Part shown: piece by piece, positions 1 to 34,353 of the stretch
How the letters are laid out: each line of letters opens with the position of its first letter
How positions within the stretch are numbered: the first letter of the stretch is position 1
Origin: an uncultured Calditrichaceae bacterium
GTDB lineage: Bacteria; Calditrichota; Calditrichia; Calditrichales; Calditrichaceae
Assembly: GCA_964547355.1 (NCBI GenBank)
Contig: CAZJNP010000001.1
Span: 1-34,353 of the forward strand
Reading direction: 5' to 3'
Length of the DNA: 34,353 nt
Made by a program: the position numbers and the translations under genes
Notes under the pieces: generated by a model
What the model saw: the letters and a program-made list of their open reading frames with translations, nothing else
Databases searched by the model: none
Told to the model about the DNA's origin: nothing

Positions 1-1141
1 GCCTTATGCCGATCAGGCCGTGGCCCAGGGGAAACACGTGTACTATCTGAACATCGGTCAACCGGACATTCACACGCCCGATTCATTTTTAAATCCCATT
101 AAAAATCTGAATATGCCGGTGGTGGCTTACGGGCCGTCGGCGGGTTTGACCTCGCTGCGTAAAAAAATGTCCGAATATTACGCCCGGTTCGACATCGATC
201 TTGATTACGAAGAAATCCTGATCACCACCGGCGGCAGCGAAGCCATCATCTTTGCCCTGATGGCCATTTGTGATCCGGGTGACGAAATCATCATCCCCGA
301 ACCCTTTTACACCAATTACAACGGTTTCGCAGTGGAAGCCGGGGTCAAAGTAGTGCCCATTACTTCCAGCATTGAAAACGATTTCCAGTTGCCGCCCATT
401 GAATCCATTCGGGATAAAATCACAGAACGCACACGGGCCATCATGATCTGCAATCCAAACAACCCCACCGGCTATGTGTACTCGAAAGATGAGCTGGAAG
501 CCCTGCGGCAGATCGTGCTGGAGCATGACCTGTTTCTGCTTTCGGACGAGGTGTATCGGGAATTTGTTTACGACGGCACCACCCACACTTCCGTCATGCA
601 CCTGAAAGGGATCGAAGACCGAACCATCATGCTGGACAGCGTTTCCAAACGCTATTCGGCTTGCGGCGCGCGCATCGGTATGCTGGCTTCCAAAAATAAA
701 GAGGTCATAAATACCGCGTTGAAATTTGGCATGGCCAGACTATGTCCACCCACCATCGAGCAGGTAGCCACCGAGGCAGGCATTGACACGCCCCAATCCT
801 ATTTCGACGAAGTAATCCGCGAATATACCGAACGACGCAATGTGATGGTACAAATGCTGCGGGAAATGCCCGGCGTTGTGGCACCCAACCCCAAAGGGGC
901 TTTTTATCTGGTGGTCAAACTGCCTGTGGACGACGCCGACCGTTTCGCCCAGTGGCTGCTGACCGATTTTGACGTTAACAACGAAACCGTCATGGTGGCG
1001 CCGGCCAACGGCTTTTATTCCACACCCGGCCTGGGACAGAACGAAGTGCGCATCGCTTATGTACTTAATGTGGAAGATATTAAAAAGGCCATGCGCATCA
1101 TCCGGGAAGGATTGCAGGCCTACCCCGGCAGGACAATGTAA
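1..1141 (+). CDS. Class I/II pyridoxal-phosphate-dependent aminotransferase (aspartate/aromatic aminotransferase-like). The 5' end lies outside the window.
   Basis: The ORF 20..1141 stays open back to position 2 with no stop codon (…PYADQAVAQGKHVYYLNIGQPD…). The N-terminal region 'LNIGQPDxxTP' and the 'SxSKxY…GxRxG' region are typical of class I aminotransferases. The ~373+ aa length fits this family. Confidence 0.8.
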   Translation, partial: PYADQAVAQGKHVYYLNIGQPDIHTPDSFLNPIKNLNMPVVAYGPSAGLTSLRKKMSEYYARFDIDLDYEEILITTGGSEAIIFALMAICDPGDEIIIPEPFYTNYNGFAVEAGVKVVPITSSIENDFQLPPIESIRDKITERTRAIMICNPNNPTGYVYSKDELEALRQIVLEHDLFLLSDEVYREFVYDGTTHTSVMHLKGIEDRTIMLDSVSKRYSACGARIGMLASKNKEVINTALKFGMARLCPPTIEQVATEAGIDTPQSYFDEVIREYTERRNVMVQMLREMPGVVAPNPKGAFYLVVKLPVDDADRFAQWLLTDFDVNNETVMVAPANGFYSTPGLGQNEVRIAYVLNVEDIKKAMRIIREGLQAYPGRTM

Positions 1142-1150
1142 ATCCGCCGT

Positions 1151-1660
1151 ATGAGCAGAAATATTGAAATCAAGGCGCGATATGACGATCCGGAAACTGC
1201 GCTCGAGAAAATAAAGAAGTTAAGCTGTACGTTCGTCGGACTGGACAAACAGAAAGACACTTTTTTTCATGTGGCCGATGGACGCATGAAGTTGCGCGAA
1301 TCTTCCCTTTCCGGTGCGAATCTGATTCCGTACCTGCGCAAAAATCAGCCGGGTCCGCGCCCGTCGGAGTACATGCTCGTTCCGGTGCCGGACGCCAGTA
1401 AATTTAAGCGACTGATGGAACGGATTTTAGGCGTCGCCGCCGTGGTCGAAAAAGAACGGCATATTTACCTGTACCAGAATGTGCGCATTCATCTGGATCG
1501 GGTGAAACACTTGGGCACGTTCATTGAATTTGAAGCCGTGCTCGACGAAAACCATTCCGATGCGGACGGCAAAAAGAAGATTGAATTTCTGATGTCCCAT
1601 TTTGGCATTACGCCTAAAGACCTGGTAGCGGAAGCGTATGTGGATTTACTGACCCGTTAA
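1151..1660 (+). CDS. CYTH-domain protein (class IV adenylate cyclase CyaB-like / triphosphate tunnel metalloenzyme)
   Basis: At 169 aa it matches CyaB in size. 'IEIKARY' corresponds to the CyaB 'VELKFRV' start, 'ERHIYLYQNVRIHLDRVKHLGTFIEFEAV' corresponds to CyaB '[29 protein letters not shown]', and 'MKLRE' corresponds to 'MVLREM'. Confidence 0.65.
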   Translation: MSRNIEIKARYDDPETALEKIKKLSCTFVGLDKQKDTFFHVADGRMKLRESSLSGANLIPYLRKNQPGPRPSEYMLVPVPDASKFKRLMERILGVAAVVEKERHIYLYQNVRIHLDRVKHLGTFIEFEAVLDENHSDADGKKKIEFLMSHFGITPKDLVAEAYVDLLTR

Positions 1661-1707
1661 ATATCCGGTGCATTCAGCGCCGGTCACATAAATAAGGATG
1701 CATCCAA

Positions 1708-2169
1708 ATGCTGGATAAAATTTCCCAACTCTGGAATGAGAAATTAAATCTCACCAAGGAAGAACGGCAAGACGAAGACCGGCAATTAATCATTGCCACG
1801 GTAGTGCTTTTTCTGGAGATGATTCACGCCGATTTTGAAGTCCTGCCCGAAGAAAACCGGCAATTGCAACGCATCCTGTCCCAACAGTTTCAGTTCAGCA
1901 ACAACCAGATACAGACGCTGTTAAAGCAGGCAGAAAGCCAAAGGACCAACAGGCAGGATATCTGGCTTTTTACAAACTCAATAAAAAAACATTTAAGCCG
2001 AGAACAAAAATTGCAGCTGATGGAAAACCTGTGGCGGCTGATATTTGCCGACGATACAGTGGATAAATACGAGGACTCCCTGATTCGAAAAATCACCACG
2101 CTGATCGGTCTGGAACATGCGGACATGATTCAGACCAAGCTTAAAGTAAAAGAAGAATTGAATAAATAA
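1708..2169 (+). CDS. TerB-like (tellurite-resistance TerB / DjlA N-terminal-like) domain protein
   Basis: The 153-aa all-helical protein has a pattern (…LIIATVVLFLEMIHADFEV…EENRQLQRIL…KLQLMENLWRLIFADD…) resembling TerB-family proteins. It has a good RBS (AAGGATG). The call is tentative. Confidence 0.45.
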   Translation: MLDKISQLWNEKLNLTKEERQDEDRQLIIATVVLFLEMIHADFEVLPEENRQLQRILSQQFQFSNNQIQTLLKQAESQRTNRQDIWLFTNSIKKHLSREQKLQLMENLWRLIFADDTVDKYEDSLIRKITTLIGLEHADMIQTKLKVKEELNK

Positions 2170-2216
2170 TCTCCCGGCGGAGATCAAACGATTTACCATT
2201 TAAGGAGGTTTCCTTC

Positions 2217-2813
2217 ATGAAAACTACTTTTTCAGAAATCGTAATCGAAGGCCGTTTTATGCTGGTTAAAGGGTTTCTGTTAGGTTTTCTTTCGGTAAAG
2301 AATCCTGAGGGGAAATATTTTTTCCACCGCAAAGCGGGTATTCGACGCGAAACATTTAAGGATTTATTGAAAGAATTTTTTGAACTGGATAACTATGTCC
2401 ATTTGTGCCTGGAAGACAACCTGGTAAAACCGTTTGTGGAAGCCTCTAAACTGTACACCAAAATCACCGGCAACGAAGTAAAATCCATCCGGCCGATTAC
2501 TTCAGCACGTTTTAGTTTTGCTTTCGAAGTTTTCAATCGGGAAGCGGCCGCAGAAATAAAGAATGTAATCGAACATCTGCCGGAGGGCGTAAAACTGACC
2601 GATTTTTTCCCTTACGAGGAAAAAGACGCCGAGGGCAAAGGCACCGAAGCTTACGCGCCCCTGCATGAATATGTTTACCGGGCCAAAGGCGTTCTGGAAG
2701 GTGATTTTTCCGGCGTAATGGATGTTTACCTAAATCTGAAACGAAGCAAATATTCGGAATCCATTATTTGCAGCGACGTGAAGCTGGAACTGGGAGAGGA
2801 ACAAGCGGTTTGA
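2217..2813 (+). CDS. Hypothetical protein
   Basis: The 198-aa ORF has a strong RBS (TAAGGAGG, 7 nt upstream of the ATG). I recognised no family. Confidence 0.45.
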   Translation: MKTTFSEIVIEGRFMLVKGFLLGFLSVKNPEGKYFFHRKAGIRRETFKDLLKEFFELDNYVHLCLEDNLVKPFVEASKLYTKITGNEVKSIRPITSARFSFAFEVFNREAAAEIKNVIEHLPEGVKLTDFFPYEEKDAEGKGTEAYAPLHEYVYRAKGVLEGDFSGVMDVYLNLKRSKYSESIICSDVKLELGEEQAV

Positions 2814-2880
2814 AGCCGTAGGATTTTTTAAGGAATAAAAAGGGCAAGGGGGAATGTCACGTCCTGATTATATTGACAAA

Positions 2881-2940
2881 TTTTCGGTTGTCGGTTATCA
2901 GTTTCAGTATTCGGTTATCAGTTTTCAGTTTTCGGTTTGG
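2881..2940. repeat. Short tandem direct repeats (unit ~20 bp 'TCGGTTATCAGTTT(T)CAGT(A/T)', two full copies plus partial copies). They lie just downstream of a TTGACA hexamer (2873-2878).
   Basis: Read directly from the sequence: tcggttatcagtttcagtat / tcggttatcagttttcagtt / ttcggtttgg, preceded by ttttcggttgtcggttatcag. Confidence 0.6.
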
Positions 2941-2986
2941 AGCTTATTTGGGATTTGTGATCTGGCGCTTGGAATTTTTCCATTCC

Positions 2987-3015
2987 GCCCCTGACAGGGT
3001 TGCTATTTTTTTGTG
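2987..3015 (+). terminator. Putative intrinsic terminator (GCCCCTGACAGGG hairpin followed by TTGCTATTTTTTTGTG)
   Basis: A short GC stem (CCCTG/CAGGG) is followed by a run of 7 T. It sits in a convergent intergenic region between the hypothetical gene and the BMC-T gene. Confidence 0.3.
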
Positions 3016-3111
3016 GGAAATAGGCTATAAGCATGACGCTCCTGCGGAATAGTAATGCAATGGCGCCAAAATCAACCGTTCACCCACAAACAACCCAACA
3101 CTAAAACCATC

Positions 3112-3663
3112 CTAAATCCACTCTTCAAGGATTTCCTTGCGCGGGGAGGGAATTACGATTTTTTCCACCAGCAACCCTTTTTTCTCAATGATCGCCGCGC
3201 CGGCGTCCACCGCGGCTTGTACGGCGCCCACTTCTCCGGTGAGCGTAACGTAACCTTTGCCGCCGATGGCCATGGCCAGGTGCACGTTAATCAGCTTGAT
3301 TTCGGCCGCCTTCACGGCTGCGTCGGCCGCTTCGATGACCGAGGCTACGGAAAATCCTTCAATAATGCCCAGGGCTTCGATCTTCGGCATGCGCGCCACG
3401 CCGTTGATCGCCGGGAAGACTTCGGGATGAACGTTCGGAATCACAAAATGATCCACCACCGTATGAGCGCCCACGGCCACGCCGGTTTCGATACTGGCGT
3501 TCACCGCGTCCACATCGCCGCCAATAAGTACCATATATTTGCCCGGACAAATCGTCCGGTTGACCACGATCTGCACGTCCGCTCGCTTTAATACGGCGTC
3601 GGCAACTTCGTACCCTTTGGCAATACTCGATGTTTCCACAATACCAATGGCTGCGCCTTTCAT
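3112..3663 (-). CDS. pduT: BMC-T shell protein (tandem BMC domains), PduT-like with the conserved pore cysteine (…VNRTICPGKYMVLIGGD…)
   Basis: At 183 aa it contains two BMC (Pfam00936-like) domains. It is collinear with Citrobacter/Salmonella PduT, including the 'TICPGK' motif whose Cys ligates the [4Fe-4S] cluster in PduT. The RBS 'AGAGGATGA' lies upstream of the start. Confidence 0.85.
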   Translation of the reverse strand: MKGAAIGIVETSSIAKGYEVADAVLKRADVQIVVNRTICPGKYMVLIGGDVDAVNASIETGVAVGAHTVVDHFVIPNVHPEVFPAINGVARMPKIEALGIIEGFSVASVIEAADAAVKAAEIKLINVHLAMAIGGKGYVTLTGEVGAVQAAVDAGAAIIEKKGLLVEKIVIPSPRKEILEEWI

Positions 3664-3675
3664 TCGTTCATCCTC

Positions 3676-5016
3676 TTATTTGGAAATGATATGGATTCCT
3701 CTGGCTTCAATTTGCGTTACCTCTCCGCTGATGCTGGCATGCGCCGGCGCACCCAGCGCCTCTTCCGGTACGGCGCCCACTAATGCACCGGCTTCTACCC
3801 GCTGCCCCACCTGAACTACCGGACTGGCCGGTTGCCCGATATGGGAATCCAGCGGAATAATGACCTCGCCGGGATTCAGACCGGCCGGTATGAATTCAGC
3901 GTGGCGGTCGTAAGGTTTCAGGCCCAGGCGGCGGTAAACCGTATCGATCGGAATTTCCCGTCCCTTGCGCGCCGGATGCACGTCGCGAAACAGGACCTCC
4001 AGTTCTTCCGGCATGCGCGAAAGTCCCTTTTCCCGGAGCAGTTGTTTGGCGTCCACGCAGATATTTTTGGGGTCCAGCCCTTCCGGACAGGCAATCATGG
4101 TGCACACATTGCATTCGCAGCAGTATTCCGCCCACAGGCTGACCCGCTCTTTGGCTTCGCCGGTCATGAGCAGATTGCGCATCACCTTGTGTGGCTCGAT
4201 GGGATAGCCCAGGATATAGCGCGGACACATTTCCGTACACAACGAGCACTGGTCGCACTGGCCGTGCCCAATGCGCTGGTACGTTTCTTTGGGCGTGGTT
4301 TTTCGGCGCACCAGATAGTGGTCGGCCGGGAGCGCAATGAGTCCGCCCACATTTTTTGCCAGCGGCAGATTCAGATCGAATTCCACGCCGCCCATCATCA
4401 CGCCGCCGGTTAGAATGGCGGCCTGTTCCACCGTGAATCCGCCTGCCAATGCGATGCAATCCCCGAAAGTGGTTCCCACCGGCACTTTGGTGGTCAGGGC
4501 ATTTTTTACCGCGCCGGTAATGGTGACGTATTTTTCCAGCACCGGCCGCTGCTCGTCCACGGCGTGGGCAATATTGATGATGGTTTCCACGTTGTCCACC
4601 ACCGCCCCTACCTGTAAGGGGATGCCTCCGGGCGGAATGCGTCGGCCGGTGATCTCGTAAACCAGGATGTATTCGTCGCCGGCAGGATACACGTCTTCAT
4701 AAATGAGGAAATCGAATCCCAGCCGCTCCGCCTGCGGCTTAAGCACCTCCACAATATCCCGGTTTTTTTCTTTTAAGGCGATGGTAACCTTTGTTGCTCC
4801 GGTGAGCTCCTGCATGATGGTCAGACCGCGTAAAAAGGCTTCCGCTTCTTCAAGCATCACAGAACGGTCCTTGTACAGCAACGGCTCGCACTCGGCGCCG
4901 TTGGCGATCACGTGTTCCACCTGAGCGTCCAGCTTTTTGTAAGTGGGGAAACCGGCTCCTCCGGCTCCGATCACGCCGGCTTCTCTGATGCGGTGCAGTA
5001 TTTCCTGTTTATTCAT
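3676..5016 (-). CDS. pduS: PduS-like / RnfC-family Fe-S flavoprotein (NADH-binding, two 4Fe-4S motifs)
   Basis: The N-terminus 'MNKQEILHRIREAGVIGAGGAGFPT' matches the PduS/RnfC NADH-binding start. Two Cys clusters are present: 'CDQCSLCTEMCP' and 'CCECNVCTMIACP'. The track ORF starts at TTG 5022, but I prefer the ATG at 5016, which lies 2 nt after the EutJ stop. The gene ends 12 nt before the BMC-T start. Confidence 0.8.
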   Translation of the reverse strand: MNKQEILHRIREAGVIGAGGAGFPTYKKLDAQVEHVIANGAECEPLLYKDRSVMLEEAEAFLRGLTIMQELTGATKVTIALKEKNRDIVEVLKPQAERLGFDFLIYEDVYPAGDEYILVYEITGRRIPPGGIPLQVGAVVDNVETIINIAHAVDEQRPVLEKYVTITGAVKNALTTKVPVGTTFGDCIALAGGFTVEQAAILTGGVMMGGVEFDLNLPLAKNVGGLIALPADHYLVRRKTTPKETYQRIGHGQCDQCSLCTEMCPRYILGYPIEPHKVMRNLLMTGEAKERVSLWAEYCCECNVCTMIACPEGLDPKNICVDAKQLLREKGLSRMPEELEVLFRDVHPARKGREIPIDTVYRRLGLKPYDRHAEFIPAGLNPGEVIIPLDSHIGQPASPVVQVGQRVEAGALVGAVPEEALGAPAHASISGEVTQIEARGIHIISK

Positions 5017-5018
5017 AG

Positions 5019-5840
5019 TCAACTTTCCGAAAATCCGTAAGCCGCAATGGCCAGCGGCGTTAAGTATAACGGGTTCGAAGGCAGAATAATTTCGTACCCC
5101 GGTAATTCCTGTTCAAACACCCGGTCGATGCCGGGAAAACAAAAAGTCCCTCCGGAAAGATAAACAGAGTGCACGTTTTGTCCCTGCAGGTGCTGCCGGA
5201 TAATTTCCGCCATCTTCTGAAAAACCGGCATGACCACAGGGGCGAATTGTTCTGCCTGTGGGCTGCGTTTTAATTCTTCCGCTTCTTCGAGAGAAATTTT
5301 TTGATTTCCCGCCAAGGTCAGGCTCACGTGCCTGCCGCCGGTCGGTTCATCCGCCGAATAAATGATGTTGCCGTTTCTGCTGATTGCAATCCCGGTGGTA
5401 CCGCCGCCGATATCCACCACCGCCCCGTCGTCGATCTTTAACAAATGCACAACGCTGGACGGTTCGTCAATAATCGCTTTTATAGAAAGTCCGGCCGCCC
5501 GCAGGACATTCTGAACGATTTCCCGGTCCGTACCGGGCGGGTAAGAGGTCACTGCTTCTTCGATTTTAATATTGAATTTCTCTTCGGCCAGGGAAACCAG
5601 TTTTTTAACAATCTGAACCGCGCCCCAGTAATTGAGCACCACGCCATCCCGTACCACTTCGGCCCATTCCATAAACGCCGCAGCGGGTTCTCCACGTTCA
5701 TCCACCAGCAGAATCACCACATCGGCGGTGCCAAGGTCTATACCTACCTGCCAGCGCGCCGGCGCTTCCGTCGGGGAGACGTCGTTGACAATGGATGCAA
5801 TCTTTTGCAGCCGCCGGTTAATCGTTTGCAATGCATTCAT
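5019..5840 (-). CDS. eutJ: EutJ-like actin/Hsp70-fold ATPase (BMC-associated chaperone-like protein)
   Basis: It has the 'VGIDLGTADVVILLVDE' phosphate-1 motif and a 'DIGGGTTGIAI' motif typical of EutJ. I trimmed the track ORF (5019..5990) to the ATG at 5840 (MNALQTINRRL…). That start sits 8 nt downstream of the aldehyde dehydrogenase stop and has an AGGATGA RBS. The longer N-terminus in the track overlaps the aldehyde dehydrogenase gene. Confidence 0.8.
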   Translation of the reverse strand: MNALQTINRRLQKIASIVNDVSPTEAPARWQVGIDLGTADVVILLVDERGEPAAAFMEWAEVVRDGVVLNYWGAVQIVKKLVSLAEEKFNIKIEEAVTSYPPGTDREIVQNVLRAAGLSIKAIIDEPSSVVHLLKIDDGAVVDIGGGTTGIAISRNGNIIYSADEPTGGRHVSLTLAGNQKISLEEAEELKRSPQAEQFAPVVMPVFQKMAEIIRQHLQGQNVHSVYLSGGTFCFPGIDRVFEQELPGYEIILPSNPLYLTPLAIAAYGFSES

Positions 5841-5848
5841 CCTGAGCG

Positions 5849-7267
5849 TTAAACAATCCTGAAATGATCCACGATGACGCATCTGCGCAAGCGGACGAAA
5901 CTTTTGGCCGAAGTGACACCTTCGCCCGTGGGCGTGGTAATGGTCATGGAGGTCCAGCCCTCGCCGCCGAAGCCCAGTCCAGCCAGGCACGGACCGTTCT
6001 TGACAAAAATGCTGGTATTAATCTCGTTGGCCATGCGGTGCATATGATCGATGTTCCTTGAGTGCATGGCCGCGGAATGGTGTAGTCCGCGCTCCAGCTC
6101 GATGGCCGTGTCGATCGCGGCGTCGGCGTCGGGCATGCGAATCAACGGCACGACCGGCATCATCAGCTCAATGCGGGCAAAGGGGTGATTTTTATCTGTT
6201 TCCACGAACAACAGGCGCGTTTCCGGTGGCACATTTACCCCGATGGCAGCGGCCAATTTGGCGGCGTCCCTGCCGACCCATTTCCGGTTGATGACCGCAT
6301 CCGGTCCTGGATAGCCTTCCAGAATCACGCGAGCCAGCTCGTCGGCCTGAGCGGATGTTAATTCCACCGCTTTGTTTTTCTGCATCTCCTGCTTTAGCTG
6401 GTCTGCGATCTGATCGACGGCAATAATTTCTTTCTCGTCGGCGCACACGATGTTATTGTCGAAAGAGGCGCCCCAGACGATCGATTTGGCGGCTTTGGCG
6501 ATATCCGCGGTTTCGTCCACTACTACCGGAGGATTGCCGGCTCCGGCGGCCATCAGCCGTTTGTTGGTGTGTTTTCTGGCCGCCTCCACCACCGATTCTC
6601 CACCGGTAACCACCAGAAGATCGATACCCGGATATTTGAACAACTGTTGCGCGTTTTCTATGGAAGGTTCGGCCACGGTCGTTAAAAGATATTGGGGTCC
6701 GCCCACGGAAACGATGGCCTGATTGACCACTTCGATGGCGCGATGCGTGACTTTTTTTGCGGCCGGATGCGGCCCGAAGACCACGGCGTTGCCTGCCGCA
6801 ATCATGCTAATGGCGTTGTTGATGACCGTAGCCGCCGGATTGGTGGACGGCGTAATGGAAGCAATCACGCCCCAGGCCGCGTTCTCGATAATGGTTAACC
6901 CATGGTCGCCGGAGAGGGCGTCCGGTTTCAGATCTTCCAGTCCGGGTGTATGTTCGGCCTGAGAGATATTTTTTTGGATCTTGTCCTCCACGCGGCCCAT
7001 ACCGGTCTCCTGAACCGCCAGTTCCGCCAGTTCGCGGGCGTATTGAACCCCGGCCTGACGCATCGCCTGAATAATCTTTCCGCGAAATTCCAGATTGCGG
7101 ATTTTCTTCTGGGCTTCTTTAGCCACCTGCACCGCTTCGTCCAGCGTTTCGTAAACTCCGGCCGGGTACTTCTTTGCAGTCGAACGAACGGTGGTCGGTT
7201 GTGCCTGGTTCAGGCGGGCCATTACCGAATCGACGATTTGGGAAATCTCCCTGTCCGATAAAGCCAT
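5849..7267 (-). CDS. eutE: CoA-acylating aldehyde dehydrogenase (EutE/PduP-like) with an N-terminal amphipathic encapsulation peptide
   Basis: This is an aldehyde dehydrogenase superfamily fold with a catalytic Cys region ('…FDNNIVCADEKE…'). I chose the start at the ATG at 7267 (MALSDREISQIVDSVMARL…) because it has an AAGGAAA RBS. The track's upstream extension (MLHFIAAFF…) lacks one. The first ~18 residues form an amphipathic helix followed by a Pro/Thr-rich linker, as in PduP/EutE encapsulation peptides. Confidence 0.85.
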   Translation of the reverse strand: MALSDREISQIVDSVMARLNQAQPTTVRSTAKKYPAGVYETLDEAVQVAKEAQKKIRNLEFRGKIIQAMRQAGVQYARELAELAVQETGMGRVEDKIQKNISQAEHTPGLEDLKPDALSGDHGLTIIENAAWGVIASITPSTNPAATVINNAISMIAAGNAVVFGPHPAAKKVTHRAIEVVNQAIVSVGGPQYLLTTVAEPSIENAQQLFKYPGIDLLVVTGGESVVEAARKHTNKRLMAAGAGNPPVVVDETADIAKAAKSIVWGASFDNNIVCADEKEIIAVDQIADQLKQEMQKNKAVELTSAQADELARVILEGYPGPDAVINRKWVGRDAAKLAAAIGVNVPPETRLLFVETDKNHPFARIELMMPVVPLIRMPDADAAIDTAIELERGLHHSAAMHSRNIDHMHRMANEINTSIFVKNGPCLAGLGFGGEGWTSMTITTPTGEGVTSAKSFVRLRRCVIVDHFRIV

Positions 7268-7409
7268 GGTGTTTCCTTTATTTCGATTTGAATATTTTAA
7301 CAAAAAGAAAGCTGCAATAAAATGCAGCAAAAGTAAATGTTACGTTGCCGGTTACAGACATATTTTTATAGCATCCGGCAGCGAAGACGAACGGTGGAAC
7401 AGAAGAACG

Positions 7410-7700
7410 CTATTCCAGCGTTCCTTTTAATTTAATCGGAAACACTTCTTCCAGATCGCCGTGCGGACGCGGGATCACGTGCACGGAAACCAGCTCGCCT
7501 ACCCGTTCGGCAGCCGCAGCACCGGCGTCGGTGGCCGCTTTACAGGCCGCCACATCGCCACGTACCAGCGCGGTGACGTATCCGCCGCCAATCTGTTCGT
7601 AAGCCACCAGTTTTACACGCGCGGCTTTGACCATGGCGTCCGCGGCTTCTATCAGGCCTACGAGGCCCTTGGTTTCGATCATTCCCAAAGCTTCCATCAT
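7410..7700 (-). CDS. BMC-H hexameric shell protein (PduA/EutM-like), copy 1
   Basis: The sequence '[29 protein letters not shown]…[19 protein letters not shown]' is the canonical BMC-H (Pfam00936) fold. A GAGGAG RBS precedes the ATGATG start. Confidence 0.9.
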
Positions 7701-7821
7701 GGAATACTCCTCTGTTGCGACCGGATTTTTTGTCCGGTCTCTCTATGGCTGTTACATTGAATTATCTGCTGCGAACAGCCGGTTTAACCTAAAGGAAATG
7801 CGGCAGATTCCCGGCTTGCGG

Positions 7822-8109
7822 CTATTCAATCTTTCCTTTTAATTTTATGGGAAACACGTCTTCCAGATCACCATGCGGACGCGGAATCACATGCACGGAC
7901 ACCAGCTCGCCGACCCGTTCGGCAGCCGCAGCGCCGGCGTCGGTTGCCGCTTTACAGGCAGCTACATCGCCGCGTACCAGCGCGGTGACGTATCCGCCGC
8001 CGATTTGTTCATAAGCCACCAGCTTTACTTTGGCCGCTTTGACCATGGCGTCCGCCGCTTCAATCAATCCTACCAGCCCCTTGGTTTCAATCATACCTAA
8101 TGCTTCCAT
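7822..8109 (-). CDS. BMC-H hexameric shell protein (PduA/EutM-like), copy 2
   Basis: It differs from copy 1 at about 4 of 95 aa. An AAAGGAG RBS precedes the start. Confidence 0.9.
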
Positions 8110-8198
8110 AAAGCGCTCCTTTATTAGGTTTGTGAATTTTCAATTACCTTTGTTTTTCAATCCCTGAAGGCCGGATCGTCCGGCATAACAGTTTTAAG

Positions 8199-9212
8199 TT
8201 ACGAATGACTTAAATTTAACTGGTTCTTCTCTAATAAACAACAAGCAAGAATCGTTGTTTTAATAAAACTTTCCGCGCTGCCGGTGGCAGGCAGGCCGTG
8301 TACCGGTTTCCTGAAACCGGTGTAAAAGGGCCCGTAAAGATGCCATCCGGCCAAATCGCGTGCGATCTTATACCCGATGTTGGCCGCGTTCAGCGAGGGA
8401 AAAATGAGCACATTGGCTTGACCCTGCAATTTACTACCGGGCGCTTTTTTGGCGGCCACTTCCGGCACGATGGCCGCGTCGAACTGCAATTCTCCCTCAA
8501 TGGTCATGCCGGTTTTTTGCCCCTGCGCCTGTTGCACGGCTTTCGTTACCTGATCCACCAGCTCGTGCCGGGCGCTGCCCATGGTAGAAAACGAAAGCAA
8601 CGCCACCCGCGGCTCTTCTTCGGTCATTTGCGCGTAAGCCCGCCCCGTGTTCACCGCAATGGACGCCAATTGCTGCGCCGTTGGCCGGGGCAGCACGCAG
8701 CAATCCGCGAAAGCCAGCGCCCGTTGGTTGTCCGGGCTAACCAGTAGATAAAATCCTGATACCGTATTTTCGGCCTCATCCACACCCACCATCTGGAGAA
8801 CCGCTTGCAACGCATCTTTAATGGGCGATTGGTTTCCGGTCATCACAAGGTCGGCCAATCCCCTGGCCACAAAACCGCTGCCGTACCAGAGCGGGTCGTT
8901 TAGCAGTGATTCTGCCTGGTAACGGGTCAGCCCTTTGGCTTTACGGCGGTCAAAGAAAGCGCGTACCAAATGGTCAAATTCCGGATCGTGCCGGGGTTGA
9001 CGAATCTTGATCCCGGTCAGAGAAATGCGAAAACGTGCGGCGAAATCCCGGATGGCGGACTTGGCGCCAATCAAAATCGGGTCTGCCAGGTTTTCATCCT
9101 TCAGATAACGAACCGTTTGCAGTACGCGTTCGTCCAGAGCGTCGGTAAAAACAATGCGGCGCGGTCGTTTACGGCAGCCTTCACGGCACCGATTTATGAT
9201 CTTTTCAAACAT
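8199..9212 (-). CDS. eutD: Phosphate acetyltransferase, EutD/Pta-type
   Basis: It is strongly collinear with E. coli EutD. Our N-terminus MFEKIINRCRE…RRIVFTDALDERVL matches EutD MIIERCRE…ARVVFPDALDQRVL. 'GFADCCVLPRPTAQQLASIA…EEPRVALLSFSTMGSARH' matches EutD '[20 protein letters not shown]…EEPRVAMLSFSSNGSARH'. 'GELQFDAAIVPEVAAKKAP…ANVLIFPSLNAANIGYKIA' matches 'GELQFDAAFVPEVAAQKAP…ANVMVFPSLEAGNIGYKIA'. The 337 aa compares with 338 for EutD. Confidence 0.9.
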   Translation of the reverse strand: MFEKIINRCREGCRKRPRRIVFTDALDERVLQTVRYLKDENLADPILIGAKSAIRDFAARFRISLTGIKIRQPRHDPEFDHLVRAFFDRRKAKGLTRYQAESLLNDPLWYGSGFVARGLADLVMTGNQSPIKDALQAVLQMVGVDEAENTVSGFYLLVSPDNQRALAFADCCVLPRPTAQQLASIAVNTGRAYAQMTEEEPRVALLSFSTMGSARHELVDQVTKAVQQAQGQKTGMTIEGELQFDAAIVPEVAAKKAPGSKLQGQANVLIFPSLNAANIGYKIARDLAGWHLYGPFYTGFRKPVHGLPATGSAESFIKTTILACCLLEKNQLNLSHS

Positions 9213-9217
9213 CGCGG

Positions 9218-9526
9218 TTACTTTTTGAATCTTTGCAGCACGTCGATGACCACTTCCCGGATCAGGTTCGGATCGCGCTGGTCGGCCGGCAAACGCTCCA
9301 CGACACGCTCAATCACCTGGCGCACAGTGGTTTCGTCGATATCGTTAAATTGAGCGTTTTGGGCCGCGTCCGGCTGTTTTTGCTCTTCCAGCAGCGCAAT
9401 CCCCAGGTCTTTGGCTAGTGAACGGGCTTCGGGCGTTACGATGTATTGGTTTTTAAACGCCTCGATTTCCTTAATGCCGTCTGTGTGCGCCTGCCGTACC
9501 ATGCGGGCGGTGATTAATTTCTTCAT
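9218..9526 (-). CDS. Small protein (102 aa) of unknown family with a basic N-terminus. It is translationally coupled downstream of ParA and is a candidate ParA partner or adaptor.
   Basis: Its ATG overlaps the ParA stop (ATGA), and its own stop lies 5 nt before the eutD start. The N-terminus 'MKKLITARMVRQ' is Lys/Arg-rich, and the protein is predicted helical. I did not recognise the family. Confidence 0.55.
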   Translation of the reverse strand: MKKLITARMVRQAHTDGIKEIEAFKNQYIVTPEARSLAKDLGIALLEEQKQPDAAQNAQFNDIDETTVRQVIERVVERLPADQRDPNLIREVVIDVLQRFKK

Positions 9527-10308
9527 TTTTCTGCCGGGCCTCCGGTAAGTCGCATGCGGTTTAATATTTCTTCGGCCAGGGCCATATACTCTTTAGCGCC
9601 ACGGGCTGAAGGAGCGTAATCGATAACCGGTTTCCGGACGTGAAACGCTTCGACCAGCTTGCTGTTTACGCCGATCACCGTCTGAAATATTTGTCTGGGA
9701 AACCGTTGTTGGATCAGAGTGTACACGTCTTTGGCCACGCGCGTGCGGCGGTCGTATTGCGTGCCGAAGACGCCCAGAATCCTTAACCTGGGATTCAGAT
9801 GGCGCCTGGTTTTTTCGATGACGTTTAACGTTACGTCCAGTCCGCTGAGACCGAGATACTGGGTTTGGATGGGGATCAGAACGTAATCGGCAATGGCCAG
9901 CGCATTTAAAGCCAGGCTGCCCATGTTGGGCGGACTATCAAACAGGACGATTTCAAAGCGATCCGGGAAATCTTCCCGGTGCAGAAAAAAATCCTGCTCT
10001 TCTTCCAGGGCTATTTCTTCCAGAAATTCGCTCAGCGCCGGCTCGGAGGGTAAACAGTGCAGGAATCCGTTGCCGACCGGGTAAATATAATCGGAAATTT
10101 TGCGCTGGGGTTGGATTAAAAAATCGCAAATGGTTTGGTAATCCTTCTCCTGCTTGTCAAAGCCGAAGTGCAGCGAGGCGCTGGCCGAGGGGTCCAGGTC
10201 TACCAGCAGACAGCGTTGATTCATTTTGGCGAAGCAGGCCGCTAAATTGACCGCGCTGGTGGTTTTCCCGATGCCGCCTTTGTTGTTGACGATGGCTACG
10301 AATTTCAT
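9523..10308 (-). CDS. ParA/MinD/Soj-family P-loop ATPase (deviant Walker A 'KGGIGKTT')
   Basis: The N-terminus 'MKFVAIVNNKGGIGKTTSAVNLAACFA' carries the classic ParA deviant Walker A with the signature Lys. The ~261 aa length fits the family. The start overlaps the EutK-like stop (ATGA). Confidence 0.85.
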   Translation of the reverse strand: MKFVAIVNNKGGIGKTTSAVNLAACFAKMNQRCLLVDLDPSASASLHFGFDKQEKDYQTICDFLIQPQRKISDYIYPVGNGFLHCLPSEPALSEFLEEIALEEEQDFFLHREDFPDRFEIVLFDSPPNMGSLALNALAIADYVLIPIQTQYLGLSGLDVTLNVIEKTRRHLNPRLRILGVFGTQYDRRTRVAKDVYTLIQQRFPRQIFQTVIGVNSKLVEAFHVRKPVIDYAPSARGAKEYMALAEEILNRMRLTGGPAEK

Positions 10309-10859
10309 TTCCGCCTCTTGGGTTTAATGGCGAAATAACGCTGCCGGATTTTTTCCACCGCACTGGCGTCCATGAGTTGTTTCAGGATCAAACGCAGCTG
10401 AGCCGCTTCCAGTTTAAAGCGGGCGGCCATTTCCTGAAGGGAGGCGCCCTGCGGCGATTGCTTTAAATGATCCAGAATGAGTTGGTCGGGAGGTTGAGAA
10501 GGGGACGCGGGCTTTTTGGCCCCTTTTCTTCGTTTGGACGCGGGTTTGGTGGCAGACGGTGCGGGCGGTTTGCGTTTGGGAGCGCCGATCCATTCTTCCA
10601 CCAGATGTTGCGTGTCGTCGAACGGATTGGCGATTACGTGAGCGGCCACCAGTTCACCGACGCGGTCGGCCGCCACGCTGCCGGCATTAACCGCGGCCTG
10701 ACAGGCACCCAGTTCGCCCCGAACCACAATCATTACCAGCGCGCCGCCCACCCGGCGCCATTTGATCAGTTCCACTTTGGCTGCTTTGACCATGGCATCG
10801 GCCGCTTCGATCGCTCCCACATAGCCGCGCGTTTCTATAAAACCGTAGGATAGCTTCAT
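10305..10859 (-). CDS. eutK: EutK-like shell protein: N-terminal BMC-H domain, a basic Pro/Lys/Ala/Ser-rich disordered linker, and a C-terminal helix-turn-helix (EutK_C-like) domain
   Basis: The BMC domain reads '[27 protein letters not shown]…VMIVVRGELGACQAAVNAG'. The linker reads 'APKRKPPAPSATKPASKRRKGAKKPASPSQPP'. The C-terminal ~60 aa (LILDHLKQSPQGASLQEMAARFKLEAAQLRLILKQLMDASAVEKI) looks like a winged-helix domain, as in the E. coli EutK C-terminal domain. The start is either M at 10877 or M at 10859. Confidence 0.75.
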   Translation of the reverse strand: MKLSYGFIETRGYVGAIEAADAMVKAAKVELIKWRRVGGALVMIVVRGELGACQAAVNAGSVAADRVGELVAAHVIANPFDDTQHLVEEWIGAPKRKPPAPSATKPASKRRKGAKKPASPSQPPDQLILDHLKQSPQGASLQEMAARFKLEAAQLRLILKQLMDASAVEKIRQRYFAIKPKRRK

Positions 10860-10953
10860 AATTAATAAATTAAACAAATAATCGCTTTACAAGCAAGCAA
10901 GAATCAAACTTGGGCCAAATAAATCTAAAGCTGCTCCCGTGCGGGAAACCCGG

Positions 10954-12555
10954 TTACGCCAAAATTGCCAGCAGTTTGCAAAAAACCATCATCATCAGCA
11001 TGGCAAAAGGATAAACGGAGGCATACAGCACCAGCGGCCTCTGGGAATCGGTCATGGCCGTTCCTGCGGCCAAGCCGGGAGTAGAGGTCATACCGCCACT
11101 GATCAAACCGAACAGGTCGAGTAAAGAGAGCTTGTATTTCCATCGCGCGTAATAAGTAACGGTAATCATCGGAAGCAGCGTAATTAGTGCGCCAAAGAGT
11201 ACAAGCGTCATACCTTGCCCGCGTAATATTTCCAGCACCTGCGAACCGGCCCGGATGCCCACCACGGCCAAAAAGAGCGTCAATCCGAATTCACGCATAA
11301 AAGTCACGATGGGCGCCGGCACAAACCATATCACCGGCCCTACTTTACCGCGGTTGCTCAGAAACAGCCCGGCCAGCAGCACACCGCCGGTGATGCCCAG
11401 GTTAAAAGAAATCACCTTCCCGATCGAAAAAGGAATCAATCCGGCTAAAATACCTAACAGGATCCCCAGGATAATGGAAAAAATATTGCCGTATTCCAGC
11501 TTTTTCATTTCGTCGCCGAATAATTTGCGGATTTCGTCCATGTGCGTTGCGTCTCCAGCCACCCGCACCCGGTCTCCCCAGCACAGGCGCTGATTGGGTT
11601 CGGCCGCGAATTCCACTCCGCCGCGCCGTATACGCGTGATATTGGCATTAAACAGGGCATGCAGATTGAGTTCGCCGATGGTTTTTCCGATAATTTGTTT
11701 ATTGGTGACCACAAACTTACGCGACTCAAAATATCGGCTTTCCGGCATTTTTGATTTGGACTCGCGCCCCAGAAAGGGAGTGGCTTTTTTAACCTTGGTC
11801 TCCTCACCTACAATTCGGACGATGTCATTCACATGCAGCACCGTGTCGGATTTGGGGATATGCAGTTCCCCGTTATGAATGACCCGGGAAATGATGATTC
11901 CGGTCACGCGGGTGAGGTCCAGCTCCTTTAACGTTTTGCCGTTCAGTTCTTCGTTGGTGATGCGCACCTGCTTGCTGATCACCGGTTCCCGGGCCGACTG
12001 TTCTTCCTGTTTGATGCGTTCTTCTTCGTTTTTGATGGACGTTTTAAACAGTGCCGGCATGAGCTTGACGAACAAGATGACGCCAATTACGCCAAAGGGG
12101 TATGCCACTCCGTAACCGGTGGAGGTAAGATGGGAACCGGTGGCCTCCTGAGCGGCCGCCAAACCGGGCGTGCTGGTCATGGCCCCGGCAAATAATCCGA
12201 TGGCTAAGGCCATATCCAGATGCCCAAAATAAGAGATCAGAAAGGTCAGCAGGGCGCCGCCGCCCAAAAGAAGAAAGACCAGCGTGTTCAGTTGCAACGA
12301 TTGGCTGCGCGACATATTGAAAATGGTAGGCCCGGCCTGAAGACCAATGGCGTAAATAAACAAGATGAGACCCATCATCTGAAAATCGTGATTGAGCGTA
12401 AACCCGTAATTGCCGAACAGCATGGCTACGAACAGGATGCCGGAAGATTCAAAAGAAAAGCCAAATATCTTAATCTGCCCGAAAATGAAACCCAGGGTAA
12501 TAATCAGAAACAATAAAATGATTTGGTGCTGCTGTAAATAAACGGATATTTCCAT
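10954..12555 (-). CDS. Membrane transport protein of the AAE (aspartate:alanine exchanger)/YidE-YbjL family with two central TrkA-C (RCK_C) domains
   Basis: The 533-aa protein has duplicated hydrophobic halves flanking two cytoplasmic ~70-aa repeats ('RVTGIIISRVIHNGELHIPKSDTVLHVNDIVRIVGE' and 'IIGKTIGELNLHALFNANITRIRRGGVEF…GDRVRVAGD'). This domain order is diagnostic of YidE/YbjL/AspT-type transporters. It is the first gene of the minus-strand operon. Confidence 0.7.
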   Translation of the reverse strand: MEISVYLQQHQIILLFLIITLGFIFGQIKIFGFSFESSGILFVAMLFGNYGFTLNHDFQMMGLILFIYAIGLQAGPTIFNMSRSQSLQLNTLVFLLLGGGALLTFLISYFGHLDMALAIGLFAGAMTSTPGLAAAQEATGSHLTSTGYGVAYPFGVIGVILFVKLMPALFKTSIKNEEERIKQEEQSAREPVISKQVRITNEELNGKTLKELDLTRVTGIIISRVIHNGELHIPKSDTVLHVNDIVRIVGEETKVKKATPFLGRESKSKMPESRYFESRKFVVTNKQIIGKTIGELNLHALFNANITRIRRGGVEFAAEPNQRLCWGDRVRVAGDATHMDEIRKLFGDEMKKLEYGNIFSIILGILLGILAGLIPFSIGKVISFNLGITGGVLLAGLFLSNRGKVGPVIWFVPAPIVTFMREFGLTLFLAVVGIRAGSQVLEILRGQGMTLVLFGALITLLPMITVTYYARWKYKLSLLDLFGLISGGMTSTPGLAAGTAMTDSQRPLVLYASVYPFAMLMMMVFCKLLAILA

Positions 12556-12755
12556 GTCGTCTTTTTCTTAGTTGTTTGAAAGGCGGAATTTAAGCATGCG
12601 GTATCAATTAACCAATAAAAAAATAAGATTTATTTTGCCGTGATTGTCATGGATAAAGATGCATTTAACAGAATCATGAAACGATTACAAAAAGCGCATT
12701 CTCCGGCGTGGAATTAAAAAAAAATTCTTTTTCCTGTTTTCTAATTTCTCTATTC

Positions 12756-12784
12756 TTGTTTACTGCGCTTAAGTACGCTTATTA
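12756..12784 (+). promoter_or_regulatory. Candidate sigma70-type promoter (TTGTTT-17 nt-TTATTA) for the mutase/BMC-P/deoC/deoA operon. It lies within the 327-bp divergent control region 12556-12882.
   Basis: Hexamer spacing read from the sequence. Another possible promoter in the opposite orientation (TGACAA…TTATTT near 12640-12600) would serve the transporter/shell operon. Neither has been checked against the host's promoter consensus. Confidence 0.25.
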
Positions 12785-12882
12785 AAATATGGAGGTCTTT
12801 GCGTGATTTACCCAAATTCCCTTGTGTTTATCCGCCGGTCGGTTTAAATTGTTGTTTTATTGGGATCAGTATTTAAGGAGGA

Positions 12883-14238
12883 ATGGTGGCTGCGTTAATG
12901 GTATCTATATCGGGCATTCGGGGAGTGATCGGTGAGTCTCTGACGCCGGCTGTGGTGGACAAATACATTTCGGCCTTCGCCAAATATCTGAACGGCGGCA
13001 AAGTGGTGCTGGGCAGAGATTCCCGTGTTTCCGGGCCTTTTTTGTCCGATCTTGTGCGGGGTGTTCTGGTGGCTTCCGGTTGTCAGGTAATCGACATCGG
13101 AATTGTGCCCACGCCCACGGTTCAGTTAGAGGTGGAACATCATCAGGCGGCCGGTGGCATTGCCATTACGGCCAGCCATAACCCCATTCAGTGGAATGGT
13201 TTAAAATTTATGGGCAGCGACGGCCGCTTTTTGAGTCCCGCGGAAGCGGAAAAGGTGTTTGCCATGGCCGACTATGGCGAAACGGATTTCAAAGCCTGGG
13301 ATCGACTGGGTACGATCGCGCTGGATGACGGCGCCATTCGACGTCATATTGAGCGGGTTAAAAAAATCTCTTACATTGATGTGGAGGCGTTGCGTAAACG
13401 TCGCTTCAAGGTGGCGGTGGATACGGTGAACGGTGCCGGCGGTGTCATCATACCGCAACTACTGGAAGAGTTAGGCTGCGAAGTGATTACCCTGAATCAG
13501 GAACCGAACGGACGGTTTGCCCACACACCGGAACCTCTGCCGGAGAACCTGACCCAGCTGTGCGAGAAAGTAAAAGAAACCGGCGCCGACGTGGGATTTG
13601 CGGTGGATCCTGATGTGGATCGCTGCGCAATCGTGGATAACAATGGCCGGCCTATCGGCGAAGAGTACACGCTGGTGATCGCCACCAAACTGGTGTTCAG
13701 TAAAAAAATGGGACGCATGGTGGTTAACATGTCCACGTCGCGGGCGTCGGAAGATATAGTGAAATACTACAACGGCATGTTCATGCGCAGCAAGGTGGGC
13801 GAAATAAACGTAGCCGAAAAGATGAAGGAAATCGACGCCATCTTAGGCGGCGAGGGCAACGGAGGGGTCATCCTGCCGGAAGTACATCTGGGAAGGGACG
13901 CGCCGGTGGCTGTGGCGTTAACATTGCAGCAGTTGCTGGAATTCGGCGGAACCATGGCCGAACTGCACGCTTCTCTGCCGCAATATGTGATGATTAAGCA
14001 AAAAGTGAATATCGAGGGCATGGACCCGGATCGGGTGCTGCAAGTCATGGCCGAAAAATACAAAGACCGGCCGATCGATTTGCTGGACGGGGTGAAGATC
14101 GATTTTGAGAACAGCTGGGTGCACATGCGCAAGTCCAACACGGAACCGATTGTGCGCGTGATTAGCGAAGCGCCCACGGAGGAAGAAGCGCTGTCATTAG
14201 GTAAACGTTTTATGGACGAAATAAAGGCGTTAATGTAA
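12883..14238 (+). CDS. Phosphohexomutase-superfamily mutase (PGM/PMM/GlmM-like). From its neighbours it probably acts as a phosphopentomutase (deoxyribose-1-P to deoxyribose-5-P).
   Basis: It has the active-site 'TASHNP' phosphoserine motif and an N-terminal 'SISGIRGV' Mg/phosphate loop. The 451 aa fits GlmM and the archaeal-type PPM. AAGGAGG lies 6 nt upstream of the ATG. The function is assigned from context (the deoC and deoA neighbours), not from sequence. Confidence 0.75.
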   Translation: MVAALMVSISGIRGVIGESLTPAVVDKYISAFAKYLNGGKVVLGRDSRVSGPFLSDLVRGVLVASGCQVIDIGIVPTPTVQLEVEHHQAAGGIAITASHNPIQWNGLKFMGSDGRFLSPAEAEKVFAMADYGETDFKAWDRLGTIALDDGAIRRHIERVKKISYIDVEALRKRRFKVAVDTVNGAGGVIIPQLLEELGCEVITLNQEPNGRFAHTPEPLPENLTQLCEKVKETGADVGFAVDPDVDRCAIVDNNGRPIGEEYTLVIATKLVFSKKMGRMVVNMSTSRASEDIVKYYNGMFMRSKVGEINVAEKMKEIDAILGGEGNGGVILPEVHLGRDAPVAVALTLQQLLEFGGTMAELHASLPQYVMIKQKVNIEGMDPDRVLQVMAEKYKDRPIDLLDGVKIDFENSWVHMRKSNTEPIVRVISEAPTEEEALSLGKRFMDEIKALM

Positions 14239-14239
14239 C

Positions 14240-14524
14240 ATGCAGATTTGCCGGGTGATCGGGGATATTGTGTCCACGGTTAAAAACGAACATTTTAAGG
14301 GAAAGAAAATTCTGATTGTTCAGCCGCTGGACCTGGAGGATCAACCGCAGGGCAAAGCATTTTTAGCTTTGGATACGGTACAGGCCGGACCGGGCGACCG
14401 CGTTCTGGTGATGCGGGAAGGCGGTTCGGCGCGCATTATTTTTGAGGATAACGATATCCCGGTGCAGGCGGTCATTACCGCCGTGGTGGACGATATTCGC
14501 TTAGACGCGGACGCGCTTGATTAA
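14240..14524 (+). CDS. eutN: BMC-P pentameric vertex protein (EutN/PduN/CcmL family)
   Basis: The 94-aa protein matches the EutN pattern at 'ICRVIGDIVST' and 'QAGPGDRVLVMREGGSAR' (compare EutN 'GAGPGEWVLVSRGSAAR'). Its ATG begins 1 nt after the mutase stop. Confidence 0.85.
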   Translation: MQICRVIGDIVSTVKNEHFKGKKILIVQPLDLEDQPQGKAFLALDTVQAGPGDRVLVMREGGSARIIFEDNDIPVQAVITAVVDDIRLDADALD

Positions 14525-14607
14525 CAAATCTCCGCACATTAGCGAGGCAAAACACTTGTGAGGAGAAAAAAGAAATGCGAAAACCTGTTTAAAATAGAGG
14601 ATTATTT

Positions 14608-15432
14608 ATGTCTTCCATTACCAGCGATGTGATTGAACGGATTATTTCCCAGGTCATTTCCGAGAAACATATTGCACCGCGACCATTCACGTACGACGCG
14701 GCCAACGAATTGATTTCTTTCGGCGCCAATCGGGTCGGTGCTGTGGGTCCCACTTGTCCGCCCAAATACGAACTGGCACGCTGGATTGACCATACACTGC
14801 TCAAACCGGACGCTACACAAAAAGACGTGGAAAAAATCTGCTACGAAGCCCGTGATTACCATTTCGCTTCTGTGTGTATCAATCCTACCTGGGTGCCTTT
14901 GGCACATAAAATTTTACGCGGCAGCGAGTCCCGTGTGTGCACCGTGATCGGCTTTCCACTGGGCGCCACATTCCCGGAAGTCAAAGCCCGTGAAGCGCAA
15001 CTGGCCGTTGAAAACGGCGCTGACGAGCTGGATATGGTCATTAACATCGGTGCGCTCAAGTCCGGCGATTATGATCTGGTGGAACGGGATATTCGCGCGG
15101 TGGTACGCGCTGCGGGCCGGCGTATCGTTAAAGTGATTATTGAAACCTGTTTATTAACCGACGAAGAAAAAGTTAAAGCCTGCGCCATTGCCAAGCATGC
15201 CGGAGCCAATTTCGTCAAAACGTCCACCGGTTTCAGCAAGGGCGGTGCCACGGTGAAAGATGTGGCTTTGATGCGCAAGGTCGTAGGCGAATCCATGGGT
15301 GTAAAAGCCAGCGGCGGCGTACGCTCCTACGAGGAAGCCTGTAAAATGGTGGAAGCCGGTGCCACCCGCATTGGCGCCAGCGCCAGCGTGGCTATTGTGG
15401 GTAACGGGAACGGTAAGGACGCGGATTACTAA
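14608..15432 (+). CDS. deoC: Deoxyribose-phosphate aldolase (DERA/DeoC) with a ~50-aa N-terminal extension carrying a putative encapsulation peptide
   Basis: The core is class I aldolase TIM: '…[18 protein letters not shown]…' and '[21 protein letters not shown]…VKASGGVRS', including the Schiff-base Lys in 'FVKTSTGF'. The extension '[20 protein letters not shown]' is an amphipathic helix that is absent from free DeoC (E. coli DeoC starts near the equivalent of 'LKPDAT'). Confidence 0.9.
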
Positions 15433-15664
15433 AGCAGCGATTGTCGTGATTCGGTGTTCGTTAATGGGCATTATGATTTGATTAATAGCCCTTGACCAAT
15501 GTCCAAAGGCCAATGGTTAATTACACACAGATAGCAGTTAAATGAACGATGAATTATGACCACCGAATGAAGAATTGCGATTTCGAGGTCAATCTTCTTC
15601 TTTTGTATTCGGATGGGAAAAAATATAAAGAAAAAAAATAAATCTAAACCAGAGAAGGAATGGT

Positions 15665-16981
15665 ATGACCCCTTACGAGATAATCAGTAAAAAACGCGAT
15701 GGCTTTGAATTAAGCGATGAAGAAATTGAATTCATGGTTCTGGGTTTTGCCCGCGGCGAAATTCCGGATTATCAAATGTCGGCTTTGCTGATGGCTGTTT
15801 TTTTGCGGGGCATGAGTCAGCATGAAACCATGGCCTTAACCAAAACCATGCTTAATTCCGGGCGGGTGGTGGACCTGAGCCATATTCCGGGCGTAAAGGT
15901 GGATAAGCACAGCACCGGCGGTGTGGGAGACAAAGTGTCCATTATTTTAGCGCCCATTGTCGTTGCGGCCGGCGTTCTGGTGCCCATGATTTCCGGACGC
16001 GGTCTGGGGCATACCGGCGGTACGCTGGATAAGCTGGAAAGCATTCCCGGCTTTCGGGTCAATTATTCTATCCAGGAATATGCCGAAAAAATCGCAAAAA
16101 TCGGCACCTGCCTGATCGGGCAAACGCCGGATATTGTGCCGGCCGACAAAAAAATGTATGCCCTGCGGGACGTCACCGCCACCATTCAATCCATTCCGCT
16201 GATTACTGGCAGCATAATGAGCAAGAAACTGGCTGAAGGGATCGACGCCCTGGTGCTGGATGTGAAGACCGGGAAAGGCGCTTTTATGCAAAAGTATGAG
16301 GATTCCGTGGCTCTTGCCAAACAGTTGATCGCCACGGGCGAGCGGTTCGGCAAGCCCACGGTGGCTTACATCACGGACATGAACGAACCGCTAGGCAGGG
16401 CCGTGGGCAACTGGAATGAGATCGAAGAATGCATTTACGCATTGCAGGGAGACGGCCCTGAAGATTTAATGGAAGTAACGCACACGTTGTGCGGTGCCAT
16501 GATTTATCTCGGCAAAAAGGCGGGTTCTATCGATGAGGGCAAGGAAATCTCCAGAGAGATGATCCGTTCCGGAAAAGCATGGGACAAATTCCTGGAGATT
16601 GTGTCCGAACAGGAAGGCGATGTTGAAATGGTGAAGAATCCGCAAAAATATCCCAAATCAAAATTCAGCGTTCAGGTTACGGCGGAACAGGACGGCTATA
16701 TTGCCGGGATCGACGCCCTGGAGGTGGGGCTGACCGCGGTTATTTTGGGAGCGGGCCGCACGAAGTCGGATGACGAAATCGATCCCAAGGCCGGCATCAT
16801 GGTGCACAAAAAAGGCGGGGATCGAGTAGCAAAAGGCGAAACGCTTATGACCGTTTACACGGACAAGGAAAATGTTCTGACGGAAGCGCAAAAACGGTTG
16901 GGCCAGGCGGTTACTTATGCCAAACAATCAGTAGCACCGCGGCAGTTGATTTATGAGTACCTGGATAAGAACAGCTTGTAA
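15665..16981 (+). CDS. deoA: Thymidine / pyrimidine-nucleoside phosphorylase
   Basis: The 438-aa protein carries 'KHSTGGVGDKVSIILAPIVAAAGV' and 'SGRGLGHTGGTLDKLESIPGF', hallmarks of thymidine phosphorylase family 3. GAGAAGGAATGG provides the RBS. Confidence 0.9.
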   Translation: MTPYEIISKKRDGFELSDEEIEFMVLGFARGEIPDYQMSALLMAVFLRGMSQHETMALTKTMLNSGRVVDLSHIPGVKVDKHSTGGVGDKVSIILAPIVVAAGVLVPMISGRGLGHTGGTLDKLESIPGFRVNYSIQEYAEKIAKIGTCLIGQTPDIVPADKKMYALRDVTATIQSIPLITGSIMSKKLAEGIDALVLDVKTGKGAFMQKYEDSVALAKQLIATGERFGKPTVAYITDMNEPLGRAVGNWNEIEECIYALQGDGPEDLMEVTHTLCGAMIYLGKKAGSIDEGKEISREMIRSGKAWDKFLEIVSEQEGDVEMVKNPQKYPKSKFSVQVTAEQDGYIAGIDALEVGLTAVILGAGRTKSDDEIDPKAGIMVHKKGGDRVAKGETLMTVYTDKENVLTEAQKRLGQAVTYAKQSVAPRQLIYEYLDKNSL

Positions 16982-16990
16982 AAGGAGCGT

Positions 16991-17788
16991 ATGGGGCGCC
17001 TGACCAAAAAGCAAAAGAAGAAAATCCACTACCTTTTGCGTTCTAAAACCGAGCTGGAGCAAAAACAAAAATTGCTGCACCAGGACGGCGTTCCAAAGTT
17101 CATCGAAAAACATCTGCCGTACATCCGCAAACTGGCCCGCAATCTGGATCAGTTGCTGATCGTCGGGTCCTTTGTTTCTCCTCCTCTGAAATTAGGCTTA
17201 ATCGACCGTTTTTTAATACTGGCGGAAATCGAAGGCATTGAGCCGATCATCTGCTTTAATAAAATCGATTTACTGGAAGACTCACGCGAAGGCGAGGAAG
17301 TGCGTGAAATCTACGCACGCATCGGTTACCGCACCCTGCTCACTTCGGTTAAAAGCGGCGTTGGAATCCCTGAACTAGCCGATGCGATCAAGGGGAAACG
17401 CTCGGCCCTGGCGGGGCATTCCGGTGTGGGCAAAAGCAGCCTGCTCAACGCCATCGATCCGAATCTGCAGATCATGGTGAACGATGTCAGCCACGTTACG
17501 AAAAAAGGAAAACATACCACGACACGTGTAAAGGTGTATCATTTCGATGATCAAACGGAAGTGATCGATTTGCCCGGCATCAAGCTGATCGACTTCATCG
17601 ACATCCATTATACCGAGGCGCGACTTTATTTTCGGGAATTTGCAGAGTATGCCCCGTACTGCCGATTTAATAATTGTCTGCACATCACGGAAAGTGACTG
17701 CGGCGTGAAAGAAGCGTTAGAAAAAGGCGAGATACATCCCAAGCGATATCAGTCGTACCTCACCTTCGTGGATAGTTTGCGTTTATAA
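16991..17788 (+). CDS. rsgA: Ribosome small-subunit biogenesis GTPase RsgA (YjeQ), a circularly permuted GTPase
   Basis: G4 'FNKIDL' precedes G1 'GHSGVGKSSLLNAI', which is the permuted order. The C-terminal zinc finger is 'CRFNNCLHITESDC'. Confidence 0.85.
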   Translation: MGRLTKKQKKKIHYLLRSKTELEQKQKLLHQDGVPKFIEKHLPYIRKLARNLDQLLIVGSFVSPPLKLGLIDRFLILAEIEGIEPIICFNKIDLLEDSREGEEVREIYARIGYRTLLTSVKSGVGIPELADAIKGKRSALAGHSGVGKSSLLNAIDPNLQIMVNDVSHVTKKGKHTTTRVKVYHFDDQTEVIDLPGIKLIDFIDIHYTEARLYFREFAEYAPYCRFNNCLHITESDCGVKEALEKGEIHPKRYQSYLTFVDSLRL

Positions 17789-17801
17789 ACGAAATGGAAT
17801 T

Positions 17802-17996
17802 TTATTGTTCGTTACCCATCAATCCTTTCAAAAGGTTATATTGTCTTTCGACCTTTCGGTGATGGTTGCCTTCTTCTTCTGCCAGATTGCGGAAAAGCGT
17901 GATCAGCTCCTCGTCTTTTACCGATTCCGCCGCTGCGGCATAGCGCTTCTGTGCATTGAATTCTCTTTTTAGGGCCACCTCCAGGATTTGGTCCAC
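17802..17996 (-). CDS. Rubrerythrin/ferritin-like half-domain (second E…ExxH half). Its GTG start is in frame, one codon after the TAG that ends the preceding half.
   Basis: 'ALKREFNAQKRY…LAEEEGNHHRKV'. It is in the same reading frame as 18000..18272, and together they would make a ~155-aa diiron four-helix-bundle protein. Confidence 0.45.
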   Translation of the reverse strand: MDQILEVALKREFNAQKRYAAAAESVKDEELITLFRNLAEEEGNHHRKVERQYNLLKGLMGNEQ

Positions 17997-17999
17997 GGT

Positions 18000-18272
18000 C
18001 TAATCTTTCTCAAAGTTCACCTCATTACTGCCGTGGGAAGTACGCGCCATTTCGAACAATTCCTCGTTGGGAATTTCCACGTCCAAATCGTACATACCGG
18101 TTTCGCGAATATTGTACAGCATATTCTCGTGCCGCACTTCTTCCAGGACCAATTGCTCCAGGAATTGCTTGGTTTCTTTGTCCTCCGCGATTTGCGCGCC
18201 CCGCCGGTACAGTTTCTGTGCGTCGATTTCGGCCTGAATGGCGATGTCCAAAAGTTCCTTGAGTGTATTCAT
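18000..18272 (-). CDS. Rubrerythrin/ferritin-like half-domain (first E…ExxH half), ending at an in-frame TAG
   Basis: 'AIQAEIDAQKLY…LVLEEVRHENML' is the rubrerythrin-family helix pair. Confidence 0.5.
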   Translation of the reverse strand: MNTLKELLDIAIQAEIDAQKLYRRGAQIAEDKETKQFLEQLVLEEVRHENMLYNIRETGMYDLDVEIPNEELFEMARTSHGSNEVNFEKD

Positions 18273-18321
18273 AGCATCCTCTTGTTTTGTTGTTTAAAAG
18301 CGACACTTTAATTTACGTAAA

Positions 18322-19431
18322 TTAGTGTTCAATAAAAACAAGTTTTGCAATTCCAATACTCAGGCCTAATTGTTGGTCACCCAGGTAGTGGGTAGCCTTA
18401 ACGGTCAGTTGAAATTGTTTGCCCAGTGGATAGCCTGCTTCCACACCCAGTAACAGGGGCTTGGATTTGCTTTTCCAACCACCCACCCAAAGCCAGGCAT
18501 CGGGATATTGAATATAATATTTCGCTCCCCAGGAATATGGTATTAAAAAATCATGCCACATGGCCGCTGTCAGGTAGAATTCTTTCATCAGGCCCAGGCG
18601 CAGATTAGCAAAAGGCAGCACCCACAATTCGGGTGCTCCACTGCAATAAAGGTCACCTAAGCGAAAATAGGTTAAACCGACGTTAATTCCCACATAGTGC
18701 CATACAAATTGACCGCCGGCCTGCAGAAAATAGGGAACGGAGATATGGTGATAAGCGGGCAGCGGTCCGAGCTCGTCTACCGACCAGTCGCATTCGCAAC
18801 AGCCGGTACCGGATTCCACATGGCGGGCAATACCGCCGCTGAACAATAGTCCGTGCTCTTCTTTTTGCGGTCGAAGCGAAAACCAGAGACCCTGGAAAAT
18901 ATCGCGGTCATCACCGGATTCGCTGTAAAAAAAGGTTCCGGAAAAGCTAACCCGATACGGAGTCTTCTTTTTCCGGAAAGGCTGATCCGCCCAGATACCG
19001 CGTTTGAATTTTTGCGCTTCGCTTTGCGCAGCTTCGGCTGCCGTTTTGTATTTTGTACCGGCATTGTCCACAAAGCGGCCGTAACCGCTTTTTAAAAACT
19101 CAATGTTCAGATTTCTTTTTTCCAGCGGATATTTCACCAGAAAATACACCAGCGGATAACCAGACTCGCTCCTGAAACCCGTGAATACTACTTCCACATT
19201 GCCGTTTCTTTCCAATCGCAAACGAATATATTTACGGATCGCCTTAGCCTGGGCCTGTTTGGCCGAGTCCGGATCTGACAACGATGGCGCGGCAATATTA
19301 CCCATCTGAACCTTTTGCCCATCGGAAAGAAGGAACAGGTTGGCGTCCAGCACTTCTTTAACCCACACATCGCCGCTCACGGCAAAACGAAACAATAATG
19401 CAATGATAAAGATGGTGCGCATCATAATCAT
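18322..19431 (-). CDS. Secreted protein: signal peptide, then a staphylococcal-nuclease-like (SNase/OB-fold) domain lacking catalytic residues, then a C-terminal beta-rich (possibly outer-membrane) domain
   Basis: It has an N-terminal signal peptide (MIMMRTIFIIALLFRFAVSG). 'VKEVLDANLFLLSDGQKVQMGNIAAPS' aligns to the SNase 'V.RV.DGDT..V..G..V.VRL.GIDAPE' motif, but DGD is replaced by DAN and the APE glutamate by Ser. The C-terminal region has alternating aromatic/hydrophobic residues. Confidence 0.55.
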   Translation of the reverse strand: MIMMRTIFIIALLFRFAVSGDVWVKEVLDANLFLLSDGQKVQMGNIAAPSLSDPDSAKQAQAKAIRKYIRLRLERNGNVEVVFTGFRSESGYPLVYFLVKYPLEKRNLNIEFLKSGYGRFVDNAGTKYKTAAEAAQSEAQKFKRGIWADQPFRKKKTPYRVSFSGTFFYSESGDDRDIFQGLWFSLRPQKEEHGLLFSGGIARHVESGTGCCECDWSVDELGPLPAYHHISVPYFLQAGGQFVWHYVGINVGLTYFRLGDLYCSGAPELWVLPFANLRLGLMKEFYLTAAMWHDFLIPYSWGAKYYIQYPDAWLWVGGWKSKSKPLLLGVEAGYPLGKQFQLTVKATHYLGDQQLGLSIGIAKLVFIEH

Positions 19432-19926
19432 GCCTCCTGGACGTTGAATATTTATGTTTGAATGATCCCTGGATCAGCGGAATTAATCGCTTTTTACCGC
19501 AGTAGTAAAGAAGAACTGAAAGAAAACCTCACTTAAAAAAAATATAATATTTCGTTTAAGAATTCAAGGGAAATAATACGCCCATAAAGATAACCCGGTT
19601 AACAACGGTGTTAAAAAGTTTTATACTTTTTATCTTTTCCGTCTTGTTTCATTTAAGTTTTAGTGGCTGGCATAAAATTGGCAGTAAAAGAAAAAACGTA
19701 ATGGGTTGCTTTCCATTACATAGAATCTTTAAAATATTGAACATTCTGAACTTTCATTTTGAATTGTTGTTAAAACATTTATAGTTGAAACATCGAGGTA
19801 AAAATGGCGAACAAACTTAGATTTTCTTTTATGGTTTTGACTATACTGTTCTTTTCCCCGTCATGTAGTTTAACTAACGCAAAAAATGATATTCTCTTGT
19901 CCTGAAGATTTCTGAAGGAGCTCGTC

Positions 19927-21939
19927 ATGAAAGCAATTTTTTTCAGTTTGTTGATGTTTTCTCTTCTCCGGTTCGCATCCGCCCAGACCGGCGCCATTTC
20001 CGGGGAAGTACTGGACAGTAAAACCCTGCTGCCCCTGCCGCAGGCGCATATTAAAATAATTGAACTGAGGATGACCACAACCAGCGACGATTCGGGTTCA
20101 TTCTCCCTGGAAAATGTACCCGTGGGAAGTTATCAACTAGTCGTTACGCACAAAGGCTATGGCCATAAAATTATCAAAGAAGTGGAAGTTAGGGACGGTC
20201 ATGTGACGCGCCTGACCATCTATATGGAAAAGAAACCGCACGGTCATCTGGACAAATTCATGGAGCATGATAAAAGCGTTGAATTTCACAGTGCCCGGAG
20301 AACTAAAAAGAAAAACAACAAAACGGAAAGTCCGTCTATGGCCCCGCCTCCGAAAGGTGATGACAAAATGAGAGACCTGATTACCTTCGAAAAAGCTTCG
20401 GCTCCGGTGGCTTCCGAATCCGGGCTTAAGGCGGGATTTGCAGACGATAACAAGCAATTCAATTATTTTCTCAAATTTCTGAAAAAATACGAAGACCAGG
20501 CAGAACATTATCCGATTCCCATAGAAGAACGGATACGGTTTCAGGTGTTCGATGCGGATAACAAATCTGTAGCCAACGCCCTTGTTAAGGTGTATGAAGA
20601 CAAGCGTTTGCTGGAAAAAGGTAAAACGTACGCGGACGGTTCTTTTTTCATTTACCCCCGGGTCATTGGTGTTAAGGGCAAAAAAATTCGCGTGCAACTT
20701 ACTTACGATGGTGTGGAAAAAGTACTTGATCTGGAACGCCACGGGAAACGGCACATTGTATTGCGACTGGACCGTTCCCGCAAAACCTTCCAGCAGATAC
20801 CACTAGACTTGCTCTTCATACTAGACACCACCGGCAGCATGGGCGAAGAGATCGCGCGGTTAAAAAACACCATTGAGATTATTAACGCCAATTTAGCTGT
20901 TCTAACACCCAAACCAGATATCCGATACGGCATGGTGCTTTACCGTGATAAGGACGACGATTACCGCACCAGAACCATTCCGTTTACTTCAGATCTGGAG
21001 CAATTTCGCCAAGCCTTGCAGCCGGTGGAAGCGCAGGGAGGCGGCGACACGCCGGAAGATTTGCAGGCCGCCCTGGAAACGGCCGTTAAAACAATGGATT
21101 GGAACCCGGACGGCATTCGGCTGGGCTTCATCATTACAGACGCCGCGCCACATCTGGATTACGGTCAATCCTACACCTATATTAATGCCGTCAAAGACGC
21201 CAAACAAAAGGCCATTAAATTTTTTACGGTCGGAACGGGCGGTTTGGACATCGCCGGGGAATATGTGTTGCGGCAAATCGCCCAGTTTACCTACGGCAAA
21301 TATATTTTCCTGACCTACGGGGAACGCGGCGAAAGCCATGGTGGTCATCCGGGCAGCGTCAGCCATCACACCGGTTCCAACTTTCAAACGGATAAACTGG
21401 AATCCATTATCATCCGATTTGCCAAGCAGGAACTCTCCTACCAGAGCGATACGCCGCTGGAAGAAGGTGAATCCTATTTCCAGGCGGTAAAAATCGACCG
21501 GGAAAAGAAAGAAGAAACGTTACGCAAGTTATTTGCGGATGCACTCGGCGAGTTGAAAGATTATTCCTCCCTGGCCATTCCCAAAGGCACGCTTTTAAGC
21601 GTGATGCCGATTGCCGTCAAAACAAAAAGCCTGGCTAATAACAGCGAATATTTTACCGAACATTTAATTTTTGCCGCCAGCAAGGACGCCACTTTTAAAC
21701 TGGTGGAGCGCAAGGACATGCAATACATTGCCCGAGAGCTGGGACTGGAACTGGGAGGATTTGTGGATCCGGATCAGGCCGCTAAAGTGGGTGCATTCCT
21801 GGGCGCGGATATGTTGATTATTGGTAATCTGTTTTTCAAAGACAACCAATACGAAATATTTCTTAAACTGGAACGGGTCTCAACTGCGGAAATTCTATCC
21901 ATAACTAAAGTCAAAATCGATCCGCGGTTGGGACTGTAG
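19927..21939 (+). CDS. Secreted multidomain protein: signal peptide, carboxypeptidase-regulatory-like (CarbopepD_reg) domain, von Willebrand factor A domain, and a C-terminal domain of unknown function
   Basis: The signal peptide is MKAIFFSLLMFSLLRFASA. The CarbopepD_reg-like stretch is 'ISGEVLD…HIKII…TTTSDDSGSFSLENVPVGSYQLVV'. The vWA MIDAS is 'LFILDTTGSMGEE…GGGDTPEDL…FIITDAAPH'. Confidence 0.7.
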   Translation: MKAIFFSLLMFSLLRFASAQTGAISGEVLDSKTLLPLPQAHIKIIELRMTTTSDDSGSFSLENVPVGSYQLVVTHKGYGHKIIKEVEVRDGHVTRLTIYMEKKPHGHLDKFMEHDKSVEFHSARRTKKKNNKTESPSMAPPPKGDDKMRDLITFEKASAPVASESGLKAGFADDNKQFNYFLKFLKKYEDQAEHYPIPIEERIRFQVFDADNKSVANALVKVYEDKRLLEKGKTYADGSFFIYPRVIGVKGKKIRVQLTYDGVEKVLDLERHGKRHIVLRLDRSRKTFQQIPLDLLFILDTTGSMGEEIARLKNTIEIINANLAVLTPKPDIRYGMVLYRDKDDDYRTRTIPFTSDLEQFRQALQPVEAQGGGDTPEDLQAALETAVKTMDWNPDGIRLGFIITDAAPHLDYGQSYTYINAVKDAKQKAIKFFTVGTGGLDIAGEYVLRQIAQFTYGKYIFLTYGERGESHGGHPGSVSHHTGSNFQTDKLESIIIRFAKQELSYQSDTPLEEGESYFQAVKIDREKKEETLRKLFADALGELKDYSSLAIPKGTLLSVMPIAVKTKSLANNSEYFTEHLIFAASKDATFKLVERKDMQYIARELGLELGGFVDPDQAAKVGAFLGADMLIIGNLFFKDNQYEIFLKLERVSTAEILSITKVKIDPRLGL

Positions 21940-21953
21940 GCGGGTAACAAACT

Positions 21954-21990
21954 AAAAAAGCCCGCAGTCACGTGACCAGCGGGCTTAGGA
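21954..21990 (-). terminator. Bidirectional intrinsic terminator (GC-rich hairpin GCCCGC…GCGGGC flanked by an A-run and a T-run) between the convergent vWA and thioredoxin genes
   Basis: The sequence is 'AAAAAAGCCCGCAGTCACGTGACCAGCGGGCTT'. On the minus strand the hairpin is followed by TTTTTTAGTTTGTT. Confidence 0.6.
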
Positions 21991-22011
21991 ATATTAAGAG
22001 CAGATTTACTT

Positions 22012-22380
22012 TTAAGCGGCTTTTAGTTCGATACCTAAAACTTCCTTCATGGCCTGCTCGATGGTGTTTTTAGGCAGAGCGCCAACAGCCATTTGCGGCC
22101 GATCGTTCATCGGTACGAACAGCATGGAAGGAATACTACGGATGCCAAAAATGGCGGCCAATTCCTGTTCCACTTCCGTATCCACTTTATAGACATAAAG
22201 CTGGTCGGCGTATTCTTCAGACAGTTCTTCCAAAATAGGAGCCACCATTTTACAGGGCTGGCACCAGTCGGCGTAAAAATCGATGATGCAAGGTTTATCG
22301 CCTTCGTATTTCCATTCCTGATTTTGTTCGTAGTTAAAAACCTTTTTCAGAAAATCTTCTTTGGTTAAATGCGTCGTCAC
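22012..22380 (-). CDS. trxA: Thioredoxin (active site W-C-Q-P-C)
   Basis: The 122-aa protein has 'IIDFYADWCQPCKMVAPILEEL' and 'YKVDTE…IRSIPSMLFV', the thioredoxin fold signature. Confidence 0.85.
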   Translation of the reverse strand: MTTHLTKEDFLKKVFNYEQNQEWKYEGDKPCIIDFYADWCQPCKMVAPILEELSEEYADQLYVYKVDTEVEQELAAIFGIRSIPSMLFVPMNDRPQMAVGALPKNTIEQAMKEVLGIELKAA

Positions 22381-22659
22381 TTAAAAAACCTCCAATGGTT
22401 GATTTTATTCTTTGTTTCGTTTAATAATTGTTAATTTTGATGTTTTAATTCAAAAAAGGTTACGTTAATTAAAAACTATTTTTTATTTGAAATATTCCTG
22501 ATTTATAAAAAATCAACTAAACGCCTTTCACTAATCCCAGCCCGGCCCCTAACAAATCAAAAAAATATTCGGCTCAGATTTATTAAAAGATCATTCCATC
22601 CCGGATTCCTCGCAACCTGACAGCGGCAATCTGATCCTCTTCCCTTGAACGTTGTCCTT

Positions 22660-25029
22660 TTACTCTATTTTTTTACACTTCTCAGGATCTTCATCCTCTT
22701 CTTTAAACACCAGATCAATCAGTTCATCTACTTCCTTAATGTAGTAAAAGCGCATGCCTTCGATGTTCTTTTTAGGAATCTCTGCCAGGTCTTTGCGGTT
22801 TTTCTCCGGCAGAACCACCATATTAATTCCTGCCCGTTTGGCGGCTAGTACCTTTTCCTTGATGCCCCCGACCGGAAGCACCATACCTCGTAGAGTGATC
22901 TCACCGGTCATAGCCAGATTGTCTTTAAGACAACGTCCGGTGTACAGAGAAAACAGTGCCGCAAAGATAGTAATACCAGCGCTGGGGCCGTCTTTTGGGA
23001 TGGCTCCGGCCGGCACATGCACGTGCGTGTCGTATTTTTCATGAAAATCTTCATCGATACCGAAGCGGTTGGCATTGGCACGTAAATAGCTGAGTGCGGC
23101 TGATGCCGATTCTTTCATAACCTCGCCTAATTTACCGGTAAGAATAAGATTACCCTTGCCTTTCATGCGCGTCGCTTCGATAAAAAGAATGTCGCCGCCC
23201 ACGGGTGTCCAGGCTAAACCGGTAGCCACGCCGGGCTTGGAGACGCGTTCGGCCACCTCGGAATAAAAGCGCTCAGGTCCCAGATATTTTTCGACCAGTC
23301 TGGAGGTAATTCTGCGTTTGGTGATCTTCTTTTCCACGATTTCCTTGGCCACGCCGCGGACAATGGATGCGATCTCGCGTTCCAGATTACGCACGCCGGC
23401 TTCACGGGTGTATTTGTTTACAATCGTCTGAACCGCTTTACGGGTAAAGCTTAGCTGTTCCGGCTTTAGGCCGTGATTTTCCAATTGCTTGGGAATCAGA
23501 TAACGCTCGGCGATCTGAATTTTTTCTTCTTCCGTGTAACCATTTATTTCGATAATCTCCATGCGATCGCGCAAGGCCGGAGGAATGGTGTCGATTACAT
23601 TAGCCGTGGCGATGAACATCACCCTGGACAGATCAAACGGCACCTCCAGATAGTGATCGGTAAAACTGAAATTCTGTTCCGGGTCCAGCACCTCTAACAA
23701 CGCCGATGAAGGATCTCCGCGAAAGTCCATGCCCAGTTTATCGATTTCATCCAGCATGATCAGGGGATTATTCGAGCCGACCTTTTTGATCTCCTGAATA
23801 ATGCGGCCTGGTAGCGCACCCACATAAGTGCGGCGGTGTCCGCGGATTTCCGCTTCGTCCCGGACTCCGCCCAGAGACATTCGCGAGAACTTCCGGTTCA
23901 GCGCCCTGGCGATCGATCTGCCCAGACTGGTTTTCCCCACACCCGGAGGGCCGACGAAGCACAAAATGGGGCCTTTCATATTCGATTTTAGCTGCCGTAC
24001 AGCCAGATATTCCAGAATACGTTTTTTTACTTTTTCCAATCCGTAATGGTCGGTATTTAGGATTTCTTCCGCGCGCTTCACATCCAGCCGGTCGCGGGTG
24101 CTTTTAAGCCACGGCATTTCCAGCAACCAGTCCAAATAGGTGCGGGCCACAGTGTATTCGCTGGCCATGGGTGACATCTTGGCCAGACGGTTCAATTCCT
24201 TTTCCGCTACCTCCCGTACCTCCTTGGGCATTTTGGCCTTGGCCAGCTTTTCACGCAGCTCTTCTATTTCTGTGCCTTCATCTTCGTATTCGCCCAGTTC
24301 CTTTTTGATCGCCTTCAACTGTTCGCGTAAATAGTACTGGCGCTGCGATTTGCTCAATTCGCCCTGAACTTCGCTCTGAATCTTAGAGCCCAGTTCCAAA
24401 ATTTGTAATTCCTTATTCAGCAGATAATTGATCTTGCGCAGACGTTCCTTAACGCTGGTGATTTCCAGAATCTGTTGCTTTTCTTCCACACTGAAATTTA
24501 CCTGCGCGGCTACCATATCCGCCAGACGGTCGGGTTCTTCCGTGTTCAGAATCATCACCCGGTGCTCGTTAGTCAGATAAGGGGCGTAATCCGCCACTTT
24601 CTGAAACACGTTTTTAATATTACTGACCAAGGCTTCCACTTCCATATCTTCTTCAAACTCATCCGGCATCTGTTCGATCAAACCTTCAAAAAAAGGCTCG
24701 GTTTGCTCCATATGCACCAGCCGGAAACGGTACAGCCCTTGCACGATCACCTGTTCGCTGCCATCCGGCATCTTGAATTTCTTCAGTATCATGGCGGCTG
24801 TGCCCCAGTCGAACAGATCATCCACTACCGGATCCTCCACCCGTCCGTCGCGCTGGGTAATCAGCCCGATGACCTTGGTCTCTTCTCCGATATGTTCCAG
24901 CAGTTTTAGCGACTTCTCCCTTCCCACCGCCAACGGCACCACCTGATGCGGAAAAATAACCGTATTGCGCAGTGGCATGATGGCCAGTTTTTCCTGTGTT
25001 TCCGAAACTACTTTTATTTCTCCGCTCAC
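22660..25029 (-). CDS. lon: ATP-dependent Lon protease (LonA)
   Basis: The 789-aa protein has an N-terminal LON domain ([23 protein letters not shown]), an AAA+ Walker A '[15 protein letters not shown]', and the protease Ser-Lys dyad region '[17 protein letters not shown]'. Confidence 0.95.
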
Positions 25030-25656
25030 ATTTTTCTCCTTTTTAGTTTATGGCAAACAAATAGCTGCAAACGGCGTACCAAATAGAATAATTGCCGTTT
25101 ATTACAATAAAAACAACAACACCGTAAATAGTTCCTGGTGTTTTATTTTTACCAGTCTGTCAATACTGGCACAATTCTATGTTTATATGACAGGATGTCC
25201 TGCCGCGTAGTTTGTTTCATTTCCGGCTGGTCACGATTGTTCCAAATAGCGGTAGGCGCAGACTTTAAGTCTGCATAGGGATTTGCGTAAGGTGATGCAC
25301 GTTTTTGCGAAGGAGGATCTATTTAGTCGCGCGCAGGCTGTTGCGAGCCGCCCCGGGACAACAAACAATCCATTAGCAAGCCCAGAGGGCATGCGGGGGA
25401 CGTTGATGTAAGCGGAATCAACCTATGACTATCAATTCCCTACCCGTTAGCTAAAACTTACCGCTATCGTCGTTGCAAGTACAATCTATTTAAAAAAAAG
25501 TGCGGTTCCTATCCGAACAGGTCGTATTTTTTAAAGAACAAAACAAAAGCGGCGAAATAAAAAATAGGTATTGCAGATTCTAAAATCATTTACTATTTTG
25601 CCCTTTTGCATTCGTAACTATAAACAGAGTGAACAAGGACACAAGGAAGAGGAAAT

Positions 25657-28209
25657 ATGTCACAACAGATACATATACCTGAACAACTCAAACCTCTGGA
25701 AGAGCTGGCAAACAATCTCTGGTTTAGCTGGAACCCGGACGTGCGCGATCTTTTCCGCAGCATCGATCTGGAACTCTGGCGAAAGATAGGCAGAAATCCG
25801 CTCGCATTTCTAAAGAAGATAGACCCTGCCCGGCTGGAAAACTTTGCCGCGGATGCCGATTTCGTCGCAAACGTAAACCGCGCCTACCAACGCTTTCAGA
25901 CCTACATGAACCGGACGGACACGCCCTTTAATGAATATTATCCTACACTGAATAATCAGCTCGTTGCTTATTTCTCTGCCGAATATGGCCTGCACGAATC
26001 CCTTCCCAACTACGCCGGCGGACTGGGCGTACTGGCTGGCGATCACTGTAAAACCGCAAGCGATCTGGGGCTGCCCTTTGTGGCTGTGGGCTTAATGTAC
26101 AAAGCGGCCTATTTTTCACAAATCATTGATGCGGAAGGCAATCAGCAGGAAATTTACGAGGAACTTGATCCTGATTTGCTGCCCATGTCTCTGGTACGTA
26201 ACAAAGACGGTGCGCCGCTGCTGGTGTGTGTGCCCATCCTGGGGCATGAGGTGTACGTGCAAATCTGGCGCGTACCGATCGGACGTATTTCTCTGTACTT
26301 ATTGGACACTAACGTGGAACAAAACAACGAAGAAGACCGGGCCATTATCCATTCCCTTTACGGCGGAACGCGCGATACACGCATTAAACAGGAAATTGTG
26401 CTGGGCATCGGCGGCGTTCGGGCGTTAAAAGCCATGGGCTTACAACCGACCGTATTCCATATGAACGAAGGACATTCGGCTTTTTCCGGATTGGAACGAA
26501 TTGCCGATTACATCAATGACGGACTCTCGTATCAGCAGGCCCTGGAGCTGGTGCGCAGCAGTACTCTGTTCACCACCCATACACCTATCCCGGCCGGAAA
26601 CGAAGCGTTCGAATTTGAAATGATGGAACGTTATCTGGGCGATTACTGGCCGCGCCTGGGATTAACCAAAACCGAATTTTTCAATCTTGGCCGCAATGTA
26701 AACGAACACCAGCACGAAAATTTTTCGCTTACGGTTCTAGCGCTGAATCTTTCTTACATGGCCAACGGCGTCAGTGCATTACACGGCGCGGTTTCCCGGG
26801 ACATGTGGCGCCGGGTTTTTCCCGGCATTCCCGTGGACGAAATCCCCATCGGACACATTACCAACGGCGTGCATACGGAAAGCTGGCTGCACCGGGAAAT
26901 GATCAAAATGTTTGATGAATATCTGGACAGCGACTGGCGCGATCATATCAACGACGAGCACTTTTGGGATCAGGTGGTCAAAATTCCCAACGAAGTCTTC
27001 TGGAAAGCCATGCTTAAAATGAAATCCAATATGACCGAGCATCTGCGGCGACGCTACGAAGACCGCCTGAAGCGTTACGGAGACGCTAATCCCGGCTATC
27101 CCCAACCAGATGAAGTGTTACACGAAAACATTCTGACCATCGGCTTTGCCAGACGTTTCGCGCCTTACAAACGTGCCACGCTTATCTTCCACGATCCGGA
27201 ACGATTAAAAAGGATCCTCAATGATCCCGACCGTCCGGTGCAGATTCTGTTTGCCGGCAAAGCGCACCCGCACAACGACGCCGGCAAGGAACTGATCCGC
27301 AGAATCAATCAGTACAGCCGGGAAGACGGTTTCAGAGGTAAAATCGTTTTCATCGAAGGTTACACGATTAATACTTCACGCTCGCTTGTATCCGGCGTGG
27401 ATGTATGGCTGAACAATCCCCGCCGTCCGCTGGAAGCCAGCGGGACTTCCGGGCAGAAAGTACCTATTAACGGTGGCATTAATTTTTCCGTTTTGGATGG
27501 CTGGTGGCCAGAAGGTTTCAACGGCCGGAACGGCTGGGTGATCGGCGAAGAAATCGAACATCCCGACCATAATGAGCAGGACCACATCGACGCAGAATCG
27601 CTTTACCAGACCCTTGAGAACGAGATCATTCCTCTATTTTACGATCGGGATGGCGGAGATGTGCCACACCAATGGGTTAAGAAGGCCAAAGAGTCGCTGC
27701 GTTCCATATTACCGCGCTTCTCCACGCATCGTATGGTGTGGGAGTACACACAAAAATATTATGTGCCCTGCATGAAACGCCATATAAAATACACTGAGAA
27801 TGAAAACATCGAATTGTTCCGTTTTACGCGTTGGCTGAACCGTATGCATAGGCACTGGAAAAAAATTAAACTGGAACACGTGAATTTAAACAGCCTTTCT
27901 GAGGATACCCGTATCTTCAGCGCCGGTGAAACCAGAGAAATCAGCGTTAAACTGAATATCGACGGTCTAAAACCCGAACAGGTACGGGTGGAATTGATTC
28001 TGGAGCGGCAGGACGCCATTCGCGGCCACCAACAAATGGAAATCTTTCCCATGGGGCTGATCGGCAAACTGGAAGATAACGTGTACGAATATCGTGCGCT
28101 GGTAAAAGCCCAGAGCAACGGGTCGTACCGCTTTAACTGCCGCGTACTGCCCACACACCCCGACCTTTTCCATCCCCACGAAACGCGATTAATTAGATGG
28201 TTGGATTAA
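25657..28209 (+). CDS. glgP: Alpha-glucan (glycogen/maltodextrin) phosphorylase, GT35, of the 'alpha-glucan family phosphorylase' type with an N-terminal DUF3417-like region
   Basis: The 850-aa protein has 'GGLGVLAGDHCKTASDLGLP', 'FHMNEGHSAFSGLERI' and 'GKAHPHNDAGKELIRRI', all typical of GT35 phosphorylases. AAGGAAGAGGAAATATG provides the RBS. Confidence 0.9.
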   Translation: MSQQIHIPEQLKPLEELANNLWFSWNPDVRDLFRSIDLELWRKIGRNPLAFLKKIDPARLENFAADADFVANVNRAYQRFQTYMNRTDTPFNEYYPTLNNQLVAYFSAEYGLHESLPNYAGGLGVLAGDHCKTASDLGLPFVAVGLMYKAAYFSQIIDAEGNQQEIYEELDPDLLPMSLVRNKDGAPLLVCVPILGHEVYVQIWRVPIGRISLYLLDTNVEQNNEEDRAIIHSLYGGTRDTRIKQEIVLGIGGVRALKAMGLQPTVFHMNEGHSAFSGLERIADYINDGLSYQQALELVRSSTLFTTHTPIPAGNEAFEFEMMERYLGDYWPRLGLTKTEFFNLGRNVNEHQHENFSLTVLALNLSYMANGVSALHGAVSRDMWRRVFPGIPVDEIPIGHITNGVHTESWLHREMIKMFDEYLDSDWRDHINDEHFWDQVVKIPNEVFWKAMLKMKSNMTEHLRRRYEDRLKRYGDANPGYPQPDEVLHENILTIGFARRFAPYKRATLIFHDPERLKRILNDPDRPVQILFAGKAHPHNDAGKELIRRINQYSREDGFRGKIVFIEGYTINTSRSLVSGVDVWLNNPRRPLEASGTSGQKVPINGGINFSVLDGWWPEGFNGRNGWVIGEEIEHPDHNEQDHIDAESLYQTLENEIIPLFYDRDGGDVPHQWVKKAKESLRSILPRFSTHRMVWEYTQKYYVPCMKRHIKYTENENIELFRFTRWLNRMHRHWKKIKLEHVNLNSLSEDTRIFSAGETREISVKLNIDGLKPEQVRVELILERQDAIRGHQQMEIFPMGLIGKLEDNVYEYRALVKAQSNGSYRFNCRVLPTHPDLFHPHETRLIRWLD

Positions 28210-28240
28210 CCTGGTAAGAAAAAATACACCCTTTTAAATC

Positions 28241-28280
28241 AGCGCCCTTGATGACTATGTCATGGGCGCTAATTTATTTT
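28241..28280. terminator. Bidirectional terminator hairpin (AGCGCCC…GGGCGCT) between the convergent glgP and GDE-family genes. It overlaps the GDE-family stop codon.
   Basis: The sequence is 'AGCGCCCTTGATGACTATGTCATGGGCGCTAATTTATTTT'. The opposite strand reads GC-hairpin then …AAAGGGTGTATTTTTT. Confidence 0.55.
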
Positions 28281-31163
28281 CATCCGGTCGTACACGCGGC
28301 AAGGTGTTTTTCCCTCAGGAGCGCCCCCTCCGTGCCATTCACCGGCCTCGCGCTTCACTTCCCGGAAATCCCCGATTCCTGCGCCGCCATGATCGTCCTG
28401 AGCACCACACAAAACTGTGATCCGGGTACGGGCATCTAAACCCGGCAGATACGACTTTTTAATCTTAAAGCGAATGTGCCTTTTTACCGCATTGCCCAAA
28501 GGATAACCCGGTCGCAACGGAATGTAAGCCATGCGTTTCTTTCCAGTACCGTCGCTGAGCTCTATGCCGCCGCCTACGTAAATCACCTGGTTGAACGCCC
28601 GTCCGGCAGAAAGCGCTACCCCGGCGCCGTGACCGATCTCCCGGCCAAGCGGTTCTTTCAGAGAGACGTCCCGAATGGCCAGCGCCAGAAAGGTAAGCTG
28701 AAAGCCATACTCCGGATGCCAGCCCGGATCGGTCAGGTTGCGCAGTTCAATCTGAAATCCCCAACAATCGTTTAAATCATAAACGGTAAGCGAACTCAGG
28801 TCCAGAATCCCCGGTTTAAACGCCGGATTCTGGGGGTAAACATAACGGCCGTTGGGACCTCTGTCGTCTTCCGGAGGGTCGTTCTGCTTCAAAACAATCC
28901 GCCCGGATTCTTCTTCAGGGAAATAAATCTCCTGCGCCGAAGCTAAATCGTATGGCGGCTTCTTTAGTACAGGGAACGTTTGGTCCTGAGGAATCCTGGC
29001 CAGGGACCAGGATTCGCTCTTTAATTTTTGCTTAACGTCTGATCGGCGAGTACTGTATGACCAGCTTTTTTCCCCGGCTTTTAACCGGTAAAGCACCGGT
29101 GCCTCCTGCCCCGGCAGGATAATTTCACCGGCTACCGGCTCACTCTCCCCTTCCAGCCTGAGATTCACCTGAAACGTGTCCTCTTCTTGTTTCATCCCGA
29201 CGCGCAAAAGAGCCGAGCCAAACGGCAGCGCGATCTCCACGCTTCCCAAACCGGGCAGCAATTTCGGGGAAAGAACGAACCGACGTTCGGGAACGTTGGG
29301 CCGATACCCGACAATATGTTGGTAAAAATTTCGGTTGAATTCCGCCACACTCCAGGCCTGGGACACGGTGCCTGAAATTTGAGGTCTTTCGGCCCCTTTT
29401 CTTGGCACAGGCTCCAGCAATTCGGAATAATTTCCCAGCGCGTCCAGATGCAGAATCTGCCAGGCCTCTTTTTGGTAAAGGGCCGCCGCCGGTTTAAACT
29501 GGTCAAATTTCAGTAGTGCCTCGATGACCGGCCCGGCCAGCCATGTCCAGATCAGGCCGTTGTGGTAGGCTTCATCCGGCACATAATACGGCTGATAATG
29601 GTGGAAGGGATGAAAATAGCGATCCTTGTACCACAGGGAGAGCACGCCCCATTCTGTTGTCAATTGCTCCGTTACGTAACGGGCCACTTTGCGCTGCCTT
29701 CCCTCTGACAGAAGCGGTTCGATCCCCGGCAGAGCGGGGACGGTGACGGCAAATATCTGATTGGGACGCAGGCTGGTATCCGGGCTGCCGTCGGCGTTCA
29801 GGTGGTCGTACAAACACTGCCGCCGTTCATTCCAGAAATAGTGGTTGAATTGCTCTTTCACATGTGAAGCCGCAGAATCACAGTCGGCGGCGAAACGGTG
29901 TTCTTGCTTTCCGTGCAGGCGCGCCATTTTACCGGCGATTCGCAGAGCAGTGTACCACAGCGCCTGAATTTCCACCGCCCGATTGCCGCGCGGCGACCAG
30001 GCACCCTGTGCGCCTTTGGCGTCCATCCAGGTTTCTGCATCTTCATGGGTCAGGAAGCCAAAAGAATCGGTACGTTTTGCCATAGCGCCGCGTACGGCTC
30101 TTTTAACCACCGGAAATAATTCTTTTACAAGCGACTCATCTCCGCTGTACAGATAGTACTCATACAGCGCCCGTAGAAACCACCAGGTGCCGTCAGTCGT
30201 GTTGTAGATGACTTCCCTGTTGGTGACACGGTTTGGAATGCGTCCATATTCCCGTTTGTTTGGATCGGTAAACTGAAAGCTGGCAAAATTTTTTAAAATT
30301 TCCCGAGCGGCCGAAAAATTTCCGGTGACCAGTAACGTACCGCCAAAACTGATAAACGTATCCCGGCCCCAGTAATTATTGAACCAGGGCAACCCGGCCC
30401 AGATGCCTGTTCCGCGCTGCCGGGACACCAGCGCGTCCGCGGCCAGCAACGACCATTGGAGCGCCTGGTTTATTTCTTCCTGATCCACGCGCAAGGATTG
30501 CCGGCCAAGGAATCGGCCGATCCGCGCCCTGCGCGCGTTGCGCAGCCGGAGCAATTCCTCCAACGAATCAGGCCCCTTGCGTTCAAGCGAAAACGAAAAA
30601 TAAGCCGACCTCTTTTTCCCCGGCCAGTAACGAATGCGTAGCGTATCGGAAAATCCCGCAAAGCGATCGACCGGAAGCGTGACTTCACAGCGCCGTTTGC
30701 CGACCGTATCCGGCGGTGTGGCCTGCGGCTGATGAAAGACAGGAATCAGGCCGATTGTGTCGGTCGCTCCGGGAAGTTGAATTTCCAGTAGAAGAAAATC
30801 CAGGGAATCCAGCAGTGTAAAAGTTTCCGTCAGGCCGTTTTCATAAACACGGGTGAATGAAACCGGATCGTAGATAAATTTCCTGATCTTACTGCGCTTC
30901 AGCGGTTTGCCGTTCAGCAGTAAAAGGTAGTCCCTGAGCACATGATGTTCGTTTACCGTCCAGCCTTCGAATCCGCTGCTGTTTTGCGAGTGGCTGTTTC
31001 CCAAAAAGAATCCGGCCGTTTTATTGGTGTATACAAAACGATGATTTACCGAATCGGTCCGCACTATTTTAGGAAAGGTTGTGTTTTCTGTTGGCGTTAA
31101 GTTTGAATGCCGATTGCAGGACAGTGCAAGGATTAATAAAGCAAAAGCGACAAAAAAGCGCAT
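28269..31163 (-). CDS. Amylo-alpha-1,6-glucosidase (glycogen-debranching-enzyme C-terminal, GDE_C) family protein with an N-terminal signal peptide (possible lipoprotein) and an extra C-terminal domain
   Basis: The signal is 'MRFFVAFALLILALSC'. The central (alpha/alpha)6 GDE_C-like region reads '…GIWAGLPWFNNYWGRDTFISFGGTLLVTGNF…LIWTWLAGPVIEAL…'. The 964-aa length implies additional N- and C-terminal beta domains. Confidence 0.7.
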   Translation of the reverse strand: MRFFVAFALLILALSCNRHSNLTPTENTTFPKIVRTDSVNHRFVYTNKTAGFFLGNSHSQNSSGFEGWTVNEHHVLRDYLLLLNGKPLKRSKIRKFIYDPVSFTRVYENGLTETFTLLDSLDFLLLEIQLPGATDTIGLIPVFHQPQATPPDTVGKRRCEVTLPVDRFAGFSDTLRIRYWPGKKRSAYFSFSLERKGPDSLEELLRLRNARRARIGRFLGRQSLRVDQEEINQALQWSLLAADALVSRQRGTGIWAGLPWFNNYWGRDTFISFGGTLLVTGNFSAAREILKNFASFQFTDPNKREYGRIPNRVTNREVIYNTTDGTWWFLRALYEYYLYSGDESLVKELFPVVKRAVRGAMAKRTDSFGFLTHEDAETWMDAKGAQGAWSPRGNRAVEIQALWYTALRIAGKMARLHGKQEHRFAADCDSAASHVKEQFNHYFWNERRQCLYDHLNADGSPDTSLRPNQIFAVTVPALPGIEPLLSEGRQRKVARYVTEQLTTEWGVLSLWYKDRYFHPFHHYQPYYVPDEAYHNGLIWTWLAGPVIEALLKFDQFKPAAALYQKEAWQILHLDALGNYSELLEPVPRKGAERPQISGTVSQAWSVAEFNRNFYQHIVGYRPNVPERRFVLSPKLLPGLGSVEIALPFGSALLRVGMKQEEDTFQVNLRLEGESEPVAGEIILPGQEAPVLYRLKAGEKSWSYSTRRSDVKQKLKSESWSLARIPQDQTFPVLKKPPYDLASAQEIYFPEEESGRIVLKQNDPPEDDRGPNGRYVYPQNPAFKPGILDLSSLTVYDLNDCWGFQIELRNLTDPGWHPEYGFQLTFLALAIRDVSLKEPLGREIGHGAGVALSAGRAFNQVIYVGGGIELSDGTGKKRMAYIPLRPGYPLGNAVKRHIRFKIKKSYLPGLDARTRITVLCGAQDDHGGAGIGDFREVKREAGEWHGGGAPEGKTPCRVYDRMKIN

Positions 31164-31290
31164 CCCGGTAATCGGTGCTGGTTTTATTTGATGTGATGAT
31201 ATTCCGTTGATTTTAAATCACCTTTGTTAACATTTATTCACCAACCGCAAGTTTCCTGCCTGCGTATGAAATAAATAAAGCGTAAAAGTA

Positions 31291-31356
31291 CGAGCAGGAG
31301 AAAGAGAAAGAAAAGAAATCCTACTCTTGCTCGTGCTCCTTCTCTTGCTCCTGCTC
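31291..31356 (-). terminator. Long imperfect inverted repeat (GAGCAGGAGAAAGAGAAAG … CTTCTCTTGCTCCTGCTC) downstream of the S9 peptidase gene. It is a putative terminator or RNA hairpin.
   Basis: Read from the sequence. The plus-strand ORF 31327..31863 (poly-Leu start) that overlaps it is almost certainly spurious. Confidence 0.4.
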
Positions 31357-31377
31357 TTAACACAAACCAGACGTCGG

Positions 31378-33381
31378 CTACTTCAAAAACTCGGCGAACC
31401 ACTCATGAACCGTTTTCCACCACAAACGGGCATTCTGCGGTTTGCGCACAAAATGATCCTCGTCCGGGAAGAAAAGCAGTTTCGACTTTACCCCCTGCCT
31501 TTGCAGAGCCGTGAACATCTGCAAACCCTGGGTGTACGGTACACGGTAATCATGTTCTCCGTGAACCACCAAAGTGGGCGTTTTGAAATTTGCTGCCCGG
31601 TTGGCGGGATTCCACTTCTGGTAAAGCGAACCTTTTTGCCATGGCGTCCCGTTAAATTCCCATTCCGGGAACCAGAGTTCCTCTGTCGCTCCGTACATGC
31701 TAACCTGTTCATAGACGCCGTCGTGCGAAACCAGGCAGCGGAAGGGATTTTCCGCACCGGCAATCCAGTTAACCATGAATCCGCCGTAAGAAGCGCCGGC
31801 CGCTCCGACCCGGTTACGGTCGATGAACGGATAGTGCGAAAGGACATATTCGGTACCCTTTAAGATATCCTCATAAGGTGCGCCGCCCCAGTCTTTGGAC
31901 ACCGCGTCGGTAAACTCTTGTCCGTAACCCCGGCTGCCGTGGAAATTAATCATGAAAATCACATAGCCGGGAGCGGCAAACATCTGGTAATTCCAGCGGT
32001 AATGAAAATCATTGCCCCAGGCGCCCTGCGGACCGCCATGAATGAGCTCAATGGCAGGATATTTTTTATTCGGATCAAAGAACGGAGGTTTCATGATAAA
32101 GCCATGAACCACATCGCCTTTGGCGCCGGTAAAAGAAAACGGTTCCAGCCGGGAAAGCTCTAATCGATTTAAGCGCTCCGTGTTAATTTGAGTTAACTGA
32201 GACCGCTGACCGGTTTTCAAATCCAATGAAAATATTTCATACGGCATGGCTTCGGACTGTTCTTTGAAGATGAGCGTATTCTCCCCGGCAAACTGTACCG
32301 CGGAAATATAGTGTCCTTTAAGCACCGGCTTAATTTTCCCGTCGGAAATGGTAACCCGGTAGAGGCTCATCGAACCGTTCTCCGCAACCGTAAAGAAAAT
32401 CTCCTTGCCTGAAGGGCTCCAGACCATGGACGAAACTGACAGGTCAAAGCCTTTCGTGAGTTCTCGGGTCGTTTTCTTTTTGCGGTCGTAAAGCATCAGG
32501 CGCTGGCGGTCAGCTTCAAAACCCGGCCGCTCCATCGAGGCATAAGCAATGTAGCGTCCGTCCGGGGAATAATTGGGATTGTTGTCATTTCCTTCGTTGG
32601 TCGTCAGCTGTGTAATTTCTCCGGTATCAAGATTTTCAATGAACAGATCATTGTTGGTACTGGCCGCTACCATCGGATCGGTATTACGCACGAAACAAAT
32701 TTCTTTACCATCCGGAGAGAAGGTGTAATCATGACCGCTGCCCAAATCCAGCGGCGGTGTGTCATAATCACCCGGCGTGACGTCCCTGATGTTGTCACCG
32801 TTTACATCCGTTAAAAAAACATGGCTGCGCTTGCCTTCCAGCCAGCGGTTCCAGTGGCGGTAAAATAGATGGTCAATAACTCGGGCTTTCACTTTGCTGT
32901 TTTTCTTTTCTTCCATACGCTGTTTATTGCACTCTTCAGTTTTGCAATTGGGATAGACTTCAGATACAAACAGCATTTTCGTGCCTTGTTTATTGATTAC
33001 CACACCGCCTGCTCCAGGCGCAAAATCGGTCACCTGTACCGCCTCTCCTCCGCCTGGATTTAACTTCCAAATTTGGCCTTTGCGGTTGAAATAGATAACC
33101 TTGCCGTTCGGCGCCCAAACCGGTCCACTGCTGGAAGTTTCAGCATCGGTAAGCTGTCTCGATTTTCCCGTCTTTATATCAAGCAGCCAGAGGTCTGTTT
33201 TAAAATTATTCTGTTCGATATTGGGGACCGTTACATCGAAAGCCACCCTTTCCCCGTCCGGAGAAACAGCAACCGTCCCCAGCCGGTGCATTCCGAAAAA
33301 GTCCTCAAAAGTGATCGGATGTTTGTCCGTTGCAAAAAGTGTTGCGAAGGTAAATAATACGACCAAGAAAAACTTGTGCAT
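31378..33381 (-). CDS. S9-family serine peptidase (prolyl oligopeptidase / acylaminoacyl-peptidase-like) with an N-terminal beta-propeller and a signal peptide
   Basis: The signal peptide is MHKFFLVVLFTFATLFA. TolB/WD40-like propeller repeats are present. The C-terminal alpha/beta-hydrolase carries the nucleophile motif 'GASYGG' and 'HGEHDYRVP' (catalytic Asp/His region). Confidence 0.9.
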   Translation of the reverse strand: MHKFFLVVLFTFATLFATDKHPITFEDFFGMHRLGTVAVSPDGERVAFDVTVPNIEQNNFKTDLWLLDIKTGKSRQLTDAETSSSGPVWAPNGKVIYFNRKGQIWKLNPGGGEAVQVTDFAPGAGGVVINKQGTKMLFVSEVYPNCKTEECNKQRMEEKKNSKVKARVIDHLFYRHWNRWLEGKRSHVFLTDVNGDNIRDVTPGDYDTPPLDLGSGHDYTFSPDGKEICFVRNTDPMVAASTNNDLFIENLDTGEITQLTTNEGNDNNPNYSPDGRYIAYASMERPGFEADRQRLMLYDRKKKTTRELTKGFDLSVSSMVWSPSGKEIFFTVAENGSMSLYRVTISDGKIKPVLKGHYISAVQFAGENTLIFKEQSEAMPYEIFSLDLKTGQRSQLTQINTERLNRLELSRLEPFSFTGAKGDVVHGFIMKPPFFDPNKKYPAIELIHGGPQGAWGNDFHYRWNYQMFAAPGYVIFMINFHGSRGYGQEFTDAVSKDWGGAPYEDILKGTEYVLSHYPFIDRNRVGAAGASYGGFMVNWIAGAENPFRCLVSHDGVYEQVSMYGATEELWFPEWEFNGTPWQKGSLYQKWNPANRAANFKTPTLVVHGEHDYRVPYTQGLQMFTALQRQGVKSKLLFFPDEDHFVRKPQNARLWWKTVHEWFAEFLK

Positions 33382-33500
33382 GGTTTCTCCTTTTCATTAA
33401 ACGCGTTTGGAAAATAATTTAGAAATTTAATCGTTATAATCAACCGGAAATTCAAAAGGAATCTATGGTAGGTAGGCAGGCCAAAATGCAGGAGGGCTGT

Positions 33501-34353
33501 TTATTTCTTTTCCTTATCAGAATTTTTTTCCTTCCCGTAAAGCTTAACGGCGCATTCCGGGCAAATGGAATGACTGAAGATGGCGCTGGAATGCTCGCTG
33601 ATGTAAGACTCCAATTGCTTCCAGTATCCTTTATCGTCCCGGATTTTCTTGCAATGGGAGCAGATGGGAATCAGTCCGCTCAGGGTATTTATTTTTTCTA
33701 GCGCTTCGCCCAGTTCTTGCACCTTATTTTCCAGCGCTTCGTTCATTTCCGACACCTTGTTCTTTTCATTTTCCACCTGATTAACCAGATAAAAATTGCG
33801 CCGTGAATAGTATTCCATAAAATAACAGGCAAACATGCCCATAAAGTTTGCGCTAAGAAAGAAAAAATTATTACTGATTAATATCGGGGCCGGTGTATGG
33901 GAGATAAAAATAGCGACCAATTCATATAGTAAAATAACCATTCCGCAGGCGGCTATAGCCCAAATAAAACGAGCGCGTACAAAGGTATAGCCAAAAATCA
34001 AAATTAAAATCAACCCGGCATAATAAGAATAATTCACCGGATAAGGCGCGATGGCAATCATGGCGATGATTCCTGATCCGCCAAGGATTACCAGGAAAGC
34101 TATGGAAGCCTGCCAGAATTTTTTGAACCATCTAGAAAAAGAAAGCAAAATGAACAAAGTAATAACCGGGCAAACAATGGCATAACGAATAAACCATAGG
34201 GCATATTTCTTTTCTGGCATCAAAACGGCATCAAGGATCCCAAATGCCGCATATAAAATAATCCCAAAAACAAAAGAGATGCGAATCAGCACTAATGAAT
34301 TTTCAAAATAGTAATCCAGAAACTTTTTTTCCAGATATTGGTCATTGTCAGTA
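33501..34353 (-). CDS. Polytopic membrane protein (5' end beyond the window) with a cytoplasmic coiled coil and a C-terminal Cys/His-rich ~40-aa motif (CSHCKKIRDDKGYW…FSHSICPEC)
   Basis: The ORF remains open from 34292 to the window edge. It has at least 6 hydrophobic helices, then 'NEKNKVSEMNEALENKVQELGEALEKI', then a CxxC…H…CxxC tail reminiscent of a zinc ribbon. I did not recognise the family. Confidence 0.6.
   Translation of the reverse strand, partial: TDNDQYLEKKFLDYYFENSLVLIRISFVFGIILYAAFGILDAVLMPEKKYALWFIRYAIVCPVITLFILLSFSRWFKKFWQASIAFLVILGGSGIIAMIAIAPYPVNYSYYAGLILILIFGYTFVRARFIWAIAACGMVILLYELVAIFISHTPAPILISNNFFFLSANFMGMFACYFMEYYSRRNFYLVNQVENEKNKVSEMNEALENKVQELGEALEKINTLSGLIPICSHCKKIRDDKGYWKQLESYISEHSSAIFSHSICPECAVKLYGKEKNSDKEKK

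What the first reader, a model, noticed from the sequence alone, without database searches (positions are those of the whole stretch)
3112..16981. Complete DERA-centred (SPU-class) metabolosome locus predicted to catabolise (deoxy)nucleosides inside a BMC
All three shell types are present: BMC-H (two copies plus the EutK-like protein), BMC-T (PduT-like) and BMC-P. They sit with deoxyribose-phosphate aldolase, an acylating aldehyde dehydrogenase, a phosphotransacetylase, EutJ and PduS. The plus operon additionally links thymidine phosphorylase and a PGM-family mutase directly to BMC-P and deoC. That implies the following flux: nucleoside + Pi to deoxyribose-1-P, then deoxyribose-5-P, then acetaldehyde + G3P, with acetaldehyde going to acetyl-CoA and acetyl-P inside the shell. 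SPU-type loci are known only from comparative genomics, where DERA is the signature enzyme, and no SPU BMC has been characterised. Explicit co-operonic nucleoside phosphorylase and mutase make the substrate assignment unusually concrete. The locus also mixes EUT-type parts (EutD-type Pta, EutJ, EutK-like, EutN-like) with PDU-type parts (PduS, PduT).
Basis: partly seen in the sequence, partly recalled or inferred. Interest (0 to 1): 0.8.

Follow-up and report, generated by a model that had tools for sequence, protein, structure and literature searches.

The report
Deoxyribose-phosphate microcompartment on an ethanolamine-type chassis
A Calditrichota bacterium places a nucleoside-to-deoxyribose-phosphate gene cassette next to genes for a protein-shelled organelle, which gives a likely job to an organelle previously catalogued as fragmented and of unknown function; it is a variant of a known kind, not a new one.

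Summary

- a ParA-type ATPase
- a 102-aa protein equal to the N-terminal shell-cargo linker domain of EutQ
- an AspT/YidE-family transporter

The contig is from Calditrichota (DERA, the deoxyribose-phosphate aldolase, is 80% identical to that of Caldithrix abyssi).

The best reading is a metabolosome (catabolic microcompartment) with DERA as signature enzyme. DERA and the aldehyde dehydrogenase both carry N-terminal amphipathic encapsulation helices. The pyrimidine-nucleoside phosphorylase and the PGM-family mutase carry none and probably act in the cytosol.

It is not a canonical SPU1-7 locus. It has one BMC-P, no RPI and a Pta-type rather than a PduL-type phosphotransacylase. Its shell/core operon is much closer to true ethanolamine (EUT) loci than to SPU loci (aldehyde dehydrogenase 70% against 33-50% identity).

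The kind was already catalogued: as "MIC" in C. abyssi (2014) and as "FRAG3" (2021), where DeoC next to BMC-P was noted. SPU DERA was assayed in 2024.

What is new here:
- the two modules sit side by side
- phosphorylase and mutase are co-operonic with DERA
- a stand-alone EutQ-N linker
- a conserved EutK-like/ParA gene pair

The mutase's pentose specificity is inferred, not shown.

The parts
3112..3663 (-). BMC-T shell protein, PduT-like, with pore cysteine Cys39 (motif TICPGK)
   Evidence: Two BMC domains, 5e-46. Best NCBIfam match is eut_PduT, though at 139.5 bits it is below that model's 250.3-bit cut-off. Sequence. It is 73% identical to the PduT of EUT locus L157 and 85-92% to Calditrichota orthologues.
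3676..5022 (-). PduS-like flavin/Fe-S oxidoreductase, the likely electron outlet for NADH made inside the shell
   Evidence: Complex1_51K, SLBB, Fer4_17 and RnfC_N domains. Always adjacent to PduT in relatives.
5019..5870 (-). EutJ (actin/Hsp70-fold protein); role unknown
   Evidence: NF011660 EutJ, 2e-101.
5849..7267 (-). CoA-acylating aldehyde dehydrogenase (EutE type) with an N-terminal encapsulation peptide, MALSDREISQIVDSVMARL
   Evidence: PRK15398, 683 bits. Hydrophobic moment 0.74 at residues 6-16. Identity is 70% to the EUT-locus enzyme L157 and 33-50% to SPU-locus enzymes.
7410..7700 (-). BMC-H (EutM-like) hexamer, copy 1
   Evidence: BMC domain 1e-29. EutM equivalog, 177 bits, above the cut-off.
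7822..8109 (-). BMC-H (EutM-like) hexamer, copy 2; 95% identical to copy 1
8199..9212 (-). Phosphotransacetylase of the Pta/EutD type (PF01515), not the PduL type
   Evidence: PF01515, 1e-91. No terminal extension.
9218..9526 (-). Stand-alone homologue of the EutQ N-terminal domain (shell-cargo linker) with no cupin domain
   Evidence: Matches positions 1-99 of 233 of the EutQ model NF012001, 6e-14. AF2 model: a folded alpha/beta unit at residues 1-46 (pLDDT about 90), a disordered stretch at 50-62, and helices at 65-78 and 86-101. Conserved after ParA in L083, L155, L156, L159 and L161. In a profile search, 20 of the 23 best cluster representatives are 97-113 aa.
9523..10308 (-). ParA/MinD-family ATPase (deviant Walker A, KGGIGKT), a candidate organelle-positioning ATPase
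   Evidence: AAA_31, 1.6e-41. Follows the EutK-like gene in 8 of 8 BMC loci examined; the start/stop overlap (0-4 nt) was read for the window, L156, L157, L159, L160 and L161. Relatives at 42% identity or less have no BMC genes nearby.
10305..10859 (-). BMC-H fused to a K/R/P-rich linker and a EutK_C-like winged-helix domain (EutK-like)
   Evidence: BMC domain 3e-25. EutK_C 5e-6, at 26.8 bits just under the 27.5 cut-off. The EutK equivalog aligns end to end. The ATG at 10859 matches homologues.
10860..10898 (-). Conserved 39-nt element directly upstream of the EutK-like start codon; a probable promoter or operator of the shell operon
   Evidence: Near-identical in L156 and L161 and recognisable in L155 and L083, although the encoded proteins are only 45-57% identical.
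10954..12555 (-). AspT/YidE/YbjL-family transporter with two TrkA_C domains, lying between the two modules; membership doubtful
   Evidence: Asp-Al_Ex, 1e-69. Not present upstream of the shell operon in L155, L159 or L161.
12821..12855 (+). Promoter-like motif CTTGTGTTT...TAAATTG upstream of the mutase gene
   Evidence: Recurs upstream of the mutase in L001, L003, L005, L029 and L162.
12883..14238 (+). PGM/PMM-superfamily (COG1109) phosphosugar mutase, inferred to convert deoxyribose-1-P to deoxyribose-5-P; no encapsulation peptide
   Evidence: Four PGM_PMM domains. TIGR03990, 528 bits. Nearest PDB entries 1wqa and 9du5; 9ix8 (phosphopentomutase) scores 163 bits. Adjacent to BMC-type DERA in 6 of 7 evaluable Calditrichota loci.
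14240..14524 (+). BMC-P pentamer (vertex protein), the only one on the contig
   Evidence: EutN_CcmL, 7.5e-27. Found next to DERA also in L003, L006 and L162.
14608..15432 (+). Deoxyribose-phosphate aldolase (signature enzyme) with a 54-residue N-terminal extension that includes an encapsulation helix at residues 6-19
   Evidence: TIGR00126, 1e-90, matching from residue 55. Solved DERAs align only from residue 44-60, the best from 55. The extension is conserved in 22 homologues. AF2 helix at 6-19. Hydrophobic moment 0.74.
15665..16981 (+). Pyrimidine-nucleoside / thymidine phosphorylase; no extension, presumed cytosolic
   Evidence: TIGR02644, 567 bits; PRK05820, 545 bits. Downstream of DERA in L003, L004, L158 and L162.
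16991..17788 (+). RsgA GTPase, syntenic with the cassette; probably a housekeeping passenger
   Evidence: TIGR00157, 5e-68. Follows the phosphorylase in L003, L004, L158 and L162.

Best explanation
The locus encodes a catabolic microcompartment (metabolosome) of a Calditrichota bacterium whose signature enzyme is deoxyribose-phosphate aldolase (DERA).

**Proposed pathway**
1. In the cytosol, the pyrimidine-nucleoside phosphorylase splits thymidine or deoxyuridine with phosphate to give deoxyribose-1-P.
2. The PGM-family mutase shifts the phosphate to give deoxyribose-5-P. This step is inferred.
3. Deoxyribose-5-P enters the shell, where DERA cleaves it to glyceraldehyde-3-P and acetaldehyde.
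4. The EutE-type dehydrogenase traps the acetaldehyde as acetyl-CoA and makes NADH.
5. The Pta recycles CoA and yields acetyl-P.
6. With no alcohol dehydrogenase present, NAD+ is regenerated by passing electrons out through PduS and the Fe-S pore of PduT.

**Assembly**
- DERA and the dehydrogenase are recruited by their N-terminal amphipathic helices.
- The 102-aa stand-alone EutQ-N protein bridges these helices to the shell, as EutQ(1-99) does in Salmonella.
- The EutK-like shell protein together with the ParA ATPase probably spaces the organelles along the nucleoid.

**Origin**
The shell/core operon descends from a true ethanolamine (EUT) locus. That ancestor lost the lyase, EutL, EutS, EutP, EutT and the EutQ cupin domain, and was re-tooled with an SPU-like DERA.

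**Shown versus inferred**
- Shown: gene content, extensions, synteny and identity relationships.
- Inferred: encapsulation, mutase specificity, electron export and positioning.
For: - Gene families score far above their thresholds.
- The DERA extension is conserved in 22 homologues and absent from free DERAs, which align only from about residue 55.
- AF2 models a helix at DERA residues 6-19.
- Amphipathicity is 0.74 for both encapsulation peptides, against 0.48-0.60 for the phosphorylase and mutase N-termini.
- All SPU DERAs carry such an extension (PMC11585597).
- BMC-P lies 1 nt after the mutase gene and 83 nt before DERA.
- The mutase is adjacent to DERA in 6 of 7 evaluable Calditrichota loci. 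The phosphorylase follows DERA in 5 of 9.
- The ten-gene shell operon keeps the same order in L155, L156 and L159, and in the partial loci L083 and L161.
- The shell operon and a BMC-type DERA appear to lie on one 697,855-bp contig but apart (matching contig lengths). This suggests one genome uses both modules.
- Identity to the EUT locus L157 against SPU-like loci:

| Protein | EUT locus L157 | SPU-like loci |
|---|---|---|
| Aldehyde dehydrogenase | 70% | 33-50% |
| PduS | 60% | 41% |
| BMC-T | 73% | 49-54% |

- L157 and L160 are true EUT loci (EutA/B/C/L present) with the same back half.
- EutQ(1-99) is an experimentally shown shell-cargo linker (PMC12487888). The 102-aa protein matches it in sequence and predicted architecture.
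- PduS as an alternative route for NAD+ recycling is proposed in PMC11585597.
Against: - There are no expression, imaging or biochemical data for any Calditrichota BMC.
- The mutase's best curated family is archaeal-type GlmM. Its nearest solved relatives are PGM/PMM (320 and 311 bits), against 163 bits for the PGM-family phosphopentomutase.
- Only one BMC-P lies on the contig, whereas FRAG3 and SPU shells have three.
- Pta shows no recognisable encapsulation peptide.
- The phosphorylase is missing from the cassette in C. abyssi and three other loci.
- The rest of the genome is unseen. An ethanolamine lyase or another aldehyde-forming enzyme with an encapsulation peptide could exist elsewhere and share the shell.
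Confidence: 0.7

Rival explanations
1. It is an ordinary member of the SPU class (SPU1-7), and works exactly like those loci.
For: DERA has an N-terminal extension and there is an aldehyde dehydrogenase with an encapsulation peptide, which are the two common denominators of SPU. DERA is 59-67% identical to DERAs in SPU-like loci L014, L017 and L039. A PduS/PduT pair is present, as in most SPU types.
Against: There is one BMC-P instead of the obligatory triplet, no RPI, and a PF01515 Pta instead of the PF06130 PTAC. The dehydrogenase, PduS and BMC-T are far closer to EUT loci than to SPU loci. EutJ, a EutK-like protein and EutQ-N are present. The 2021 catalogue placed Calditrichaeota DeoC/BMC-P loci in FRAG3, not in SPU.
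Confidence: 0.1
2. The BMC part is right, but the substrate-supply chain is not. The PGM-family gene is a hexose or glucosamine phosphate mutase (housekeeping or glycogen-related), and deoxyribose-5-P reaches the BMC by another route, such as a DeoB-type mutase or deoxyribokinase encoded elsewhere.
For: TIGR03990 (archaeal-type GlmM) scores 528 bits, above its 439-bit cut-off. The nearest solved structures are PGM/PMM from Pyrococcus and Thermococcus. The same contig carries glucan phosphorylase and debranching enzyme genes.
Against: The mutase is tightly adjacent to BMC-type DERA in six Calditrichota genomes, with a conserved promoter-like motif in front of it. BMC-P is inserted between the two genes with a 1-nt gap. 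COG1109 enzymes include a bona fide phosphopentomutase (TK1777, PDB 9ix8), and PGMTk was assayed on deoxyribose-1-P (PMC11641776, PMC11940775).
Confidence: 0.25
3. The shell operon is still an ethanolamine (or other acetaldehyde-source) microcompartment, and the neighbouring DERA cassette is a cytosolic deo operon that lies next to it here by chance.
For: The C. abyssi genome paper annotated its genes as an 'ethanolamine utilization cluster' (PMC5317091). The two modules are separate in all other Calditrichota loci examined. The core enzymes are EUT-like.
Against: No EutBC is present in the window or within 10 kb of five relatives' shell operons. Axen 2014 found no signature enzyme at this locus in C. 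abyssi. DERA carries a BMC-specific extension and a BMC-P gene is embedded in its cassette. The operon itself lacks any BMC-P, so it needs the one in the DERA cassette.
Confidence: 0.07
4. It is a decaying, non-functional remnant of a EUT locus.
For: Many EUT genes have been lost, EutQ is truncated, and only one BMC-P is present.
Against: All ORFs are intact. The operon order and the EutQ-N length are conserved across Calditrichota genomes in which ParA is only 60-84% identical to the window's. Upstream elements are conserved. Catalytic motifs of DERA, the mutase and ParA are intact.
Confidence: 0.03

Closest known systems
SPU (sugar-phosphate-utilising) BMCs, subtypes SPU1-7 (Axen 2014; Sutter 2021; Dwyer, Sutter & Kerfeld 2024)
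   Same: DERA with an N-terminal extension is the aldehyde-generating signature enzyme. An acylating aldehyde dehydrogenase carries an encapsulation peptide. A PduS/PduT pair is present. The predicted substrate is deoxyribose-5-P from DNA breakdown.
   Different: One BMC-P rather than a triplet; no RPI; no TPI or class II aldolase. The phosphotransacylase is Pta/EutD-type rather than PduL-type. EutJ, a EutK-like protein, EutQ-N and ParA are present. The core enzymes are only 33-50% identical to SPU enzymes, against 70% to EUT enzymes. A co-operonic nucleoside phosphorylase and PGM-family mutase are not mentioned in the 2024 SPU paper, where a text search for phosphorylase, mutase and nucleoside gave no hits.
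FRAG3 loci (Sutter 2021, Supplementary Data 2) and the C. abyssi 'MIC' locus (Axen 2014)
   Same: Same phylum. DeoC lies next to BMC-P. There is a standard BMC-H plus a BMC-H with a C-terminal extension. [quoted passage not shown] The C. abyssi ParA (UniRef H1XR88) is in the same 90% cluster as the GD2 ParA of L155, which is 60% identical to the window's ParA.
   Different: Those loci are scattered and were left without an assigned function or signature enzyme. Here the shell/core operon and the DERA cassette are juxtaposed and divergent. FRAG3 is described with a BMC-P triplet, but only one BMC-P is seen on this contig.
Ethanolamine-utilisation (EUT) BMCs: Salmonella Eut, and the ParA-containing EUT loci of Ignavibacteria-like genomes (L157, L160)
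   Same: The gene order EutK-like, ParA, ..., EutD, EutM, EutM, ..., EutE, EutJ, PduS, PduT is the same. Identity to L157 is 50-85% for ParA, the BMC-H pair, aldehyde dehydrogenase, EutJ, PduS and BMC-T, and 29-42% for the EutK-like protein, EutQ-N and Pta. The EutQ N-domain is the linker and EutK is the partitioning factor (PMC12487888).
   Different: No EutABC lyase or reactivase, no EutL, EutS, EutP, EutT or EutH, and no EutQ cupin/acetate-kinase domain. DERA replaces the lyase as the acetaldehyde source.
McdAB / ParA-type carboxysome positioning systems (MacCready et al.)
   Same: A ParA-family ATPase is encoded inside a BMC operon. Candidate adaptors sit on the cargo. EutQ-N homologues end with an aromatic residue 3-6 positions from the C-terminus in 5 of 6 sequences.
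   Different: No McdB homologue was identified. The gene partner is a shell protein with a DNA-binding-type tail (EutK-like). No experiments exist for any metabolosome ParA.
Classical deo operon (deoC-deoA-deoB-deoD; pdp-deoC in Firmicutes)
   Same: A nucleoside phosphorylase, a mutase and DERA are encoded together. Streptococcus loci in the scan have pdp next to deoC.
   Different: The mutase belongs to the PGM/PMM superfamily, not the DeoB alkaline-phosphatase superfamily. DERA carries an encapsulation extension. A shell vertex gene is embedded in the cassette.

Membership tests
SPU BMC (SPU1-7) | pfam01791 DERA with an N-terminal, BMC-specific extension | tested here: met
   a 54-residue extension with a helix at 6-19, conserved in homologues and absent from free DERAs.
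SPU BMC (SPU1-7) | Acylating aldehyde dehydrogenase with an encapsulation peptide | tested here: met
SPU BMC (SPU1-7) | At least a triplet of BMC-P genes (grey and orange clades plus one other) | tested here: not met
   One BMC-P on the 34-kb contig. The rest of the genome is unseen. The requirement is stated.
SPU BMC (SPU1-7) | RpiB-type isomerase (pfam02502) with an encapsulation peptide (all types in 2021; absent only in SPU5 and part of SPU4) | tested here: not met
   No RPI among the window's ORFs.
SPU BMC (SPU1-7) | When a PTAC is present it is PduL type (pfam06130) | tested here: not met
   PF01515 Pta instead.
SPU BMC (SPU1-7) | Core and shell proteins cluster with SPU clades (Sutter HMM set / LoClass) | tested here: inconclusive
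   The classifier is not available. By identity, the dehydrogenase, PduS and BMC-T are closer to EUT loci (60-73%) than to SPU-like loci (33-54%).
FRAG3 (Sutter 2021) | Calditrichaeota-centred; pfam01791 aldolase next to a BMC-P | tested here: met
   description.
FRAG3 (Sutter 2021) | Two kinds of BMC-H, one with a C-terminal extension | tested here: met
   The extension here is about 100 aa with a EutK_C-like domain, longer than the roughly 50 aa quoted.
FRAG3 (Sutter 2021) | [quoted passage not shown] | not testable with these tools
   Only one contig of the genome is available and there is no colour-clade HMM set.
FRAG3 (Sutter 2021) | Components dispersed over several genomic sites | tested here: not met
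   The shell/core operon and the DERA cassette are adjacent here. They are dispersed in the relatives.
EUT BMC | Ethanolamine ammonia-lyase EutBC as signature enzyme | tested here: not met
   Absent from the window. Present in L157 and L160.
EUT BMC | EutE-type dehydrogenase, EutD-type Pta, EutM/EutK shell proteins, EutJ, EutQ N-domain | tested here: met
ParA-type (McdAB-like) organelle positioning system | ParA/MinD ATPase with a deviant Walker A motif, encoded in the BMC operon | tested here: met
   KGGIGKT motif. Conserved position after the EutK-like gene in 8 of 8 loci.
ParA-type (McdAB-like) organelle positioning system | A cargo-bound adaptor that stimulates the ATPase; nucleoid binding by ParA-ATP | not testable with these tools
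   The candidates (the EutK-like tail and EutQ-N) rest on gene adjacency and on the ParB-like suggestion for EutK in PMC12487888.

The most novel reading that the evidence does not exclude
The conserved gene pair (EutK-like shell protein followed by ParA) is a nucleoid-based positioning system for metabolosomes. The pair's start and stop codons overlap in the loci where this was read. It occurs both in this DERA organelle and in true EUT loci.

In this reading the EutK-type hexamer is the shell-resident, ParB/McdB-like adaptor, acting through its basic linker and winged-helix tail. ParA is the ATPase that distributes the organelles. That would supply the missing partner for the EutK-dependent partitioning seen in Salmonella in 2025, whose mechanism is unknown. 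It would be the first ParA system assigned to a catabolic BMC.
Probability: 0.35. Interest if true: 0.75.

Novelty: new variant of a known kind. Interest (0 to 1): 0.5.

Why it matters
- **It assigns a function.** The locus ties a signature enzyme and a concrete substrate route (pyrimidine deoxynucleoside to deoxyribose-P to acetaldehyde plus glyceraldehyde-3-P) to a BMC type that catalogues left as "incomplete core" (2014) or "fragmented, function unknown" (2021). The C. abyssi genome paper read the same genes as an ethanolamine cluster.
- **It is testable in culture.** The cultured type strain C. abyssi DSM 13497 has the mutase-DERA pair. Cluster membership and UniProt accession spacing suggest it also has the same shell operon.
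- **It shows natural module swapping.** An EUT chassis has been re-tooled with an SPU-type aldolase, which is relevant to BMC engineering.
- **It offers a minimal linker.** The 102-aa protein is a natural, minimal EutQ-N linker.
- **It gives a handle on positioning.** The recurrent EutK-like/ParA pair is a lead on how metabolosomes are placed in the cell.

Tried and rejected
- **Rfam scan of the whole window:** no riboswitch or other RNA family.
- **Sigma-70 promoter and terminator scan:** counts equal to shuffled sequence, so uninformative. The repeat search in the divergent intergenic region found only weak A/T-rich matches.
- **Foldseek of the EutQ-N model against PDB:** nothing significant, best E 0.2. 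The afdb50 library was unavailable.
- **Metagenome scan with ParA:** 71 of 72 loci were generic ParA/Soj at 42% identity or less, with no BMC genes. Only L083 was informative.
- **Transporter (10954-12555) as the substrate importer:** rejected as a conserved part, because it is absent upstream of the shell operon in L155, L159 and L161, and a conserved promoter-like element lies between it and the EutK-like gene.
- **Secreted SNase-domain protein (18322-19431) as a DNA-scavenging partner:** syntenic only in the closest relative L158 and absent from L003 and L162.
- **BMC-P ancestry (SPU against EUT):** identities of 36-51% do not decide it.
- **Word-based homologue search for EutQ-N:** only 6 hits. 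The full profile search was needed.

Full report
**1. Observation**

On the minus strand, in transcription order:

| Gene | Coordinates |
|---|---|
| AspT/YidE-family transporter | 12555-10954 |
| BMC-H with EutK_C-like tail | 10859-10305 |
| ParA-family ATPase | 10308-9523 |
| 102-aa protein | 9526-9218 |
| Pta (PF01515) | 9212-8199 |
| BMC-H, two copies, 95% identical | 8109-7822 and 7700-7410 |
| Acylating aldehyde dehydrogenase | 7267-5849 |
| EutJ | 5870-5019 |
| PduS-like | 5022-3676 |
| PduT-like BMC-T | 3663-3112 |

On the plus strand:

| Gene | Coordinates |
|---|---|
| PGM-family mutase | 12883-14238 |
| BMC-P | 14240-14524 |
| DERA | 14608-15432 |
| Pyrimidine-nucleoside/thymidine phosphorylase | 15665-16981 |
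| RsgA | 16991-17788 |

A tblastn of all locus proteins against the window finds no second BMC-P.

**2. Source and prior knowledge**

DERA's closest relatives are from Calditrichota: 80% identity to Caldithrix abyssi DSM 13497 and 84-91% to uncultured relatives. The window is the whole contig.

Four papers bear on the finding.
- Axen 2014 described the C. abyssi locus (aldehyde dehydrogenase, pta-type PTAC, PduS) as a metabolosome with incomplete core, because no signature enzyme was nearby.
- Sutter 2021 (Supplementary Data 2) defined FRAG3: 8 loci, mostly Calditrichaeota. [quoted passage not shown]
- Dwyer, Sutter and Kerfeld 2024 curated 206 SPU loci. They showed that all SPU DERAs have an N-terminal extension, and they purified and assayed SPU6 DERA and RPI.
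- The C. abyssi genome paper read part of the operon as an "ethanolamine utilization cluster".

The statement that no SPU component has been characterised is therefore dated, and the DeoC/BMC-P link in this phylum is not new.

**3. The DERA cassette**

Solved DERAs and DERAs of Bacillota and Streptococcus align to the window protein only from about residue 55. BMC-associated homologues align from residue 1-35.

In 22 homologues the N-terminus reads MSxITxxxIExIISQVIxE, followed by a variable linker and a conserved RPFSYDAANxLISFGA segment. AlphaFold2 models helices at 6-19 and 29-37 before the TIM barrel. The hydrophobic moment of residues 7-17 is 0.74, equal to that of the dehydrogenase N-terminus (REISQIVDSVM). 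The corresponding values are 0.48 for the phosphorylase and 0.60 for the mutase. Neither the phosphorylase nor the mutase has any terminal extension relative to its family model.

Synteny across Calditrichota loci:

| Arrangement | Loci |
|---|---|
| mutase, BMC-P, DERA, phosphorylase, RsgA | window, L003, L162 |
| mutase, DERA | C. abyssi, L005, L029 |
| BMC-P, DERA | L006 |
| DERA, phosphorylase, RsgA | L004, L158 (contig ends upstream) |

A promoter-like motif (CTTGTGTTT, then about 19 nt, then TAAATTG) precedes the mutase gene in six loci.

The mutase's specificity is not settled by sequence. Its best curated match is archaeal-type GlmM (528 bits, above the cut-off). Its nearest structures are the Pyrococcus and Thermococcus PGM/PMM enzymes (320 and 311 bits). 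The Thermococcus PGM-family phosphopentomutase scores 163 bits. The pentose role is an inference from conserved context.

**4. The shell/core operon**

The order EutK-like, ParA, about-100-aa protein, Pta, BMC-H, BMC-H, aldehyde dehydrogenase, EutJ, PduS, BMC-T is kept in Calditrichota GD2 (L155), L156 and L159. It is also kept, as far as the contigs reach, in L161 and L083. C. abyssi's ParA is in the same 90% cluster as GD2's. Its UniProt accession lies eight entries before that of its PduT, which is consistent with, but does not prove, the same operon.

In none of these relatives is the DERA cassette within 7-10 kb. The 697,855-bp contig that carries L159 appears also to carry a BMC-type DERA elsewhere, judged by matching contig lengths. 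The window is therefore the only one of nine or more Calditrichota loci examined in which the two modules are adjacent.

A 39-nt element directly upstream of the EutK-like start codon is nearly identical in L156 and L161 and recognisable in L155 and L083. The transporter upstream of it is not conserved in relatives. I therefore do not count the transporter as part of the system.

**5. Ancestry**

ParA relatives at 50-51% identity sit in true EUT loci (L157, L160). These carry EutA, B, C and L; then EutK-like, ParA, EutS, EutP, full-length EutQ, EutT, EutD, EutM, EutM, EutN, EutE, EutJ, PduS and PduT.

Identity of window proteins to L157 and to SPU-like loci L039, L014 and L017:

| Protein | EUT locus L157 | SPU-like loci |
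|---|---|---|
| Aldehyde dehydrogenase | 70% | 31-50% |
| PduS | 60% | 41% |
| BMC-T | 73% | 49-54% |
| EutJ | 54% | 35% (L017 only) |
| BMC-H | 84-85% | 70-77% |

DERA is 59-67% identical to the SPU-locus DERAs. BMC-P is undecided at 36-51%. The simplest reading is an EUT-derived chassis that lost the lyase and its accessories and now works with an SPU-like aldolase. The PduS/PduT "PDU parts" were already part of that EUT lineage.

**6. The 102-aa protein**

It matches positions 1-99 of the EutQ equivalog model (6e-14) and aligns along its whole length with the N-terminus of the full-length EutQ proteins of L157 and L160.

The AF2 model has three parts:
- a compact alpha/beta unit at residues 1-46 (pLDDT about 90)
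- a disordered stretch at 50-62
- two helices at 65-78 and 86-101

In Salmonella, EutQ(1-99) is necessary and sufficient for targeting. [quoted passage not shown] A stand-alone linker that couples the EP-bearing DERA and dehydrogenase to the shell is therefore the best assignment.

A profile search of 1.84 billion cluster representatives found 147 hits. Among the 23 best, 20 are 97-113 aa, and the longer hits match at their N-terminus.

**7. ParA and EutK**

The ATPase has the classical deviant Walker A motif. Its gene follows the EutK-like gene in all eight BMC loci examined. Where the coordinates were read (the window, L156, L157, L159, L160 and L161), the start and stop codons overlap by 0-4 nt.

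The EutK-like protein consists of a BMC domain, a K/R/P- or K/G-rich linker, and a winged-helix tail. The 2025 Salmonella study found that EutK is required for subcellular partitioning of Eut BMCs. It speculated on a ParB-like role, with the mechanism unknown. McdAB-like genes near PDU and GRM loci have been noted bioinformatically but not tested. Axen 2014 listed ParA among ancillary Pfams.

The specific EutK-ParA coupling is, as far as my searches show, undescribed. No paper in the library holds McdA, McdB and EutK together. A term search of the catalogue's stored supplementary text found no description of ParA in these loci, and its trees label the Ignavibacteria loci as unassigned. This is the most novel lead, but it is inference only.

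**8. Mechanism and verdict**

- The phosphorylase and the mutase act outside the shell.
- NAD+ is probably regenerated through PduS/PduT, because no alcohol dehydrogenase is present (idea from PMC11585597).
- Cargo loading uses a EutQ-N linker.

The locus works like an SPU BMC but fails several SPU membership features. It is best filed as a consolidated FRAG3-type, EUT-derived DERA metabolosome, which makes it a new variant of a known kind. Interest is moderate: the core idea is published, but the locus assigns a function to an unassigned BMC type present in a cultured organism, and it exposes two useful parts, the minimal linker and the EutK-ParA pair.

Noticed in passing
window 9523-10859 (-); also L155, L156, L157, L159, L160, L161, L083: A ParA ATPase gene always follows the EutK-like shell gene, both in DERA-type loci and in true EUT loci. 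Their start and stop codons overlap by 0-4 nt where the coordinates were read. This may be the missing partner for EutK-dependent BMC partitioning.
   Followed up: partly
window 9218-9526 (-): A stand-alone EutQ N-terminal linker domain without the cupin/acetate-kinase part. Homologues end in an aromatic residue (F or Y) 3-6 positions from the C-terminus in 5 of 6 sequences, which recalls McdB-like proteins.
   Followed up: partly
window 10860-10898 (-): A 39-nt element (GCTTGCTTGTAAAGCGATTATTTGTTTAATTTATTAATT) directly before the EutK-like ATG. It is almost invariant in L156 and L161 although the proteins have diverged, so it is a likely promoter or operator.
   Followed up: partly
window 12821-12855 (+): The motif CTTGTGTTT...TAAATTG upstream of the mutase gene is shared by five other Calditrichota cassettes. 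It resembles the -33/-7 promoter type of Bacteroidota (the resemblance is from memory, not tested).
   Followed up: partly
window 18322-19431 (-): A 369-aa protein with what reads as a signal-peptide-like N-terminus, a staphylococcal-nuclease domain, and a long C-terminal region with no family match. It is syntenic only in the closest relative (L158). It could be an extracellular DNase that feeds the pathway.
   Followed up: partly
window 10954-12555 (-): An AspT/YidE/YbjL-family transporter with two TrkA_C domains is wedged between the two modules. It is not conserved in relatives and its substrate is unknown.
   Followed up: partly
window 7410-8109 (-): Two tandem BMC-H genes are 95% identical at the protein level, separated by 121 nt. 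All relatives also keep two copies, which suggests dosage or concerted evolution.
   Followed up: no
window 25657-31163: An alpha-glucan phosphorylase (Thermococcales-type maltodextrin phosphorylase model) and an archaeal-type glycogen-debranching enzyme with a glucodextranase-like C-terminal module lie on the same contig as the archaeal-type PGM-family mutase.
   Followed up: no
window 1151-2169 (+): Adjacent CYTH-domain and TerB-domain genes lie upstream of the locus. No link to the BMC was seen.
   Followed up: no
L157 and L160 (Ignavibacteria-like and unclassified genomes): These are complete EUT loci with ParA and a PduS/PduT pair. The 2021 catalogue trees label the corresponding Ignavibacteriae loci 'UA (omitted)', so this EUT variant appears to be unclassified.
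   Followed up: partly

Follow-up and report, generated by a model that had tools for sequence, protein, structure and literature searches.

Organization of the locus

The DNA analysed here (hereafter the window) is a single stretch of 34,353 nucleotides. The PduS-like and PduT-like genes close a 10-gene operon on the minus strand, in the order BMC-H/EutK-like, ParA, EutQ N-terminal remnant, Pta, two BMC-H, AldDH, EutJ, PduS and PduT. The genes of this core operon are, by coordinate:

3112..3663, minus strand: PduT-like tandem-domain shell protein (BMC-T), single-layer electron-transfer type
3676..5016, minus strand: PduS/MNdh-like NADH dehydrogenase, with a predicted FMN/NADH site and two predicted [4Fe-4S] sites
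5019..5831, minus strand: EutJ-like actin/Hsp70-fold protein (NCBIfam EutJ, 3.8e-101; 270-aa gene call on the same contig)
5849..7267, minus strand: CoA-acylating aldehyde dehydrogenase (AldDH), EutE-like (Pfam Aldedh; NCBIfam PRK15398, 1.7e-205)
7410..7700, minus strand: BMC-H shell protein (Pfam)
7822..8109, minus strand: BMC-H shell protein, 95% identical to the BMC-H at 7410..7700
8199..9212, minus strand: phosphotransacetylase of the Pta/EutD type (PF01515), not PduL
9218..9526, minus strand: EutQ N-terminal remnant of 102 aa (NCBIfam EutQ, positions 1-99 of 233, 6e-14)
9523..10308, minus strand: ParA/MinD-family ATPase
10305..10877, minus strand: BMC-H extended by a basic linker and a C-terminal winged-helix domain resembling EutK_C

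AldDH lies two genes upstream of PduS. Its N-terminal amphipathic extension is likely an encapsulation peptide, and the enzyme would be the NADH source of the compartment. The EutQ-like remnant has no Pfam match and is missing the cupin domain, and it is kept in relatives. Every related locus of Calditrichota, Ignavibacteria and Bacteroidota retains ParA. No terminator was found 3' of PduT on the minus strand, so the end of the operon was placed by the convergent downstream gene.

A divergent operon adjoins the core operon in the window, with the order mutase, BMC-P, DERA and pyrimidine-nucleoside phosphorylase:

12883..14238, plus strand: PGM/PMM-family phosphomutase
14240..14524, plus strand: BMC-P pentamer (EutN/CcmL), the only BMC-P in the window
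14608..15432, plus strand: deoxyribose-phosphate aldolase (DERA) with an N-terminal extension of about 54 aa (TIGR00126 deoC, 1.3e-90)
15665..16981, plus strand: pyrimidine-nucleoside (thymidine) phosphorylase

The phosphomutase presumably converts deoxyribose 1-phosphate to deoxyribose 5-phosphate, and it is syntenic with DERA in loci L092-L095. As for DERA, the deoC profile match begins at residue 55 of 274, and the N-terminal extension is kept in Calditrichota homologues. This enzyme is the candidate signature enzyme, making acetaldehyde and glyceraldehyde 3-phosphate.

The PduS-like and PduT-like proteins

The first-pass annotation had described a PduS-like NADH-binding Fe-S flavoprotein and, immediately downstream, a PduT-like BMC-T with a pore cysteine. 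Both descriptions hold. The ATG of PduS at 5016 agrees with the starts of all homologues, with an alternative TTG at 5022 (ORF 3676..5022, minus strand). In terms of Pfam domains, the ORF contains, in order, PF01512 Complex1_51K (1e-40), PF10531 SLBB, PF13534 Fer4_17 and a C-terminal PF13375 RnfC_N. The 4Fe-4S dicluster domain is the third of the four, as in the domain order of MNdh.

The closest solved structures of PduS are RnfC chains (7zc6_C, 5.5e-50). The match to 7zc6_C falls into two stretches, with query residues 380-438 corresponding to RnfC 26-83 and query residues 3-313 to RnfC 118-415, which reveals the circular permutation typical of PduS/MNdh. The FMN/NADH motifs GAGGxGFP and ECEP are unchanged across six PduS homologues, and the GAGGAGFPT and NGAECEP segments align to RnfC. 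Eight cluster cysteines (C254/C257/C260/C264 and C299/C302/C305/C310) are also invariant across six homologues.

The PduT start lies 12 nt after the PduS stop codon. This ORF carries two PF00936 BMC domains (Pfam, 5e-46), and its closest solved structures are 3nwg (1.7e-52), then the PduT structures 3pac and 3n79 (about 1e-47). Residue C39, in RTICPGK, is matched by a cysteine in 3pac (TICPGK) and by a serine in 3n79 (TISPGK). The pore motif C39-P40-G41-K42 is invariant in five PduT homologues and agrees with the CP(G/S)K motif of BMC-T(SE); the edge lysines K26 and K118 are also invariant. From these alignments, C39 is predicted to bind a [4Fe-4S] cluster at the axis of the trimer.

Search for alcohol dehydrogenase and B12-related genes

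No alcohol dehydrogenase (ADH) of the Fe-ADH, Zn-ADH or SDR families was found in the 34 kb window, as searched with Pfam in all ORFs of about 90 aa or more that fit the gene map, where the largest gap without a covered ORF is 627 bp. Six-frame tblastn of the window with two Fe-ADH queries from sister loci gave a best E of 0.3, which indicates that no ADH pseudogene remnant is present in the window. The earlier claim that the locus encodes no alcohol dehydrogenase is thus borne out for the 34 kb by both searches.

A similar result was obtained for B12-related functions. No B12-dependent enzyme, EutT, PduO, adenosyltransferase or reactivase is found in the 34 kb window, and six-frame searches of the window for EutB, EutC and EutT returned no match better than E = 0.3. 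Furthermore, the locus encodes no enzyme that would consume NADH, and none of the operon's genes is a candidate for the electron acceptor.

Conservation in related loci

The core operon is conserved in Calditrichota, with the best named matches in Calditrichaceae and Calditrichota. PduS and PduT are neighbours in 42 of 43 related loci. Of the related Calditrichota loci, 12 extend 6.2 kb or more past the AldDH start on the downstream side, and 8 of these have the adjacent pair. Fe-ADH is absent within 10 kb from all 12 Calditrichota core loci and from the four DERA satellite loci examined. Our census of 80 loci was screened for Fe-ADH only, and other ADH families were covered in the window and in L003, L005 and L007; the Pfam tables of these three loci list no ADH family within 10 kb.

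Four Calditrichota loci (L048, L061, L063 and L069) stop at EutJ, with no PduS/T and no Fe-ADH within 10 kb. The DERA satellite of the L069 genome likewise has neither. A third route to NAD+ may therefore exist for this type of organelle, and the electron-export model described below does not cover every case.

In terms of substitution rates, PduT has the lowest dN in the operon (0.055-0.087, against 0.10-0.20 for AldDH), values that serve for ranking and not for dN/dS, since dS is above 1 or saturated in all pairs. This result argues that the PduS-PduT module is not vestigial.

Comparison with known microcompartment systems

The pair of the Clostridium botulinum GRM1 locus, known as MNdh/BMC-T(SE), resembles the present one in its four-domain PduS with a C-terminal permuted RnfC_N and in the CP(G/S)K of the adjacent single-layer BMC-T. 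AldDH co-occurs in both, both fall in the ADH-less class of loci, and the same function is proposed for both. Differences lie in the Calditrichota host and in the DERA-based BMC with an EUT-like core, and our pair is known from sequence. The PduS and PduT of the Salmonella/Citrobacter Pdu system are homologous to those of the window, with the [4Fe-4S]-ligating cysteine aligned, but Pdu has a B12-dependent diol dehydratase and the ADH PduQ, whereas the window has neither a B12 enzyme nor an ADH. RnfC (Rnf) and NuoF (complex I) have FMN/NADH-binding, SLBB and two-cluster ferredoxin domains in common with this PduS. In PduS, unlike in RnfC, the RnfC_N domain has moved to the C-terminal end, and a shell protein replaces the membrane subunits as partner.

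The Calditrichota locus type has been catalogued as MIC (Axen 2014, for Caldithrix abyssi) and as FRAG3 (Sutter 2021). These loci come from the same phylum and share with the window a core with AldDH, a Pta-type phosphotransacylase and PduS, as well as DeoC beside BMC-P and one BMC-H with a C-terminal extension, which corresponds to our BMC-H/EutK_C fusion. FRAG3 is dispersed and has a BMC-P triplet, whereas in the window the core and DERA/BMC-P operons are adjacent and divergent, with one BMC-P visible.

SPU loci have DERA (PF01791) with an N-terminal extension as signature enzyme, followed by AldDH, as found here. Every SPU subtype other than SPU6 has PduS, and a PduS-based recycling of NAD+ has been suggested for these compartments (PMC11585597). 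Among SPU subtypes, RpiB is absent only in SPU5, and a PduL-type PTAC is present in most of those having a PTAC. In contrast, the window is without RpiB (no match to the RpiB-type isomerase PF02502 in any window ORF), PduL-type PTAC, BMC-T(dp) and BMC-P triplet, and its PTAC is PF01515. The nearest AldDH relatives in our genome scan sit in EUT loci. We rejected a canonical SPU type on these AldDH relatives and on the absence of RpiB, PduL and the BMC-P triplet.

The EUT loci with ParA (L009, L036, L042, L044, L030 and L032, from Ignavibacteria, Bacteroidota and Calditrichota) have an AldDH 64-72% identical to that of the window. They also share the order EutK-like BMC-H, ParA, Pta, two BMC-H, AldDH, EutJ, PduS and PduT. 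The window differs in that these loci also have EutABC, EutL, EutS, EutP, full-length EutQ, EutT and EutN. An EUT type was rejected, as EutBC is absent from the window. In the EUT loci of Ignavibacteria and Bacteroidota, a DUF6580 gene and an Fe-ADH follow PduT.

A model for electron export

The regeneration of NAD+ behind a protein shell has been a matter of debate ever since the first descriptions of the Pdu and Eut systems. The MNdh/BMC-T(SE) model, in which electrons are exported through the shell, was published by Sutter et al. (PNAS 2024, PMC11626177). In that work, EPR and voltammetry on the purified C. botulinum PduS-PduT complex from the GRM1 locus showed NADH oxidation and electron transfer to the cluster of BMC-T. 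The reported direction is from NADH to FMN, then Fe-S and finally the BMC-T cluster; the complex oxidises NADH without cobalamin, and O2 is the sole acceptor demonstrated in vitro. The same paper counts 361 BMC loci with PduS/T and without ADH, naming SPU and FRAG types. Many EUT/PDU loci have both systems, and the phenotypes of published pduS, pduT and pduQ knockouts are mild. As the export answer was already published in 2024, the locus opens no new question, and in this respect the window is an ordinary further example.

The proposal made earlier for this DNA, that NADH is reoxidised by exporting electrons via PduS and PduT, is supported by homology and context, with agreement from the published model and from relatives. 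On this analysis, PduS-PduT probably passes electrons from NADH through the shell and so regenerates NAD+ here. We infer that export is the main or only recycling route, and that the Calditrichota microcompartment encoded in the window degrades deoxyribose 5-phosphate.

The pathway would start in the cytosol, with the nucleoside phosphorylase and the phosphomutase acting first. Encapsulated DERA would then produce acetaldehyde, which encapsulated AldDH would convert to acetyl-CoA, reducing NAD+ to NADH, and Pta would turn acetyl-CoA into acetyl phosphate. PduS would sit against the PduT trimer on its lumenal side, oxidising NADH at the FMN of PduS. Electrons would then travel over both PduS [4Fe-4S] clusters, reach the [4Fe-4S] cluster that three C39 residues coordinate in the pore of PduT, and finally pass to a cytosolic acceptor. 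NAD+ would be regained inside the shell, and half of the acetaldehyde would not be spent on ethanol. Several points weigh against the model: the coexistence of both systems in many EUT/PDU loci, the mild knockout phenotypes, the four sister loci without either system, and the lack of a candidate acceptor gene in the operon. Another is that O2 is the sole acceptor demonstrated in vitro, while the one cultured Calditrichota species, Caldithrix abyssi, is an anaerobe and oxygen respiration does not sustain its growth.

Alternative explanations

One alternative is that PduS-PduT is auxiliary, with most NAD+ recycled by an encapsulated ADH whose gene lies outside the window, perhaps in a satellite locus. 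Calditrichota BMC genes are indeed scattered, with about 220 kb separating the DERA/BMC-P operon of one MAG from its core operon, and the type has been catalogued as "fragmented". The Fe-ADH placed after PduT in the Ignavibacteria/Bacteroidota EUT loci closest to the window, and the presence of both PduS/T and Fe-ADH in 11 of 27 proteobacterial EUT loci, also fit this explanation. Against it stand the absence of Fe-ADH within 10 kb across the 12 core loci and four satellites of Calditrichota and the absence of an ADH remnant from the window. We regard an auxiliary role as unlikely.

It could also be that the pair is a leftover of an EUT ancestor, with NAD+/NADH crossing the shell or another recycling route in use. 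Precedent is given by the four related loci without either system and by several BMC types listed with neither in the published survey (PMC11626177). The strong constraint on the pair argues otherwise: PduT shows 85-92% identity across Calditrichota, its dN is the lowest in the operon, and none of the cofactor ligands varies. Moreover, EutABC, EutT, EutP and the EutQ cupin domain were lost while PduS-PduT was kept. A leftover is accordingly an improbable reading.

Next, PduS may be a cobalamin (corrin) reductase supported by PduT, as first described for the Salmonella/Citrobacter Pdu compartment. This was the original biochemical assignment (PMC2982820), and cob(II)alamin reductase was also the annotation given to the C. 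abyssi homologue. Both C. abyssi and Calditrichota GD2 have genes for a B12-dependent ribonucleotide reductase and a CobO-type adenosyltransferase close to the pair, but neither the window nor L005 or L007 keeps these B12 neighbours. Such a reductase would have no client here, given that the window has no B12-dependent enzyme, adenosyltransferase (EutT, PduO) or reactivase, while the closest EUT relatives do have EutABC and EutT. DERA, AldDH and Pta do not use B12, and the published complex needs no cobalamin to oxidise NADH. For the lack of a B12 enzyme and adenosyltransferase in the window, and of conserved B12 neighbours, we rejected this role, which is very improbable.

Finally, an inward wire, in which a cytosolic donor would feed electrons via PduT and PduS to reduce a substrate or cofactor in the lumen, is hardly credible, for although RnfC-type modules are reversible in principle, AldDH is the only lumenal redox enzyme and makes NADH, the locus encodes no consumer of it, and the direction published from EPR and voltammetry runs from NADH to the BMC-T cluster (PMC11626177).

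Origin of the locus and its use as a test case

With EUT loci as its closest relatives, the core seems to have lost EutABC and EutT, with PduS-PduT strongly kept. This apparent loss with retention of the pair goes beyond the 2014, 2021 and 2024 papers. We tentatively suggest, as a possibility somewhat short of even, an EUT-derived organelle in which the signature enzyme was swapped for DERA and all the B12-linked genes (EutABC, EutT) were lost, with no locus-encoded ADH and with PduS-PduT retained as the most strongly constrained part of the operon. If true, this would be a natural experiment in which PduS-PduT works without B12 and suffices for NAD+ recycling. The window would then show, consolidated in one locus, an organelle that earlier catalogues list only as "fragmented" or "incomplete core".

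The value of the locus is that of a clean test case, with no ADH, no B12 enzyme, a simple assayable pathway and a cultured relative. The export model predicts that acetaldehyde is turned stoichiometrically into acetyl-CoA here, that no ethanol is formed, and that the pore cysteine and an external acceptor are needed. The cultured relative, Caldithrix abyssi, has the same core operon.

The PduS-PduT pair and its operons

The pair forms the last two of ten genes in a minus-strand operon, with a second operon running divergently on the plus strand.

Gene 1, minus: BMC-H fused to an EutK_C-like domain
Gene 2, minus: ParA-family ATPase
Gene 3, minus: 102 aa, matching residues 1-99 of EutQ and no others
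Gene 4, minus: Pta-type phosphotransacetylase
Genes 5 and 6, minus: two BMC-H proteins
Gene 7, minus: CoA-acylating aldehyde dehydrogenase (AldDH) with an N-terminal helix
Gene 8, minus: EutJ
Gene 9, 3676..5022, minus: PduS-like, 446-448 aa, TTG start; an ATG at 5016 is the start position of all homologues
Gene 10, 3112..3663, minus: PduT-like tandem BMC-domain protein, 183 aa, starting 12 nt downstream of PduS
Divergent operon, plus: PGM/PMM-family mutase, BMC-P (the only one in the window), deoxyribose-phosphate aldolase (DERA), pyrimidine-nucleoside phosphorylase

PduS carries Complex1_51K (1e-40), SLBB, 4Fe-4S dicluster and C-terminal RnfC_N domains (Pfam). The closest solved structures are RnfC subunits (7zc6_C, 5.5e-50), matched in two segments (query 3-313 to RnfC 118-415, query 380-438 to RnfC 26-83). 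This is the circular permutation that tells PduS-type proteins apart from RnfC and NuoF. When PduS is aligned with five homologues from related loci, GAGGAGFPT, NGAECEP and the cysteines C254/257/260/264 and C299/302/305/310 do not vary. Domains, RnfC matches and invariant residues together bear out the first-pass annotation of a PduS-like NADH-binding Fe-S flavoprotein.

Among solved structures, PduT comes closest to 3nwg and to two of PduT itself, 3pac and 3n79 (E 1e-47 to 1e-52). Residue C39 (RTICPGK) aligns to the TICPGK cysteine of Citrobacter PduT; in 3n79, the Salmonella C38S crystal construct, its counterpart is a serine. C39-P-G-K is invariant across homologues. With the 12-nt spacing, this agrees with the earlier description of a BMC-T directly downstream of PduS that keeps its pore cysteine. 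The dN of PduT is the lowest among operon genes (0.055-0.087, against 0.10-0.20 for AldDH); dN/dS ratios are rough because dS is near saturation.

The two operons suggest a pathway in which deoxynucleosides would yield deoxyribose 1-phosphate and then deoxyribose 5-phosphate, which DERA would cleave to acetaldehyde and glyceraldehyde 3-phosphate. Acetaldehyde would be oxidised to acetyl-CoA, with NAD+ reduced to NADH, and acetyl-CoA converted to acetyl phosphate. AldDH is the sole NAD-linked enzyme of the locus and PduS its sole NADH consumer; no electron acceptor gene lies within the operon. The deoC match of the aldolase starts at residue 55, and the protein thus has an N-terminal extension. 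A transporter gene upstream of the ten-gene operon is not kept in relatives. Just past the deoxynucleoside operon (18322-19431, minus) is a 369-aa staphylococcal-nuclease-domain protein with a hydrophobic N-terminus, which fits scavenged extracellular DNA as a deoxyribose source.

Alcohol dehydrogenases in the window and in related loci

The locus had been described as lacking an alcohol dehydrogenase (ADH), and this holds across the 34 kb. No mapped ORF matched iron-type, zinc-type or short-chain ADH families by Pfam, and the largest gap in the gene map is 627 bp. Six-frame tblastn of the window with the Fe-ADHs of two sister loci gave nothing better than E = 0.3, so there is no decayed remnant in the window. 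An encapsulated ADH may be encoded elsewhere in the genome; scattered BMC genes are known in Calditrichota.

The contig comes from a metagenome, and its AldDH and DERA have their nearest named relatives in Calditrichaceae, Calditrichota and Caldithrix. The ten-gene operon ending at PduT is also present in Calditrichota GD2, a Calditrichaceae MAG and other contigs, none with ADH families within 10 kb of it. We typed genes by tblastn with reference proteins in 80 genome loci retrieved via AldDH alignment, the ADH search here covering Fe-ADH. Calditrichota-type loci have ParA and lack EutB; those counted extend 6.2 kb or more past the start of AldDH.

Table. PduS-PduT and Fe-ADH by locus class (n; PduS-PduT; Fe-ADH; neither)
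Calditrichota-type: 12; 8; 0; 4
EUT with ParA, full flanks: 5; 5; 3 (Ignavibacteria/Bacteroidota); 0
Proteobacterial EUT, full flanks: 27; 18; 20; 0

PduS adjoins PduT in 42 of the 43 loci having both genes. Among the proteobacterial loci, 11 have both systems, 7 PduS/T alone and 9 ADH alone. In the Ignavibacteria and Bacteroidota loci counted here, Fe-ADH lies directly downstream of PduT.

Four loci sharing the Calditrichota backbone (L048, L061, L063 and L069; for example L069 5954-12228) end at EutJ, lacking PduS/T as well as Fe-ADH within 10 kb; the DERA satellite of the L069 genome has neither. Lack of ADH alone does not force the PduS/T route. In L069, a PD-(D/E)XK gene is inserted after ParA.

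Four Rhodoferax/Burkholderiales EUT loci (L052, L058, L078, L085) have PduS/T and no Fe-ADH. Some 6-8 kb upstream of their AldDH, at about 1.5-4 kb on the minus strand, they encode a deoC-like protein (30-35% identity) and a nucleoside phosphorylase. The arrangement could be chance, or it could give the same compartment a second supply of acetaldehyde. In L011, a betaproteobacterial EUT locus on the contig that also holds L045, a truncated PduS-like gene of 370 aa that lacks the 4Fe-4S domain (12270-13382) lies between EutJ and Fe-ADH, and a complete pair follows further downstream.

Origin of the core and its satellite

Outside Calditrichota, the nearest loci are EUT operons that share the backbone order and additionally carry EutABC, EutL, EutS, EutP, full-length EutQ, EutT and EutN. 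An NJ tree of AldDH, built without bootstraps, nests the ParA-containing clade within EUT clades; inside that clade, EUT-with-ParA and Calditrichota loci intermingle. Single Calditrichaceae MAGs hold both an EUT-type locus (EutBC, EutT, EutP, EutQ, BMC-P) and an EutBC-less one (L022 with L026, L019 with L038; AldDH 72-76% identical to the window), suggesting that the locus was duplicated and that its signature enzyme then changed. Given the shared backbone, the tree and these MAGs, the core looks EUT-derived. We infer, with moderate support, that it is an EUT core that lost the B12-dependent signature enzyme, reactivase, adenosyltransferase and EutQ cupin domain and kept PduS-PduT.

This bears on the role of PduS. 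In GD2 (L003 14894-20117), genes for an ABC ATPase, a B12-dependent ribonucleotide reductase and a CobO-type adenosyltransferase come after the pair, and C. abyssi has the same neighbours (PMC5317091); these explain the earlier annotation of PduS as a cob(II)alamin reductase. That neighbourhood is not conserved in the window, and retention of the module after loss of every B12 function argues against a corrin reductase. The same retention speaks against a vestigial pair.

The order mutase, BMC-P, DERA, phosphorylase, RsgA (window 12883-17788, plus) recurs in two further Calditrichota genomes, there as a satellite far from the core (L093 8352-13353, on the contig of the core but about 220 kb away from it; L095 8345-13184). 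Among these three, only in the window does it adjoin the core; C. abyssi and GD2 have only mutase-DERA. The block links the "incomplete core", or FRAG3, locus to a signature enzyme.

Proposed electron export

Homology, context and published work on the biochemistry of a homologous pair all support the proposal that NAD+ is recycled by electron export through PduS and PduT. Sutter et al. (PNAS 2024, PMC11626177) published it as the MNdh/BMC-T(SE) model. There, PduS homologues occur in 2,172 BMC loci, 97% with an adjacent BMC-T whose CP(G/S)K motif is universally conserved; 361 loci have the pair without ADH, and the non-B12 types named include SPU and FRAG. EPR and voltammetry traced electrons from NADH through FMN and Fe-S to the BMC-T cluster, with O2 the sole acceptor demonstrated in vitro (PMC11626177). 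C. abyssi, the cultured relative, is anaerobic, and oxygen respiration does not support its growth. PduS is found in all SPU subtypes except SPU6 and can serve there as another means of recycling NAD+, according to the 2024 SPU paper (PMC11585597). Axen et al. (2014) had catalogued the C. abyssi locus as MIC, and the 2021 catalogue assigned Calditrichaeota loci to FRAG3, giving DeoC beside BMC-P as a clue to function. The idea and its application to such loci are therefore already published.

PduS-PduT here probably acts as an NADH-to-shell electron wire; we are less confident that it is the only NAD+ recycling route. The consolidated, EUT-derived, DERA-based architecture is modestly new and would make the locus a good test system for the model.

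Other features of the window

At 9523-10877 (minus), the ParA/MinD ATPase directly follows the BMC-H with a basic linker and EutK_C-like winged-helix domain. All the related loci of Calditrichota, Ignavibacteria and Bacteroidota have the two together, and proteobacterial EUT loci lack them; the two genes may encode a nucleoid-based positioning system for the organelle, comparable to McdAB of carboxysomes. The EutQ-like protein (9218-9526, minus; residues 1-99, 6e-14, no cupin domain) sits at the EutQ position of EUT relatives, is kept at about 100 aa in Calditrichota loci and looks like a retained N-terminal module. Two ORFs of 198 and 263 aa (2217-2813, plus; 33501-34292, minus) have no Pfam/NCBIfam match; the former is convergent with PduT and turned up on no contigs other than those of its own organism (L001, L002).

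Follow-up and report, generated by a model that had tools for sequence, protein, structure and literature searches.

A EutK-like shell protein and a Soj-type ParA ATPase as a candidate positioning module for a catabolic microcompartment

We identified a EutK-like shell protein and a ParA ATPase, encoded by adjacent genes on the minus strand of a 34,353-nucleotide stretch of DNA from an uncultured Calditrichaceae bacterium (hereafter the window), which together probably position and segregate a catabolic microcompartment as a two-gene module. The observations behind this reading comprise the gene identities, a strict synteny across relatives, the absence of ParB and residue changes in the ATPase. 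Since the ParA gene always lies directly after the EutK-like gene, the pair represents a strong, testable candidate for the spacing and inheritance machinery of these compartments, with adaptor function most plausibly built into the shell protein itself.

Gene organization and compartment type

The ORF listing of the window contains three consecutive minus-strand open reading frames (10305 to 10877 or 10859, depending on the start codon; 9523-10308; 9218-9526), and both ATGA overlaps by which an earlier note on this DNA had joined them were recovered. The features of this unit and its surroundings are as follows:

10305-10859, minus: EutK-like shell protein, 184 aa (Pfam BMC, E 3e-25; NCBIfam EutK alignment over residues 4-176)
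10590-10859, minus: BMC-H domain of the shell protein, residues 1-90 (AlphaFold2 pLDDT >90; Foldseek)
10491-10589, minus: Lys/Arg/Pro/Ala-rich disordered linker of the shell protein, residues 91-123, net +9 (composition; pLDDT 50-62)
10305-10490, minus: EutK_C-type winged helix-turn-helix, residues 124-184, with basic tail KPKRRK, plus stop codon (EutK_C 28.0 bits; pLDDT about 95)
10305-10308, minus: ATGA stop/start overlap of the shell and ParA genes (ORF coordinates)
9523-10308, minus: Soj-type ParA ATPase of a microcompartment-specific clade, 261 aa (Pfam AAA_31, E 1.6e-41)
9961-10047, minus: acidic clade-specific ParA segment, residues 88-116, net -10 (8RAY alignment and PMC12462528)
9523-9526, minus: ATGA stop/start overlap of the ParA and small genes (ORF coordinates)
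9218-9526, minus: stand-alone EutQ N-terminal domain lacking the cupin, 102 aa (NCBIfam EutQ, E 6e-14, over positions 1-99 of 233)
3112-9212, minus: remaining shell and core operon, whole span (Pfam/NCBIfam for this and its members unless given otherwise)
8199-9212, minus: Pta (PF01515 type)
7822-8109 and 7410-7700, minus: two BMC-H genes
5849-7267, minus: acylating aldehyde dehydrogenase (NF011927, an aldehyde dehydrogenase subfamily model, E 2e-205)
about 5019-5840, minus: EutJ
3676-5022, minus: PduS-like protein
3112-3663, minus: BMC-T
12883-16981, plus: divergent cargo and feeder cluster, whole span
12883-14238, plus: PGM/PMM-family mutase
14240-14524, plus: BMC-P
14608-15432, plus: deoxyribose-phosphate aldolase with an N-terminal encapsulation-peptide-like helix (TIGR00126, E 1e-90)
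15665-16981, plus: pyrimidine nucleoside phosphorylase

The shell gene likely starts at the ATG at 10859 (MKLSYGF..., 184 aa), matching the gene calls of its homologues, and the TTG at 10877 adopted by the earlier note, which would yield 190 aa, is the less likely start. At the shell-ParA junction, the spacing in all relatives lies between -26 and +14 nt, with ATGA in 17 of 34 tabulated loci, and the overlap of ParA with the small gene is retained in few relatives only. Four-base gene overlaps are common in operons, and the stoichiometric expression previously read from them is therefore not shown by the overlap.

The gene order of the shell and core operon is repeated in related loci (L004, L031, L032, L036, L040 and L062) and is that of ethanolamine (EUT) loci possessing the same ParA clade. 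As in the aldolase, an N-terminal encapsulation-peptide-like helix is found in the aldehyde dehydrogenase, and the combination of these two enzymes is a feature of sugar-phosphate utilising (SPU) loci. However, SPU loci possess a BMC-P gene triplet, accompanied in most subtypes by a PduL-type phosphotransacylase (PMC11585597), whereas the window has one BMC-P gene and a Pta of the PF01515 type. The best explanation is an acetaldehyde-handling compartment with deoxyribose-phosphate aldolase as feeder.

The shell protein, its ATPase and their pairing

The shell protein aligns end to end with Escherichia coli EutK (35% identity, E 6e-21). Its C-terminal winged helix, scanned alone, scores above the Pfam EutK_C threshold of 27.5 bits, a profile of its family recognises the C-terminal domain of E. 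coli EutK (3I71, E 0.005), and additional matches were found to IclR- and MarR-type HTH families. The AlphaFold2 model predicts a confident BMC domain (residues 1-90), a low-confidence linker (91-122) without secondary structure, and a winged helix (124-177) comprising three helices and a beta wing. Foldseek related the BMC-H domain to EutM, PduA and CutN (target TM-scores 0.88-0.93); queried with the two-domain model it returned BMC-H structures only, which leaves the winged helix uninformed. Possessing both the N-terminal BMC-H domain and the C-terminal EutK_C winged helix, the protein is, on sequence grounds, a true EutK homologue, and the architecture proposed in the earlier note, of a BMC-H domain, a basic disordered linker and a helix-turn-helix, is borne out by domain matches, composition and model alike. 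The linker itself (KRKPPAPSATKPASKRRKGAKKPASPSQPP) has a pI of 11.8. Homologues were searched for with the full-length protein as query; linkers of the relatives span 22-58 aa with a net charge of +2 to +13 and vary in sequence, an L034-type sub-group having net +2 only; E. coli EutK, by comparison, has a short linker of negative net charge.

[quoted passage not shown] Its closest solved structures are Thermus thermophilus Soj (E 4e-46) and 8RAY (ParA from a Myxococcus xanthus study, E 1e-43), far nearer than the solved cyanobacterial McdA (6NOO, E 8e-12, the comparison covering cyanobacterial McdA only), so that the ATPase was probably recruited independently. K10, K15, D37, D39, D124, R188 and K217 are invariant among 18 clade ParAs. 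R188 and K217 correspond to R189 and R218 of Bacillus subtilis Soj, which are non-specific DNA-binding residues (PMC3778016). The protein ends in a normal Soj C-terminal helix, with no MinD-like membrane helix, and a Pfam scan detected no N-terminal HTH of autoregulating type Ia ParAs in it. An Fe-S carrier (Mrp/NBP35) identity was also considered and rejected, the match being confined to the P-loop (residues 2-52).

The partner-docking surface differs between this clade and other ParAs. On M. xanthus ParA the ParB-docking site has been defined as Y81 and L150-L152 (PMC12462528). The position of Y81 is Cys in 18/18 clade ParAs compared with Tyr in 10/10 outgroup ParAs, and that of L152 is polar in all 18 compared with Leu or Ile in all 10. 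Residues 88-116 line up with helices H6/H7 of the chromosomal docking site, and the net charge of this segment is -4 to -10 in 18/18 clade members, as against -4 to +2 in 10 chromosomal ParAs. As judged from these alignments, the clade lacks the conserved ParB-docking pocket and the site is remodelled. Linker charge and ParA acidity followed no obvious trend by eye in the 11 loci with both values.

To place the pair among its relatives, we grouped 36 loci with upstream DNA into 29 clusters at a ParA identity of at least 95%, the clade comprising ParAs at least 48% identical to that of the window. A scan of a genome collection with a single ParA query yielded two close loci only, and most surveyed loci derive from a metagenome scan with an alignment query. 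A gene encoding an EutK-like BMC-H domain, linker and winged helix lies directly upstream of ParA in 29/29 non-redundant loci, from several named lineages. At L033, a free-standing 106-aa HTH protein upstream of ParA proved to be a gene-call artefact, the real ORF encoding a 200-aa EutK-like protein. Three metabolic contexts share the pair: the window, with deoxyribose-phosphate aldolase nearby (its sister loci keep the core gene order, with no such aldolase seen); the EutABC ethanolamine loci L033, L035 and L053; and L089, with a class II aldolase and acetate kinase nearby. Conservation of ParA beside shell genes was a point on which the earlier note had let its proposal stand or fall, and the pairing held throughout.

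Among the clade loci, no ParB homologue adjoins ParA, and the LG[KR]GL ParA-binding motif is absent from all real ORFs. Between positions 9000 and 13000 of the window, parS-like repeats amounted to short two-copy matches, often chance by kind, and scans of the operon surroundings for repeats, promoters and terminators gave counts no higher than in shuffled sequence, with nothing centromere-like. Conversely, outgroup ParAs (34-39% identity) have a canonical ParB as the next gene in 10/10 cases tested, and no microcompartment genes were found near ParAs of 39% identity or less. The clade loci are chromosomal, located mid-replicon on a 5.03 Mb replicon and on a 698 kb contig. Public annotation names the ParA homologues 'chromosome partitioning protein'; one homologue bears the NCBI name Caldithrix abyssi, and a cultured host is therefore likely. 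No signature enzyme was seen in the Caldithrix abyssi locus (L031, L088). The strict synteny and the absence of ParB agree with the earlier view that this ParA serves the microcompartment and is not a stray DNA-partition gene.

From these features we infer nucleoid binding, direct contact between ParA and the EutK-like protein, stimulation of the ATPase and a positioning phenotype. ParA-ATP dimers would use the conserved Soj-type DNA-binding residues to cover the nucleoid, and EutK-like hexamers in the shell would each display six basic linkers and winged helices on the cytosolic face; BMC-H C-termini face the cytosol in other shells. These tails may engage ParA at its remodelled acidic partner site, probably touching DNA as well, and stimulate ATP hydrolysis so as to clear ParA locally. 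Compartments could then climb ParA gradients, keep apart and be inherited, in the manner of McdAB and ParABS diffusion ratchets. With the shell tails engaging and stimulating ParA, a structural subunit of the shell would therefore act as adaptor in place of a separate McdB or ParB. Given the poor conservation of the linker and the low charge of its L034-type versions, a simple charge-docking model may be wrong, and since Salmonella EutK acts without an operon-encoded ParA, a EutK tail may function as a plain tether to the nucleoid.

The 102-aa protein and alternative explanations

The 102-aa protein has a pI of 6.59 and a net charge of 0, its first 20 residues being mildly basic (net +3). It aligns over its full length with the N-termini of full-length EutQ proteins from related EUT loci and thus corresponds to the four-helix shell- and cargo-binding region of EutQ, but ends at residue 102 without the C-terminal cupin (acetate kinase) domain, for which Pfam gave no match. 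A low-confidence model predicts four helices with a flexible centre, and no meaningful match was found among solved structures. The family of such stand-alone EutQ N-domains is small, accounting for about 25 of only 34 representative clusters. The N-terminal region of Salmonella EutQ has been shown experimentally to bridge the shell and cargo encapsulation peptides (PMC12487888). The 102-aa protein is probably a shell-cargo linker outside the core positioning pair, which would glue the shell to the encapsulation peptides of its cargo and be dispensable for ParA function.

It might instead serve as a McdB-like adaptor, its helices H1 and H2 binding the shell and its Lys/Arg-containing N-terminus stimulating ParA, with the EutK-like protein a mere neighbouring subunit; we consider this unlikely. 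The basic N-terminus and the ATGA overlap in the window would fit such a role, as would the position of the gene, which directly follows ParA in 13 of the 25 non-redundant loci with a readable downstream gene; it is, however, absent from the other 12, no EutQ-like ORF was detected within the available sequence of aldolase-type loci, and EUT loci carry, two genes further along, a full-length EutQ as the homologue. The EutQ N-terminus binds EutM and EutL (PMC4827028, PMC12487888), but the same N-terminus occurs in EutQ of bacteria without ParA, and its characterised role is bridging on the lumen side (PMC12487888). Similarly, a near-C-terminal Phe or Tyr in about 15 of 21 stand-alone homologues recalls the aromatic C-termini of McdB-like proteins (PMC8359340), but the residue is variable and a C-terminal Trp occurs in 0/21, whereas McdB is small, largely disordered and invariant in a C-terminal Trp or an aromatic within the last four residues. 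The neutral charge, predicted helices, EutQ homology and patchy occurrence also fail to support the basic ParB-, MinE- or McdB-like stimulator suggested in the earlier note. Of its proposal that the adaptor resides in the shell protein and/or the small protein, synteny in 29/29 loci favours the former and the same features of the small protein disfavour the latter.

Other readings assign ParA a different function. Rather unlikely, in our estimation, is a ParA acting without a nucleoid gradient, either as an ATP-driven assembly or anti-aggregation factor or as a switch on DNA tethering by the EutK tail. Loss of McdAB leads mainly to aggregation (PMC8359340), EutK alone affects compartment distribution in Salmonella (PMC12487888), and PHB and polyphosphate granules rely on K/P/A-rich tails, with no ParA, for their attachment to DNA (PMC13052382); nevertheless, the clade shows no variation in the Soj-type DNA-binding residues, its nearest relatives are nucleoid-binding chromosomal ParAs, and a MinD-like membrane helix is missing. 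Less credible still is a regulatory pair in which the winged helix and ParA control operon transcription, for instance in response to unassembled shell protein. Some ParA systems do autoregulate their own operons, and the IclR- and MarR-type matches would suit a regulator, yet no operator-like repeat array was found near the operon, this ParA is without the HTH of type Ia autoregulators, every locus has the winged helix as a covalent part of a shell subunit, and the known eutK phenotype is spatial (PMC12487888). Finally, an ordinary chromosome or plasmid partition ParA with ParB and parS elsewhere, lying beside shell genes by chance, agrees with its Soj/ParA family membership and with the annotation of its homologues, but is largely refuted and highly improbable given the synteny across lineages and three locus types, the loss of the docking Tyr and Leu, the adjacent ParB retained by all nearest outside-clade ParAs and the chromosomal, mid-replicon setting.

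Significance and comparison with known systems

ParA genes in microcompartment loci were noted in 2014 (PMC4207490), and EutK was proposed as a ParB-like partitioning factor in 2025 (PMC12487888). As of 2026, no ParA-based system has been demonstrated for metabolosomes, and Salmonella Pdu compartments ignore ParA, MinD and transplanted McdAB (PMC12866334). The novelty claimed in the earlier note thus holds for demonstration (PMC12866334), but the idea was already in print (PMC4207490, PMC12487888). EutK and PduK matter for compartment distribution, and in Salmonella lacking eutK, Eut compartments are polar and static, EutK being needed for their dispersal and mobility (PMC12487888). As likely as not, the pair is a portable metabolosome counterpart of McdAB, in which the organelle's EutK-type shell subunit, with an expanded basic tail, replaces the free adaptor and acts with a ParA of Soj descent that has a rebuilt ParB-docking site. 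If correct, this reading would supply the missing mechanism for the partitioning phenotypes of EutK, and possibly PduK, and would indicate that ParA systems can be wired directly onto a capsid-like lattice. The locus family provides a natural case of strict genetic linkage between a EutK-type shell protein and an ATPase dedicated to it, with concrete constructs and mutants to test (C61, S131 and the acidic helix of ParA; the linker and winged helix of EutK), and so compact a cassette might distribute engineered microcompartments in heterologous hosts.

Several known systems share parts of this arrangement. The Lys/Pro/Ala-rich, histone-like tails of PhaM, PhaF and AlgP likewise attach a cytoplasmic body to DNA (PMC13052382), although those proteins have neither a dedicated ATPase nor a fusion to a shell protein. 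The N-terminal domain of Salmonella EutQ (residues 1-99) matches the full length of the 102-aa protein, including four helices around a flexible centre, and differs in being followed by a cupin (acetate kinase) domain. EutK of E. coli and Salmonella has the same two-domain architecture (C-terminal domain solved as 3I71), but enterobacterial eutK has no adjacent ParA and a short, net negative linker, whereas the present protein has a long, Lys/Arg-rich linker and its gene is joined by ATGA to a dedicated ParA. Chromosomal ParABS systems (Soj/Spo0J; M. xanthus) are the closest sequence family, with the same size and C-terminal helix and with catalytic and non-specific DNA-binding residues identical or conservatively substituted; they differ from the present system, which has no ParB or LG[KR]GL motif and, as parS-like repeats nearby, only short two-copy matches of an often chance kind, and in which other residues take the place of the docking Tyr and Leu, next to strongly acidic helices. 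The carboxysome positioning system McdAB, of the beta type in Synechococcus elongatus and the alpha type in Halothiobacillus neapolitanus, shares the predicted logic. Both arrangements place a ParA-family ATPase within a microcompartment operon (29/29 loci here), with a cargo-bound partner and no ParB, and a diffusion ratchet with anti-aggregation would be expected here too; the signature Walker A lysine is likewise found in alpha-type and type 2 beta McdA (PMC8359340). In contrast to McdB, a free and disordered protein that has a C-terminal Trp and is the product of a downstream gene, the candidate adaptor here is a structural shell protein encoded upstream, and the cargo to be positioned is a catabolic metabolosome.

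The gene trio and its shell protein

The trio lies on the minus strand of the window:

10305-10859 (alternative start TTG at 10877), minus strand: EutK-like shell gene, open reading frame
9523-10308, minus strand: ParA gene, open reading frame with NNKGGIGKTT; AAA_31, E 1.6e-41
9218-9526, minus strand: 102-codon gene, open reading frame

The earlier note had described three consecutive genes with two ATGA stop/start overlaps, and both were located, at 10305-10308 (shell/ParA) and 9523-9526 (ParA/102-codon gene); the deviant Walker A that it ascribed to the ParA was likewise confirmed as NNKGGIGKTT. Its reading of the shell protein as a BMC-H domain, basic linker and helix-turn-helix also stands, with an N-terminal BMC-H domain (E 3e-25), a linker, APKRKPPAPSATKPASKRRKGAKKPASPSQPPD, of net charge +9, and a C-terminal winged helix which, scanned alone, matched Pfam EutK_C at 28.0 bits (threshold 27.5), and whose family profile matched the E. 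coli EutK C-domain structure (3I71). E. coli EutK aligned end to end with the whole protein (35% identity, E 6e-21). The AlphaFold2 model, for which 51 homologues were used, comprised a confident BMC domain (residues 1-90), a linker without secondary structure (91-122, pLDDT 50-62) and a winged helix (124-177, pLDDT ~95). The linker coding region contains an 18-nt imperfect direct repeat (10503-10553) encoding the repeated peptide KPAS/KKPAS, consistent with linker growth by duplication. Shine-Dalgarno sequences were present before the ParA (GAGG) and small (GGAGG) genes, with none before the shell gene. Immediately 5' of the shell ATG, an AT-rich leader would translate as FNL-x-[IF]M in the window (10860-10880) and in two related loci from elsewhere (L004, 131-150; L005, 2176-2195), which points to conservation of this stretch as an untranslated or regulatory element, or to an alternative start codon.

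The 102-aa product had been labelled a small basic protein, which is wrong: its pI is 6.59 and its net charge 0, with a mild +3 confined to the first 20 residues. Against the 233-position NCBIfam EutQ model it matched positions 1-99 (E 6e-14), and it can be aligned from end to end with the N-terminal parts of full-length EutQ at related loci; judging by sequence, it is a stand-alone EutQ N-domain. Among 1.84 billion representatives searched exhaustively, only 34 clusters of relatives were recovered, ~25 of them stand-alone (91-116 aa) and ~7 full-length EutQ. A low-confidence single-sequence structure model gave four helices and a flexible centre, and an aromatic residue close to the C-terminus is common, not invariant, among homologues (~15/21). 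In Salmonella, shell-cargo association requires EutQ residues 1-99, in which H1/H2 bind the shell and H3/H4 bind cargo encapsulation peptides, bridging both (PMC12487888). Overall, most of the earlier note's observation is borne out; its interpretation is supported for the shell protein and its ParA, and wrong on the small protein.

Conservation of the pair and divergence of its ParA

Loci were gathered by a genome scan, a metagenome scan with ParA alignment, and contig look-ups for ParA and for EutK-like homologues; retaining those with upstream DNA and a ParA sharing at least 48% identity with that of the window gave 36 loci, or 29 clusters at 95% ParA identity. A gene encoding an EutK-like BMC-H domain, linker and winged helix was found immediately 5' of ParA in all 29 clusters (gap -26 to +14 nt), answering the earlier note's question of whether the ParA is conserved beside shell genes in homologous loci. 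The junction is ATGA in 17 of 34 tabulated loci. By cluster, the gene 3' of ParA encodes a EutQ-N protein (13), a BMC-H directly (5; the available sequence showed no EutQ-like ORF), BMC-H, EutP and full-length EutQ (5; true ethanolamine loci with EutABC), or Pta (2). It follows that the pair travels between locus types, having been found in three settings: the window, where deoxyribose-phosphate aldolase is nearby; loci carrying EutABC; and a locus whose surroundings include class II aldolase and acetate kinase. This last context is that of L089 (8001-16561), where, as in L034 and L048-L051, the pair is followed at once by two BMC-H genes, with no EutQ-like gene detected; a second aldehyde dehydrogenase also lies in the L089 neighbourhood, and the linker of this sub-group is Gly/Ser-rich and weakly basic.

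One apparent exception, a free 106-aa helix-turn-helix protein at another related locus (L033, 9402-10004), proved to be a gene-call artefact: the public call splits a 106-aa 'HTH_11' off a longer ORF, whose true product is a EutK-like shell protein of 200 aa with a linker rich in Gly and Lys. Automated surveys could miss the EutK-like architecture through gene calls of this kind. At L082 (474-2101), short frame-broken ParA fragments (~49% identity) amid BMC-H genes may represent a decayed cassette or an assembly error. No ParA was found beside a BMC-H with an unrelated extension, and no microcompartment neighbours were found for ParAs at ≤39% identity. Publicly named homologues are mostly from Calditrichota; one bears the NCBI name Caldithrix abyssi, and the cassette is present in a complete Calditrichota genome.

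The nearest solved structures are both chromosomal ParAs, T. thermophilus Soj (E 4e-46) and 8RAY, from a study of M. xanthus ParA (E 1e-43), with cyanobacterial McdA much further away (E 8e-12). Catalytic K10, K15, D37, D39 and D124 are retained in all 18 members examined of the microcompartment-linked clade, as are R188 and K217, corresponding to Soj R189 and R218, which are required for non-specific DNA binding (PMC3778016). Conversely, at the ParB-docking site mapped on M. xanthus ParA (PMC12462528), the invariant surface residue Y81 is Cys in 18/18 clade members versus Tyr in 10/10 ParAs just outside the clade, and pocket residue L152 (PPSLGLL) is Ser, Asn, Pro or Gln in 18/18 versus Leu/Ile in 10/10. 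The adjacent H6/H7 segment (window residues 88-116) carries a net charge of -4 to -10 in the clade, versus -4 to +2 in the outgroup. A canonical ParB lies directly 3' of the outgroup ParA in 10/10 tested; no ParB-type LG[KR]GL motif was found in any real ORF of clade loci. Around the window operon (9000-13000), a repeat scan gave short two-copy matches of a kind often due to chance, and nothing resembling a centromere. Taken together, the changed docking site, acidic H6/H7 segment and lack of the LG[KR]GL motif are the sequence signature of a change of partner, the new one probably being more basic.

Metabolic setting

The shell/core operon begins with the trio, followed by Pta, two BMC-H, acylating aldehyde dehydrogenase, EutJ, a PduS-like flavoprotein and BMC-T. 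Upstream on the same strand is an Asp-Al_Ex permease gene, and beyond it a divergent cluster encodes a PGM/PMM-family mutase, one BMC-P, deoxyribose-phosphate aldolase and pyrimidine nucleoside phosphorylase. Both aldolase and dehydrogenase start with amphipathic encapsulation-peptide-type helices (dehydrogenase, SDREISQIVDSVMARL):

14608-14680, plus strand: deoxyribose-phosphate aldolase N-terminal extension (54 residues), encapsulation-peptide-like start
7205-7267, minus strand: aldehyde dehydrogenase N-terminus MALSDREISQIVDSVMARL, encapsulation-peptide-like start

The dehydrogenase start is most likely this ATG at 7267, not TTG at 7330. Peptides of this type are what a EutQ N-domain protein would be expected to bind. 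Because of these operon genes, the aldolase cluster and the helices, the compartment is a metabolosome processing acetaldehyde derived from deoxyribose 5-phosphate. The locus resembles the sugar-phosphate utilising (SPU) class in signature enzyme, but differs in its PF01515-type Pta and single BMC-P gene, where SPU loci are reported with three (PMC11585597). Ethanolamine loci with the same ParA clade share the window's shell/core gene order.

The mutase, one base from the BMC-P gene (region 12883-14524, plus strand), best matched archaeal-type GlmM (TIGR03990, E 2e-158) and may act as the pathway's phosphopentomutase. Just past the phosphorylase and RsgA genes, a 369-aa protein (18322-19431, minus strand) carries a staphylococcal-nuclease domain; with the mutase and phosphorylase, this suggests that scavenged DNA or nucleosides supply the compartment with deoxyribose 5-phosphate. 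A 198-aa ORF (2217-2813, plus strand) between the TerB-domain and BMC-T genes had no Pfam or NCBIfam match.

A proposed positioning model and its relation to known systems

From family knowledge, ParA-ATP dimers would bind the nucleoid, while shell-embedded EutK-like hexamers would present their C-terminal tails to the cytosol; in solved shells, the termini of BMC-H proteins are on the concave, outward-facing side. The Lys/Arg-rich linker, winged helix or both would contact the acidic partner site of ParA, and this engagement would stimulate hydrolysis and deplete ParA locally, such that compartments would separate and be inherited, like McdAB and ParABS. Weak points of this mechanism are that linker sequence is not conserved among relatives and is just net +2 in the aldolase-type sub-group. 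PHB and polyphosphate granules are tethered to DNA by histone-like tails (PMC13052382), and the linker is similar to these; it is therefore plausible that the tail touches DNA itself. Given that E. coli EutK, which lacks a ParA partner, has a short, net negative linker, unlike the long, basic one of the window, the expanded basic linker may be peculiar to the ParA-linked form.

A 2014 listing of genes ancillary to BMC loci included ParA (PF01656; PMC4207490). According to MacCready and colleagues, genes resembling McdAB adjoin four non-carboxysome BMC types, with McdB-like proteins ending in tyrosine (PMC8359340, section 2.9; PMC8262871; repeated in PMC13052382). Small EutQ-N proteins often end Y-x-K, and we infer that they may be what was scored as McdB-like. 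Searchable literature yielded no account of an obligatory EutK-like-ParA pair, of changes to the ParB-docking site in such a ParA, or of the small protein being a stand-alone EutQ N-domain; any of these may be described elsewhere. Yang and colleagues found that eutK deletion renders Eut compartments polar and static, and speculated that EutK acts like or with ParB (PMC12487888); Salmonella Pdu compartments, according to 2026 work, do not depend on ParA, MinD or a transplanted McdAB (PMC12866334). The EutK-like/ParA cassette makes the positioning of catabolic microcompartments directly testable. Because the idea was anticipated in print, the cassette is not categorically new; most plausibly it is a cargo-positioning system of the ParA type whose adaptor is built into the shell.

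Follow-up and report, generated by a model that had tools for sequence, protein, structure and literature searches.

The first ~20 residues of DeoC (DERA) from an uncultured Calditrichaceae bacterium, encoded within a 34,353-nucleotide stretch of DNA (hereafter the window), are judged from the sequence, at a probability of about 0.7, to be an encapsulation peptide that would bring DERA, together with a CoA-acylating aldehyde dehydrogenase (AldDH), into the lumen of an EUT-type shell without EutBC. The N-terminal extension that begins with these residues was found to be conserved, specific to BMC-linked DERAs and predicted to be helical, and it fits the encapsulation-peptide pattern. [quoted passage not shown] The features of the window on which the analysis was based are collected in Table 1.

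Table 1. Positions of the genes and sequence elements discussed in the text, numbered from the first letter of the window.
Feature	Position	Strand	Remarks
BMC-T, tandem BMC domains, PduT-like	3112..3663	-	adjoins PduS/RnfC-like gene
PduS/RnfC-like flavoprotein gene	3676-5022	-	
CoA-acylating aldehyde dehydrogenase (AldDH), 472 aa	5849..7267	-	63% to E. coli EutE over full length
AldDH codons 1-19 (MALSDREISQIVDSVMARL), N-terminal encapsulation peptide	7211..7267	-	homologous to EutE residues 1-17
Two BMC-H genes	7410-7700, 7822-8109	-	95% identical to each other; product of 7410-7700 87% identical to E. coli EutM
Pta-type phosphotransacetylase, EutD-like	8199..9212	-	42% to E. coli EutD; no extension
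Stand-alone EutQ N-terminal domain, 102 aa	9218..9526	-	no cupin domain; NF012001 positions 1-99, E = 6e-14
BMC-H with EutK-type C-terminal domain	10305..10859	-	
PGM/PMM-family mutase	12883..14238	+	first gene of mutase-BMC-P-DERA-phosphorylase operon; no N-terminal extension
BMC-P (EutN/CcmL) pentamer gene	14240..14524	+	directly 5' of deoC, same operon
DeoC/DERA, 274 aa	14608..15432	+	Pfam DeoC; TIGR00126; TM 0.97 to solved DERAs
DeoC codons 1-21, encapsulation-peptide-like element	14608..14670	+	predicted amphipathic helix 6-20
Rest of DeoC extension, residues 22-54	14671..14769	+	spacer, predicted helix, invariant loop, CPPK
Invariant G39-A40-x-R42 of DeoC	14722-14733	+	
Pyrimidine-nucleoside phosphorylase	15665..16981	+	downstream of deoC; no N-terminal extension

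The DERA operon (plus strand) and the main shell/AldDH operon (minus strand) are adjacent and diverge from each other. Along the minus strand the latter encodes, in order, a permease, the BMC-H with the EutK-type tail, a ParA-like ATPase, the 102-aa protein, Pta, the two BMC-H and AldDH, followed by a EutJ-like protein, the PduS/RnfC-like flavoprotein and BMC-T. The order EutQ-EutD-EutM-EutE-EutJ is reproduced, with identities of 30, 42, 87, 63 and 48%, respectively, to the E. coli proteins, the last value being that of the EutJ-like protein. This set of genes recurs in unchanged order in a complete EUT locus on a MAG contig (L086), where a ParA-like gene likewise follows the EutK-like one and where EutABC, EutS, EutP, EutT and a full-length EutQ are present in addition. 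From this shared gene order and the identities to the E. coli Eut proteins, the main operon was taken to be an EUT core without the lyase. Neither EutB or EutC domains nor an RpiB-type isomerase (RPI, pfam02502) were detected among the ORFs scanned in the 34-kb window, and no PduL was found in the window. A single EutN/CcmL gene was present in the 34 kb, with no second BMC-P; further copies may be encoded outside the window. The PGM/PMM-family mutase is probably a phosphopentomutase. Among the enzymes of the cluster an extra N-terminal helix was found on DERA and AldDH only; the mutase, the phosphorylase, Pta and the EutJ-like protein have none.

DeoC was matched by the NCBIfam equivalog TIGR00126 with 302 bits. 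Residues D142, K175 and K204 are invariant in a 59-sequence alignment (motifs DELDMV, VKVIIE and FVKTSTG), and we take them, from established knowledge of these motifs, to be the equivalents of E. coli D102, K167 and K201. In alignments with solved DERA structures and with TIGR00126 the match starts only at about residue 55, where the DERA fold begins, and 59 residues precede the conserved IDHTLL as compared with 6-9 in most stand-alone DeoCs. The ~50 extra N-terminal residues reported in the initial annotation were thereby confirmed. A Foldseek search of the PDB returned no solved DERA that spans the extension.

The spread of the extension was surveyed in 80 deoC loci, using one genome per species and reading ORFs upstream from IDHTLL. 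The loci divided cleanly into 37 of extension type and 43 of short type. Extension-type loci carry 62-84 residues ahead of IDHTLL, or a bigger N-terminal fusion, and were found in Calditrichota, Ignavibacteria, Melioribacteraceae, Kryptonia, Bacteroidota, Anaerolineae, Auribacterota, Armatimonadota and others; the short type comprises stand-alone genes such as those of Streptococcus and Bacillaceae. The comparison of BMC-linked with stand-alone DeoCs, which had been proposed as a check, gave the expected outcome, the extension being present in the former and absent from the latter. A neighbor-joining tree of the DERA catalytic domains did not resolve whether the extension had a single origin. 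Within Calditrichota the N-terminus follows the consensus MSSITxxxIExIISQVIxE, and the same N-terminus occurs in >100 orthologues. In the 59-sequence alignment, conservation reaches 90% or more at I12, I13 and V16. Codons 1-21 were compared with those of four orthologous genes, giving pN/pS values of 0.24-0.34 at nearly saturated synonymous sites (pS 0.6-0.94). From the sequence comparison, the extension is real, translated and under purifying selection.

Gene models from databases disagree on the start of deoC. Some omit the extension, as do the Caldithrix RefSeq models (P0104-P0106), which are 229 aa long and begin MGPTCPPK, near codon 46. If the start had been mis-assigned the extension would be untranslated; this reading has negligible probability and was rejected. 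ATG 14608 is the first start past an in-frame TAA at 14590-14592 (18 nt upstream) and has the Shine-Dalgarno-like sequence AGAGGA 6 nt 5' of it, and the pN/pS values given above denote strong amino-acid conservation in spite of saturated synonymous change in an N-terminus that the orthologues have in common. The same 229-aa models, with the in-frame GTG/TTG codons at residues 8, 35 and 46, can also be read as a sign that deoC yields two isoforms, one long and encapsulated, the other short and cytosolic and begun at an internal start near codon 46. This is improbable, as GTG-46 has no Shine-Dalgarno-like sequence ahead of it, the codons upstream of it are under purifying selection, and such short models were ascribed by Dwyer et al. 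to automated mis-annotation (PMC11585597). The Caldithrix models are annotation truncations of the kind described by those authors (PMC11585597).

A model of DeoC was built with AlphaFold2 from an orthologue alignment (mean pLDDT 85.6). In the model, residues 6-20 form a helix whose pLDDT is only 70-79; another helix (29-37) and a loop (38-52) come next, and the DERA barrel starts at residue 53. On the first helix the hydrophobic pairs V8-I9, I12-I13 and V16-I17 alternate with polar pairs, and its hydrophobic moment falls at the 97.5th percentile of 14-mers from the proteins of the window. The amphipathic helix annotated in the first ~20 residues thus stood, both by the AlphaFold2 prediction and by a hydrophobic moment in the top 2.5%. 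The N-termini of Pta, the EutJ-like protein and BMC-P have higher hydrophobic moments, though these segments lie inside their folds.

The remainder of the extension is less like a linker than had been described. The spacer at residues 21-28 differs among orthologues in both length and sequence, whereas residues 29-52, over half of the extension, are conserved, with G39, A40 and R42 invariant. The pattern G[AS]xR[IVL], placed no more than 45 residues upstream of IDHTLL, was present in 37/37 extension-type and 0/43 short-type loci. The claim that both amphipathic helices are followed by Pro-rich linkers accordingly went too far: of the 18 residues of the AldDH spacer two are Pro, and DeoC 21-52 contains the helix 29-37 and the G39/A40/R42 element.

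Conservation of residues 29-52 with an invariant Arg suggests that this part has a further or different role, for example at a partner or oligomer interface. In its strongest form this becomes the view that the extension as a whole is mainly an enzyme-enzyme interface, between DERA subunits, with AldDH for channelling or with an RPI-like partner, and that any encapsulation of DERA would be by piggy-backing. A conserved second helix with an invariant G39-A40-x-R42 is indeed atypical of a peptide plus linker, SPU6 DERA complexes with RPI and is aggregated by its extension (PMC11585597), and encapsulation peptides can work by self-association. The DERA-RPI complex of SPU6, however, forms even without the extension (PMC11585597), the window has no RPI, and the first helix matches the pattern of EutC and EutE at each position (see below). 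The interface reading is held to be unlikely; it also overlaps with the encapsulation-peptide reading, since condensation of cargo is part of the action of encapsulation peptides, which can self-associate or bundle (PMC12339742).

The N-terminus of AldDH was defined before the two peptides were compared. Its start is ATG 7267-7265, with AAGGA ahead of it, and the same start is found in 120 homologues of 465-480 aa. The ALSD...RL peptide is therefore at 7264-7211, and the coordinates 7267-7214 given in the initial annotation are three bases off. That annotation had also emphasised a motif, [I/V]ISQ[I/V][I/V], shared by the two peptides. A literal ISQ match is present (IISQVI in DeoC, EISQIV in AldDH); sequence similarity above chance was not found. 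The best ungapped BLOSUM62 score between the N-termini was 23, a value that 7% of shuffles also reached (P = 0.07); nine further segments among the window's proteins scored at least 23 in the same scan. S9 and Q10 of AldDH are variable among orthologues, in which IAQIV, INKIV and IARIV were all seen. With similarity at chance level by BLOSUM62 and shuffling, the ISQ motif was rejected as evidence.

Profile HMMs were built from 80 DeoC and 82 AldDH N-termini and run against the six-frame translation of the window, where each detected only its own protein. As neither profile finds the other, detectable homology between the two peptides was rejected. When the two N-terminal profiles were aligned with hhalign, DeoC residue n was paired with AldDH residue n-1 (P = 0.007, homology probability 2%), so that I9 is placed with I8, I12-I13 with I11-V12 and V16-I17 with V15-M16. 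This register lies one helical turn from the ISQ register of the initial annotation. Seven instances of the pattern h-pp-hh-pp-hh (h, hydrophobic; p, polar) were counted in 10,094 aa, where shuffling predicts 2.6. AldDH and DeoC each have one that begins at residue 8 or 9, and one more lies in the EutQ-N protein. What is common to the two peptides is the canonical encapsulation-peptide pattern, that is, alternating hydrophobic and polar pairs from residue 8 or 9.

A candidate receptor for both peptides is encoded in the main operon. The 102-aa protein had no match in Pfam and has 30% identity to E. coli EutQ 1-99 (E = 1e-13). AlphaFold2 predicted helices at residues 7-15, 32-41, 65-78 and 86-101, with a low-confidence linker at 50-62, which is the H1-H4 arrangement that has been reported for EutQ 1-99 of Salmonella. 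When 1.84 billion representatives were searched with a profile, 147 relatives were returned; the best two dozen of these were nearly all of ~90-113 aa, and those of EutQ length came mainly lower down. In Salmonella, H1/H2 of EutQ bind the shell and H3/H4 bind about residues 1-20 of EutC and EutE (PMC12487888), with a Kd of about 7 µM (PMC12487888). EutC I6, V10, V13 and M14 make contact with EutQ L89 and V93 (PMC12487888), and deletion of the EutC or EutE peptide abolishes encapsulation of that enzyme (PMC12487888).

These contacts were transferred to the window by alignment on E. coli EutC and EutE. At the EutC contact positions AldDH has I8, V12, V15 and M16, all identical residues, and DeoC has I9, I13, V16 and I17, identical or conservative. 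The 102-aa protein has V92 and V96 where Salmonella EutQ has L89 and V93; E64, R67 and Q75, the polar contacts of EutQ, were not conserved in this alignment. Since the EutQ N-domain is the known receptor of the EutC and EutE peptides, the 102-aa protein is, by analogy, a likely docking partner of both N-terminal tags. The earlier suggestion that DERA is cargo co-encapsulated with AldDH draws support from comparative evidence: the BMC-linked spread of the extension, the selection on it, the EutC contact positions, and the restriction of an extra N-terminal helix to these two enzymes of the cluster.

Shell genes were located within 10 kb of 8/37 extension-type and 0/42 short-type loci (Fisher P = 0.0015). 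Most orthologous deoC genes of extension type lie at a distance from shell genes, among them those of Caldithrix abyssi, the Ignavibacteria loci and the extension-type locus L087, and the association, with 8 of 37 near, is significant but weak. The expectation of shell genes beside every extension-type deoC was not upheld, C. abyssi, Melioribacter and L087 being examples of remote cases. C. abyssi has its extension-bearing deoC paired with a mutase gene, and no shell gene occurs within 10 kb of the pair; in Melioribacter the gene is flanked by folD and murA, and a two-gene BMC-H fragment is 9 kb away. Relatives have mutase-deoC-phosphorylase with or without a BMC-P insertion; the insertion was seen in the window, at L001 and at L004.

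The distance of many orthologues from shell genes, the chance-level pairwise similarity of the two peptides, and the similar hydrophobic moments elsewhere in the proteins of the window would also fit a coincidental resemblance, in which the helix serves outside microcompartments as a membrane or nucleoid anchor or as a solubility element. Amphipathicity by itself is not discriminating for encapsulation peptides. The extension, however, was found only in lineages known for BMCs (FRAG1, FRAG3 and SPU taxa), shell genes co-locate only with extension-type genes, and BMC-P is inserted in the operon at the three loci named above. Coincidence is accordingly considered very improbable.

An encapsulation peptide on the extension is in keeping with published work on other DERAs. 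Dwyer, Sutter and Kerfeld (2024) described an N-terminal extension with an amphipathic helix on all SPU DERAs (PMC11585597), absent from non-BMC DERAs and often lost in automated annotation (PMC11585597). SPU6 DERA becomes soluble once the extension is deleted (PMC11585597); it complexes with RPI with or without the extension, which drives aggregation (PMC11585597). N-terminal peptides were predicted on most SPU AldDHs (PMC11585597). An RpiB-type isomerase accompanies DERA in the SPU loci, SPU5 excepted. The DERA of the window resembles those of SPU loci (PMC11585597) in having an extension that non-BMC DERAs lack, with a leading amphipathic helix and a further element before the barrel. It also keeps the catalytic Asp and two Lys, its extension is often annotated away, and its locus has an AldDH with a peptide, as in the SPU loci (PMC11585597). 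The extension in the window has ~50 residues as compared with ~70 in SPU6, and its second element is a predicted helix rather than the two beta-strands of SPU DERA. Unlike SPU loci, the window has no RPI or PduL, one BMC-P in view and an EUT-like main operon, and it belongs to Calditrichota FRAG3.

The locus was also compared with the published catalogue of BMC loci. Sutter et al. (2021) noted encapsulation-peptide-like extensions on remote pfam01791 genes in HO genomes (PMC8217296), and their supplement lists, for Calditrichaeota FRAG3, a DeoC/LacD aldolase beside BMC-P as a functional clue (PMC8217296). Their HMM searches for encapsulation peptides in FRAG genomes were negative (PMC8217296), and FRAG1 (Ignavibacteria, Kryptonia, Bacteroidetes) was called 'shell protein only' (PMC8217296). 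Axen et al. (2014) listed the AldDH/pta/PduS locus of C. abyssi without a signature enzyme, and the 2021 catalogue entered this kind of operon as 'fragmented'. Of the features of SPU1-7, the window has DERA, a CoA-acylating AldDH and shell genes, and has neither RpiB nor the BMC-P triplet. It has those of FRAG3, namely origin in Calditrichota, BMC-P followed by DeoC, and BMC-H with BMC-H-EutK_C; the closest homologues of its proteins are from Calditrichota. It is like the FRAG3 loci of the catalogue (PMC8217296) in phylum, in DeoC beside BMC-P, and in a standard BMC-H with a C-terminally extended one. Its DeoC operon abuts the AldDH/Pta/PduS/shell operon, whereas in the catalogue loci these are dispersed. 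By the published catalogue the locus type is FRAG3, EUT-derived, and not SPU1-7. The initial annotation had presented luminal DERA as a defining but untested SPU prediction; this is no longer new, as Dwyer et al. 2024 described the extension on all SPU DERAs (PMC11585597).

In relation to the Eut system of Salmonella (PMC12487888), the AldDH peptide is homologous to that of EutE and I-x-x-x-V-x-x-V-M is matched in both peptides of the window. A homologue of EutQ 1-99 is present, as in Salmonella, in an operon with EutM-, EutD-, EutE-, EutJ- and EutK-like genes. The systems differ in that the signature enzyme of the window is DERA and not EutBC, in the polar contacts, in the cupin (acetate kinase) domain of Salmonella EutQ, which the homologue in the window lacks, and in that the window is known from sequence alone. 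Low identity among the peptides of one organelle is also seen in the Pdu signal sequences (PduD, PduP, PduL, PduM, PduB; PMC12108088). Pdu (PMC12108088) is nevertheless another organelle with other receptors (PduB, PduM, core aggregation), and its sequences have no detectable homology to those of the window.

The following scheme is proposed for the window. The cytosolic nucleoside phosphorylase and mutase would supply deoxyribose 5-phosphate to DERA, which would serve as the acetaldehyde source of an EUT chassis that lost ethanolamine ammonia-lyase. The N-terminal amphipathic helices would recruit DERA and the EutE-type dehydrogenase to the lumen: their hydrophobic faces (DeoC I9/I13/V16/I17; AldDH I8/V12/V15/M16) would dock on helices 3 and 4, at the C-terminal end of the 102-aa protein, whose N-terminal half would attach to the EutM-like shell. 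The cargo may also be condensed by the peptides bundling together (PMC12339742). Acetaldehyde would then be produced by DERA and consumed by AldDH inside the shell.

A wider reading is put forward tentatively, at less than even odds. FRAG3 would be an EUT chassis with a swapped signature enzyme, in which EutBC was lost and the DERA tag mimics those of EutC and EutE and docks a cupin-less EutQ-N, and the G-A-x-R DERAs of Ignavibacteria, Kryptonia and Bacteroidota would be the missing cargo of FRAG1.

An encapsulation-peptide-like extension on BMC DERAs is already published, and the DERA of the window by itself adds little. New here are the contiguous locus, its EUT ancestry, and a named candidate adaptor, the stand-alone EutQ N-domain. 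The window joins a Caldithrix-type AldDH/Pta/PduS/shell operon to a mutase-BMC-P-DERA-phosphorylase operon, and the tag is confined to the acetaldehyde-producing and acetaldehyde-consuming enzymes of the cluster. A testable question follows: can one adaptor and one peptide pattern admit different acetaldehyde-generating enzymes to the same shell? Whether enzymes can be plugged in in this way bears on functional change in microcompartment evolution and on engineered cargo loading.

The main operon was compared with ethanolamine utilisation (EUT) loci, namely the E. coli eut locus (L083) and the EUT locus of a metagenome-assembled genome (MAG; L086), and was matched gene for gene with the order kept. 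It differs from the EUT locus in carrying no EutABC, EutS, EutP, EutT or EutG and no EutQ cupin domain, and looks like an EUT chassis in which the signature enzyme has been swapped. The two EutM-like BMC-H genes encode proteins of 95% identity, which indicates a recent tandem duplication. The phosphotransacetylase is of the Pta/EutD type, whereas the loci of the SPU microcompartment type, which is based on deoxyribose-phosphate aldolase (DERA), are reported with the PduL type; a terminal extension is absent from it. The mechanically called start of the aldehyde dehydrogenase (AldDH) lies 21 codons 5' of a conserved ATG at 7267, and homologue lengths together with a Shine-Dalgarno sequence support this ATG as the true start.

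Features of the two operons and their surroundings (positions in the window)
Feature	Position	Strand	Details
Main operon	3112-10877	-	Order: EutK-like, ParA, EutQ(N), EutD, EutM x2, EutE, EutJ, PduS-like, BMC-T
AldDH, mechanical ORF	5849-7330	-	Start TTG 7330
EutM-like BMC-H genes, two	7410-7700 and 7822-8109	-	
Phosphotransacetylase	8199-9212	-	Pta/EutD type (pfam01515)
EutQ-N domain protein	9218-9526	-	102 aa, "hypothetical"; profile match, AlphaFold2 model
ParA/MinD-type ATPase	9523-10308	-	Walker A KGGIGKT
EutK-type BMC-H	10305-10859	-	
PGM/PMM-family mutase	12883-14238	+	Model match
DERA	14608-15432	+	
Invariant G-A-x-R of DERA extension	14722-14733	+	Second half of extension; comparison with loci L005-L079
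Pyrimidine-nucleoside phosphorylase	15665-16981	+	
Staphylococcal-nuclease-like domain protein	18322-19431	-	

The small protein encoded between the phosphotransacetylase and ATPase genes is the EutQ N-terminal domain (EutQ-N) standing alone, with the cupin (acetate kinase) part missing. A profile search recovered 147 clusters related to it, and the top scorers were nearly all of ∼100 aa. Its C-terminus carries two amphipathic helices resembling encapsulation peptides, VRQVIERVVERL and LIREVVIDVLQRF. The gene for the ParA/MinD-type ATPase shares a few bases with each of its two neighbours, which encode the EutK-type BMC-H and EutQ-N, and this arrangement suggests translational coupling of the three. 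Their order is also kept in L084, a related Calditrichota contig, as well as in the MAG EUT locus. Proteins of the EutQ-N family end in RFKK, RYLK or SYMK and so have an aromatic residue among the last four, a placement shared with the McdB-like proteins encoded near non-carboxysome BMC operons, in which an aromatic residue is likewise found in the last four positions (PMC8359340). The ATPase and EutQ-N may form an McdAB-like positioning pair serving a metabolosome.

The PGM/PMM-family mutase scored over the cut-off of an archaeal-type GlmM model; it is probably a phosphopentomutase, because it is united with DERA and pyrimidine-nucleoside phosphorylase in a conserved operon. Through these three enzymes deoxynucleosides would be converted to acetaldehyde by a deo-like route. 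The gene for the staphylococcal-nuclease-like protein was located ∼1.3 kb downstream of this operon, a position that would fit a candidate role in extracellular DNA scavenging.

The G-A-x-R motif was present in all 37 loci whose DERA has the long N-terminal extension and in none of the 43 short-type loci, making it a perfect discriminator. The spacer that links the first helix of the extension to G-A-x-R is Cys-rich in other phyla (CxxCxxC, C-x4-C-x4-C) and has a CxxC in some Calditrichota; no such pattern was found in the extension of the window DERA. These Cys patterns suggest a putative metal site that is lost or optional. In a horse-faeces MAG (L061, 353-979) the DERA frame is open upstream with no stop, and G-A-x-R was not found in it. 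The upstream sequence presumably resembles PduL phosphotransacylase, and the locus may encode a PduL-DERA fusion or else be an assembly or frame artefact.

The DERA of Caldithrix is given in RefSeq as 229 aa from an internal GTG start (MGPTCPPK; P0104-P0106), which cuts off the extension, and in the GenBank model as 278 aa with the extension retained. In Caldithrix abyssi (L081/L082) its gene forms a mutase-deoC pair distant from any shell gene, and the C. abyssi locus is for this reason catalogued without a signature enzyme. Extension-type DERAs were also located amid housekeeping genes, with shell genes far off, in Ignavibacteria, Melioribacteraceae, Kryptonia and Bacteroidota (L019, L020, L026, L028, L031, L038, L053, L068, L076 and others). 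Since FRAG1 microcompartments, the "shell-protein-only" kind, belong to these same groups, DERA may be an unrecognised cargo of that microcompartment type.
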